Assembly: GCA_030390025.1 (NCBI GenBank)
Contig: CM059432.1
Coordinates: 33,482,001-33,546,000 of the forward strand
Source: Squalus acanthias
Lineage: Eukaryota
DNA length: 64,000 nucleotides
Reading direction: 5' to 3'
Shown: in pieces, positions 1 through 64,000 of the stretch
Numbering within the stretch: the first letter of the stretch is position 1
Layout: each line of letters begins with the position of its first letter
The notes under the pieces: generated by a model
What the model was told of the DNA's origin: nothing
The model's input: only the letters and a program-made list of their open reading frames with translations
Database searches by the model: none
Position numbers and translations under genes: made by a program

Positions 1-133
1 TTATTCACGTTATACTGCATCTGCCATGTATTTGCCCACTCACTCAACTTGTCTAAATCGCCTTGAAGCCTCTTTGCATTCTCCTCACAACTCACAATCC
101 CACCTAGTTTTGTGTAGTCAGCAAACTTGGAAA
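1..133 (-). mobile_element. CR1 LINE RT fragment
   Basis: Minus strand reads ISKFADYTKLGGIVSCEENAKRLQGDLDKLSEWANTWQMQYNV, the CR1 RT FADD region. Confidence 0.8.
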
Positions 134-465
134 TGGTACAATTTTAAAGGAGGTGCAAGAACAGAGAGACCTGGGGGCATTTGTGCACAAATTTTTAAAG
201 GTGGCAGGACAGGGTAACAAAGCAGTTAATAAAGCATACAGGATCCTGGGCTTTATAAATAAACGCATAGAGTACAAAAGCCAGGAAGCTATGCTAAACC
301 TATATAAAACATTAGTTCGGCCCCAGCTGGAGTATTGTGTCCAATTCTAGGCACCACACTTTAGGAAGGACGTGAAGGCTTTGGAGAGGGTACAGAAGAG
401 ATTTACTAGAATGGTTCCAGGGATGAGGGAATACAGTTAAGTTGGCAGATTAGAGAAACTGGGGT
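134..465 (+). mobile_element. CR1 LINE ORF2 C-terminal fragment
   Basis: ORF 153-350 QRDLG...LYKTLVRPQLEYCVQF with an in-frame stop. Confidence 0.85.
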
Positions 466-795
466 ACATAAGAACATAACAAATAGGAGCAGGAGTAGAC
501 CATATGGCCCCTCGAGCCTGCTCCGCCATTCAATAAGATCATGGCTGATCATCGACCTCAACTCTACTTTCCCACCCGATCTCCATGTCCCTTGATTCCC
601 CTAGTGTTCAAAAATCTATCTATCTCAGCCTTGAATATACTCAAAGACTCAACATTCACAGCCCTCTGGAGCAGAGAATTCCAAAGATTCACAACCCTCT
701 GAGTGAAGAAATTCCTCCTCATCTCGGTCTTAAATGGCCTACCCCTTATCCTGAGACTATGCCCCTAGTTCTAGACACTTCAGCCAGGGGAAACA

Positions 796-1596
796 TAGAA
801 ACATAGAAGTTAGGAGCAGGAGTAGGCCATTCGCCCCCTCGAGCCTGCTCCGCCATTCGATGAGATCATGGCTGATCATCCAAACTCAGTACCCTGTACC
901 TGCCTTCTCCCCATATCCCTTGATACTTTTAGCTTTAAGAAATATATCTAACTCATTCTTGAATATATTTAATGACTTGGCCTCAACTACCTTCTGTGGT
1001 AGAGAATTCCACAGGTTCACCACTCTCTGGGTGAAGAAATTCTTCCTCATTTCTGTCCTAAATGGCTTACCCCTTATCCTTAGATTATGACCCCTGGTTC
1101 TGGACTCTCCGACCATCGGGAACATTCTTCCTGCATCTAGTTTGTCCAGACCTGTCAGAATTTTATATGTTTCGATGAGATCCCCTCTCATTCTTCTATA
1201 CTCCAGCGAGTATAAGCCCAATCGACCCAATCTCTCCCTATATGTCATTCCTGCCATCCCAGGTATCAGCCTGGTGAATCTTCGCTGAACTCCTTCCATG
1301 GCAAGAACATCCTTCCTCAGATAAGGCGACCAAAACTGCACACAGTACTCAAGGTGTGGTCTCACCAAGGCCCTGTACAACTGCAGCAGGACATCCCTGT
1401 TCCTATACTCAAACCCTTTCGCTATGAAGGCCAACATACCATTTGCCTTCTTAACCGCCTGCTGCACCTGCTTGCTTACCTTCAGCGACTGGTGCACAAG
1501 GACACCCAGGTCTCGTTGCACTTCCCCTTCTCCCAATCTATTGCCATTCAGATAATAGTCTGCCTTTCTGTTTTTGACACCAAAGTGGATAACCTC
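796..1596 (-). mobile_element. 5'-truncated young CR1 nested in the 467-7050 CR1
   Basis: Open ORF2 C-terminus (886-1596), (TAGAAACA)n tail, GAAACA duplicated at 790-795 and 1597-1602. Confidence 0.92.
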
Positions 1597-2153
1597 GAAA
1601 CAACCTCTCAGCATCTACCCTGTCAATCCCCTTCAGAATCTTGCATGTTTCAATGAGATCACCTCTCATTCTTCTAAACTCCAGAGAGTATAGGCCCATT
1701 ATACACAATCTCTCATCATAGGACAGCCCTCTCATCCCAGGAATCAATCTAGTGAACCTTTGTTGCACCGCCTCCAAGGCAAGTATATCCTTCCTTAGAT
1801 AAGGAGACCAAAACTGTGCACGGTTCTCCAGGTGTGGTCTCACCAAGGCCCTGTACAATTGTAGCAAGACTTCCTTACTCTTATACTCCAACCCCCTTGC
1901 AATAAAGGCCAACATGTCATTTGCCTTCCTTACTGCTTGCTGTACCTGCATGCTAGCTTTCTGTGTTTCTTGCACGAGGACACCCAAATCTCTCTGAACA
2001 CCAACATTTGAAAGTTTCTCACCATTTAAAAAATATTCTGTTTTTCTATTCTTCCTACCAAAGTGAATAATCTCACATTTCCCTACATTATACTCCATCT
2101 GCCACCTTAATGCCCACTCACTTAGTCTATCTATATCCCTTTGTAGACTCTTT

Positions 2154-2824
2154 GGGCTGGATTTTCATTGACCCGTGGAGGTGGGTTTGGAGGCGTGTGG
2201 GGGGTTAAAATTGCAAAAACTGGCGGGTGGGCACAAGCCCGCCTCCACGCAATTTTCATTAAATTGTGTCTGCTGGTCCCGACTCCATCCCGCCTCTAAG
2301 AGGCGGGATAGGCTGTTAAGGCCCTTAACAAGCACTAAATTGCCTCTATAATGCCATTTTGAAAGGCCTTTGTGATTTTAACCCTTTTTCTACGTGAAGC
2401 ACGCCTGTTCTGAACCACGAATGTGAAACCTGGCGGGAGCACGGCTGGCTAGCTGGCTGGCTGGCTGGCTGATATGGGAGACATATCTGGGTGTGGTGGT
2501 GAATGGGAGACATATCTCAGAGTGCTGGTGCAAAAATATCTGGGAGCAGACTTAGGGCTGCTGCTGCTCATTTTGCATCCAGGTCCTCTCACAGCAAAGG
2601 CCAGGCAGTCTTTGCAGACCTTCAATGCAGCAGCAATGATGACATCATCAGAGGCGACTTTCAGACTGAAAACACTAATTGGGTCATGGGTTCCCACATA
2701 CTGGAACTCAATTGCCCAATTAGGTGAAAATCGCATCAATCTCCCACATCCAATTGCAGCCGGGTGGATAACACGAAAAGTGGATAACACGACCCCAACC
2801 CGCCCCAGTATCAAAATCCAGCCC
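2154..2824. mobile_element. Non-autonomous PIF/Harbinger-type element (MITE)
   Basis: 12-bp TIR GGGCTGGATTTT/AAAATCCAGCCC; 3-bp TSD TTT (2151-2153, 2825-2827); removal restores CR1 RT; possible Myb-ORF start relic MSSSSPKSAPRYF on the minus strand. Confidence 0.88.
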
Positions 2825-4156
2825 TTTGTGTTCTCCTCACAGCTTACTGTCTCACCTAGATTTGTATCGTCAGCAAACTTGAATACATTACACTTGGTCC
2901 CTTCATCTAGGTCATTAATATAGATTGTAAATAGCTGAGGCCCCAACACTGATCCTTGCGGCACCCCACTAGTTACAGCCTGCCAACCTGAAAAAGGTCC
3001 GTTTATCGCTACTCTCTGTTTTCTGTCCGTTAACCAATCCTCTATCCATGCTAATATATTACCCCCAACCCCATGAGCCCTAATCTTGTGTAATAATCTT
3101 TTATGTGGCACCTCATCGAACGCCTTTTGGAAATCCATATATACTACATCCACTGGTACCCCTTTAACTACCCTGCTAGTTACATCCTCAAAAAACTCTA
3201 ATAAATTTGTCAAACACGATTTCCCTTTCATAAAACCATGTTGACTCTGCCTAATCATGTTATGATTTTCTAAGTGCCCTGATACCACTTCCTCAATAAT
3301 GGATTCCAGCATTTTCCCGATGACTGATGTCCGGCTAACTGGCCTGTAGTTTCCTGTCTTTTCTCTACCTCCTTTCTTGAATAGCGGTGTTACATTTGCA
3401 ACTTTCCAATCTGCTGGGACCGTTCTAGAATCTAGGGAATTTCGGAAGATCAAAACCAATGCATCCACTATCTCTTCAGCCACCTCTTTTAGAACCCGAG
3501 GATGTAGGCCATCAGATCCAGGGGATTTGTTGGCTTTTAGTCCCATTAGCTTCTCTAGTACTTTTTCTCTACTTATATTAATTACACTAAGTTCTTCACC
3601 CTCATTAGACCCTTGGTTCCCCACCATTTTTGGTATGCTTTTTGTGTCTTCTATTGTGAAGACAGATACAAAATGTTTAACGTTTCTGTCATTTCCTTAT
3701 TCCCCATAATAATTTCTCCTGTCTCAGCCTCTAAGGGACCAACGTTTACTTTTGCTATTCTCTTCCTTTTTACATACTTGTAGAAGCTCTTACAATCTGC
3801 TTTTATATTTCTTGCTAATTTTCTCTCATATTCTATTTTTTCCCTTTTTATCAATTTTTTGCTCATCCTTTGCTGGTTTCTGAAACTCTCCCAATCGTCA
3901 GGCTTACTACTATTCTTTGTAACATTATAAGCTTCTTCTTTCAATCTAATGCCATCTTTAACTTCTTTAGTTAGCCACGGTTGGATCACTTTTCCCATGG
4001 AGTTTTTGTTTCTCAATGGAATGTATTTTTGTTGAGAATTATGAAATATTTCTTTAAATGCTAGCCAATGTTTATCATACCTTTTAATCTATTTTTCCAA
4101 TCTACCTTAGCCAACTCGCCCCTCATACCTATGTAATTGGCTTTATTTAAGTTTAA

Positions 4157-5049
4157 GGGGGAAAAATTCAGTCACGCCCCGTTTGGGGCGCAAATATCAT
4201 CCGGGCGCAAAGATTAGCGCCTGGCGCTAATTATCGCCACTGACTGGAAACTTCACTTTTAACGCCCCGGGAGGTGATTGGAGCACTAAATCAGGCGCTG
4301 CACACCTGTCTTAAGGCGCAAAGGCCGAGGAGTGAGGCGCTAACTCAGAGCGCTGGCGAAGCTCATGTAATGTCAGTCAGCAATGGAACACACACACAAT
4401 GGCACGGGCCAGTTCTTAAAGGGGATGGTTGATCTTGCTTTCCATCCACATCCTGCTCATTGCAGCCTTGAATCTCGGCCTGGAGAGACCTGCACATCAA
4501 ATCTGCTGGAAAGAACAATGGAGAGTACCAGGCAAAGAGCTCAGAATGCAGCCCCCACAGTCTCTTCTAAATCGATACAAGGAATGGCAAATCAAAATGA
4601 ACCTGCAAAGTGCTGCTCAGTACCCAAAACTCCTTCACACAACGTTGAATCTCTCCAGAAGTCTCTCTCACTCTCTCTCAGAATGCGTAGTTCAAAAATG
4701 GCACCAACAATAAAAGGCAGGAAGCGGTCACCTTTAAATAGCGCTCCCCCTTTCCCTTCATGACAGAAGAACGCTCCTATCAACCTGTCGTTGCTAGCGT
4801 CAGGCGGTAAGGCAGGGGGCGCCACTCAATATCCGCTCCGGGGCGATACCGGGGCATTGCACACTCGTCTGACGTCACGATCTGCCAGCGCAGGAGATCG
4901 TGGCGGTAGTGTTTAGCGCCGCCGCAAAATGTCTAGTTAATTTCGCGAGCGGCGCAAACTTCGCCGCGCCCGGGCGCTAGCTGCTTTGCGCCCCATTAGC
5001 GCCCTCTTAAGGCGCTAACGGGAGGCGCAACCAACTGAATTTTTCCCCC
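4157..5049. mobile_element. Non-autonomous PIF/Harbinger-type element (MITE), GCGC-rich
   Basis: Perfect 16-bp TIR GGGGGAAAAATTCAGT; TSD TAA (4154-4156, 5050-5052); interrupts CR1 ORF2. Confidence 0.92.
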
Positions 5050-5975
5050 TAAGTCTCTAGTTTTGGACTTAGGCAAGTCACTCTCAAACTTAAGGTGAAA
5101 TTTTATCATATTATGATCACTCTGCCCCAGAGGATCCTTTACTATGAGATTGCTAATTAACCCTGTCTCATTACACAATACAAGATCTAAAATAACCTAT
5201 TCCCTGGTGAGTTCCATGACGTATTGTTCTAGGAAACTGTCCCAAATGCATTCCATGAACTCATCCTCCAGACTACCTTTGCCAATTTGATTTGTCCAGT
5301 CTATATGAAGATTAAAGACCCCCACGATTATTGCATTACCTTTGTTACAAGCTGCTACTATTTCTTGATTAATATTCTGTCCAATGGCATAGCTACTGTT
5401 ATGGGGCCTATATACTACTCCCACCAATGTTTTCTTCCCCTTGTTATTCCTTATCTCCACCCATACTGATTCGACTTCCTGATCATCCGAGCTGAGATCC
5501 TTTCTCTCCACTGTCCTTATGTCATCCTTTATTATCAGGGCTACTCCCCCTCCTTTTCCATTCTGCCTGTCTTTTCGAAACTTCAAGTACCCTCAAATAT
5601 TTAGTTCCCAACCTTGGTCACCTTGCAAACATGTCTCTGTAATGGCTATTAGATCAAACCCATAGATCTCTATTTGTGCCACTAGTTTGTTTATCTTGTT
5701 ACGAATGCTTCGTGCATTCAGATAAAGAGCCTTTAATTTAAATTTTTTACCATTATTCCCTGCATTGACCTTATTCTCTGCTGCACTGCTACTGTTAAAC
5801 TCTCTGTCTCTTCCTGTCACACTCTGCTTATTTTTACCCAAATCGCTACACTGCCCTATCTTTCTCTTTAGATTTCTAAATTTTCCCTCACCTGACCCCT
5901 CCCCCCTTTTTTACTTTAAAGCCCTTTCTACAGCCCTACTTATTCAATTCACCAGGACGCTAGTCCCAGCGCGGT

Positions 5976-6851
5976 TTAAGTGGAGCCCGTCCCGATGGAA
6001 CAGCTCCCTCTTTCCCCAGTAGTGGTGCCAGTGCCCCATTGAAACCCCTTCTTCCCACAACACTCTATGAGCCACGCATTTAACTCTCTGATCTGCTTGA
6101 CCCTATGCCAATTTGCGCATGGCTCAGGTAGTAATCCAGCGATTATTACCCTTGAGGTTCTGCTTATCAATTTAGACCCTAGCTCCTCAAACTCCCTCAG
6201 CAGAACCTCATTCCTAGTTCTACCTATGTTGTTGGTTCCTACGTAGACCACGACAACTGGATCCTCCCCCTCCCACTCCAAGTTCTTCTCCAGCCATGAG
6301 GAGATATCCTTAACCCTGGACATAGCCTTCGGGACTCTCTTTCGCGGCTGCAGAGAACAGTATCTATCCCCCTGACTATACTGTCCCCTACTACTACCAC
6401 ATTCCTTCCTTCTACCCCCACTTGGATGGCCCCCTGTACCACGGTGCCGTGGTCAGTTTGCCCATCCTCCCTGCAGACCTTTTCCTCATCCATACAGGTA
6501 GCAAGTACCTCGTACCTGTTGGACAAGGTCCAGGGCTGAGGCTCCTCCATCACTACATCCTGGGTCCCCATACCTTCCTGACTTGCCATCATACCCTCCT
6601 GTCCCTGACCACTGACGAACTCTAAAGTACTACTTAACCTAAAGTGTGTGACTGCCTCCTGGAACAAAGTCCAGGTAACCCTCCCCCTCCCTGATGCATC
6701 GCAATGTCTGCAGCTCGTACTCCAGCTCAACAATTCTGAGCCGAAGCTCCTCGAGTTGCAGACACTTACTGCAGATGTGGTTGCTCGGGATCGCGATGCT
6801 CTCCACAAACTCCCACATGCTGCAGTTACGACACACCACCTGCCCTACCAT
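5976..6851 (-). pseudogene. CR1 ORF1 relic: Cys/His zinc-binding motif, leucine coiled coil and SGNH esterase-like domain
   Basis: CRNCSMWEF..HICSKCLQLEELRLRIVELEYELQTL; VVVVGDSIVRGID (GDS block); VYVGTNNIG (GxN block); frameshifted. Confidence 0.85.
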
Positions 6852-7126
6852 TTCTAACCTTGTTTTATTTATTCATTAATAAGTTAAAGCTTTTATTCAA
6901 TCGATATTTTAGTTTTATTGTTTGATTATTTTATCTAGTTTAAGTTATTAATTTAATAAGTACCAGCAAGTTACAGTTTCTCAGCTCTTAATTTAACCCT
7001 CTTCCCTAACTTAGAGAGCAAAAAAAAAGCTATAATACTCACCCTATGCTCACCCTATTCTCCTTGGAGCAGAGAAGGCTAAGGAAACCTGGGCTGATTT
7101 TGTTTTACCCTCATCCTAACCCAAAG

Positions 7127-7582
7127 TTACGGTAGCATAATGGTTATGGTACTGGACTAGTAATCCAGAGGCCTGCAGTAATAATCCTGTAGACGTGAGT
7201 TTCAAATCCTATCACAGCAGCTGGTGGATTTAAATTCAGTTAATAAAAAAAAAAATCTGGCCATGAAACTACCGGATTGTCGTAAAAACGCATCTGGGTC
7301 ACTCGTGTCCTTTAGGGAAAGAAACCTGCTGTCCTTACCTGGTCTGGCCTATATGTGACTTCAGACCTACAGCAATGTGGTTGACTCTTAACTGCCCTCT
7401 GAAATGGCCTAGCAAGCCACTCAGTTGTACCAAATCGCTGCGACAAAGTCAGCGCTGTGCGAGTAACTAACTGCAGCGGTTCAAGAAGGCGGCTCACCGC
7501 CACCTTCTCAAGGGCAATTAGGGATGGGCAATAAATGCCAGTCTTGCCAGTGACGCCCATATCCTGTAAACGAATAAAAAAA
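7127..7582 (+). mobile_element. tRNA-head SINE with LINE-derived 3' tail (family B)
   Basis: A/B-box-like head (TAGCATAATGG..GAGTTTCAAATCC); tail ending ...ACGAATAAAAAAA resembles the 3' end of the LINE at 14133; multiple copies in the window. Confidence 0.75.
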
Positions 7583-7917
7583 GTCGTCGGTGCCAATTAT
7601 TTTATCCAACTGTTGAAATCAGCTACCTGAGCACAGTACAGGAATTGACTGAGGGACCTTCCCACTTTGTATGGCTCAGTACAGCCCACTGTATTCGCCC
7701 ACTGAACCAGCAGGAGAACGCTGAAAATAAAACTTGCAGAGTGAAAGAGCAAAACCTTCTCTATGCTCTTAGTATCTGATTAGTAAGACCCAGGGGAACA
7801 GGCCTAATGTTGGTGTTTGTACAGGTCAAGGATTTAACTGGATGTAATATATTATACTCTGTGTATACCATTGGTCCATGGAGGAAGCATAGGGATACAA
7901 GCATGCCAGTAGTGTCA

Positions 7918-8060
7918 AATAAAAACAGAAAATGCTGGAAGGTCATCGACCTGAAACGTTAACTCTGTTTCTCTCTCTACAGATGCTGCCTGACCTGCTG
8001 AGTGTTTCCAGCATTTTCTGCTTTTATTTCAGATTTCCAGCATCTGCAGTATTTTGCTTT
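7918..8060 (+). mobile_element. Penelope-like terminal remnant with short inverted end
   Basis: AATAAAAACAGAAAATGCTGGAA inverted against TTCCAGCATTTTCTGCTTTTATT; GGTCATCGACC-TGAAAC stem plus GAAA; 14-bp TSD TGCCASTAGTGTCA at 7904-7917 and 8061-8074. Confidence 0.6.
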
Positions 8061-8074
8061 TGCCACTAGTGTCA

Positions 8075-8505
8075 GTTTGGCTAAGTGGTAGCACTCTCAT
8101 TTCTGAGTCAGAAGCTTGTGAGTTGAAGTCCCGTTACAGGATTTGACCATGTAAGCCAGGCTAATCATTTAGAGCAGTACTGATGGAGTGCCATCTCATC
8201 CTTTAAACTAAAGTCCCAGCTGCCTGTTTTGGGTGGAGGTACAAAATTCAGCAACACAATTAGAAGATCCGCAGCAAGTTGTCCCGACATCCTGGCTAAA
8301 GTTCATTCCTCAAACTACACCATCAAAACATATTAACTAGTCATTCATCTCAATTGCTGTTTGTGGGACCTTGCTATGAGAACACTGGTTGCTGCGATTC
8401 CTTACAGGACAACGTGACAACACATTAAAAAATAATTAATTGGCTATGAAGTGCTTTGGGATGTCCTGAGAAGGTGAAAGTTTATCTAAAGGCGAGTTTC
8501 CTCTT
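8075..8505 (+). mobile_element. Deu-domain tRNA SINE (SacSINE1/DeuSINE-like, family A), diverged
   Basis: GGTAGCACTCT..GAGTCAGAAG head, Deu-like core, L2-like tail. Confidence 0.75.
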
Positions 8506-8514
8506 TGTTCTTCT

Positions 8515-8850
8515 GTTCCACTGTATTAACAGCCTGTAACTCACTTCTGGGTATCCATTATTCTATGTATAAACCACCCGAACCCTTCGATTATATTCCA
8601 GCCTATAACTCACTCTCAGGTATCTATTATTCTATATATAAACCACCTGATCCCCTCGATTATATTCCAGCCTGTAACTCACTCCTGGGTATCTACTATT
8701 CTATATATAAACCAGCTGAACCCCTCGACTAGAGTCCAGCCTGAAACACACTGCTGCTAATCTGTTATTCTATATATAAACCATATGAATGCCTTGGTTC
8801 GATCCCAGCTTGTAACTCACTCCCAGCTAGCCATTGTTCTCTATATAAAA
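8515..8850 (+). repeat. 69-bp minisatellite, ~5 copies
   Basis: GCCTGTAACTCACTC..GGTATC..TTATTCTATATATAAACCACC.. recurs at 8532, 8601, 8670, 8739, 8808. Confidence 0.9.
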
Positions 8851-8923
8851 TGGGATGTGTGAGCTTCATAAAAGAAGCTATATGGAATTGTGCACTATGC
8901 AGGTGAGTGCCTTTTTTATTCTA

Positions 8924-9287
8924 CAGGAAACTCTTTATTAACCGGCACTGACGGGACCGGCGTGGTGCCGGTTAATCAAAAAGTCCGGATAACGGAGAGT
9001 TATATCTCCCAACGTACGAGAGCCCCGTACACACTGACATGCGCCTGCATTCGGAGCTCCGTCTCCCCGGGGACCGCCAGCTGACCATCTGTCGTGTCCG
9101 CTGCCTACCCGGGCTGCACATTCCCCTCCCAATCTACATGCTCCGATACAAGGCAAACGCCTTGGGGTTTTTTAAAAAGTTATTTTTAAAGGAGAGATGA
9201 AGGAAAACCCCGGTTACCTACTCAAGAATTTTGCCGGTTAAGAGAGATTTCCGGTTATTTGGGTGCCGGTTAAAAGAGAGTTTCCTG
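8924..9287. mobile_element. Tc1/mariner-superfamily (pogo/Tigger-like) MITE
   Basis: 25-bp TIR CAGGAAACTCTYTWTTAACCGGCAC (2 mismatches); TA TSD at 8922-8923 and 9288-9289; internal CCGGTTA repeats. Confidence 0.88.
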
Positions 9288-10099
9288 TACCATCTTCTGA
9301 AGATCGTTGCAGTGCCTCATCAGAGTAGGCCCTCAAGGGTGGGGCACCTTGTGACGTTGACCTCAGGAAGCTGAGATTGTGCTGGATGGTGGATCTCTGG
9401 TCTACGTGCAGTACCTATCACATGAAAATCATTAATCTCCAGGCCCATTGGACCATTTGCAATTTAATCGTTCCTTCTACATCATCAGAGAGCCAAAGCA
9501 GTCAGTCTGCTGCTCACTCAAACATCTTTGGGCTAATTTTATGAAAATTTATAGCTAACCCTAACCCCTCTGGGCAAATTCTCCTGAATTTATTTTTTAA
9601 TATGCAGCCTCCCTGAAACTCTCTGCGGGCCAGTTTTTTTTCTCTTCGTGAAAATGTTACCAGTTCCATGGAACAATACATTATAAAGAATAACAAGTGT
9701 CTGGCAGGGGCTTGTAGGCAGTAATTCAATCTGTGGATTCTGCTGACATTGGTAAAACCACTCCCTTGGTCGCAGTCTCGCACTTTACGATGGTTTGGGA
9801 ACTGCTCAAAACAAATTACCAGCTTGTAACTCAAAGCCAGCTATCTACTATGTGAAAAAAAATACCTGGGACAGCTCCAGGTCAGTCTGAAGGCTTCCGT
9901 TGGTGTTTTAAACTGCTGTAGCTTAATGCTTATGGTTCACACTGTTATCATACCTCCCTTATTCGAGTTGTAACTATTATTCCACATACACGTTAGATAA
10001 AAACAGAATGCAGGCAGTTCTGGTGAATGGCAGGCTCAATTGCCTGGAAATGTTGTGCTTGCATCAGGAATTGCTCTGTAATTCCCCCCACCCTTGCTA

Positions 10100-10200
10100 T
10101 TCCTGGCCAATCCCAGGATTCATCCATGAGTTACATTCCTAAACCACGTGCTGCCTGGTGAAGGGATATAAATCACGGCTCGGAGACGGTGTAACAACTG
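10100..10200 (+). promoter_or_regulatory. Candidate Pol II promoter (CCAAT, CATTCC, CACGTG, TATAAA)
   Basis: CCAAT 10107-10111, ACATTCCT 10133-10140, CACGTG 10145-10150, TATAAA 10167-10172 in TE-free DNA with canonical spacing; motif evidence only. Confidence 0.4.
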
Positions 10201-10664
10201 CAGCACAAACGATTAGAGAATCAGCAGTTTGACATCTCTCGGAGGATCCAGGCTTCTTGTGCGTGGACTGGAACTGAATAGAAGCTTTCTTCAAAAGGGA
10301 TTGGGGATTCAGTGAAGGTCCAATGAAGACAATCCACATAGCCAACAGACTGCCTTGCATCTAACCATCTCGGAATAGCCCAGACCTTTGTTTCCGACCT
10401 TTCACTGTCACAACCTTTCTCTGTTTTTTTTTGATACAATGATCATTCCTCCTATTAACTTTCATGTACTGTTCCTCCTCAGCAACAAATATGCCATCCC
10501 ACACACTCTTCTGCCTTTCTGGATTCTTACTGTGTTAAAATCATAACTCGTTGCACAGTCTTCCATGCTAACTCATTCTTTCCCAGGATTTTGAAAATGT
10601 GGAACACTTTACATCCCTCAGTCTTCACTTTGTCCTACAGCCTTGAGGCTTTTAAAGCCTAAAC

Positions 10665-10935
10665 TGTAGTAGTTATGTTACTGGACTAGTAATCCAGACA
10701 ACATGAGTTCAAAGCCCACCATTACAGTTCGAGAATTTGAATTCAGTTTTCTTTTAAATCTGGAAATAATATCATAAAACCCAACTGGTTCACTAATGTC
10801 CTTCAGGAAAGGAAACCTGCTGTCCTTACCCTGTCTGGCCTACATGTGACTCCAGACCCACAGCAATGTGGTTGAATCTTAACTGCCCTCTGAAATGGCC
10901 TAGAAAGCCACTCAGTTGTATCAAACTGCTACAAG
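10665..10935 (+). mobile_element. SINE family B, partial
   Basis: Similar to 7127-7440. Confidence 0.75.
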
Positions 10936-11360
10936 GACATATCTGCTACAAGGGAGTACATTCAGCACGCGGGCAGCCAACCCGTTGCCAGGAGGCGGGT
11001 TGTCATTTTAAATATGATAATCATAGAATCATAGAATGGTTACAGCACGGAAGAAGACCATTCGGCCCGTCGAGCCAATGCTGGCTCTCTGCAAGAACAC
11101 CTCAGCTAGTCCCACTCCCCCGCCATTTCCCCGTAGCCCTGCAAATTTTTTTCTTTCAGGTACTTATCAAACTCCCTTTTGAAAGTCGTGATTGAATCTA
11201 CCTCCACCACCCATTCAGGCAGTGCATTCCAGATGCTAACCACTTGCTGCGTATAAAGGTTTTTTCTTATGTCGCCTTTGCTTCTTCTGCCAATCACCTT
11301 AAATCTGTGTCCTCTGGTTCTCGACCCTTCTGCCAATGGGAACAGTTTCTCTCTATCTAG

Positions 11361-11497
11361 ACACAAAAGGCATCAAGGGGTATGGGGAGAGAGCGGGAAT
11401 GTGGTATTGAGATAGAGGATCAGCCAGGATCATATTGAATGGCGGAGCAGGCTCGAAGGGTCGAATGGCCTACTCCTGCTCCTATTTTTCTATGTTT
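11361..11497 (+). mobile_element. Very short CR1 3' end inserted in copy A
   Basis: CR1 3'UTR stem-loop plus TTTCTATG tail, opposite orientation to the host; TCTATCTA at both junctions. Confidence 0.8.
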
Positions 11498-11778
11498 CTA
11501 TCTACTCTGTCCAGACCCCCCTTGATTTTGAACACCTCTATCAAATCTCCTCTCAATCTTCTCTGCTCCAAGGAGAACAACCCCAGCTTCTCCAGTCTAT
11601 CCACGTAAATGAAGTCCCTCATCCCTGGAATCATTCTTGTAAATCTTTTCTGCACCCTCTCTAAGGCCTTCACAACCTTCCAAAAGTGCAGTGCCCAGAA
11701 TTGGACACAATACTCCAGTTGAAGCCGAACCAGTGTTTTATACAGGTTCATCATAATTTGCACACTTTTGTACTCTAT

Positions 11779-13721
11779 GGCCTCGATTTTGTCAATGGGG
11801 ACGTGATGGAGGCGGGACTTCCACTTTTTGGGTTGTAGTCCCGCCTCCATCGATTTGTGGCCAACCCACGCTACATGCCCTTGATTGACCTTGTGAAGCC
11901 CGCCCAGCGGGCTCAGCAGGCCAATTAAGGGACACCTGGATACTGGTGACATCAGCGATTGACATTTCATCTGTTAAGAGCTTTTGACAGATGAAATATC
12001 AGCGTTTGACAGCTCTGTGAAGCTGTCTAACACTGACAATCTGTTTTCTAACTTGAGTCCTTCTACTCAGACTCAGTTAGAGAGCTTTCCAGACCAAAAA
12101 GCAGAGGCTGCAGCTTTTGACAGTTCAGCGGCCATTCTGCTTTCTGTGCCGGTGAGCTGAGGGACTCCCGAGAACTGAAGGGAGGAAGCCTGGAGGAGAA
12201 AGTAAAGGTAAGTAAAACTTATTAAAACACTTTACACACACCAAACACACTTACCTCTGCACTCATGGACCCATCACTCACCTGTACACTGGACATCTCG
12301 ACCCCTCCAAGCCCTGCAGACCGACGGTCCGCCTCGCTAACTTGGCGTGGTTTAGAAACATAGAAACATAGAAGATAGGAGCAGGAGTAGTCCATTCGGC
12401 CCCTCGAGCCTGCTCCGCCATTCAATGCGATCATGGCTGATCATCCAAATTCAGAACCCTGTCCCTGCTTTCTCCCCATATCCCTTGATCCCTTTAGCCT
12501 TAAGAAATATATCCAACTCCTTCTTGAATATATTTAATGAATTGGCCTCTACTTCCTTCTGTGGTAGAGAATTCCATAGGTTCACCACTCTCTGGGTGAG
12601 GAAATTCCTCCTCATTTCTGTTCTAAATGGCTTACCCCTTATCCTTAGACTGTGACCCCTGGTTCTGGACTCCCGACCATCGGGAACATCCTTCCTGCAT
12701 CTAGTCTGTCCAGTCCTGTCAGAATTTTATAAGTTTCAATGAGATCCCCTCTCATTCTTCTAAACTCCAGCGAGTATAAGCCCAATCGACGCAATCTCTC
12801 CTCATACGTCATTCCTGCCATCCCAGGTATCAGTCTGGTGAATCTTCGCTGAACTCCTTCCATGGCAAGAACCTCCTTCCTCAGATAAGGCGACCAAAAC
12901 TGCACACAATACTCAAGGTGTGGTCTCACCAAGGCCCTGTACAACTGCAGCAAGACATCCTTGTTCCTGTACTCAAACCCTCTCGCTACGAAGGCCAACA
13001 TACCATTTGCCTTCTTAACCGCCTGCTGCACCTGCATGCTTACCTTCAGCGACTGGTGCACAAGGACACCCAGGTCTCGTTGCACTTCCCCTTCTCCCAA
13101 TCTATTGCCATTCAGATAATAATCTGCCTTCCTGTTTTTGACACCAAAGTGGATAACCTCGCATTTATCCACGTTATATTGTATCTGCCATGCTTCTGCC
13201 CAATCACCCAACCTGTCCAAATCATCCTGGAGTTTCTCGGCATCCTCCTCACAGCACACACGCCCACCCAGCTTTGTGTCGTCTGCAAACTTGGAGATAT
13301 TACATCTAGTTCCCTTGTCTAGATCATTAATATATATTGTGAATAGCTGGGGTCCAAGGACCGATCCCTGCGGTACCCCACTAGTCACTGCCTGCCACTC
13401 GGAAAAAGACCCGTTTATTCCAACTCTTTGCTTTCTGTCTGCCAAGCAGTTTGGAGCCGTCGGGCAGCCCACACTTCAGGGCTAAAAATAGGGATTAGCC
13501 AAAAAACTGCCTGTTAAATACCTGTTAACAGGCAGTTAATTGGCACTAATCCCCTTCCCGCCTCGGGGAGGCGGCTCCCAGCACAGGTTGGGTACCCGCC
13601 TCCTGGGACATTGGCATGGAGGCGGGTTGGGGGCAGGATGGGTACGTGCCCCCCGAATCTGCAATTTTCCCACCACTCCCGCCTCCAAACCCGCCTCCAC
13701 GGGGCTTGGAAAATCGAGCCC
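11779..13721 (-). mobile_element. PIF/Harbinger-type MITE in CR1 copy A, itself split by a CR1
   Basis: TIR GGCCTCGATTTT/AAAATCGAGCCC; TSD TAT (11776-11778, 13722-13724); homologous to 57574-58418. Confidence 0.9.
12353..13445 (-). mobile_element. 5'-truncated young CR1, same subfamily as 796-1596
   Basis: ORF 12645-13472 RT C-terminus; (TAGAAACA)n tail; highly similar to 796-1596. Confidence 0.92.
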
Positions 13722-14132
13722 TATACCTCTATTCATGAAGCCCAGGATCCTGTAAGCTTTATTAACTGCTTTCTCAACCTGCCCTGCCACCTTCAACGAT
13801 TTGTGCACATATACCCCCAGGTCTCTCTGTTCATGCATTCCCTTTAGGATTGTACCCTTTAGTTTATATGTCCTCTTCTCATTCTTTCTACCAAAATGTA
13901 TCACTTCACACTTTTCTGCGTTAAATTTCATCTGCCATGTGTCCGCCCATTCCACCAGCTTGTCTATGCCCTCTTGAAGTCTATCACTATCCTCCTCACT
14001 GTTTGCTATACTTCCAAGTTTTGTGTCATCTGCAAATTTTGACATTGTGCCCTGTACACCCACATCCAAGTCATTAATATATATCAAGAAAAGCAGTGGA
14101 CCTAGAACCGACCCCTGGGGAACACCACTGTA

Positions 14133-16193
14133 TTTTTTTTATTCGTTCATGGAATGTGGGTGATGATGAAGGAACGGCGATATACTTCCAAGTCAGGATG
14201 GTGTGTGACTTGGAGGGGAACTTGGAGGTGGTGGTGTTCCCATGCGCCTGCTTCCCTTGTCCTTCTAGGTGGTAGAGGTCGCGGGTTTGGGAGGTGCTGC
14301 CGAAGAAGCCTTGGCGAGTTGCTGCAGTGCATCTTGTAGATGGTACACACTGCAGCCACGGTACGCCGGTGGTGGAGGGTGTGAATGTTTAGGGTGGTGG
14401 ATGGGGTGCCAATCAAGCTGGCTGCTTTGTCCTGTATGGTGTCGAGCTTCTTGAGTGTTGTTGGAGCTGCACTCATCCAGGCAAGTGGAGAGTATTCCAT
14501 CACACTCTTGACTTGTGCCTTGTAGATGGTGGAAAGGCTTTGGGGAGTCAGGAGGTGAGACACTCGTCACAGAATACCCAGCCTCTGACCTCCTCTTGTT
14601 GCCGCAGTATTTATGTGGCTGGTCCAGTTAAGTTTCTGGTCAATGGTGACCCCCAGGATATTGATGGCGGGGGAATTCAGCGATGGTAATACCGTTGAAT
14701 GTCAAGGGGCGGTGGTTAGATGCTCGTTTGTTGGAGATAGTCATTGCCTGGCACTTCTGTGGCATGAATGTTACCTGCCACTTACCAGCCCAAGCCTGAA
14801 TGTCGTCCAGGTCTTGCTGCATGTGGGCATGGACTGCTTCATTATCTGTGGAGTTGTGAATGGCACTGAACACTGTGCAGTCATCAGTGAATATCCCCAC
14901 TTCTGACCTTATGATGGAGGGAATGTCATTGATGAAGCAGCTGAAGATGGTTGGGCCTAGGAGACTGCCCTGAGGAACACCTGCAGCGATGTCCTGGGGC
15001 TGTGATGATTGACCTCCAACCACCACAACCAACTTCCTTTGTGCTAGGTATGACTCCAGCCAGTGGAGAGCTTTCCCCCCGATTCCATTGACTTCAGTTT
15101 TACTAGGGCTCCTTGATGCCACACATGGTCAAATGCTGCCTTGTTGTCAAGGGCAGTCACTCTCACCTCACCTGTGGAATTCAGCTCTTTTGTCCATGTT
15201 TGGACCAAGGCTGTAATGAGGTCTGGAGCCGAGTGGTCCTGGCGGAACTCAAATTGGGCATCAGGGAGCAGGTTATTGGTGAGTAAGTGCTGCTTGATAG
15301 CACTGTCGACGACACCTTCCATCACTTAGCTGATGATTGAGAGTAGACAGCTCAAAACTGGGTAATTGGCTGGATTGGATTTATCCTGCTTTTTGTGGAC
15401 AGGACATACCTGGGAGGTTTTCCACATTGTCGGGTAGATGCCAGTGTTATAGCCGTATTGGAACAGCTTGGCTAGAGGCGCGACTAGTTCTGGAGCACAA
15501 GTCTTCAACACGACAGCCGGGATGTTGTCAGTACCCATAGCCTTTGCTGTATCCATTGCGCTCAGCTGTTTCTTGATATCACGTGGAGTGAATCGAATTG
15601 GCTGAAGACTGGCTTCTGTGGTGGTGGGGACCTCAGGAGGAGGCCGATATGGATCATCCACTCGATACTTCTTTTGCACTCACCTGCTGGGCTCCACCAT
15701 CATTGAGGATGGGGATATTCATGGTGCCTCCTCCTCTCGTTAGTTGTTTAATGGTCCACCACCATTCACGACTGGATGTGGCAGGACTGCAGTGCTTTTA
15801 TCTGATCCATTGATTGTGGGTTCGCTTAGCTCTGTCTTAGCATGCTGCTTCCGCTTTTTAGCATGCCTGTAGTCCTGTGTTGCAGCTTCCCCAGGTTGGC
15901 ACCTCATTTTTAGGTACTGCTGCTTGTGGCATGCTCTTCTACACTCCTTATTGAACCAGGGTTGGTCCCCTGGCTTGATGGTAATGGTAGAGTGAGGGAT
16001 ATGCCGGGCCATGTGGTTACAGATTGTGGTGGAATACAATTCTGCTGCTGCTGATGGCTCACAGCGCCTCATGGATGCCCAGTTTTGAGCTGCTAGGTCT
16101 GTTCTGCATCTATCCCATTTAGCACGGTGGTCATGCCACACAACACGATGGAGGGTGTTCTCAGTGTGAAGACGGGACTTCGTCTCCACAGTG
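14133..16193 (-). mobile_element. Second, distinct CR1-group LINE (RT fragment) nested in copy A
   Basis: KSNPANYP, ALDNKAAFD, GVPQGSLLGP, FTDD, KAQVKSVMEYSP motifs; A-rich tail; TSD ACTGTA at 14127-14132 and 16194-16199; 3'UTR largely deleted. Confidence 0.88.
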
Positions 16194-17684
16194 ACTGTAC
16201 CCTCCTCCAGTCCGAAAAACAACCATTCACCACTACTCTCTGTTTCCTGTCACTTAGCCAATTTCATATAAATGCTGCCACTCTCCCTTTTATTCCATGG
16301 CCCTCAACTTTGCTGGCAAGCCTATTATGTGGCACTTTGTCGAACGCCTTTTGGAAATCCATGTACACCATGTCAACCGCATTGCCCTCATTAACCCTCT
16401 CTGTTACCTCATCAAAAAACTCGATCAAGTTGGTTAAACACGATTTGCCTTTAACAAATCCATGCTGACTTTCCTTAATTAATCCACACTTGTCCAAGTG
16501 ACTGTTAATTTTGTCCCTGATTATTGTTTCTAAAAGCTTCCCCACTACCGAGGTTAAACTGACTGGCCTATAGTTGCTGAGTTTATCTTTATACCCTTTT
16601 TTGAACAAGGGTGTCACATTTGCAATTCTCCAGTTCTCTGGCACCACCCCTGTTTCTAAGGAGGATTGGAAGATTATGGCCAGTACCTCCGCGATTTCTT
16701 CCTTCACTTCCCTCAGCATCCTAGGATGCATCCCACCCAGTCCTGGTGACTTATCTACTTTAAGTACAGCCAGCCTTTCTAATACCTCGTCTTTATCAAT
16801 TTTTATCCCATCCAGTATCTCCTCTACCTCCTCCTTCATTATGTCTATGGCAGCATCTTCCTTGGTGAAGACAGATGCAAAGTACTCATTTAGTACCTCA
16901 GCCATACCCTCTGCCTCCATGCGTAGGTCTCCTTTTTGGTCCCTAATCGGCCCCAACCCTCCTCTTGCTACCCGTTTACTATTTATATGCCTATAGAAGA
17001 CTTTTGGATTACCTTTATGTTAGCTGCCATTCTATTCTCATACCCTCTTTTTGCCCTTCTTATTTTCTTTTTCACTTCTCGTCTGAACTTGCTATATTTA
17101 GCCAGATTCTCAGATGTATTCTCGACCTGACATTTGTCATACCCGCTCTTTTTCTGCTTCATCTTACTCTCAATCTCTTTCGTCATCCAGGGAGCTCTGA
17201 CTTTAGTTGCTCTACCTTTCCCCCTAGTTGGAATGTGCCTTGACTGTACCTGAACTATTTCCTTTTAAGGCAGCCCATTGTTCCACTACGGTTTTGACTG
17301 CCAATCTTTAATTCCAGTTTACCCGGGCCAGATCTGTTCTCATCCCACTGAACTTGGCCTTCCTCCAATTAAATATTTTTACTCTAGCTTGCTCCCTGTC
17401 CTTTTCCATAGCTAATCTAATCCTTATGATACTATGATCATTGTTTCCTAACTGTTCACCTACTGACACTTGCTCCATTTGACCTACCTCATTTCCCAGA
17501 ACTAGATACAGCAATGCCTCCTTCCTCATTGGGGCAGAAACATACTGATCAAGAAAATTCTCCTGAACACTCTTCAGAAATTTTTCCTCCTTTCTGTATT
17601 TACACTATTACTAGCCCAGTCTATATTAGGATAGCTGAAGTCCCCCATTATCACTGCTCTATAGTTCTTGCAGCTCTCTGTAAT

Positions 17685-18129
17685 GAGGCCTGAAGCCTCT
17701 GCTTTAACCTGCTGTGCAGGTTTTACTGCAGCCCACCGGGGATCCCGGGCCTCAGGATTCTGGTTGCTACAGTGAGGTGGACACAGCCTCGGAGCGCAAT
17801 CCTTGTGGCCCGGGAGGAGCAGGAGTGCTTCCCGGGATCAGGAATTGGAGCCCCCCACAGGGATCGGACCCCTGCTCCCATCCCCCCCCCCACCGGGCTT
17901 GGAACCACCCCCTCCCCCCTTGGACCCAGCATCTACCTGTTGCTGCAGCGTCCTGTCCAGCCAGCGTTTCCCGCCCGACTGGAAGCCAGCCTGTCAATCA
18001 GGAACCCACCCATTACGTCACACGCACGCTGTGCTCCACAGAGTGCCGGGAAACTTGGGCTTCCGGGTTTACCGTGGTCTACCGGCCGCCCCCCACTCCG
18101 GATGGGTTGGAAACAGGAAAATCCAGGCA
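17685..18129. mobile_element. GC-rich Harbinger-type MITE, right part (left part probably 10950-11017)
   Basis: Ends AAAATCCAGGC; carries the GGAGGAGCAGGAGTGCTTCC motif; TTTTAAATATGATAA|TGAGGCC joins across CR1 copy A. Confidence 0.6.
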
Positions 18130-18332
18130 ATAGACGGAGTTTGCACCGATGTTACAGTGGCGGAGAAGTCCACAGGAAATTCACCCCCATAGTTCAGTAG
18201 CACAAAGATACTAATAATTCAACGCAACTTTAATCTAAGTTACCAATCTCAATTAGACAGGACAGCTGATGGGGGACACATGTGCAGTAGGGGGTCACTC
18301 TTTTAATACATGAATTAAAACGTATTATTGGA

Positions 18333-18437
18333 ATATAGAGGGTCCTTTACTTAGCATCAAGCCCATATAGAGGGACCTTTACTTAGCATCAAGCCCATAT
18401 AGAGGGACTTTTACTTAGCATCAAGCCCATTTAGAGG
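18333..18437 (+). repeat. 32-bp tandem repeat, ~3.3 copies
   Basis: ATATAGAGGGWCYTTTACTTAGCATCAAGCCC at 18333, 18365, 18397. Confidence 0.95.
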
Positions 18438-18454
18438 AAACGCTATTCTTCCCT

Positions 18455-18785
18455 TGCCCCTGCCTATAACCTCCACCAGCCCTATAACCCTCCGAGAACT
18501 CTGCATTCCTCCAACTCTGGCCTCTTGGGCATCCCGCTCCCCTTCACCCCACCATTGGCAGTCATGCCTTCAACCTTCTAGGCCCTAAGCTCTGGAATTC
18601 CTTCCATAAACCTCTCCGCCTTTCCAATTCTCTCCTACTTTAAGGACCTCCTTAAAAAGTACCTCTTTGACCAGCTTTTATTCACCTCCTAATATCTCCT
18701 TCTTTGGCTCGTTGTCAATTTTTATTTGATTACGTTTTGAGAAGTGCCTTGGGACGTTCTTCTATTTTAAAGGTGCTCTATAAAG
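18455..18785 (+). mobile_element. L2 LINE 3' fragment
   Basis: Similar to the 3' end of the L2 at 31060-32365. Confidence 0.75.
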
Positions 18786-18875
18786 GCCTGAAACTCACTC
18801 TTGGGGGAAACTTTTGGGTGGGCTCCCCTCTATCTCTCCCTTCATTCTCTTGTTGATGATTTTAAAATAATGCCC

Positions 18876-19265
18876 TCTTCTTCTTCTTAGGCAGTCACTC
18901 GGAACCAAGGATGACTTGCTTCCACATTAAAAATGAGTTCTCAGGTGACTGATGAGTCCAATGCGGGACTTACATTCTCTGTCACAGGTGGGGCAGACGG
19001 TGGTTGAAGGGGCGGGTGGGTGGGGTGCTTGGGTTGACGTGCGCTGCTTGCGCTTGGCTTCCGCTTGCTCCCGGCGAAGAGACTCGAGGTGTTCGGCACC
19101 TTCCCGGATGCTCCTCCTCCACTTTGTGCGGTCTTGGGCCAGGGATTCCCAGGTGTCAATGGGGATGTTGCACTTTTTCAAGGAGGCTTTGAGGGTGTCC
19201 TTGAAGCAGTTCCTCTGCCCACCTGGGGCTCTCTTGCCGTGTCGGAGCTCCGAGTAGAGCGCTTC
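18876..19265 (-). mobile_element. RTE (BovB-like) LINE 3' fragment
   Basis: LYSELRHGKRAPGGQR..WESLAQDR..CPTCDRECKSRIGLISHLRTH C-terminus; (GAA)n tail. Confidence 0.88.
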
Positions 19266-19411
19266 TACTGTCCAACTCACCAACCAGTTTTTTGATTCAC
19301 CTTATCAAAACCCTTCATAATTTTGAACAACCGAATCAGATCTCCTCTTATCCTTTTCTATTCTAGTGAATTGAGTTCCAGATTCTCTAGTCTCCCCTCA
19401 TAACTAAAATA

Positions 19412-19812
19412 TCTTGCATTTATATAGCGTTTTTCACAACTCCAGGACGTCTTAAAGCTCTTTACCGCCAATGAAGGATTTTTTGAAGTGTTGTCACGTT
19501 GTATTGTAGGGAAACACAGCAGGGTCCCCACAAGGAGCTATGCGATACTGTCCAGTTTTAATGATGTTTATTGAGGGATAAATGTTGAGTAGAATAATGA
19601 AGAGAACTCCCCTGCTCTTCTTCGAATAGTGCATTGGGATCTTTTACGTCCACCTCAAAGGGCAGACTGTTTAACATCTCATCCGAAAAGCGGCAACTCC
19701 AACAGTGCAGCACCCCCTCAGTACTGCACTGAGGTGTCAGCCTGGATGATGTGCTCAAGTCACAGGTCTGACTCAGAGGCAAGAGTGCTGCCACTGAGCC
19801 AAGGCTGAGACC
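19412..19812 (-). mobile_element. DeuSINE family A
   Basis: Reverse complement of the 34775-35190 type. Confidence 0.8.
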
Positions 19813-20052
19813 TTGACTAAAACTCCTTAAACCTGCCATCATCTAAATAAATCTCTTTCCTCTGCTTCTCAAAAGTGCTCCAGCTGAATTACGCTGAACG
19901 TCAGGCCAACATACAAGAGGTGCCAACACATACCCCAGACAGAGATTTATAATCCAGAGCCTTGGAGACCCTAAAAGAGGCTGGTACTAATGCTAAAACT
20001 ATCAAAAACAACAGGATAACAGAAAGAAAGTAGGAACTTAGTACATCCCCCA

Positions 20053-20430
20053 AATTTTTTATTATTCAGTCTTTGGATTTGGGCATCACTGGCAAGGTCT
20101 GCATTTATTGCTTATCCCAGGTTGCCCTAATAGCAGCTTCATACAACTGAGTGGCTTGCTAGGCTACTTCAAAGGGCAGTTAAGAGTCAACCACAATGGT
20201 GTGGGACTAGAGTCACATATAGGCCAGAATGGGTAAGAACAGCAGCTTTCCTTTCATAAAGGACATTAGTGAACCAGTTGGGTTTTTACGATAGTCTGAC
20301 AGCTTCACGGCCACTTTTACTAATACCAGCTTTTTAATTTCTTCAAAGTGATTCAAATTCTCAAAAGGTGTTAGTAGGATTTGAACTCATAGTTTCTTGA
20401 TCAGTAAGATAACCACTACACTATCATACC
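20053..20430 (-). mobile_element. SINE family B
   Basis: Reverse complement of the 7127-7582 type. Confidence 0.75.
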
Positions 20431-21549
20431 CTATTGACTGAGCTACCTTTGGAGTAGGGACTGTTGTGACATTGACAAACACAACAGTCATTCTGCTTCA
20501 GCAACGTCCCACAAACAGCAGTGAGATAAATGAACAGTTAATCCCTGTTGTTTCAGTGGAATTGGTTGAGGCAGCCATGTTGGAGAGAACTACCAGCTTT
20601 TCAAATAATGCACGGACCTATAATGTCTACCAGACACAACCTCAGATTAATACCTCATCCCAAGGATGGCACCTCCAACAATGTGGCACTAACTGGAGTG
20701 TTGGCCTAGAATACACACTCAATGTTGGGCTTGAACCCACAGCCTTCTAATCCAGAGGCATGAGTTCTATTAACTGAGTCATGAAGGAGAAATTGGCCAC
20801 CCTGCTGCCCAAATCAACTATTACCTGAAAGTTACAGGGGTGAGATTCAAGCCATGGTGACCGGAACAAACCACTCCAAGTTCATTAACAGCCATTCATC
20901 AGTCTGATAGCTTCCCTCCTGGCACTGCTTATCCAGGTGCACCTCCTTTTGATGTCGGACATGAAAAGCACACAGACGCCATCTGCTCCAAGGGTCCCAC
21001 GCTGGCGCTCCTCTAGATAGCGGGACCGTGAGAGTGATTAATCGTCTTGAAAGCGTTAGATGTCCCGTGAGGGTTTCCGGGGCTCTGGGACTTCGATGAA
21101 TGTGCTCATTGTTTTGTCCAGGGGGTGATGTGAGAGGGGAGGGGGTGTTTGCAATGACTGACAATATCGTTGGTTGCAAGTGTAAGTCTAGCTTTTTTTT
21201 CTGGTCCCTTTTCTTTTGAGAGGTGCTGTCAAAGTGTCCACTCAGTCTCCCAGGAAACTGCACTTAAAAATGGGTGTATTTAATATCTCATAGTCCAGGA
21301 CCTCATTCAATCAGTCTAAAGTGTCATAAAACAAAAAAACAGGACTTTGCCTTGTGCTGTCTGCAGCCATGGAGCCTTCCCTTGGTCCACCTGCTCTTGT
21401 GATAACATTGTGTAGCTGTGGCTGTAGCATAAAAGCTTCAGAATGTTTCATTTACTTTTCAGCTACTTGGGCAAGACATGGATTTTTTTTTCCTTTTCTT
21501 TACACTTCTCTCTATTATTTTTAATCAAAGGGTCAGTGTCGCCACACTG

Positions 21550-21940
21550 ACTGTGGAGAGAGGGAAGGAAAATGACTGGTGAGAGATGGAAGGGAAATGA
21601 CTGAGGGGAAGAGAGAAGGGTAATGAATGGGGAGCGAGGGAAGGGAAATTACTGGGGGAAGTAGCAAGGGAAATGATGGGAGAGAGAGGGAAGGGAATGA
21701 CGGGAGAGAGAGGGAAGGAAATGACGGGAGAGAGAGGGAAGGAAATGACTGGAGAGAGGGAAGGGAAATGACTGGAGAGAGGGGGAAGGAAATGACTGGA
21801 GAGAGAGGGAAGGGAAATGACTGGGGAGAGGGAAGATAAATGAAGGGGAGAGAGGGAAGATAAATGACGGAGAGAGAGGGAAGATAAATGACGGAGAGAG
21901 AGGGAAGATAAATGACGGGGGAACAAAGGGAGGGAAGGTC
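21550..21940 (+). repeat. Purine-rich ~23-24-bp degenerate minisatellite
   Basis: GGGAAGGAAATGACKGGAGAGAGA / GGGAAGATAAATGACGGAGAGAGA units. Confidence 0.9.
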
Positions 21941-22229
21941 TAAATTCCAAGAAAATATCTGTGGTGATGAAAGCATTCTCGTCTCTGCGCCAGAAGGTTG
22001 TGAGGTCAAGGTCTACTCTAAGACCTGGTGTTACTCTCTATGCACTGGCTGCATGTGAGGCCCCGACAGCAATACAGTCAGTCACAAATACCCCCTATAA
22101 TCTTGGCTGATATTTCAGTACTGTATTGAGTGAGTGCTGCATTCTCAGAGGAGACATCCTTCAGAGATGTCAAACAAAGATACTGTCTGCGTGCTTGAGT
22201 GAACCTAGAAGTGTAATGGGAAGACAATT

Positions 22230-24500
22230 GAATCATAGAATTTAACAGCACAGCAACAGGCTAATTGGCCCATGAAATCTGTGCCAGTGTTTTTCTCCAT
22301 AAGAGCCACCTAGTCTAATTCCACTCTCCTGCTCGCTCCCCATACCCATTAATATCACAACAAATCTATTCCCACTCTCCTGCTTGCTCCCCATACCCAT
22401 TAATATAACAACAAATCTATTCCCACTCTCCTGCTTGCTCCCCATACCCTTTAATATCTCACCTAGTCTATTCCCACTCTCCTGCTTGCTCCCCATACCC
22501 ATTAATATCACAACAAATCTATTCCCACTCTCCTGCTTGCTCCCCATACCCTTTAATATCTCACCTAGTCTATTCCCACTCTCCTGCTCGCACCCCATAC
22601 CTTGTAATATCTCACCTAGTCTATTCCCACTCTCCTGCTCGCACCCCATACCCTTTAATATCTCACCTAGTCTATTCCCACTCTCCTGCTCGCTCCCCAT
22701 ACCCTTTAATATCTCACCTAGTCTATTCCCACTCTCCTGCTCGCTCCCCATACCCTTTAATATCTCACCTAGTCTATTCCCACTCTCCTGCTCGCTCCCC
22801 ATACCCTTTAATATCCCCCCTAGTGGAATACCACTCTGTTGCTCACTTTCCTTATCATTTAATATTCTTTTTTAAGTAACTATTGAAGTTGCTTTCAAAG
22901 GAATTTATAGACTCTGTTTTAACAGTGGTTTATGGCAGAGAATTCCACATTCTAACCACCCTCTGTGTAAAGAGATATATTTCCAGCCTGCCCTTTAATT
23001 CTTTTACTTTGCTTCCTCCTGCCACCATCTCGTTGACCAGTGAACAACTTATCATTATGTACCTGATCGTAACCCTTCATAATCTTGAAGTTCTCCATTA
23101 GATCACTCCTTAACTATTTCACCTTTAGTGAAAAAGGCCCTCATTTTGCAAGACTCTCCTCATAACTGTAAACCCTCATCCCCGGTAACATCCTAGTGAC
23201 TCAATGTTGTTTCCATTACCTTCCTATGCTTTCTATATTGGGATGCACAAAACTACACTGAATTCCCCAACTGCAGCCTAAATAAAGTCTCATACAAGTT
23301 CAACATTACCTCTTTGCTTTTGTATTCTCAGTCTCTGATACAAAACCAAGGATTGTATTTGCCTTATTTATGGCCTATGTACTTGCACTGTCAGCTTTAA
23401 TGACTTGTGTATTTGCACACCAAGGTCCATCTGCTCCTTCATTTTAAGTCTTACTATTTAAGGTTTAATTCTTTTCCTTATTCATATTTCCAAAATGTAT
23501 TACTTCAAATTTTCCTCTGTTGAACTGTGTCTGCCACCTATCTGCCCATCTTGCTCACCTATCTATGTCGTGTCTTCTTTCACAATCCTCATCACAATTT
23601 CAATTACTCCCCAATTTAGTGTCATCAGCAAATTTTAATATTGTTCCCTTCACTTCCTAAGTTCGGATCATTTATGTATGTATTGAATAAGCACAGTCCT
23701 AAAACAGTGCCCCCGTGGAACACTACTTTCCAGTCCTTGAAATTTCCCTTTACCCCCACCCTTTGCTTTTGCCTTCCAAATGACTCTCTCTCCATGTGAT
23801 CACATTCCCTTTAATTCCTTGTACCACTATCTTTGCATTAAGCTTCTTAGGTGGTACCTTATCAAGTACATTTTGAAAATCCAGATAAACTACATTCACT
23901 GCATTTCCTTTATTGATCTTCACTAATATTTCTTCAAAAAATTCTGTAAGGTTCATGAAGCTGAACCTGCCTGACTGACCTTGAATTACTCAAGTTTTCC
24001 CAAATTCTCAGTAATTTTATCTCATCTTAAATACTCTCGTAGTTTATCTACAACTGAAGTAAGGCTAACTGGCCTATTAATTCCTATCTTATCCCTGTCC
24101 CCTTGTTTGTCAAGCATTGCCACATTTTCCACCCTCCAAGACTCTGGCACAATTTTCCTTTCATTGAATTGTGGAAAATTATAGTAGGAGCCTCTTCTCT
24201 AGCTTCCCTCAGAATCCTCAGAAGTAAACCATCAGGTCCTGGTGATTTGTCACCTTAAGCTTGAGTAACTAAGCTTGAGTAACTTCTTTCCTACCATCTC
24301 TCTTTGAACAGCAACCTCTACTAACTGTTCTAGACCCACCTCTGATAGTTCTACAATCTCAACATCCACCCGCTCTGTGAAAACTGAGGAAAAGTATTAA
24401 CTTAGAACATTCCTTCACTCTCCAATACAAGCTTGCCTCCATCTCTTAGTGACCCTATACCTACCTTGCCTATCCTCTTACCGACGTGCCGTTAGAAAGC
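22230..24500 (-). mobile_element. Old, heavily degraded CR1
   Basis: NLTEFFEE..VVYLDFQ motif (23750-23956); FADD region ~23620; 3' tail near 22232. Confidence 0.75.
22309..22826. repeat. 51-bp minisatellite, ~10 copies, derived from the CR1 3' end
   Basis: Unit CCTAGTCTATTCCCACTCTCCTGCTCGCTCCCCATACCCTTTAATATCTCA with a second variant (..CATTAATATCACAACAAATCT..). Confidence 0.95.
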
Positions 24501-24749
24501 TCTTTTACTGCCCGGTTGTAGGGTTGGTATTCAGGAAGGAAGAAATCAACTGAGCCAAATGGCCATCTTCATCCTTACCTACTTCTCCAAATCATCCAGA
24601 AGATCACAATTTAATTTATGGAAAAGTGATAAAAAGAGAAAGACCTCAGCAATGATACCAGGGAGCAAAATTCTCACGGAGCTTCTCCACTCACCATATA
24701 GGATAAGAATAGAATCTTTAGGAACAGGAAAGGCCCAACAAACTTCAGG

Positions 24750-25360
24750 CTTAATAGGCTTAAAGAGCTGGGTCTATTTACTTTAGAGCAGTGGAGACTT
24801 AGAGGTGACCTGGTAGAGGTCTATAAGATAATTAAAGGGCTGGATAACGTGCCTATTGATAGATTATTTCAGTTTAACAGATTGGGAGGATCAGGGGACA
24901 TGACTTTAATGTAAGAGTAGGAAAAGACTGGATGTTTGGCGGTTCTTCTTTTCCCAGAGTCTAGTGAGCCTCTGGAATACATTGATGGATGGTGTGGTGG
25001 GTGCTGACTGCATGCCTTCAAGAGGGAGCTAGACCGACTTGTGGCTGGGGCAGAGATTGCATCATATAGAAGGTAAGTGGTTTTACAGATAGGGCATGGT
25101 CCATGTGATCTCCTGGACTGGTTATGATCACTGTGGGGGTGGGGGGGGGGGGGCATCGGAGAAAACATTTCCATGGTATTTTTTATCTTATTGGTCCTGG
25201 GTTTATCTCTGTTTGTCTCTCAGGAGATTATCTATGGGTGGGGGAGGGTGGGGGTAGGATGTGACTAGTCATGATGCTGCAGCCATCATGAGTTTGGGGC
25301 AGGCTTGTTGGACCAGCTGGTCTTTCCCTGCCCGTCAATTTTGTATGTCTGTATAATAGA
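24750..25360 (+). mobile_element. CR1 3' fragment with long 3'UTR
   Basis: LGLFTLEQWRLRGDLVEVYKII motif followed by a UTR homologous to the palindrome arm at 54520. Confidence 0.7.
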
Positions 25361-25414
25361 TCTCAATGCTGCTGACCCGCTTTCCCAATTCCTTCTGTCT
25401 CCAGGAGTGCATGT

Positions 25415-25830
25415 GATTGTCAGCTCAGTGAGAGCACTCTTTTCTGTGAGTCAGAAGGTTTATGGTTCAAGCTCCACTCCAGGATCTAAGCCAGGCTGAA
25501 ACTTCAGTGCAGTACTGAGGGAGTGCTGCATTGTTTGAGGTTAAACCGAAACCATGCCTGTTCTCGTCTAGATGTAAACGATCAAATGATGCTTTTTGAA
25601 GACGAGCTGGGGCATTCTACTGGTGTCCTGGCCAACATTTATTATTCAACCAGCATCACCAAAAACAGATTAACTGGTCATTAATCATATTGCTGTTTGT
25701 GGGACCTTACTATGTGCAGATTGGCTGCTGCATTTCCCTACATTACAACAGTGACTGCACTTCAAAAGTGCTTTGGGACGTCCTGAGGTTGTGAAAGGCA
25801 CTATATAAATGCAAGTTCTTTCTTTCTTTA
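25415..25830 (+). mobile_element. DeuSINE family A
   Basis: Head, Deu core and L2-like tail. Confidence 0.8.
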
Positions 25831-26120
25831 GTTACGGCCTGTGGCTGTAACAAAAAAGTGTCTCTAGGTGGCACTATCTGAGAATGAGTATGGAGATGTA
25901 GCTACACTACTTCCCATCGGCCTCTCCCTCTCTCTCCCTCTCCTGTACAGGCTCCCACAACCTGCTTATTGAAATATTACACATGGCACTTGTTAAAAAT
26001 TAACCCTTTCATGTCAATTTTGAAACTCTTACATGGTGCAAACTTGTTTCTGTATTTTTACATTGATATTGAATTTTCCATCTTAAATTAGTAGGAAAGA
26101 GCTTGTGTTAATATGGAGCC

Positions 26121-26742
26121 ATTCATGTCCTCAGGACATCCCAAAGCACTTTGAGCCAATTGAAGTGCAGTCACTTTTGCTTTGCTGCTAAATCCAGGAG
26201 TCAATTGGTGCACAGCAAGGTCTCACAAACAGCAGTGTGATGAGTGACCAATTCCTCTGTTTACGTGATGTTGGTTGAGGATTAAATGTTGGACAGGACA
26301 CCAGGAGAACTCTCTGCTCTTCTTCAATGTGCGGAGATGCCGGTGTTGGACTGGGGTGGACAAAATTGAGAGGTCGCACAACACCAGGTTATAGTCCAAC
26401 AGTTTTATTTGAAATCACAAGCTTTCGGAGCTGCTGCTCCTTCTACTTCACCCGACGAAGGAGTAGTAAGCTCCGAAAGCTTGTGATTTCAAATAAAACT
26501 GTTGGACTATAACCTGGTGTTGTGCGACCTCTCAATCTTCTTCAATGTGACATGGGATCTTTTACATCCACCTGGACAGGCAACCAAGGCCTCGGTTTAA
26601 TATCTCATCTGAAAGGCAACGCCTTCTGACAATGCAGCACTCCCTGAGTACTGCACTGAAGTGTCAGCGTAGATTATGTCCTCAAATCCTGGACAACGTA
26701 CAACCTTCTGTCTCAGAGTGCGACCACTGAACTAAGCTGAAA
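26121..26742 (-). mobile_element. DeuSINE family A, interrupted by a Penelope-like insertion
   Basis: Collinear SINE once 26332-26535 is removed. Confidence 0.8.
26332..26535. mobile_element. Penelope-like inverted terminal remnant with hammerhead-like core
   Basis: Perfect 68-bp inverted arms 26365-26432 and 26469-26536; CCGACGA-AGGAG..CTCC-GAAA core; 14-bp TSD TCTTCTTCAATGTG (26318-26331, 26536-26549). Confidence 0.75.
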
Positions 26743-27164
26743 CCTTAAAATTATTTTTACCAAGCCAGAGGGATTTTTTTCATGCTGGTTTCTCCCTTCT
26801 TCTCCTGAAGGCACTGACATTTGCTGGGATATTCTTCCATGAGCACCAGTCACCCTACATTGCCTTGCTCAAGTGACTGTCCTCCAATTGTGCACTTAGA
26901 TGATGAGTGTTGGCAGTGTGGCTGAGCCTGATCCTGCCCTCAATTCGATGTCCTCACACCTGTACTTTTCACCAGGAATCACTGAGCGGTGATCCAGAAT
27001 AAGAAATCAGGCTGATTCCTGCTCCCCTGCCTACCTAGAGGCACTCAGGCCCAGCTGAGTTTAGTTAGTTCAAAACACAGTGAGGATTGAACCTGGAGCC
27101 TTCCTAGTTTCTACAGTTCAGTATCACATAGGCAGTCTTTCGTTACCACTCTCAATTGAATGTC

Positions 27165-27555
27165 GGCTGTGGCTCAGTGGTAGCACTCTTGCATCTGAGT
27201 CAGAAGATCAATCATTTAAATCCCAATCCGGAGACTTGAGCACAAAATCTAGGCTGTCACTCCAGTGCAGTGCTGCCCTGTTGGAGATGCTGTCTTTCGG
27301 ATGAGACGTTAAACCTGCCCTCTTAGGTGGACTTAAAGGATCCAATGGCACTATTTCGAAGAAGAGCACTCCCTGGTGTCCTGGCCAATATTTATCACTC
27401 AACCAGTAGGAGCTTGCTGTATGCAAATTGGCTGCCGGGTTTCCGACATTACAGGGTGACTGCACTTCAAAAGTACTTCATTGGTTGTAAAGCGCTTTGT
27501 GAATGTCTTGAGGTTGTGAAAGACACTAAATCAATACAGGTCTTTCTTTTTCTCA
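27165..27555 (+). mobile_element. DeuSINE family A
   Basis: GTGGCTCAGTGGTAGCACTCTTGC head, Deu core, tail. Confidence 0.82.
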
Positions 27556-28594
27556 ATCCCCCTCCTGAATTCAGGATAGTAAAGGGGGCAAACTTTAAAC
27601 CCACCATTCCAGTGGGAGAGTCCATGCTATTGTTTAACCTGTGCAACTGTGCCCCTATCGGAATAGTAGACTGCCATTGGCCGCAGTTGAGAGCCCTGTG
27701 CTATGGTATTCAATGTTGATGCTTGAGTTCAAAGGGCACAACATTTATTAGGTTGAATAAATAACAGGTGCAAACAGAAGGAGAGATGGATAGAGCGGCT
27801 GTGTAGTAAAAAAGGCTGATGCTGAAACATGGCTACCCTTGGTAAAGCCTCAAACTGAACCCATTCTGAGTTAAATGATGATTACTGCGCTTAAACCATA
27901 CCCCCTGCCCGCCTGCGTTACTCAGTGCGAGACTGGAATGCTTTACCACCACACGTTGTTCTGTCTAACAATTCCACTCAGACCGTCTGGTCAGGAAACA
28001 AATGCTCTCATGTTTGTGCTAACAGGCCACCCAGAGACTCTGTTAAAACATCATCAAGCAAGTCTTTAAACAGTTGTCAAAGCTGCAATGTCAGAGAGGG
28101 CCCGAGGGACGAATGCTCACATTTATCAGACTTTGAATTTAGACAAAATCAGAACGCAAGAAAGCATGAAATGACAAAAGGCCATTCAGCCCATCAGGCC
28201 CACTCCTACTATAGACTAATTCCAATCTACCCCATCATGGACTCTATCCCACCCACTTCATGCTCTTCCACAAACCCTGTGCATTCTACCCTAGAATGGA
28301 CTCTGCCCACCCATTTAATTTCCTTCCACAGACCCTGGACAATCTATCCTATCATGGAATCTACCCACCCATATAATTTGATTCCACAGACACTGGACAA
28401 TCTACCCTACCCATTTAATCTGAAGGAAATGTTCAACATAAATGCTCACAAAATGCCAAATACCATCAACCAAAAGTCTAGAATATTCAGCCATCCTCAT
28501 ACCTTCAGCCCTGATACGCTGCCCACTCGACAACATCCTCCTCCCCTCACAACTCGAGAACCATTGTACATTATGGTAATTTTAAAGTAAACAA

Positions 28595-29312
28595 AGTAAA
28601 CTAAATGATACAATTTTAAAGGGAGTGCAGGAACAGAGAGACCTGGGGCTTTACGTACACAAATCTTTGAAGGTGGCAGGATGTTGATAAGGCTGCTAAA
28701 AAAGCATACTTGATCCTGGACCTTATAAATAGAGGCATAGAGTACAAAAGGAAGTTATGTTAAACCTTCATAAATCACTGATTAGGCCTCAGTTGGTGTA
28801 TTGTGTCCAATTCTAGGCACCACACTTTAGAGAGGATGTAGAGGCCTTAGAGAGGGTAGAGAAGAAGTTCTTTTAGATTTACTGGAATGATACCAAGGAT
28901 GAGGGACTTCAATTATGTGGAAAGACGAGAGAAGGTGGGATTGTTCTCCTTAGAGCAGATTTAATACAGGTGTTCAAAATTATGAAGGGTTTTGATAGAG
29001 TGAATAAAGAGTAACTGTTTCTACTGGCAGGAGGGTCAGATACCAAAGGACACAGAATTAAGGTAATTGGCAAAATAACCAGAGGGGAGATGATGAGAAA
29101 TAATTTTATGCAGCGAGTTGTTATGATCTGCCTGAAAGGGTGGTGGAAGCAGATTCAATAGTAACTTTCAAAAGGGAATTGGATAAATACTTGAAAAGGA
29201 AAAATTTGCAGGTCTCTTGGGAAAGAGCAGGGGAGTTGGACTAATTGGATAGCTCTCTCAAAGATCGCACAATGGGCCAAGTGGCCTCCTTCTGTGCTGT
29301 ATGATTCTATGA
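28595..29312 (+). mobile_element. CR1 3' fragment
   Basis: ORF2 C-terminal motifs; (TGATTCTA) tail. Confidence 0.85.
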
Positions 29313-29844
29313 TTAAGGCCATTCTACCCATCAAGCTCATCTGTAAACTGCTTTAGCTCGCCCAACCTCGCAGTCGTGCTCTAATTCACCCAAGCATACT
29401 CTAGTGCACTAACTCACCCAACCATCCTCGAGACTCTAAAACATTTTGGGACGTCCTGAGGTCATGAAAGGTGCTATATAAATGCAAGCTGTTTTGCAAA
29501 ACCCTTAAGAGTATCGAGAAATTGAACCCTGTGAAGCTGTTTAACACATTTCCAGAGAATGATAATGAGGGGGCAAAGGGTGAAGGTCGAAAGAAGGAAG
29601 ATGAATGGACGTAACTACTTCACACAGTGGATGTGAATCAAGGCTGATAACATCAGAACTTTTAAGAGGGAGTTGAACAGATATTTGGTGAGAAAGCCAA
29701 CCGAGGGTAGAGGTAACGAACTGCGTGTTCTGCTTTGAACTGTGACGTTGGCCAGATAATCTAAAATGGTGCTCTCCAGCCTTGTAGATTCCTGTGTCTT
29801 TTCCTTTTTCGCTTTTCTCCTTTACATCTTAATGTACCGACTCC

Positions 29845-30568
29845 TTTCTTGAACCAGCAGGTATGTGCTTTTACAGCACTGTTTGTGGGCCAAGAGGAGC
29901 AGGAGTGCTTCCTCCGGGCCCAACAAGCTTACCTGTAAATACCCCCCCCCCCCCCCCCCCCCCGCCACAACCACCTGCATGATCTCTCCCCGAAAGCCCC
30001 CCATCACCAACCAGCCCCCATCACCGACCCCTGATCTCCGCACGGTCTCCGACTCTCCCCACCCCATTTTTCCCCCAATCTCTGTTCCCCCTCCGATCTC
30101 TCATCAACCCCCCCCCCGATCTCCAACCCCTCTGATCTCCGACCACCCTCCAATCTCTCCCCGACCCCCCCCGATCTCTGACCCCTCTCCGAACATCCCT
30201 GACTCCCCTGATCTCCGATCCCCCTCCAATCTCTCCCTGAAACCCCCGACCTCTGATCCCCCATGATCACCCTTGACCCCCTGATCTCCGAACCCCCCAC
30301 GATCTCTCCCCGACCCCGTCCCGAGCTACAATCCTCCCGCGATTATTGCTGACAGCCCCAACCCGCTCTATCCACCTTCCAGGATCACTACCCCAACAAC
30401 TAAGAAACTAACCTGATCCTTGGCTGCGGCCTTTCCTGGAGCATGCCCTGCCCAACAGGCTGGCTGCTAGGCGGGGAATCGGTTTAAAAAAACACGCCCA
30501 CGGCGTTCGGGGCCCGAACATAACTCCTCCCCCCACTCCAAAACCCCGCCCCGGTAATTGTTGGGGCC
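29845..30568 (-). mobile_element. Harbinger-type MITE (one end lost) with internal CCCGATCTC low-complexity tract
   Basis: Homologous in reverse to 38557-40295 on both sides of the tract; end TGTTGGGGCC followed by TAT GAGT of a SINE. Confidence 0.65.
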
Positions 30569-30762
30569 TATGAGTTCAAATCCCACCATGGCAAGTTGTG
30601 AAATTTAATTCAATAAATCTGGTAATTTGTGGCTAGCACCAGAAAAAGACCGTGAAATCTACCAGATTGTTGTATAAACCCAACTGGTTCACTAATGACC
30701 TTCAGGGAAGGGAACCTGCCATCCTTTCATAGTCTGGCCTACATGTGACTCCAGTCCCACAC
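30569..30762 (+). mobile_element. SINE family B, partial
   Basis: GAGTTCAAATCCCACCATGG.. body. Confidence 0.7.
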
Positions 30763-31059
30763 TATCTCAGGGGACCACTGTAACTTTGGCAGGAGATTGG
30801 CGGTTTATCTGGGATTTCTGCTAAAATTATGGCGGCCAACCAGGGGAAGCTGTAAGGAAATTGTGTGTGTGAGGAAAGCATGGGTGGTTGACTTTTAATT
30901 CCCTCAGGGTAACTGGGGGCAGACAATAAATACGACGTTGCCCAAATCCCAAGATCAAATTTGTTTTGCTTCACTGGGTTATTAACATTTTGGCTTCATG
31001 TTTTTACTCAGGGAAAAGATGAACCCTAAAAAAAACAAACAACAACTCTCAGACAAGAA

Positions 31060-32365
31060 GACTGTCAACATTACACAGCTTCTATTCACATCCTTTGTGA
31101 CTGTGACAAAGGTAAATTATCCCTCCGCATCCTTCTTGACTTGTCTGCAGCCTTTGACACGGTTGACCACTCCATCCTTCTCCAACACCTCTCCACCGTC
31201 GTCCAGCTGGGTGGGACTGCACTCGCCTGGTTCCATTCTTACCTAATCGTAGCCAGAGAATCACCTGCAATGGCTTCTCTTCCCGCTCCCGCATCGTTAC
31301 CTTTGATGTCCCGCAAGGATCTATCCTTGGCCCCCTCCCATTTCTCATCTACATGCTGTCCCTGGGCGACATCATCCGAAAACACAGTGTCGGTTTACAT
31401 ATGTACGCTGACGACACCCAGCTCTACCTCACCACCACTTCTCTCGACCCCTTCACGGTGTCTAAATTGTCAGACTGCTTGTCTGACATCCAGTTCTGGA
31501 TGAGCCGAAATTTTCTCCAATTAAATATTGGGAAGACCGAAGCCATTATTTTCAGTCCACGCCACAAACTCCGTTCCCTAGCCACTGACTCCATCCCTCT
31601 CCCTAACATCTGTTTGAGGCTGAACCACAATGTTCGCAACCTTGGTGTCATATTTGACCCTGAAATGAGCTTCCGACTACATATCCGCGGCATAATTAAG
31701 AACGCCTATTTCCACCTCCGTAACATCACCCGTGTCTGCCCTTGCCTCAGCTCATCCGCTTCTGAAACACTCATCCATGCCATTGTTACCTCTAGACTTG
31801 ACTATTCCAACGCACTCCTGGCTGGCCTCCCACGTTCTACCCTCCGTAAACTTGAGGTCATTCAAAACTCGGCTGCCCATGTCCTAACTTGCACCAAGTC
31901 CGATTCACCCATCACCCCTGTGCTCGCTGACCTACATTGGCTCCCAGTTAAGCAACGCCTCGATATCAAAACTCTCATCCTTGTTTTCAATTCCCTCCAT
32001 GGCCTCGCCCCGCCCTATCTCTATAAACTCCTCCAGCCCCACAATCCCCCCGGAGGTATCTGCGCTCCTCTATTCTGCCCTCTTGAGCATCCTTGATTAT
32101 AATCATTCAACCATTGGGGGCTGTGCCTTCTGTTGCCTAGGCCTTAAGCTCCTTGCCTAAACCTGTCCGCCTCTCTACCTCTCTTTCCTCCTTTAAGACG
32201 CTCCTTAAAACCTACCTCTTTGACCAAGCTTTTGGTTATCTGCCCTAATTTCTCCTTATGTGGCTCAGAGTCTATATTTTTGTCTTATAATACACCTGTG
32301 AAGTGCCTTGGGATATTTTACTACATTAAAGGTGTTATATAAATACAAGTTGTTGTTGTTGTTGT
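31060..32365 (+). mobile_element. L2 LINE, 5'-truncated
   Basis: [45 protein letters not shown] motifs; tail ..TATATAAATACAAG(TTG)n. Confidence 0.92.
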
Positions 32366-32551
32366 TCATGGGTACAGTAGTGTAATGGTTATGGTACTGG
32401 CTGTGAGTTCAAATCCCACCGTGGCCAGTAACGCAATTGAATTTCATAAATCTAGTATCTTGTGGGTTAAAAGTGATAATAGCCCAACTGGTTAATTAAA
32501 GTCCTTCAGTGAAGGCTACCTGGTCTACACAGGACTCCAATCTCACACTGT

Positions 32552-33770
32552 GGCCGCGATTTTCTCAGTGGCATCGGGATGGTGGCGGGAGAGCTGGTTT
32601 CTGGGTTCCGGTCCCGATCCCGGCTGCAGCCGCTCTGTCAAAAGGATTTTCCTTTGATTGGCCTTGTTAAGCCCGCCCTGCGTCATCAGCCAGTTTCCTT
32701 AAAGGGACCACGGCCACATTGAGTTTGATGGTTGATCTGTCAGTGTTTGACAGCATTGAGGTGCTGCAAATACTGACAAGCATGGCACAAAGTTGGACGC
32801 TTGAACCCAGGCTCTCCAATGATTCTCTCCATATCCCTCCAGCCTGGTTGCACATTGCACAGGAGGGCAAAAGCAGGGATGTCGTCTGGGGTCCCTGGCT
32901 GCAGTGGTGCCAACCTTTCAATGATCTCAGTGGATCACAAAATGTTACTGCAAAGCCACACTCAAACTCACCCTGCTGTGCCACTCATCACATCCCCATC
33001 ACTCTGCCTTCCATACCCTTCTCCTGCACATCCTTACTCACACCAACTTAACTTGCACCGCCACCCAACCCTCTCTATCTACATTATCACTTCCCCATCT
33101 CACTAGCCACCCCTCACATTCACCCTCATCGTACTGCAAGCATACCAACTAACAACACACAAGGGTAGGCTCTTGAGATGTTTAGTCAATGTCTATGTGA
33201 AGTTTCTGGTAATGTGTTGTCATACAGTGAAATCTATATTTTCAACACTGCCCCTTATTGGACAGATCTGTGCGCACCTTGAGAAATGTCTTACTGAGTT
33301 CCAGTGAATGTTGAGACATAACTCCGTGCCCCCTCCCCCACCCCCGCTATAGTGATGTGTGTGCATGGAATAGCTTGGACATTAAAGGGATGCTTTATGG
33401 TGCTGATGTGGGATAGTGTTAACCTGGTGCATTATGTGGCAGCCAGGGTTTGCAGCATCAAGTGAAATAAATCTGGCCATGGTGATGCCATCGCTGGCCT
33501 ACCAGGCAGCAATGTTGTCAGGGGCTGATGCCCTGTGTCCTGTGCAGCATCAGGTGATGGCGGAGAAGGCTGGTGATGTTGTTGGTGATGTTGGTGTGCC
33601 TGGTGATAGTGGTGTTGGGGCTGATCATGGAAGGATTCAGAGGACCAAGGTCTGAGTTTTTCAAGGGCTGAACTAGATGGCAGCTGCAGATGAGATGACA
33701 GAAGCGATTTGTCAATGGTGAGAGAGGTTGTTCCAATGAGGTGGCACTGGACATACAGTTGCCTCTAAAC
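32552..33770 (+). mobile_element. PIF/Harbinger transposon relic with degenerate Myb/SANT-like gene
   Basis: Left TIR-like GGCCGCGATTTTC; 32782-32940 reads MAQ..EPRLSNDSL..AWLHIAQE..WLQWCQPFNDL; right end not found. Confidence 0.7.
32782..32945 (+). pseudogene. Myb/SANT-like (trihelix) DNA-binding protein relic of a Harbinger element
   Basis: Spacing fits the family pattern RAPRFS..L..AW..IA..V..RT..QC.K.FNDL; internally deleted. Confidence 0.65.
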
Positions 33771-33824
33771 ACTTGCAAGCTAAAGAAATCTCTATATGTA
33801 TTACAAATGCAGTAACCAACAGTT

Positions 33825-34322
33825 TCTGCGCTCTGATCTACATTGGCTCCCAGTTAAGCAACGCCTCGATTTCAAAATTCTCATCCTTGTTTTCAAATCC
33901 CTCCATGGCCTCGCCCCTCCCTATCTTTGTAATCTCCTCCGACCCCACAACCCCCCGAGATATCTGTGCTCCTCTAATTCTGCCCTCTTGAGCATCCCTG
34001 ATTATAATCGCTCAAACAGTGGTGGCCGTGCCTTCTGTTGCCAAGGCCCTGAGCTCTGGACCTAAGCGTAAGCCTAAACCTCTCCGCCTCTCTACCTCTC
34101 TTTCCTCCTTTATATATATGCACAGGACACAAGCCCCTGACAACATTGCTGCCTGGTAGGTCAACGATGGCATCACCATGGCCAGATTTATTTCACTTGA
34201 TGCTACCCTAATTTCTCCTTATGAGGCTTGGTGTCAAATTTTTGTCTTAAAATACTCCTGCGAAGTGCCTTGGGACATTTTATTACGCTAAATGTGCTAT
34301 ATAAATACAAGTTGTTGTTGTT
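33825..34322 (+). mobile_element. L2 LINE 3' fragment containing a templated inverted insertion
   Basis: DLHWLPVKQRLDFKIL..; (TTG)n tail; 34119-34204 is foreign. Confidence 0.88.
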
Positions 34323-34432
34323 ATACACCTCGGCTGACTTCAATGGAAAGTAGAATCAAGCAGGGTGTATAATGGCTGGCTAATTCGATATTGTCCGTTT
34401 TACCCCATTGCCCACAGTTATCATTATCCCCC

Positions 34433-34672
34433 GTGAGTTCAAATCCCACCATAGCAGTGTGCAAATTTGAATTCAGTTTTAAAAATCTGGAAGTAAAAAG
34501 CTGCTATCAGTAAAAGGGACCATGAAGCTGTCAGATTGTCATAAAAACCCAACTGGTTCACTCGTGTCTTATGGGGAAGGAAACCTACCGTCCTTACCCG
34601 GTCTGGTCTCACGTGTTTGACTCTTAACTGCCTTCTGAAGTGGCCTCGCAAGGCACTCAGTTGTATCAAACT
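34433..34672 (+). mobile_element. SINE family B, partial
   Basis: Similar to 7195-7435. Confidence 0.72.
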
Positions 34673-34774
34673 TTTCTCACATAATTTCAGCCCTGCGTAT
34701 GGCCAGGAATTAGGTAAGTATTCAAGAAGAAGAATGTGAAAGGATACAAGGATACAGGGAAATAGAATTTGAGT

Positions 34775-35190
34775 AATCAAGTCCCACTCTAGAGACTTGA
34801 GCACAAAAACAAATCTAGGCTGACACTCCAGTACAGTACTGAGGGAGTGCTGCACTATCAGAGTGCCGTCTTTCGGATGAGGCGTTAAACGTCTACTCTC
34901 TCGAGTGGGTGTAAAAGATCCCATGGCACTATTTCAAAGAAGAGCAGGGGGGTTCTCCCCGGTATCCTGGCCAATATTTATCCCTCAATCAACATAACAA
35001 AAAACAGATTATCTGGTCATTATCACATTGCTGTTTGTGGGAGCTTGCTGTGCGCGATTGGCTGCCGCGTTTCCTACATTACAACAGTGGACTACACTTC
35101 AAAAAGTACTTCATTGGCTGTAAAGCGTTTTAAGATGTCCTGAGGCCGTGAAAGGCCCTATATAAATGCAAGTCTTTTTTCTTTCTTTTT
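34775..35190 (+). mobile_element. DeuSINE family A (well preserved)
   Basis: GGGAGTGCTGCACT..GTGCCGTCTTTCGGATGAG..AAAGATCCCATGGCACT..GTCCTGGCCAA Deu-like core; L2-like tail. Confidence 0.85.
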
Positions 35191-36242
35191 AGACAGCTCC
35201 CAGCTGAATAGCCTCCTTCTGTGCTGCGAATTTTTAAGTCTTACAATGAAACAGGCCCAAACAGGAACTTACATTTTTATTTTCTTACCCAAGTACATAC
35301 AAATCTCTTACTCTTTAGAAACAAGCCATACATCATTCTCGGCTCAGCACAATGTGAAATCTTCCAGCCCATTCTCCCAGCTATCGAATTTTTACTGGGT
35401 TTTGCTTTTTTGTTTCAATTCTTTAGAAGATTAAATTGTAAATTATTTTGTTCTATCAAAAATTTCCGGTACATGCAGATTTATTTTTCCGGCCTAGTGA
35501 GCTTTTCAAATTACATACATATATATATATAATTTATTTTATTACAGGAAGTAGCATATTGTAGTAATAAGCTCAATATTATAGAGACAGCCCAACAAAT
35601 CAGTCAGTGCAAAGCGCACGGGATTAAACCCTGACATTCCCTATATGTCTGGGACTGTACTGCTTGTCTGTGTCAAGTCCTGCGTGTGTGCACTAGACAC
35701 TCTGGGTGGAAGGTAACAAATGATTCCCATCTGTTAGTGGTTGGCCCATGTGAGTCCCGGTGGCAGCTCCTGCACATGTGCGCGCTGGGAAGTGGGTGGG
35801 TTTAATTTATAATGCTGATATGTGAGAGCCAGGGCAAGCCGCGTCAGTCACCGAGGAGTTGGTATTCAATTGTTAAACACAGCAGTACTCCTAACGCAGA
35901 GCTGTTCCTCAGTGTGAGTCCCGTGGCCTCCATTCATGGCTGTTGGATGCTGACTAAGGCTGGATTCCTTCCCCATCGCTGTCTAGTGACAGAAAACAAA
36001 TAAATGCTTTTAAACACGGAGGGCCTTCCCAACAGAGCAAGTGAAAGGGCTCTGTGATACCCCCCAGGTTCGATCCCCGGCCTACACTGAGTTCGCTGAG
36101 CTGATGGCAGGGAGGCTGCAATTGGCCTTCTCACCCCCGGGTTAGGTAGGGACAAATTGAGTGTGATCGCTAATCCTCACTCCCGATCACCATCCTTGTA
36201 TCCTGTCCAACTTTTCGGCCTCAACCAATACCTGCGGTTGTG

Positions 36243-36672
36243 AAAGAAAGAAGTTGCATTTATATAGCGCCTTTCATGACCTCAAGACGACCCAAAGTGC
36301 TTTACAGCAAATGAAGTACTTTTGAAGCATAGCCACTGTTGTAATATAGGGAATGCAATTTTGTGCACAGCAAGGTCCCAATGTGATAATCTGTTTTAGT
36401 GATGTTGGTTAAGGGATAATTATTGGCTAGGACACTGGGAGAAAACTCCTGCTCTTCTTTGAAATAGTCCCATGGGATCTTTTACATCCACCTGTGAGGG
36501 CAGACAGGGCTGCAGTTTCATCCAAAAGACAACACCTCCAACAGTGCAGCACTCCACCAGTACTGCACTGGAGTGTCAGCCTAGATTATGTGCTCAAGGC
36601 TCTGGAGTGGGACTTGAACCCACAACCTTCTGACTCAGCGGCGAGCCTGATAACACTCAGCCACGGCAGACA
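36243..36672 (-). mobile_element. DeuSINE family A
   Basis: Full reverse-complement copy. Confidence 0.83.
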
Positions 36673-36949
36673 CAGTGAAAGGTGCTATATCAATGCAAGT
36701 TGTTGCTTTCTTTCTGCAATAAGTAAAAAATACGTGACAGACGCAACTTGCAGCCACCTTTATCTTTTAGGCCAAGTTGGTGTGTCAGATCTAAAGCTCG
36801 CGGATAAAAATCTCCGTGACTTGCCTGATTGTCCTCCCTCAACCAACTCCGTCAGAAGCAGATGCACCTTGATTCTATTTGTGGGAAACTGCTGTGCAGA
36901 AAATGGCTGCCTACATAGCTGTCAGTGCACTTCAAAGTAGTTTATTTTT

Positions 36950-37395
36950 AAAAATTATTTCTCAGGATGTTGTCATCATTGGCATTTATTACCCATCCCT
37001 AGTTGCCCAGATAAAGTGGTGGTGGGCCTTCTTCTTGAACCGCTGGTAGCGGTTTAATACAACTGAGTGGCTTGCTCGGCCACTTTAGAGGGCAATTAAG
37101 CGTCAACCACATTGGCGTGAGACTGGAGTCACATATAGGCCAGACAGGGTAAGGACGGCAGGTTTTCTTCCCTAAAGAACATTAGTGAACCAGTTGGGTT
37201 ATTACAACAATCAGACAGCTTCATGCTCACCTTTACTGAATTCAGTTTTTTATTTCCAGATTTAAAAAAAACTGAATTCAAATTCTCAAACTAAATTTAA
37301 ATCAAACAGGATTTGAATTCTGAATCTCCTGGATTATTAGTCCTGGTCTCTGAATTACTAACCCAGTAACATAACCACAACAATGCCATACCCTA
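36950..37395 (-). mobile_element. SINE family B
   Basis: Reverse complement of the 7127-7582 type. Confidence 0.78.
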
Positions 37396-37477
37396 CTTAC
37401 TGCCAGTGAAGCAGTTTGAGGTGGCTTTGAGAAATGTGATAAGGTAAATATAGAAAGTCTTTCCTTTCTCACACCTC

Positions 37478-38015
37478 AGTGTAGAAATTGGTGTGCATTG
37501 CACCCGGTATTCGGGTGTACAATGGGTGCAAAGCACACCAATTTAGCAGTGGGACAGCCTGCGCCATTTTTAAAGTGTCCTGGGCGGACATCTAAAACAG
37601 GCTTTGAGCTCCTTAAATATGTTAAAGGTCCCTGCTACAAAATTTGTCCCTCCGGATTCCTTAGCGCCCCCAAAAGTGAAGTTTTTAAAATATTTTTTAA
37701 AAAAAACTATCTGTAGAGCCAGGAAGAGCAGGATGGCTCCCCTCGACTCCATAGTGTTGGCGCTCACCCCCTCCCCCCACCCCTGTTGCCTGCCATTCCC
37801 CTTCCCCCCCCCCCCACAGAACTTACCTGAGGACTGCTGCTGAGGGCCCGAAATTAATTTTCTCATAGGGCCTGCAGAGGGGCAAAAACTCCCACAGCTT
37901 TCCCAGATGTAGATGAGGCCTGAGGCCATTCCGAAATTACGCCTTGGGCCCCATATCTGTTTGCGCACACGCTGAGTCTAGGCCCAAAAGTGAGCACAGC
38001 CTAATTTCTACCCCC
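37478..38015. mobile_element. Harbinger-type MITE, degenerate TIRs
   Basis: GTAGAAATTGG..CTAATTTCTAC ends; internal GAAGAGCAGGA and CTTACCT motifs. Confidence 0.6.
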
Positions 38016-38556
38016 GACGTTACTTCACTGTTGATTACTCTGACAGTAAAGTGCCGGCTACCTTTATCTTCATTCCTGAGGTAATTTTTTGCCATTAATC
38101 TACCCTTCCCTAAGTGACTTTGCTCATCAACAGGTAAGAATACTCCATAAAGATTAGATACCTGATTGCTTTCTTTGCTTTGAAGGTGTCAAGGACAGGC
38201 CTTATGACAGCCTGAACACACAGCCTCCAGGGGAACTTCCTGGAGGAAGGCACTGGAGGAGAATTAATGTGTTTGCCCTGGTCGTAAATGACGGCTGATG
38301 CTGAACATTAGCGCAGTGACTGACAGCAGCAGAGGGAGAGATGAGAGCAGGCGAATGCTGTACAAAGTCCCCGTGGAACAGATGTGACTCGGGCTGCTTG
38401 GAAGAAATTAGTCTGTAGGGCTGGCTTCCTTGCACAATCTGAGCGGGATGTTTGCAGTTCTTAATTATCCCCTTTAACAACCCATTGTATTTTCAAGGAT
38501 TAGTCTGTTTACTTTAGGTTTCTAATGGCCCGCACCTTTAAAGCTGGAAAGATGTA

Positions 38557-40295
38557 GGCCCCGATATTTAGCGAGGCTGCCTGTCAGCAACCGGGAAACC
38601 TGGAAATGCCAGGAACGCGCAGGTACTGCTGAATTTAACGGCAGTACCTTATTCAAATGTTTTTAATCCGTTTCCCGCTTGGCAGCCAGCCAGATTGAAG
38701 GATAGCCAGCTGACGGGCGGGAAAGCCTGCAGCACGAGGCTGCAGCCGGGGCTCAGAGGGTGGTGGGTATTCTGGGGAAAGGAGGGGTGGTGAAGAATGC
38801 CAGGCATAGAGAGAACAAATTCTGGGGAGGGAGAGAGAACGGCGGGGGGGGGGGGGGGAGAGAGAGAACGGCGGGAGAGAGAGAGAGAGAACGGCGGGGA
38901 GAGAGAGAGAGAGAACGGCGGGGGGGAGAGAGAGAGAGAATGGCGGGAGGGAGAGAGAGAGAACGGCGGGGGAGAGAGAGAACGGCGGGAGAGAGAGAGA
39001 ACGGCGGGGGGAGAGAGAGAGAGAACGGGGGAGAGAGAGAAAGAGAGAACGGCGGGGAGAGAGAGAGAGAGAGAACGGCGGGGAGAGAGAGAGAGAGAAT
39101 GGCGGGGAGAGAGAGAGAGAGAGAACGGCGGGGAGAGAGAGAGAGAGAACGGCGGGGGGGAGAGAGAGAGAGAACGGCGGGGAGAGAGAGAGAGAACGGC
39201 GGGGGAGGGAGAGAGAGAGAGAATGGCGGGGAGAGAGAGAGAGAGAACGGCGGGGAGAGAGAGAGAGAGAAAACGGCGGGGAGAGAGAGAGAGAGAGAAC
39301 GGCGGGGAGAGAGAGAGAGAACGGCGGGGGGAGAGAGAGAACGGCGGGGGGAGAGAGAGAGAGAACGGCGGGAGAGAGAGAGAGAGAACGGCGGGGGGAG
39401 AGAGAGAACGGCGGGGGGAGAGAGAGAACGGCGGGGGGAGAGAGAGAGAACGGCGGGAGAGAGAGAGAGAGAACGGCGGGGAGAGATAGAGAGAGAACGG
39501 CGGGGGGAGAGAGAGAGAGAACGGCGGGAGAGAGAGAGAGAGAACGGCGGGGGGAGAGAGAGAACGGCGGGGGGAGAGAGAGAACGGCGGGGGGAGAGAG
39601 AGAGAACAGCGGGAGAGAGAGAGAGAGAGAACGGCGGGGGGAGAGAGAGAGAACGGCGGGGGGGAGGGAGAAAACGCCGCAGGAGGGAGAGAACATGGGA
39701 GGAGGGCGAGAGAGAACGGCGTGGGCGGGGTGGGGGTGTGAAGAGAACGTCGGGGGGTGGGGGAGGGAATGCCTGGGGGGTGGGGGAGGGAATGCCTGGG
39801 GGGTGGGGGAGGGAACGCCTGGGGGGGGAGAGGACGGCAGGGGGGTGGGAGAGAATGCTGGGCAGGTGTGGGGAGAGAGAGAACGCCAGGAGGGCGGTCG
39901 AAATCGGATGCCTGGTTAGGAGACAAATTGCAGCTGGTCTGCTTAAGGGGCCGGGAGGGGGGAAGCTCTCCTGCTCCTCCTGGCCCATAAGCAGTGCTGG
40001 AAAGGCACTTATCTGCTGGATCTGGCAGATCTCGCCTCCCTTCAACTTCCGGGCCAGCCCTGGGAAACCCGGCCTACAGGTGTTAAATACAAACTAATGG
40101 CAAAATCTGAGGCATGCAGCCACCTTTAAATATTATAATGATCGACCTGCCACTCCACAGCGGGTTACTTGGCAGACCCCAAACCTGGAGGAATTAGGTG
40201 TAATCACAGCGGGTTGGGGTTGGCTTTCCCATTTTTTCAATTTTCACCCTCGCTGACCCTCTCCCGCCTGTCATGGGGGGATTAAAATTACCCCC
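38557..40295 (+). mobile_element. Harbinger-type MITE with expanded internal GA-rich array
   Basis: Ends GGCCCCGATATTTA and TTAAAATTACCCCC (imperfect); shares flanks with 29845-30568. Confidence 0.62.
38825..39725 (+). repeat. Compound (GA)n-ACGGCGGG(G)n tandem array, ~900 bp
   Basis: Dozens of AACGGCGGGG units separated by variable GA runs; source of the spurious 230-445 aa ORFs. Confidence 0.97.
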
Positions 40296-40584
40296 ACAGT
40301 CAACTGAAGAGTCCTTTTTTTCCCCAAATGTCTTCCTTCTTCTCCTAAAGGAGGTGGCTATTGTCAAATATCCAGTCTTAAATGAGCCACAATTTCCTCC
40401 AGCTAAACATGGTAGGACTAAAGCTATCCGCTTTCATCAGACGTGAGGGGTGTGGGTGAGCGACAGGCCTGTCCCAATAGCTCCTTATGTGGCTCGGTGT
40501 CAATTTTTGACTGATTGCACTCCTGTGAAGTGCCTTGGGATGTTTTACTACGTTAAAAGTGCTATGTAAATGCAAGTTGTTGTG

Positions 40585-41161
40585 AGACCCAGAGCAATTT
40601 TAACTCCCGGGCCTCATTTCCATATCCGAGCTCTGACTCCTGCCCAAACCCGACAAGAATCACTGGCTGGCCGGTGGGTGTCTGTGGAAATTCGGGTGGG
40701 AGGAGGCCACCGCCAGGGACCCACAAGAGCGGTCCCCAGCACTCAGGTAAGCGGTGAGGTTGGGCTCCTGGAGGAGCACTCCCGCACCTCCTGGCCCACA
40801 AGGAAATTTAAAGAAAATGTAAACTCACCCGACCGGGCCTCTTCTGGCCCTCGATCCAGTTCCAGGCAGGTTTTCCCTGGCGAGGAAGTCATCACCGCTG
40901 CCCCGCTCCGGCCTCAGGTTAAATTAGCAGATCGGGCCCCGATGACATCACATGAGCCCGACCTGCATATTTTAAAAGGATCCCTCCGGCTTGGGACGGG
41001 CGTTCCTGCCGCCTGAAATGTAGAATTGCAGTCTCGGTCAGATCGGGACGGGAAACGAGTGGGTAAGTCCCCCGTTCAATTTTAACTGCCCCCAGCCTGG
41101 TTTCCGCTAGGCAGGGGTTGGGGGCGGGGGGAGGGGGCTGCGCGGAGTTAAAATCGGGGCC
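40585..41161. mobile_element. Harbinger-type MITE (right TIR clear)
   Basis: Ends GTTAAAATCGGGGCC; internal GAGCACTCCCGCACCTCCTGGCCCAC motif and CAGGTAAG. Confidence 0.6.
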
Positions 41162-41690
41162 TTCATCATCGGCCCCCTCCCAAAACTCTGTTCCTTCACC
41201 ACTGATTCTAGCTCTCTCCCCAGTCACTGTCTCAGGCTGAACCAGATTGTTTGCAACCTATTTGACCCTGAGCTGAGCTTCCAACCCCGTATCCTTTTCA
41301 TCACAAAGAACGACTACTTCCACCACTGTAACTTCACCCGCCTTGGACCTCCCTATATGTGTAACTGCTCCAGCCCTACAGCCACCTTGAACTCTCTCTC
41401 TCTGTTCCTTCGATACTGGCCTTTTGTGCATCCCCCCCTTCCTTCATACCACGATTAGCAGCCGTGCTTTCAGCTGCCTAGGCCCCATGCTCTGGAATTT
41501 CCTACTTAAAACCCCTCTACCTCTCCAACCCCCTCTCCTACTTTAAGATCCTCCTTAAAACCTGCCTCTTTGACCCTCACCCCTCCTAATGTCTCCTTCT
41601 TTGGCTTAGGGTTCATGCTTTCCTTATGCCTCTGTAAAGCTCCGTGGGAGCTATTTGTTTCTACATTAAAGGTGCAAGTTGTTGTTGACG
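41162..41690 (+). mobile_element. L2 LINE fragment, degraded
   Basis: Similar to 31540-32365 with deletions. Confidence 0.7.
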
Positions 41691-41797
41691 ATTACTGGGG
41701 TGCAGTTCCACAGAAGCCATCTGGCTGATGATGCATCAAGTGGCCATACTGCATGTGTGAGCCTAAATAATGAGAGTTGTGAGGATACTCGACCAAT

Positions 41798-42235
41798 AGA
41801 AAGAAAGAAAGACTTGCATTTATATAGCGCCTTTCATGACCAGGACTTCACAGCCAACAAAGTGCTTTTTGAGTGTAGTCTCTGTTGTAATGTAAGAAAT
41901 GGGGCAGCCAATTTGCACACAGCAAGGTCCCACAAACAGCAATGATGACCAGATAGTCTGTTGGTTGAGAGATTAGTGTTGGCAAGGACACCGGGGAGAA
42001 CTGCCTGCTCTTCTTCGAAATGGCTCCATAGGATCTTTTACATCCACCTGAGGGGCCAGACAGGGCCTCAGTTTAACATCTCATCTGAAAGATGGCATCT
42101 CCGACAATGCAGCACTCCCTCAGCACTGCACTGGAGTGTCAGCCTACATTTTCTGCTCAAGTTTCTGGAGTGGAACTTGAACCCACAACCATTCTAATAT
42201 CAGAGGTAAAGGTGCTACTACTGAGCCATGGCTAA
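41798..42235 (-). mobile_element. DeuSINE family A
   Basis: Full reverse-complement copy. Confidence 0.83.
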
Positions 42236-42257
42236 TGACAGCTGGCCCTATTCTATC

Positions 42258-43239
42258 TTCTTCTTAGGCAGTCCCTCGGAGCCGAGGATGACGTGCTTCC
42301 ACATTAAAAATGAGTTCTCAGGTGACTGATGAGTCCAATGCGGGACCTACAGTCTCTGTCACAGGTGGGGCAGACGGTGGTTGAAGGAGCAGGTGGGTGG
42401 GGTGCTTGGGTTGATGTGCGCTCCTTGCGCTGCTTGCACTTGGCTTCCGCTTGCTCCCGGCGAAGAGACTCGAGGTGCTCGGCGCCTTCCTGGATGCTTC
42501 TCCTCCACTTTGTGTGGTCTTAGGCCAGGGATTCCCAGGTGTCGGTGGGGATATTGCACTTTTTCAAGGAGGCTTTGAGGGTGTCCTTGAAGTGTTTCCT
42601 CTGCCCACCTGGGGCTCTCTTGCTTTGTCGGAGCTCCAAGTAGAGCGCTTGTTTTGAGAGTCTCATATCGAGACAAAGGTCCTCTACCAACCTGCCTCCG
42701 CCACACAGTACTGCCCCCCAATTATCAAAATCCACGACAAGGCCTTGAACAATGTGACCACTTTTCATACCTCAGGAGCCTATTGTCAACAAGGGCAGAC
42801 GTCGATGACGAACTTCAACACCGCCTTCAGTGTTCCAGTGCAGCCTTCGGTCGCCTGATGAAGAGAGTGTGTGAAGACCAGGACCTCAAACCTGGCACTA
42901 AGCTCATGGTCTACAGAGCAGTAGTGATACCCGCCCTGCTGTATGCCTCAGAGACATGGACCATGTACAGCAGGCACCTCAAAGCACTGGAGAGGTACCA
43001 CCAACACTGCCTCCGCAAGATCCTGCAAATCCATTGGCAGGATAGGCGCACCAACGTCAGTGTTCTCGCTCAGGCCAACATCCCCAGCATCGAAGCTTTG
43101 ACCACGCTCGATCAGCTCCGATGGACAGGCCACATCGTCCGCATGCCCGATACGAGACTCCCAAAACAAGCGCACTACTCGGAGCTCTGGCACGGCAAGA
43201 GAGCCCCAGGAGGGCAGAGGAAACGCTTCAAGGACACCC
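42258..43239 (-). mobile_element. RTE (BovB-like) LINE with inverted 5' part
   Basis: 3' end on minus 42258-42668; RT C-terminal piece on plus 42669-43239; 12-bp TSD CCCTATTCTATC (42246-42257, 43240-43251). Confidence 0.9.
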
Positions 43240-44021
43240 CCCTATTCTATCCTTGCCTAATGCCACACGATTTATCGACCGAGAAATAGGGAGTGAGGAC
43301 GTTTACACATTTTTCAAATTTTTGGCAGAACAATAAAGTGTAGCTCATCTACAAACCCTCAATGTGGTCACACCACATTCTTATTGTGCTATTCCACACT
43401 GGCATGAACCCCTTTCTAATAACAGTTCAGTTGCTCGGCGTCACCAAGTACACAGTTAAAATAAGATGCAATCTCTATTAAAACTACAACATTACAAATC
43501 CCAGTTTGTATTCTCTGAACACTGTTTTACGGGCCGGGGAAGGGTGTATGTTGGAGGGAGGGCGAATTGGGAACATTTTTGAACTGTTTCCAAGTAAAGG
43601 CCTGGGTCGCTGACAGGGTTTAATGAGTAAATTCCTTTACGATATGATTTCCTAAACATTCTTGGCTGGTGCAGACTAAATATTTGACACATTAGAAAAT
43701 ATTCCGTATTTGAGAGAGTGGGATTGAAGTCTATTGTGCCTTTCTAATGGTCTGCTCCATGTGTATTGCTGCACGCACAGATCCAGCATTAGGCCGTTGT
43801 AATGGCGCTGTCAGTTGAAGCTTGAGTGGTGCTCTCACTTCTGCTGTTAGAAGGTTGTGGATTCAAGTCCCACTCCAGAGACTTGAGCACATAATCTAGG
43901 CTGATTCTCCAGTGCAGTACTGAGGGAGTGCTGCACTGTTGGTGGTGCCATCTTTCGGATGAAGAAACAATTCAATCCAATGAGCTGTGAGCCCTTTTTC
44001 CTATGCTAAAAGCACAATATA

Positions 44022-44300
44022 AATCATAGAACCGTACAGCATGGAGGCCATTCGACCCATCGTGCCTGTGCTGGCTCTTTGAAAGAGCTATCCAATTCGA
44101 CAGACTCCCCTGCTCTTTCCCCAGAGCCCTGCAAATTTTTCCTTTTCAAATATATATCCAATTCCCTTTCGAAAGTTACTATTGAATCTGCTTCCACCAC
44201 CTTTTCAGGCAGTGCATTCCAGCTCATAACAACTTGTGTGCAAAAAAATTTCTCTCACCTCCCCTTTGGTTCTTTTGCCAATTATCTTAAATCTGTGTCA
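44022..44300 (-). mobile_element. CR1 3' fragment
   Basis: WNALPEKVVEADSIVTFERELD motif plus 3'UTR. Confidence 0.85.
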
Positions 44301-44918
44301 CCAAGCAACGGGCCCAAGGCCCAGTCCATCACGGGACCTAAAAGTAACCGAAAAAAAACTCCTCCCAGACGGATGCTTCTAACGTAGCATGACATAATTC
44401 CTCCTTCATTGGATGTTTGCTTTATTAGTGCTACTAAATAAGTGCAAACAGTTGTTATCCCAGTGACATTAGTGTCGATTACTCCACACACGGGCAACAT
44501 AAACAGGAACATTTCTTCTTTCCTCTCCCCATCCCCCCTCGGCACGGTAATTAAATCTATTCGGGGTTTATGCCCTGTCAACGCGGGAATTAATTGGTGG
44601 CTGCTCTCTGTGAACCCTAGGCACATGGGCTGAAATATTGTGAATCAGTTAACAAGTTTAATGAATAACATCATTCTTCTGCTATGGTGGCAAAAGTGAC
44701 GACAGCACGAAAAAAAAATTATAGGCAAGGTAAAGATTAAAATTCCATTCATGTATTAAAGTTCCCTCTATGATCGTTTCATTCTTCTGTGTTGCTCAGT
44801 GTAAATATAATCCGCTTTTTGCACTCCGTGTGGCCTCTGAAAATATAGGATAACACCTACTGAGGAATGTCGCTAAGGTATTAACCCTTCCCCATCCAGT
44901 GTTGACAATGTACAGTGT

Positions 44919-45024
44919 GTGGTAATTTTGACTTTGGACCATGACTTCAATGGAAATGAAAATCGGGAGAGATGTCGATTCGCTATCGCCTGTTTTCCAC
45001 TACCGGTCAAAGTCAAAATCACCC
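44919..45024. mobile_element. ~105-bp miniature TIR element; related remnant at 34330-34432
   Basis: GGTAATTTTGACTTT..AAAGTCAAAATCACC inverted ends; TGACTTCAATGGAAA core shared with 34335. Confidence 0.6.
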
Positions 45025-45085
45025 TCAATGTGAGTCATAAAAGTTTTAAAAAATTGAACAGAAACCCAAAGACAAAGGCCTGTAG

Positions 45086-45953
45086 CACATCAAAATGAAT
45101 CACTTAGGCCAGACACCGGGGAAGCAGTTGGCGTCCTTAGTAATTGCTCCACAGCAAAGAGTCAATACTGGAGGGAGACCGGCGGGAATCCCTCGGAAAA
45201 TGGAGGAGACCCAGTTAGGCCAACACCAAGGTGGGAAAACAGTCAGAGAAAAGGTGGGACGAATCAGGAATGAGGGGTCGGGTACCATCAGCGCTGAAAT
45301 TCCTCAGGTCCCGATGCCCTGCAGCACTGATCCAGCTAGATGCGGGTGTTATGTTATTGGACTATTAATGTGGAGAATCTGAGTTCAAATCCCACCATGG
45401 TGGTATGAGAAATCTGGAAATAAAAAGCTGGTGTCAGTAAACGTGACCATAAAGTGTTGGGTTGTCATTAAAACCCAAGGCTTACCCCACTTTCCCCATC
45501 CTCAACCACTACTGTAGTCCCCTCAGCTGCCTGAGCAAAGAGACCGATCTACAAAAACATATTTTTAAGTCATAGGTCTTCGGAGTTCCAGGCTGCTTGC
45601 CTGCCCTGGAGCCCAGCTTTAGGGCACATCTTCACCCTTTTGAAGGCTTGTACGCTTCCACCAAAGCCTCTGCTAACGTTGAGTTCCACTGGAGCCTGAG
45701 GAATGGGAACTCCCTGTGTAGTGAGTCCCCGCCTCTGGCTCTGCCCCCCCCCCCCCCCAGGCTGTCATTTGCCTTGTAAGACTATAATTTCCTCTTACAA
45801 GACAACCAGGAAACTCCTGGGCACTCCCAGCGCAACTGGGTCTCCTCCATTTTCTGAGGGATTCCCTCCAGTATTGACTCTTTGCTGTGGAGCAATTACT
45901 AAGGACGTCAACTGCTTCCCTGGTAACTGGCCTAAGTGGCCAATTTTGATGTG
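45086..45953. mobile_element. Element with ~120-130-bp inverted arms (probable non-autonomous DNA transposon) containing a SINE fragment
   Basis: 45086-45216 is the imperfect reverse complement of 45834-45953. Confidence 0.65.
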
Positions 45954-46179
45954 TAACCTTGACGGTGAATATTAGCAGGCAACTTGACAATGGTGGCATC
46001 ACAGCTCATCCTTGCTCGAAGCCCACACTCGCAGCGACAGTCGCTGGATCGTAATAAAGACCAGAAACTCTACCTGTTCTTTTTTTCCCTAATTCTGACC
46101 CAGAGGTCAATTGTAGCAGACCTACCACATCCCAATTGAGTTCCACCACCTCAGTGCAGACCGAGGAATGAACCTAGGA

Positions 46180-47223
46180 CCCAGGGATGAGGGACTTCAG
46201 TTATGTGGAGAGACTAGAGAAGGTGGCAATGTTCTCTTTAGAGCAAAGAAGGTTAAGGGGAAATGTAATAGTGGTGTTCAATATTATGAGGGGATTTGAT
46301 CGAGTAAATTAGGAGAAACTGTTTCCACTGGCACGAGGGTCGGTAACCCAGGACATATATTTAACATAATTGCCAAAAGAACCGGGGAGGAGTTGAGGAG
46401 AAATTTCTTTACATAGCGCGTTTTTATGATCTGGAATGCACTACCTGAAAGGGTGGTGGAAGCAGATTCAAAAGTGAATTGAATATATACTTGAAAAGTA
46501 AAATTTTCAGGGCTATGAAAGAAAGAAAGACTTGCATTTATATAATGCTTTTCATGATGTCCCAAAGCACTTTACAGCCAATGAGTTACTTTTAAAGTGT
46601 AGTCACTGTTGTAATGCAGGAAATGCAGCAGCCAAATTGTGCACAGCAAGCTCCCACAAACAGCAATGTGATAATGTCCAGATAATCTGTTTTAGTGATG
46701 TTGGTTGAGGGATAAATATTGGCCGGGACACCGGGGAGAACTCCCCTGCTCATCTTTGAATCGTGCCATGGGATCTTTTAGGTCCACCTGAGAGAGCAGA
46801 CGGGGCTTCGTTTTAACGTCTCATCTGAAAGACGGCACCTACGATAGAGCAGCACTCCCTCAGTATTGCACTGTAGTGTCAGCCTAGATTTTGTCCTCAA
46901 GTCTCTGGCGTGGGACCACTGAGCCACAGCTGACACCTATGGGGAACATAATAACATAAGAAATAGGAGCAGGAATAGGCCACTTGGCCCCTCGAGCCTG
47001 CTCCGCCATTCAGTAAGATCATGGCTGATCTTGGGCTCAAAGCCACTTCCCTGCCCATTCCCCATAACCATTCACTCCCTTATCTTGCAAAAATCTGTCT
47101 ATCTCCACCTTAAATGTATTTAAAAGCGCAGGGAGTGTGGGACTAATTGGAGAGCTCTTACGAAGTGCCGGCACAGGCACGATGGGCTGAATGGCCTCCT
47201 TCTGTGCTGTATGATTCTATGAT
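46180..47223 (+). mobile_element. CR1 3' fragment split by a DeuSINE (46516-46937, minus) and a short CR1 end (46946-47122, minus)
   Basis: GGGCTATG|GGGAA..|GCAGGGAGTGTGGGACTAATTGG continuity across the insertions. Confidence 0.75.
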
Positions 47224-47932
47224 TCCAGTCGGGATCATAAACTCAGGGGATAAGGAATTTGATCGGGGGAGCCCAATCTGCCGGTTTTGAAAACCTAAGC
47301 TTGTGTGTCACACAAGTACTACCCCATCTTCTCTCCTGCTCTTTTCAACCTTAGTGGTTCCTGCAGTATAGATCTTGGCTCTGCACCTAAGTTAGACGTT
47401 TGTAGCATATTTTCTTCCAGAGCCGACACTTCTTCTGGCTCTATCTCATCCATATTGCATAGTTGGACAACAAGGAAAAATAAACATAAAATTTCATGAA
47501 GAATTGCCAGTTTCTGTGCCAGCGAAGACTCATCATGTGTGTCAATACCACATGTCTGGAAAGAGCAACCTCGAAGTAACGGAGGTGATTTACCATCATT
47601 GACAATGTCTGAACCACCCTTCCAGATTGACAAACGTGGTGATATCTGGCTCCCTCGATGACATGACATCACCCAGATGACTTACATTTCATCTCAGATC
47701 CAGAGAACATGCTGCCATTCACACAGCTTCACAGAAAGCAGCTTAATTGACAGCACTGTACGATCTCCTGTTCAGTGAGTTGAGTTCGCTGCTAGTTCAG
47801 AGTGCAGGCTTTTGCGACTGCCAACTTCACAAAGACCTTGCAAGAAATAAAGCATAGTGAGTAAAAGAGATAATTCACCTTAAATCCGTTTTTTTTTACT
47901 GACACTGAGACACACACAGGCCATACAGTACC

Positions 47933-48208
47933 ATAGAAACATAGAAACATAGAATCTAGGAGCAGGAGTAGGCCATTCGGCCCGTCGAGCCTGCTCCGCC
48001 ATTCAATACGATCATGGCTGATCATCCAAATCCAGTACCCTGTCCCTGCTTTAATCCCCACAGTACACATATCCTACCCTACCCCCGTAACCCCACGTAT
48101 TTAATTCCCCCTAACATATCCCATCCTATCCCCATAACCCCACATATTTAATCCCCCCCTAACACTAAGGGTCAATTTTATCATAGCCAAATCAACCTAA
48201 CCCGCACA
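47933..48208 (-). mobile_element. HE1/V-SINE-like fragment ending in a young-CR1 3' tail
   Basis: Sense TGTGCGGGTTAGGTTGATTTGGCTATGATAAAATTGACCCTTAGTGT core, then the same 3'UTR and TGTTTCTA tail as the CR1s at 796 and 12353. Confidence 0.6.
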
Positions 48209-48209
48209 A

Positions 48210-48870
48210 TACCAGACGTGTATTGTACAGGAGCTGACACTGAGACACACATGAGTTGTACTGTATCAGACGGGAGTGAATAGTTCCCTTTTACCTGGTG
48301 TGTGCTGTACACATTCAGGAGCTGACACTGAGACACACGCAGGCCATGCAGTACCAGACGTGAGTGAATCGTTCCCTTTTACCTGGTGTGTGCTGTACAT
48401 GTACTGGAGCTGATACTGAAACACACATGAGCTGTACTGTATCAGATGAGAGTGAATCGTTTACTTTTACCTGGTGTGTGTTGTACACGTACTGGAGCTG
48501 ACACTGAGACACACGCAGGCCATACAGTACCAGATGGCAGTGAATCGTTCCCTTTTACCTGGTGTGTGCTGTACATGTACAGGAGCTGATACTGAGACAC
48601 ACGCAGGCCATACAGTACCAGATGGCAGTGAATCGTTTCCTTTTACCTGGTGTGTGCTGTACATGGACTGGAGCTGATACTGAGACACACATGAGCTGTA
48701 CTGTATCAGACGGGAGTGAATCATTTACTTTTACCTGGTGTGTGCTGTACACATACAGGAGCTGACACACATGAGCTATACAGTAGACTAAGACTGTGTA
48801 TGGTACCAGGCGGGAGTGAATTATTCTCTTCTATCTGGTTGTAAAGGAGCTGACAAAGAGACACACAGGC
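48210..48870 (+). repeat. 88-bp minisatellite, ~7 copies, two unit variants
   Basis: TTTTACCTGGTGTGTG recurs about every 88 bp from 48289 to ~48730. Confidence 0.93.
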
Positions 48871-49404
48871 TGTACAGTAGACTAAGTTTAGAAGAGCAGA
48901 GAGTACAAGCTGGATGTAGGTCTTGGGGGTGGCCAGCAGAGGTTGGTGGAGCAAAGCCATAAGAATTGTAAATAAGGGTGAGCATTCTGAAATCAATGTG
49001 ATTCAGGATGGAGAACTGGTGGAGGTTGGTGGGGATAGGGGTCATAGGTGAATGGGAGTTGGTGCTTAGTGCTCTTTAACTCCACCTTTTGTCCACCTTC
49101 CACTTGCAGCCATGTTTCTGTGATGCCATTGATGTCCGTATTTTTCCGGTCTCTACACATGTCTAATCCCAATGGTTTATTCTTATCACTTCTTGGATTA
49201 GCCTGACGACCATTCCTTCAACTCCTGATTACTGCTTCATTGGAAGTCATGATTTTCACACAAAGGTTAGTAGAAATTTGGATGTAGATGTTGTGACAGT
49301 TAGAGCTTACAAGACTGAGAGCAATAGGTTTTTGTTGGGTAAGAGTATCAAAGGATATGGAGCAAAGCCGGAAAAATTTTGAGGTGCAGATCAGCCATAG
49401 TCTA

Positions 49405-50045
49405 ATATTATAGAGAATAGCAGACCCTGTGTATATTATAGAGAATAACAGACCCTGTATATATTATAGAGAATAGCAGACCCTGTGTATATTATAGAGA
49501 ATAACAGACCCTGTATATATTATAGAGAATAGCAGACTCTGTATATATTATAGAGAATAGCAGACTCTGTATATATTATAGAGAATAGCAGACCCTGTAT
49601 ATATTATAGAGAATAGCAGACTCTGTATATATTATAGAGAATAGCAGACCCTGTGTATATTATAGAGAATAGCAGACCCTGTATATATTATAGAGAATAG
49701 CAGACCCTGTATATATTATAGAGAATAGCAGACCCTGTGTATATTATAGAGAATAGCAGACCCTGTATATATTATAGAGAATAACAGACCCTATATATAT
49801 TATAGAGAATAGCAGACCCTGTATATATTATAGAGAATAGCAGACCCTGCATATATTATAGGAAATAGCAGACTCTGTATATATTATAGAGAATAGCAGA
49901 CCCTGCATATATTATAGGAAATAGCAGACCCTGTATATATTATAGAGAATAGCAGACCCTGCATATATTATAGGAAATAGCAGACCCTGTATATATTATA
50001 GAGAATAGCATATCCTGTATATATTATTGAGAATAACAGATTCTG
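49405..50045 (+). repeat. 28-bp minisatellite, ~23 copies
   Basis: TATATTATAGAGAATAGCAGACCCTGTA. Confidence 0.97.
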
Positions 50046-50094
50046 TGAATACTATAGGGAATTGCATTTTCTGTTTATTATTGTGTATCAGAAC

Positions 50095-50610
50095 TCATAA
50101 GAACATAGGAACTGGAGTTCTGCCTCTTGAGTCTGTTCCATCATTCAATTAGATCGTGGCTCATTTGTACCTCAACTGCGTTTACCCGCCTTACTCCATA
50201 TTCCTTGATACCGTTACCCAACAAAAATCTATCAATCTCAGTCTTGAAAATTTCAGTTGACTCAACATTCACAGCCTTTTGGGGGAGTGTAAAAGTGCCT
50301 TTGTGTGAAAAAGTGCTTCCTGATTTCACTCCTAAATTGCCTGGCTCTAATTTTAAGATTATGTCTCCTTGTTTTGAAATCCCCACCAGAGGAAATAGTT
50401 TCTCTATATCTACCCTATCGAATTGCTTTATTCTTTTAAACACCTTGATTAGATTACCCCCTCAACCATCTAAACACAAGGGAATGCAAGCCAAGTTTAT
50501 GCTTGTTGTCATAATTTAACCCTTTAAGCCTTGGTATTCTGGGGAATCTGCACTGTACCCCCTCCAAGGGGTATCTTTCCTGAGGTACGGTGTCCAAATC
50601 TGAATGCATT
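50095..50610 (-). mobile_element. CR1 3' fragment
   Basis: FDRVDIEKLFPLVG..FKTEIDRFL motif. Confidence 0.8.
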
Positions 50611-51194
50611 CCCTGTATATTATACTATAAAGGTCGACCATCTGTATTTTTCTTTAATGGCTTTGGGTGTTTCCAGGCCTGCAGCGTGCCTCTGTCAGAT
50701 GTGGGTTACAGCTCAAGCTCCATAGTGTGTCTTCCTGGCTGTGTGTTTTTCAGTATGCAGTGTTTTCCCCTGCTGCGAGTCAGTAATGTACTGCAGGCTG
50801 TTGGCTGGTGTCCCTGCTCTCTAGTTATTTCATGACTTCACTCCCAGCCTGGGGATGCATTGCACACACTCCAGCTGCTGATGTGTCACACTGGGACACA
50901 CACGTTCACTCACAAGGCAAATCCCACAGCCCTCCTGCAGTAGCCTCTGGTAATTCTCACAGAAGCAGCAGCAGCGATAGAAATTTTACGCTAAGTGCGA
51001 ACTTCTCCACTCATCTGACTCAAGTGTGTTAATCAACCACACAATGTGGAACTGAACTAACCTGATTTGTGCTGAACCTGTTGATCTTAGCCAAGGTGCC
51101 AATAGGATATCCGCAACCTACCTCACGGCCCCAGGGTTAGAGAGGGGACACTCCCCAATATCCTTGCCCATCCATGCATTTCTCTGATGATGTA

Positions 51195-51820
51195 AGAAAG
51201 AATGACTTGCATTTATATAGCGCCTTTCATGACCTCAAGATGTCCCAAAGTGCTTGACAGAAAATGAATTACATTGGAAGTATAGTCACTGTTGTAATGT
51301 AGGGAAACACGGCAACCAATTTGGGCGCAACATTGTCCACAAACAGCAATGTGATAATGACCAGATAATCTGTTTTTATAGTGATGTTGGTTGAGAGATA
51401 AATATTCATAGAATCATACAGCACAGAAGGAGGCCATTAAGCCCATCGTGCCTGTGCCGCCTCTTTGAAAGAGCAATCCAATTAGTCCCACTTCCCTGCT
51501 CTTTACCCATAGCCCTGCAAATTTTTCCTTTTCAAGTATAGATCCAATTCCCTTTTAAAAGTTACTATTGAATCTGCTTCCACCACCCTTTCAGGCGGCG
51601 CATTCCAGCTCGTAACAACTTGCTGTGTAAAACATTTCTTCTCATCTCCTTCCTGCTTCTTTTGCCAATCATCTTAATTCTGTGCCCTCTGTTGATCGAT
51701 GTTCTTGCCAGTGGAAACAATTTCTTCCTATCTACACTACCCCTCATAATTTTGAACACCTCTATTAAATCTCTCCTTAAACTTCTCTGCTCTAAAGAGA
51801 ACAACCCCAGGTTCTCTTGT
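51195..51820 (-). mobile_element. DeuSINE 3' part (51195-51407) joined to a CR1 3' fragment (51408-51820)
   Basis: SINE tail followed by LGLFSLEQRSLRRDLIEVFKIMRG. Confidence 0.8.
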
Positions 51821-52194
51821 CTATTTATGGGGCAGTTGGCAAAGTTACATAGGTGCTGTGGGAGAACATCCCCTGGCCCCACGCCCCACCTCTCCTTCCC
51901 CCCCACCCCCGAGGAAAGTTGCCCACCGTCCTCTTTTAACATTGCAAACATTCAAACTTAAGTGTGGAAAAATTTGCATGCCGTCCAATGGAGTGTCTGG
52001 GAACTTCTTAAACTTGATTCTACCCCAGAATGGAGTTATACTGTACCTGGCAGCTGGTTTCACACTTCTTGGCTTTAGTCTGTTATATTTCCTGTCCAGT
52101 GACCCCGCTGCTGATTTCTATTCAGTGACCCCTGCTATCAATCTCTATCCATTGTCCGTTACTCCCAGTCTGTTAACCTGACCCCATAGTTAAA

Positions 52195-52680
52195 GAGTCA
52201 CAGAAAATTCAGCACACAAGGAGGCCATTTAGCCCATCATGCCATTTCCCTGCCCTTTCACTTTCCTTTAAAAACCTATTATGGATTCTGCTTCAACCAT
52301 TGGTTCTGGTAAGGCATTCCATGTCTTAACAACTCCTCATAAATTTGAACGCCTCTATTAAATCTCCCCCTAACCTTCTCTGCTCTAAGGAGAACAATCC
52401 CAGCTTCTCCAGTCTCTCCACATAACTGAAGTCCCTCATCCCTGGTATCATTCTAGTAAATTTCCTCTGCACCCTCTCCAAGGCCTTGACATCCTTCCTA
52501 AAGTGCTGTCCAGAATTGGACATAATACTCCAGCTGAGGCCTAACCAGTGGTTTATAAAGATTTAGCATAACTTCATTGCTTTTGTACTTTATTTCTTAA
52601 TTTATAAAGTCAAGAATGCCGTATGCTTTTCTATCAACCTTGTCAACTTGTCCAGCCACCTTCAAAGATTTGTGTATGCT
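52195..52680 (-). mobile_element. CR1 3' fragment with deletions
   Basis: ORF 52326-52523. Confidence 0.8.
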
Positions 52681-53711
52681 ATTAATTAATATTGCACTAT
52701 TAAATCATGCATTCTCCATGCCAACAGGGAAACTGGGACTCTGTGCCAGTTTCCCTGCATCTTCATTGTTCCTAGTTACCAGACACAATAAGCACTGACC
52801 ATATAATCTAGGCAAAAGCGAAAGCCAGCCCTAACCGACATCTGAAAACACTTCTCTCCCAATTAGTGACCCTGGACGTTCTGCTGATATGACGACATTC
52901 CCAATTATTTCCAGAAGGCAATGTCTTTCTTTTTCTCTCTCTTTCCTTCGCTAAGAACTCGCCCCCGGGGTCTCACATTACCAAAAGAAAAATACACTGA
53001 CATCCATCAAAAGCCATGAAACAAGTGTTATGATCCGATTCTTAAACACACAAACGCACTTTGGCGAATTTTACATCTGCCCTCGTGAGAAACTGCAAAC
53101 ACAACCGCAGCCTTCGAGAAACAAGTCCGTTGCTAATTAAAAAGGATTAAGGAAAGGACAGCTCCAGGCAAAAATACAGCTTGGCCCCGTGTTAGAGAAT
53201 AATCTATTTCACCATTAAGGGGCCATGTTTTCTTCTGCTTAATAATTTTAGTCAAAAAATGGAAGTGAGTGAAAGGGAGTGTGATTTCAGCAAACATTAC
53301 AGGCTGTTAGTTTGTGTTTAGTTCTGTCGTTTCACTCTTCCTTAAAAGGTTTAATGAAGATCGGCAAAAAGTGAGAAAAATAAAACTTTTTATTTTGCTC
53401 ATTAAGGAATTGTTAATGCAGCATTTTTGTAGCTGCACGATCAAACCAAGAAGTGAGCCTTTTAATCATTAAGGGAGGGAAAGATTTTGAAGTTCATCAC
53501 AGTAGTGACTGGTACAAAGGATTTTATTTTTCCCCAAACCCAGGTGTAGGGCTCATTGGTGGGTACGTCGCAGTGGAACAGGAGGAGAGGGTGTCTCTGG
53601 AATGCAGTGACATTCAGCAGTTTCTGCCTCAGGTAGTGTGAGCAACAGCGTGAGCCACCAGGATAGTTCAGAGGAGCAATGTACGAGGAAGCTTGGACTC
53701 ACCAGGGAGTG

Positions 53712-54103
53712 CACGAGTCAGAATGTCATGGGTTCAAGTCCCACTCTAGAGTCTTGAGCACAAAATCTAGGCTGACACTCCAGTGCAATATTGAGGGAGT
53801 GCTGCACTGTCGGAGGTGCCATCTTTTCAATGAGAATTTAAACCGGGGGCCCATCTGCCCTCTCAAATGGACGTGTAAGGTCCCATTGCACTATTTTAAA
53901 GAAGAGTTCTGGCCAATATTTATCCCTCAAGCAACATCACTAAAACAGATTATCTGGTTATTACCATATTGCTGTTTGTGGGACCTTGCTGTGCGCAAAT
54001 TGGCTGCTGCATTTCCTACATTACAACAGTGACTACACTTCAAAAGTACTTAATTGGCTGTAAAGCGCTTTGGGATGTCCTGAGGTCATGAAAGGTGCTA
54101 TAT
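53712..54103 (+). mobile_element. DeuSINE family A
   Basis: Head remnant, Deu core, tail. Confidence 0.83.
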
Positions 54104-54104
54104 A

Positions 54105-54519
54105 AAAATAAATGAAAAAGCAAATTATTATTTAAATGATGAGAGACTACATAATGCTGCAGTACAGAGGGATCTGGGGGTCCTTGTACATGAAACACAA
54201 AAAGTTAGCATGCAGGTACAGCAAGTAATTAGGAAGGCAAATGAATATTGGCCTTTATTGCAAGGGCGATGGAGTATAAAAGTAGGGAAGTCTTGCTACA
54301 ACTGTACAGGGCGCTGGTGAGACCATACCTGGAGTACTGCGTACAGTTTTGGTCTCCTTATTTAAGGAGGGATATACTTGCATTGGAGGCAGTTCAGAGA
54401 AGGTTCACTAGATTACTTCCTGAGATGAAGGGGTTGCCTTATGAAGAAAGGTTGAGCAGGTTGGGCCTATATTCATTGGCGGGCGTTTAGAAGAATGAGA
54501 GGTGATCTTATTGAAACAT
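54105..54519 (+). mobile_element. CR1 ORF2 fragment
   Basis: ORF 54248-54490. Confidence 0.85.
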
Positions 54520-54840
54520 ATCACCTCTTACAGAAGGTGGGTACTGCAGGGAATTCAGGGCCAGAGTGATCTCCTGGATTAGTTTCGATCACCTAGATGA
54601 GTCGGAGAGCAATGTCCCAGATTTTTTCCCCAAATTGGTGTGGGTTTTTACCTGTTTTTTTGCCTCTCCCAGGAAACATGTGTTCTCCTGGGAGAGGCAA
54701 AAAAACAGATAAAAACCCACACCAATTTGGGGAAAAAATCTGGGACATTGCTCTCCGACTCATCTAGGTGATCGAAACTAATCCAGGAGATCACTCTGGC
54801 CCTGAATTCCCTGCAGTACCCACCTTCTGTAAGAGGTGAT
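54520..54840. repeat. 321-bp near-perfect palindrome of CR1 3'UTR-like sequence
   Basis: 155-bp arms 54520-54674 and 54686-54840, one mismatch seen, 11-nt spacer. Confidence 0.97.
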
Positions 54841-55029
54841 CTCCGCCCAGCCAGAAACAGGCTCAGCTCTTGCTTGAAATGATGAGTTCATATAGATTAG
54901 ATGTGCAGAAAGAATGAATAAACTTGCAGAGTGGGTGTGTAATTGTCAAATGAACTTCAATATAGATTAGTGTGAGGTGGTACATTTTGGTAGGAAGAAT
55001 AAGGAGGCTGCATACTCCTTGGAAAACAA

Positions 55030-55637
55030 GGGGGGAAAATTGGCTCACGCCCCCTTTGGGGCGATTACTTCGCTGGGGTGTTACTTTTCGCGCCCCAAAA
55101 AAGTTAGAGCCCACGCGCCCGAAATTCATGGGGCGCTACTGGAAGCGCTCCCCCTCCCTCTTTTGCGGCGCTACATGCAGCAGCGCCATGCGCGCCGGCA
55201 CGTAGCGCCACGGTACTGCAGGCCTCCCTCCCCTGATTAAAGGGGAGGGGCCTAGCGCAGTGCACACCGGGGCCCTGCTGGACCACCGGGGAGTGGGGAG
55301 CCGGCAAAAGAGCCCGGTACTCAAGAGGAGTGTCGGGCTGCCCGATCGCGGCCGGCATCCCGCAGGAGGAGGCCAGAGGGGGGCAGGTGCTGGCAGGTGG
55401 CCCAAAAAAAAATGGCTGCCCGGCGCCTGCCCTTTAATTATCGCCGCCCCGGCCGCAAAAATGCCACCCATACCCTGTCGGATATAGCGTCCGGCGGTAG
55501 GTCAGGGGCGCGAGCCGAGTTTGCCGCTGTGGTGCTGAATTTCGCGGGAGGCGTTAGTGGCGCCGCACCCGGGTGCTAGTTGCTTTATGTCCCGTTACCA
55601 CTAACGGGAGGTGCAAAGCAATTGAATTTTACTCTCC
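55030..55637. mobile_element. PIF/Harbinger-type MITE related to 4157-5049
   Basis: Starts GGGGGGAAAATTGGCTCACGCCCCCTTTGGGGCG (cf. 4157); imperfect right TIR; TSD CAA (55027-55029, 55638-55640); removal restores GAA AAC AAA TGT. Confidence 0.8.
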
Positions 55638-55751
55638 CAAATGTCTAAATGGGGTAGAGCAACAGCGGGATCTGGAGGTACAGATACACAAATCACTAAA
55701 AGTAGTGACACAGGTTAATAAGGCCATTAAAAAAAAAGCAAACAAAACACT

Positions 55752-58700
55752 GTTAAGGGCAGAGAAGGGGAAGAATTTCTGGTGTGTTCAGGAGAACTTT
55801 CTTGATCAGTATGTTTCCGACTCGACGAGGAGGGAGGCATTGCTGGATCTGGTTCTGAGGAATGAGGTAGGTCAAGTGGAGCAAGTGTCAGTAGGTGAAC
55901 ATTTAGGGAACAGTGATCATAGTATCATAAGGATTAGATTAGCTATGGAAAAGGACAGGGAGCAATCTAGAGTAAAAATGTTTAACTGGGGAAGGCCAAT
56001 TTTCAGTGGGATGAGAACAGATCTGGCCCAGGTAAACTGGAATCAAAGATTGGCAGGCAAAACTGTAATGGAACAACGGACTGCCTTTAAAGAGGAAATA
56101 GTTCAGGTACAGTTGAGGTACATTCCCACTAGGGGGAAAGGTAGGGCAACTAAAGTTAGGGCTCCCTGAATGACGAAAGAGATAGAGAATATGATGAAGC
56201 AGAAAAAGGGCGCGTATGACAGATGTCAGGTTGCAAATACATCTGAGAATCAGGCTATATATAGAAAGGTCAGAGGAGAAGTGAAAAAGAAAATAAGAGG
56301 GGCAAAGGGAGGGGATGAGAATAGAATGGCAGCCAACATAAAAGGTAATCCAAAAGTCTTCTATAGGCATATAAATAGTAAACGGGTAGTAAGAGGATGG
56401 GTGGGGCCGATTAGGGACCAAAAAGGAAACCTATGCATGGAGGCAGAGGGTATGGCTGAGGTACTAAACGAGTACTTTGCATCTGTCTTCACCAAGGAAG
56501 AGGATGCTGCCATAGACATAGTAAAGGAGGAGGTAGTGGAGACACTTGATAGGATAAAAATTGATAAAGTGGAGGTATTAGAAAGGCTGGCTGTACTTAA
56601 AGTAGATAAATCACCAGGAGCAGATGGGATGCATCCTAGGATGTTGAGGGAATTGAGGGAGGAAATTGTGGAGGTACTGGCCATAATATTCCAATCCTCC
56701 TTAGATATGGGTGTGGTGCCAGAGGACTGGAGAATTGCAAATATTACACCAGTGTTCAAAAAAGGGGTGTAAAGATAAACCCAGCAACTACAGGCCAGTC
56801 AGTTTAACCTCAGTAGTGGGGAAGCTTTTAGAAACAGTAATCAGGGACAAAATTAACAGTCACTTGGACAAGTGTGGATTAATTAAGGAAAGCCAGCACA
56901 GATTTGTTAAAGACAAATCGTGTTTAACTAACTTGATTGAGTTGTTTGATGAGGTAACAGAGAGGGTTGATGAGGGCAATGCGATTGACATGGTGTTCAT
57001 GGATTTCCAAAAGGCGTTCGACAAAGTGCCACATAATAGGCTTGCCAGCAAAGTTGAAGCCCATGGAATAAAAGGGACAGTGTCAGCATGGATATAGAAT
57101 TGGCTAAGTGATAGGAAATAAAGAATAGTAGTGAACGGTTGTTTTTCGGACTGGAGGAAGGTATACAGTGGTGTTCCCCAGGTGTCAGTTCTAGGTCCAC
57201 TGCTTTTCTTGATATATATTAATGACTTGGACGTGGGTGTACAGGGCACAATTTCAAAATTTGCAGATGACACAAAACTTGGAAGTATAGTGAATAGTGA
57301 GGAGGAGAGTGATAGACTTCAGGAAGACATAGACAGGCTGGTGGAATGGGCAGACACGTGGCAGATGAAATTTAATGCAGAAAAGTGTGAAGTGATACAT
57401 TTTGGTAGAAAGAATGAGAGAGGACATATAAATTAAATGGTACAATCCTGAAGGGGGTGCACGAACAGGGAGACCTGGGGGTATGTGTGCACAAATCGTT
57501 GAAGGTGGCAGGGCAGGTTGAGAAAGCAGTTAAAAAGGCTTACGGGATTCTGGGCTTCATAAATAGAGGTATAGGGGGCGATTTTGCCAGCCCTGGGGAC
57601 GTGGGTATGGAGGCGGGTCTGCCAGGAAAATGGCAGAATTTGGGGGTGGGTGCCCAACCCGCCCCCAACCCGCCTCCATGCCATCTTCCTAGGAGGCGGG
57701 TAGCCATCCCGCGCTGGGTCCCGTCTCCTTGGAGGCGGGAAGGGATTAAAGCCTATTAACTGCCTGTTAACAGGTAGTTAATAGGCAGAAAATAGGATTA
57801 TCCACTTTTTGCCCTCACAAGTGCGGGCTTCCCGAAGGCTCCGAAACCCCCCAGGTCACCGAGGCGAGTAGGGTGTCTGCGGGGGTCGGGGGCGTGCAAA
57901 AGTGTGCGGTGAAGGTAAGTGATGGGTGCAAGAGTGGAGAGGTGAGTATCTGAGGTAAGTGGAAAGTGTTTTTAAAAGTGTACTTACCTTTGTTTCTTCC
58001 TGCAGGCTTCAGTCGGGTTGTATGCGGAGAGTCTTGGACCTCCGCGTTGGGAATGACAGATGGCCGTTGCATTCACAGATGCAACAACCATCTCATTTCT
58101 GTAACAGAAAGAAGTTTGATGGGCTCTTGTATTCAAGACGTCATCAAACTGCAGAGAATGTCACTGTTTGACAGCTTCACAGAGCTGTCAAACGATGACA
58201 ATTCACCTGTCAAAAATTTTTGACAGATGAAACATCATACGTTGACATGCTCAGCAACCGGCTTTCCCTTAATTGGCCTGCTAAGTCCGCTGGGTGGGCT
58301 TAACCAGGTAATTCAAGGGAAAATAGCGTGGGTTGGCCAGAAGTTGTTGGAGGCGGGACTGAAACCCGACAAGTGGGAGTCCCGCCTCCAAAAGCTCCCC
58401 ATTGGCAAAATCACCCCCATAGAGTACAAAAGTGTGGAAATTATGATGAACCTGTATAAAACACTGGTTCGGCCCCAACTGGAGTACTGTGTCCAATTCT
58501 GGGCACCACACTTTAGGAAGGATGTGAAGGCCTTAGAGAGGGTGCAGAAAAGATTTATGAGAATGTTTCCAGGAATAAGGGACTTCAGTTATGTTGATAG
58601 ACTGGAGAAGCTGGGGTTGTTCTCCTTGGAGCAGAGAAGATTGAGAGGAAATTTGATAGAGGTGTTCAAAATCATGAGGGGCTGAACAGAGTAGATAGAG

Positions 58701-59031
58701 GGAAACTGTTCCCATTGGCGGAAGGGTCGAGAACCAGAGGACACAGATTTAAGGTGATTGGCAAAAGAACCAAAGGCGACGTAAGAATAAACTTTTTTAC
58801 GCAGCGAGTGGTTAAGATCTGGAATGCACTGCTTGAAAGGGTGGTGGGGGCAGATTCAATCACAGCTTTCAAAAGTGAGTTGGATAAGTATCTGAAGGAA
58901 ATAAATTTGCAGGGCTACAGGGAAAGGGCAGGGGAGTGGGACTAGCTGAAGTGCTCTTGCAGAGAGCCGGCATGGGCTCGACGGGCTGAATGGCCTTCTT
59001 CCATGCTGTAACCATTCTATGATTCTATGAT
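55752..59031 (+). mobile_element. CR1 LINE copy B, same subfamily as copy A
   Basis: ORF2 pieces 55760-57573 and 58419-58945; (TTCTATGA)n tail. Confidence 0.92.
57574..58418 (+). mobile_element. PIF/Harbinger-type MITE in CR1 copy B
   Basis: TIR GGGGGYGATTTTGCCA; TSD ATA (57571-57573, 58419-58421). Confidence 0.92.
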
Positions 59032-59574
59032 ATAGAGACACTAGAGTAGCGAAAAAAAAGATTTACTAGGATGTTACCAGAACTGAGAGGCTATACCTAT
59101 CAAGAAATTTGAACAGGCTGGGGCTCTGTTCTTTAGGAAAGAGAAGACTGAGGGATGGCCTGGTAGAGGTCTTTAAGATTATGAAAGGGTTTGATAGGGT
59201 AGACGTAGAGAAAATATTTCCACTTGTGTGGGGGTTGGGGTGGGGTGGGGAGACCAGATCTAGGGGCTATAAATATAAGAAAGTCACTAATAAATCCAGT
59301 AGGGAATTCAGGAGAAACTTCTTTACCTAGAGAGTGGTTAGAATGTGGAACTTGCTACCACAAGGAGTAGTTGAGACGACTAACATAGATGCATTTAAGG
59401 GGAAGCTAGATAAACACATGAGCTAGAAAGGAATAGAAGGATATGTTGACAGAGTTAGATGAAGTAGGGTGGGAGCCTGGGAGGAGGCTCGTCTGGAGCA
59501 TAAACACCAGTATGGACCTGTTGGGCCAAATGGCCTGTTTCTGTGCTGTAAATACTATGTAATACTATGTAACT

Positions 59575-59915
59575 TATATGGTGCCTTATCATGTCCTCAG
59601 GATGTGCAAAAGCACTTCACAAACAACAGCCCATTTGCACACAGCAAGGTCCCAGAAACTACAAACAAATGACCAGAGAATCTGCTTTTTACTGATGTTG
59701 ACCTGCCAGGTATGGTTCTAATCGTGGGCTTTTTTTTACATCCACTCGAGTAGGCAAGCTGTGTCCCAGTTGAATATCTTAATAGTATTAGGACCTCGAA
59801 CGATGCAGCACTCCCTCAGTATGGCACAGAAGTGTTAGCCTTGATTATCTACTGGTGTCCACAGTATGCTGGAACCCACAATCTTCTGAATCAGCAGTAA
59901 CACTGACCTAGCTGA
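59575..59915 (-). mobile_element. DeuSINE family A, degraded
   Basis: Residual core motifs. Confidence 0.6.
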
Positions 59916-59927
59916 TTTGGATACTCG

Positions 59928-60160
59928 AGAGTGAGTTACTGGTTGGAATCTAATAAAGGGGTTGAGATGGTGTTTATATATAGAATAACGGATACCTGGG
60001 AGTGAGTTACAGGCTGGAATCTAATCAAGGGCATCAGGTGGTTTATATATAGAATAATGGATACTTGGCAATAAGTTACAGGGTGGAATCTAATAGAGGG
60101 ATTCAGATGGTTTATATATAGAATAATGGATACCTGGGAGTGAGTTACTTGCTGGAATCT
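59928..60160 (-). repeat. 69-bp minisatellite, ~3.3 copies, same family as 8515-8850
   Basis: GAGTGAGTTAC..GGAATCTAAT..GGTTTATATATAGAATAA.. period ~69. Confidence 0.9.
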
Positions 60161-60354
60161 TTCTCTCTTTCTTTCTCCTTCTTTGGTTCGCCTCTGTTGT
60201 CCCTCATGCCTTTGTGAAGCACCCTGGAGCATTGTTGTTGTATATATCTTCCACTGCTGAGACAACACCTTATTGGCATGATGGCCTTCAATTCTTTGCC
60301 TGTTGGTTTTGAATTTAAGATTCTGCCCATATAATCACTGAGGGTAATTACAGA

Positions 60355-60552
60355 GAACTTGCTCCCCTAGAAGGCTATGGATGCCGGGCCAATTGAAATT
60401 TTCAAGACTGAGATCAATAGATTTTTGTTATGTAGGGTTATCAAGGAATATGGGTCAAAGGCGGGCAAATGTAATAGAGGTACAAATCAGCCATGATCTA
60501 ACTGAATAGCGGAACAAGCTCGGGGGTTGAATGTCCTACTCCTGTTCCTATG
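60355..60552 (+). mobile_element. CR1 3' fragment
   Basis: FKTEINRFL..GIKEYG motif plus 3'UTR. Confidence 0.75.
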
Positions 60553-61740
60553 GTGCTGCCTTTGAAAGGGTAGGTAGGGACTGAGGGGAACCTTAATGAA
60601 AGTCTGGCTTTTACGGCTTCTAATGGGGATTTAATCATTTGAAGCATGGAATGGTTGCTAGGCCTTCACTTATTCATCCAGCCTGGGAAATCATCTTAAA
60701 GGGACTATTGTGGGGAAGTAATGGCTGATTCCGCACCGCACAGCATGTTTAGATTAAGATAACATATGAAATCATTTCCATCGTATAAATCATCTCATTA
60801 TGTAGTGAAATAGTAATTTTGATATATAGGATGCTCACATTATATTTCAATGTGAAATCCTGCTTTATCATTATTTGGAGGAAGCAGATAAAGTTCTGTG
60901 GCTGCCAAGCAATTTACTTAACAGGAACAGGCCGTTATTTGAAATAAATGTGAAAACATGCCATCGAATCTTAAAAAAAACTAGTCAGCTCTCTTGTTTT
61001 TTATTTACAAGCGAATGAAGGAATATATTAGATAAGGAAATTTGCCTGGCTGTGCTATTCCAAGATTGTAGGATTTCAAAATAGACCACAAGATGGATTG
61101 TGGCTTGTTACATTGCAGTGGATGGGGTCGGAGGGTTGAGGAGGGGGCCCGGTTCCATCAAATTTTGTAGCAAGGCCTAGGTAGGCCTGATTCCCTCTGA
61201 ATAAATAATTGGAAGAGCACCCACTGCACCTGCTCTGCCAGTAGGTAGAAGCCTCACAAGGGACAGAGGGCTGCACAGGATTTGGTGTTCTGCTCTATCT
61301 CAGCTATCATTACATGCAAAGACACAGTGGAAATTTGGAGTTTGGATTTAATGGTCAACTGCTCGGTTGTCATGGGGAAACTGCTGTAAGGGGGTGGGAA
61401 GTGGCATCACCACTCAGCAACGTGTATTGCCCAGGATGTGCTTTGTGCAATGCTGTAATGTGAATGTGCTACCTTCTAGGCAACAGCTGTCACCCGCTGT
61501 TGCTGAGAGAACAAATCCTCTTTGGGCAAAAAAATAAACAGAGTAATTCTGTCACACGCGAAGCAGCTTACATCTTCACATATTTCTATTTGTTACTCAA
61601 ACTAGAGCTTGATCCAAATCGACTGATGTCATTGCTAATGAACTAGAACAGTAGACACAAGACATATGGGCCAGACATTTTTTTGGAATGTTGTTTGTTG
61701 GGGCTGGGAGATAGGATGATGGCAGCAGAGGGCCAATAGG

Positions 61741-61875
61741 AAAGTTAGGCCCAGGCCGGAGAGATGCAAAAGTTAGGCCCAGGCCGGAGAGATGCAAAAG
61801 TTAGGCCCAAGCCGGAGAGATGCAAAAGTTAGGCCCAGGCCGGAGAAAAGGAAAAGTTAAGCCCAGTCTGAGAGA
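61741..61875 (+). repeat. 28-bp tandem repeat, ~4.5 copies
   Basis: AAAAGTTAGGCCCAGGCCGGAGAGATGC; GTTAGG at 61744, 61772, 61800, 61828. Confidence 0.95.
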
Positions 61876-61951
61876 CACAAACCACAGAGTTAGACTCAGG
61901 ACTGAGAGATACAAGACTAAGAGTTGGAGCCAGGCATCAGAGAGAAACAAT

Positions 61952-62583
61952 GGGGTTGATTTTAACCTGCAGGCAGGTGGATGGTGTGGCAAGTGCGAAA
62001 TGCAACCACAGGCCTAAGTTTGAGCCCTGGAGTATTGTAACTCCTGTGCCTCGTATGTGTGCCAAATGGACGGAAAGCAGCAGCTGGCCATTGGACCAGT
62101 GGTTACCAGCTGTTACCAAGGGAATACTCTCCAGCAAGCAAGTGAGTAACAGGGAGGACATTTCAGGAGGGTTTCATGGGACGGAAGGGAGGGAAGTCTG
62201 AGCCAGGGGAGGCCATGACCTTCCTGCTCCTCCTGGCTGCACAAAGGAAAGCTTGTTACTTACCATGGAGGGCCTCTTCATCCTTCCCGAAATGCCAGCC
62301 TGCCCTCACCTAGTAGGATAGCCATGGAAGCTTTCGCGCTCAGGCTTGGGTTAAAGTGCAATCGGGGTCCCATTGACGTGATAGGCCCCTGATATGAATA
62401 AATTCACAAGGCTCCCACCTGCTTATGGCGGGCGCCTCATCCCCCTCATCCCCATAACCGCAGTAAGCAGTTAAAATGGTGGCCAGCGTGATTCTAGCGG
62501 GAACAAGGAAGTACCTCTCAATGCTTCATTTTAAAAGCCCCCCTCTCTGTTCCTTTCAGGTGGGCTGGGTTAAAGGTGACTCC
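61952..62583. mobile_element. Harbinger-type MITE, degenerate
   Basis: Left end GGGGTTGATTTTAACC; internal CCTGCTCCTCCTGGC and CTTACC motifs; weak right TIR. Confidence 0.55.
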
Positions 62584-62699
62584 AAAATATACAGCACCGA
62601 TTTTTGGAAAGAATGCTATCCCTTCAATTACACCATTAATAAAAGAGAGAAAGAACTTGTGCTTTTCATTACCTCAGAAGATTGTGATAATGACCAGAT

Positions 62700-63042
62700 C
62701 AGGTGGACGTAAATGATCTCATGGCACTATTTCAAAGAGCAGGGTAGTTCTCCTCGGTGTCCTGGCTAATTTATTTGGGCAACAAATGCTGGCCTTGCCA
62801 GCAACACCCAAATCCCATGAATGAATTTCAAAAAAAATTCCTCAACCAATACCACTAAAACAGATTATCTGATCATTCTCTAATTGCTTTTTGTGGGACC
62901 TTGCTGTGTGCCTATTGGCTGCCACGTTTCCCTACATTACAACAGTGACTACACTTCCAAGTAATTCATTGGCTGTAAAGTGCTTTGGGACGTCCTGAGG
63001 TTGTGAAAGGCGCTATATAAATGCAAGGTCTTTCTTTCTTTC
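62700..63042 (+). mobile_element. DeuSINE family A with a short family-B/LINE tail inserted (~62773-62837)
   Basis: Deu core and tail; insert GGGCAACAAATGCTGGCCTTGCCAGC..GAATTTCAAAAAAAA. Confidence 0.75.
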
Positions 63043-63339
63043 CCCTAACATCACTCAGCCATGATTGTCATAAGTATGGCAAAAGCTCTGGTGAGATCCT
63101 ATGCTTTTCTACATTCACTGACAGGGTGTAGTTTGATTTTCTGCATGAGTACCACAATTTTGCGTAAAAGATTCCTAGATCTAGCGTAAATCCTGGTTTC
63201 TGAGTTGGACCTGAGCCATAAGAGACCACTCACGCTGGTCATAAGGGCCACCTCCAGAATGAAAGAGTGGCAACTGCAGGTGGTGCATGCACCTTGTTCT
63301 CTTCTTGACTTTACATTTGACAGCATAAATGAGTTACAT

Positions 63340-63745
63340 AGTTAGTTCAAGTCTCCTGTGCCTAGTAGCACATGAGGCAACCCATTTCTTCCATTGCTGT
63401 CTATCACTGTCAAGTTATTTGACTTCGATCAGAGTTCCACCTTGCCTTACGTCCAGCAGATTGTGGTTCTCCACAGTCGATGTTTATATTTTCCAGTCTA
63501 TAACAGACTCGTCCTGTCTCTGGGTTGTTTCCGTAATGAAAGGCATTTTTACGTAGACAGGTTGTTAGCCTGGCTCACAAGCACCTACCAGGAGGGCCGT
63601 GGACTGCCTTTAGTCTGGCTCCTACCTTTTGACCTGTCTGGCTTGGGTGGTCCTACCAGAAGCAATACTCCTACCAGCATGGCTCCCAGGGTCGTAAGAG
63701 CATGCAAGCCTTCTCGCCACATCAAGGTGCAATCCCTAGGGAAGG
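63340..63745. mobile_element. Probable old RTE-type element ends (UTR remnants)
   Basis: CCTTTTGACCTGTCTGGCTTGGGTGGTCCTACCAG..GCAAGCC resembles RTE-type 5'UTRs by recollection only; no coding evidence. Confidence 0.35.
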
Positions 63746-64000
63746 GTAAAATAAGAGAACCACCCCTCAGCTACCTCTTGTCGGTAAACGTAGAAATTCA
63801 CAGGATCTCACCAAATCATTTACCATATATTAACAAAATGATTTTCTCTGGTAAAACTCATTTGAAACCATGAGAAAGGGCACTCAGCGAACACAGGCAC
63901 TTTCTTCTGCTCACTCACTGACTGAGCAGCATGTGCTGATGGGATGCTGGAATGTGATGTGTACGGAGTTCCAGCAGACAGCTGGCCTCTACACACGGAA

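Follow-up and report, generated by a model that had tools for sequence, protein, structure and literature searches.

Several MITE families appear to share an extended, loosely palindromic insertion target in CR1 hosts

Across the window, by which we mean the whole 64,000-nucleotide stretch of DNA analyzed, several MITE families appear to prefer one landing sequence of ~17 bp, a loose palindrome approximating TRGASWY-NNN-RWSTCYA, the letters of which are provisional. Just four verified, mutually independent CR1 sites, occupied by at least two element families, define the motif, and its span of -7 to -1 was picked post hoc. The elements themselves look like non-autonomous PIF/Harbinger-type (PHIS) MITEs, a membership that we only infer, since no transposase was found in the frames scanned. 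As a whole, we consider it probable that PHIS MITEs make a 3-bp cut, read a flanking palindrome, and generate repeat hotspots as a by-product.

Five Verified Elements in CR1 Hosts

Both TIRs and a matching 3-bp TSD were found for five elements within the window (TSDs TTT, TAA, TAT, ATA, and CAA), out of eight two-ended candidates. An initial annotation of this DNA had counted about a dozen TIR elements with TSDs; the flank letters it quoted are present, but beyond the five its entries are single ends or have unmatched TSDs. An unbiased scan for a TIR plus an exact 3-bp TSD returned 214 pairs, mostly chance, four real elements among them; the fifth, E11, had its bounds set by hand, with a right end accurate to ±1 nt. 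Strands are given below only where assigned. E1 (2154-2824) is a 671-bp MITE with TIR GGGCTGGATTTT, in which 14 of 16 bases pair, flanked by TTT at 2151-2153 and 2825-2827 in a minus-strand CR1 ORF2; one of its ends is related to E3/E4. E2 (4157-5049; 893 bp, TSD TAA) likewise lies in a minus-strand CR1 ORF2, has a perfect 16-bp TIR (16/16), and is related to E11 (55030-55637; ~608 bp, TSD CAA), which sits in another CR1 fragment. E3 (11779-13721, minus strand; TSD TAT, 12/16 TIR bases paired) is a MITE of ~843 bp interrupted by a nested CR1 3' fragment (12350-13449, minus strand) with an RVT_1 match, and E4 (57574-58418, plus strand; TSD ATA, 15/16 paired) is an 845-bp MITE in CR1 ORF2. The TIRs measure 12-16 bp and start with GG at 10/10 ends. 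All five elements lie within ORF2 of CR1-type LINEs, at four distinct sites; E3 was dropped from the half-site counts because it occupies the same site as E4, which stands for both.

CR1-clade LINEs are characterized by an ORF2 with a reverse transcriptase, an esterase-like ORF1, and a 3' tail of short repeats, and we take the host LINEs to belong to this clade. A Pfam scan gave RVT_1 matches in the CR1 hosts and a GDSL-like match at 5979-6452 (E 1.6e-4) that is weaker than the Pfam cut-off; Rfam at gathering score gave no matches across the window. The host of E3 (11020-17680, minus strand) carries further nested insertions at ~11360-11496 and 14133-16198. That of E4 (55760-59031, plus strand) is 91-93% identical to it, the similarity ending at the 3' tail, and terminates in an octamer tail at 59010-59031.

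When each element and one TSD copy are excised in silico, a stop-free frame runs over the junction in all five cases. The empty site of E3 was also observed in contigs of public runs placed on 10640-14140: among the 15 joints listed (with 4,708 more), the empty-site join occurs in 4, 7, 12, and 30 contigs of four runs, and in 4/4 runs these contigs skip 1946 bases, equal to 1943 + 3. Among the same joints, a skip of 1099 across the nested CR1 fragment occurs in two runs (10 and 11 contigs), and the 24 loose contig ends listed on this interval (with 16,334 more) include no break at a MITE end or B-box. The verified elements are non-coding, TIR-bounded, and repeated, as is characteristic of MITEs, and contigs of three public runs stack on the E3 sequence. 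In run X6, from organism B, E3 cover is close to nil (0-148 over 11810-12277 and 42 over 13565-13681, vs. at least 0.5 million in CR1 bins), and these E3 bins have a cover of 0.2-2.9 million in runs X5, X17, and X21. The pattern hints at an E3 expansion restricted to a lineage; contigs show presence only and depth gives no copy number, and it was not counted as evidence.

An Extended Target Outside the TSD

The half-sites of the four distinct sites have A at -4 in 8/8 cases (p 2.8e-5) and T at -7 in 7/8, and TAGA occupies -7 to -4 on one side of all four, vs. 100 of 8,640 CR1 positions. When four CR1 sites were drawn at random 200,000 times, no draw had a 4-mer common to all members at one offset. 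With leave-one-site-out profiles over -7 to -1, the held-out sites ranked 11, 18, 14, and 20 of 8,640 CR1 positions (combined p 3e-8), placing every site within the top 0.13-0.23%. Over -4 to -1, the span originally proposed, leave-one-out gave p 2e-5, vs. p 0.83 for a control window at -10 to -8. The earlier proposal that specificity resides outside the TSD is, for the most part, upheld. The center is not the flat NNN that had been suggested, as 11 of 12 TSD bases at the four distinct sites are A/T. Moreover, the 55027 site and the AGGT side of 13722/57571, previously set aside as misfits, both obey the longer motif.

A common extended motif is real, as first proposed, but the letters given to it, ACWC-NNN-GWGT, were over-fitted and have been rejected: exact ACWC occurs at 7/11 ends listed in the initial annotation and at 0/10 held-out, unlisted ends. 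Several of the latter are degenerate, perhaps not genuine termini; W-2/C-1 occurs in five of the ten (p 0.004), and W-2/Y-1 in nine, vs. 30/166 weak TIR-like controls (Fisher p 5e-6; pattern post hoc). A at -4 is found at 11/11 listed ends vs. 4/10 held-out ends, the chance level, and the outer part (-7 to -5) is unenriched in 14 single or unmatched ends, except at the two B-box ends and 62583. The disappearance of ACWC from the unlisted ends is what would be seen if the flank similarity were a selection artefact, read by eye in a repeat-rich window. We find this scarcely credible, as sites picked by TIR and TSD alone cross-validate against the CR1 background and the W-2/Y-1 excess is seen in held-out ends.

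One CR1 Base Probably Hit Twice

E3 and E4 lie at the same CR1 base in the same orientation, with MITEs that are 73% identical in hosts that are 91-93% identical. The MITEs differ at 187/741 non-CpG columns and the hosts at 170/2,320 (p 8e-35); the best-kept ends of the MITEs alone differ at 77/380 (p 4e-13). With hosts far closer than the MITEs at their shared base, E3 and E4 are probably independent insertions, and the recurrent landing pads claimed initially stand to this extent, that one CR1 base was probably hit twice. Alternatively, both could stem from one insertion, either carried in a CR1 source copy or spread by duplication or gene conversion, with one MITE later overwritten; the motif would then be real, and a CR1 hotspot not demonstrated. 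The two share base, orientation, MITE family, and CR1 subfamily and are 45 kb apart; both hosts have T at -1, where the CR1 copy at 28740, near-identical at this site and empty, has C; and 2/2 window copies of this host subfamily are filled. We nevertheless regard a single insertion as unlikely: over their full length the MITEs have diverged more than three times as much as the hosts, transversions affect 117/741 columns in the MITEs vs. 58/2,320 in the hosts, the 3' flanks past the CR1 tail differ, and contigs with the empty E3 CR1 site are present in all four public runs. A segmental duplication extending beyond CR1 was rejected on these differing flanks.

Under a profile that excludes it, the shared site ranks 4 of 2,401 in its host, and only 134 of 2,409 with the pooled -4 to -1 profile. 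Even the long profile assigns it ~2% of the host's weight, so a double hit by independent insertion is still somewhat lucky. The E3/E4 family could instead specialize in CR1, with a target narrow enough to place a large proportion of its copies at one ORF2 base. Of its complete copies within the window, 2/2 occupy that base, and the five verified elements all lie in CR1, where elements are also easiest to verify. Related ends lie elsewhere, however (E1 at another CR1 position, E7 in a SINE), 8/10 window CR1 copies spanning the codon are empty, and the general motif alone yields the site's rank of 4, making such specialization quite unlikely. The same low probability attaches to a Harbinger-type lineage with a transposase that ignores TSD letters and has a 17-bp flank code fitting one CR1 ORF2 codon so well that an entire MITE family resides largely inside, and disables, the dominant LINE of the genome. 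If true, a DNA transposon would here have specialized on a retrotransposon and could naturally supply an integrase that acts in vertebrates with high site specificity.

Unmatched and Single-Ended Candidates

E8 (37478-38014) and E9 (38557-40295) each have two TIR-like ends with mismatched TSDs (CTC/CGA and GTA/ACA, respectively), those of E9 flanking a GA-rich tandem expansion. E12 (61952-62583) has a good left TIR after AAAC-AAT and no exact TSD (AAT/AAA, or AAT/AGC with an alternative right end at 62484). The unmatched TSDs of these three two-ended candidates are unaccounted for by the model. Beyond the initial list, E5 (17684-18188) has an ill-defined left end and two TIR-like termini on the right, at 18129 and 18188, and E10 (40584-41161) has a TIR-like right end at 41161 and a degenerate left end.

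Positions 30568, 34431, and 32552 are single ends, which makes their "TSDs" uncheckable. The one-ended E7 (32552-33826) begins after ACAC-TGT within a SINE and is related to the end of E3/E4 that is unlike E1's; a search for its right boundary found none. E6 (29830-30568), also one-ended and related to E9, has a TIR-like end abutting TAT-GAGTTC of a headless SINE, and a search for its left boundary was likewise negative. A short degenerate element (34323-34431), related to 44916-45026 (score 46 vs. a shuffled maximum of 29), borders CGT-GAGTTC of another SINE, also headless. The idea that 32552 and 34431 bound a single element was rejected, since their flanks in the SINE lack collinearity.

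The TIR-like ends at 30568 and 34431 abut the same SINE position, and neither SINE has its head upstream; we take the site, as in the initial annotation, to be a B-box, and the head to be tRNA-derived. This site ranks 1/296 and 3/271 in two empty SINE copies, with 1/18 training half-sites coming from there. The SINE B-box flank is a plausible landing pad, the evidence being only suggestive, and this part of the original claim is unproven, with two ends abutting. The element-end motif has no matches in viral contigs and none in metagenome contigs; the SINE motif has none in viral contigs and two in metagenome contigs, where the window match spans only 23-37 bases and is uninformative.

Relationship to PIF/Harbinger Systems

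An extended target is a defining, already published trait of the PIF/Harbinger superfamily. The PIF/Harbinger-type appearance noted initially is borne out by the 3-bp TSDs, the short GG-starting TIRs, and a target preference reaching past the TSD at four sites. No transposase or Myb domain was detected in the 40 scanned of the 82 long ORFs of the window, nor in any of 59/59 in-element frames of at least 60 aa, which also gave no Pfam family above cut-off.

In the available text of PMC4482050, PHIS TIRs have G or A as first base, often GGG, and those of NuwaI span 12-61 bp and start GGG or GG(C/A); groups are set there by TSD letters, namely CWG, TNA with C/G flanks (C|TNA|G), ANT, and TWA. Our elements resemble these groups in their 3-bp TSDs, their GGG-type short TIRs (NuwaI), and the fixed bases beside the TSD (NuwaII); their TIR lengths lie inside the NuwaI range and are shorter than the 25-50 bp given in PMC9179366. 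In contrast, TTT, TAA, ATA, and CAA match no single group so described: TWA, of the classical PIF/Harbinger group (Han et al. 2015), fits one of four sites (TAA), and CWG of NuwaI and ANT of Pangu fit 0/4 verified sites each. From this mismatch, TSD letters would seem to classify poorly where flanks carry specificity. Zator and CACTA-like elements also have 3-bp TSDs, and the TSDs' lack of a clean match to any of these consensuses, together with the lack of a transposase in the frames scanned, would suit such a group, with a convergent likeness to the Harbinger target. We hold this to be highly unlikely: the TIRs start as in NuwaI, the termini are not CAC, and the flanks resemble the Harbinger3_DR target above chance.

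That target, given in the initial annotation as AAACAC-CWG-GTCTTT, agrees with a review passage (PMC3016246). The four sites share 8, 7, 6, and 6 of its 12 flank letters, vs. a mean of 3.5 for random CR1 sites (at least 6 in 1,814/20,000 draws). According to the accessible parts of PMC3016246 and PMC2836001, zebrafish Harbinger3_DR has a 15-bp target with a 3-bp CWG TSD centered in a long imperfect palindrome. Like Harbinger3_DR/Harbinger3N_DR so described, the elements here have a central 3-bp TSD in an imperfect palindrome and may be non-coding derivatives mobilized in trans. The inner half-site is A-S-A-C in Harbinger3_DR and A-S-W-Y here, within ~15 and ~17 bp, respectively; there the center is CWG and the outer part A-rich, whereas here the center is A/T-rich and variable and the outer part T-R-G. 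Unlike Harbinger3_DR in those passages, the motif is common to at least two element families, and no coding partner turned up in the frames scanned. Maize PIF/mPIF and rice Ping/mPing (Tourist-like), as covered in the accessible part of PMC2836001, are likewise MITE systems with a 3-bp TSD and a preference past it, set by element-encoded proteins; their targets are 9 bp with a TTA/TAA center and their lengths 100-500 bp, whereas here position 7 is reached and elements are 600-900 bp.

A Model of Insertion and Its Implications

In the model we favor, genes in other parts of the genome would supply a transposase and Myb-like proteins, neither being found in the window frames scanned, that mobilize the MITEs in trans. 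The integrating complex makes a 3-bp staggered cut, as the TSDs show, at an A/T-rich triplet, and reads a loose palindrome of ~7 bp per side, T-R-G-A-S-W-Y/NNN/R-W-S-T-C-Y-A, in evidence at the four sites with letters that are provisional. One strong half-site (usually TAGA at -7 to -4) with A at -4 opposite may be enough for insertion. An abundant repeat with a good match would expose the same position in each copy, and fixed-base hits would therefore gather in CR1 ORF2 and probably next to the SINE B-box. Hotspots would thus be a by-product of sequence preference, with no homing to CR1 or Pol III promoters.

As far as the literature searched shows, long targets in vertebrates were previously characterized mainly for Harbinger3_DR; that literature, with most subscription papers outside its coverage, holds no report of Harbinger hotspots in CR1 or of a shark Harbinger target. 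The advance is modest: the long Harbinger target extends to further families, where the inner half-site is conserved, the outer part differs, and the center is loose, a combination that argues against sorting PHIS by TSD letters. When separate repeat copies are hit at an identical base, the result can mimic common ancestry, a concern for insertion markers and for repeat libraries, in which a MITE and a LINE may become fused. Hotspots in repeats also offer a single target in both filled and empty form, a ready dataset to measure the target code. Harbinger was not found in elephant shark, and other cartilaginous fishes were called for (PMC9179366); PIF-Harbinger is listed for whale shark. If this is a shark genome and Harbinger membership holds, these elements would represent a large expansion.

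Verified Elements and Their Hosts

Most of the 64-kb window (46% G+C) is occupied by fragments of LINEs together with SINEs, TIR elements and tandem repeats, a repeat content that suggests a cartilaginous fish, and the evidence used here comes from this window and from contigs of public sequencing runs compared with it. A scan for TIRs with an exact duplication of 3 bp at the target site (TSD) returned 214 pairs, nearly all chance, with four real elements among them: E1 (2154-2824, TSD TTT), E2 (4157-5049, TAA), E3 (11779-13721, TAT; a CR1 piece nested inside splits it) and E4 (57574-58418, ATA). The boundaries of a fifth, E11 (55030-55637, CAA), were set by hand. All five, together 3,860 bp, lie in CR1 ORF2, and excision of the element with one TSD copy yields a stop-free frame in each. 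Contigs of four public runs (4, 7, 12 and 30 per run) cross the E3 site while skipping 1946 bases, i.e. the element plus 3. The TSD is therefore 3 bp. The elements are non-coding, TIR-bounded and inserted at a 3-bp staggered cut; neither a transposase nor a Myb domain turned up among the 40 ORFs scanned of the window's 82 long ones, or among the 59 frames of at least 60 aa within the elements. They form at least two families, E1/E3/E4/E7 (E7 being a one-ended element) and E2/E11, with the candidate or partial elements E5/E6/E9/E10 as a third group.

The initial annotation counted about a dozen elements with TSDs; five are verified, whereas about eight others are partial or doubtful. Two-ended candidates at 37478-38014, 38557-40295 (E9) and 61952-62583 have unmatched TSDs, and single ends occur at 30568, 34431 and 32552. 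Within E9 lies a GA-rich tandem expansion of ~1 kb (38824-39897).

We take the host LINEs to belong to the CR1 clade. RVT_1 is present in the host frames of the verified elements. Upstream of the ORF2 that hosts E1 and E2, a frame on the minus strand (5976-6452) has a weak GDSL esterase match (E 1.6e-4), as would be expected of a CR1 ORF1; together these fit a putative CR1 identity. Nested insertions are stacked in one CR1 copy at 11020-17680. They comprise a piece of CR1 tail, the MITE E3 with a CR1 fragment inside it, and another LINE, matched by RVT_1 at 14643-15128. Other repeats include a different TIR element at 8924-9287, starting CAGGAAACTC, with TA on both flanks by eye, which we presume to be Tc1/pogo/Tigger-like. 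A near-perfect hairpin in a CR1 fragment (54520-54840; 155-nt arms, 99% complementary, 11-nt loop) looks like a young fold-back element, and another is inserted in a SINE (26357-26544; 76-nt arms, 96% complementary). Two short inverted duplications have copies several hundred bases apart (33454-33537/34121-34204, 84 bp at 94%; 45086-45216/45834-45953, ~130 bp at 85-92%).

An Extended Target Motif

Because E3 and E4 occupy a common site, they were counted once, which leaves eight half-sites at four sites. In the direction of the element, their bases at -4 to -1 are ACTC, ACAC, AGTT, AGAC, AGGT, ACTC, AAAA and ACAT. A at -4 is invariant (8/8, p 2.8e-5), and S at -3, W at -2, Y at -1 and T at -7 each occur in seven. 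The 55027 site and the AGGT side of 13722/57571, previously set aside as misfits to a proposed ACWC-NNN-GWGT, therefore retain the best-conserved base. TAGA occupies -7 to -4 on one side of all four sites, compared with 100 of 8,640 CR1 positions, and in 200,000 random draws of four CR1 sites no set had a 4-mer in common at any single offset. When a -7 to -1 profile, a width picked post hoc with the data already seen, was trained on three sites, the fourth ranked 11, 18, 14 and 20 of 8,640 CR1 positions (combined p 3e-8). Narrower windows gave p 2e-5 (-4 to -1) and 3e-5 (-7 to -5), and the control window, -10 to -8, gave p 0.83. TSD bases are A/T in 11 of 12 cases. A flank preference is present at the four sites, with a working consensus of about TRGASWY-NNN-RWSTCYA and an A/T-rich centre.

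Exact ACWC does not extend beyond the ends from which it was drawn, occurring at 7/11 of these but 0/10 unlisted ends. In the latter, A at -4 falls to 4/10, W-2/C-1 is found in five (p 0.004), and W-2/Y-1 in nine, against 30/166 weak TIR-like controls; this inner pair is the sole part of the motif to persist. Across the 14 ends that are single or have unmatched TSDs, the outer T-R-G does not hold generally. Either other families read the inner bases alone, or some of these ends are not true junctions.

A CR1 Base Probably Used Twice

E3 and E4 sit at one CR1 base, in one orientation, in two CR1 copies that are 91-93% identical and lose their similarity at the 3' tail. One insertion common to both copies would be expected to age in step with its host, but the MITEs, at 73% identity, are far more diverged: non-CpG differences number 187 in 741 columns, against 170 in 2,320 for the hosts (p 8e-35), and even where the MITEs are best preserved, at their ends, 77 of 380 columns differ. 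Two separate insertions by different subfamilies therefore appear the better reading of these alignments. Ten CR1 copies in the window span this codon; two are filled and eight empty. This base was probably used more than once. One empty copy, at 28740, carries a near-identical site. A short pooled profile places the E3/E4 site only 134 of 2,409, while the long profile, trained with that site excluded, ranks it 4 of 2,401 with ~2% of the weight, where uniform insertion would give 0.04% per position. Most of the double use can thus be put down to ordinary target preference. The coincidence may also reflect a narrower target specific to the family, or a shared history in which one MITE was later overwritten. 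The case for one natural hotspot is fairly good.

The E3 MITE (11810-12277, 13450-13681) has heavy contig cover in runs X5, X17 and X21 and hardly any in X6, although contigs of X6 do cover its CR1 host and join from one side of the site to the other. This uneven cover is a hint, not proof, of an expansion limited to a lineage.

SINE Sites

In two of eight aligned copies of one SINE (30572, 34435), a TIR-like end lies precisely three bases ahead of GAGTTC, and these three bases are the same as in empty copies. The abutting ends (30568, 34431) come from different families. We take this position to be the B-box, a label that stays an assumption since an Rfam search of the window gave no match; the site ranks 1 of 296 in one empty SINE copy and 3 of 271 in another, a slightly circular comparison. 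Of the landing pad proposed here, two ends at an equal position stand; however, neither element has a left end and neither SINE a head, so no TSD is checkable and one has to suppose a deletion or truncation. A recurrent landing spot is suggestive only. Beside the TIR ends at 30569 and 34432, the joint losses are perhaps deletions adjoining the transposon end. Two copies of one SINE also end at an equal second position (30771, 32549), after CCCACAC or CTCACAC, followed by the E7 TIR in one and ~110 bp without a clear TIR in the other, a possible second SINE hotspot.

Relationship to Harbinger

The Harbinger3_DR target is given as AAACACCWGGTCTTT in PMC3016246. Against its 12 flank letters, the four sites score 8, 7, 6 and 6 matches, compared with a mean of 3.5 for random CR1 sites (at least six, seven and eight in 1,814, 513 and 128 of 20,000 draws). 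The inner half-site is alike, whereas the centre and outer bases are unlike. PMC4482050 sorts the PHIS superfamily into groups by the letters of the TSD, and none of these groups matches the TSDs here, although NuwaI is described there with short TIRs starting GGG, as in these elements. Given this target likeness and the GGG-type TIRs, the elements behave like Harbinger derivatives; PHIS membership is likely, with no subgroup assignable. A complex of the Harbinger kind would have moved them, reading both flanks as one loose palindrome, and repeats bearing a good match would become fixed landing spots. The extended-target behavior is real but of a known kind, here with a corrected, longer motif.
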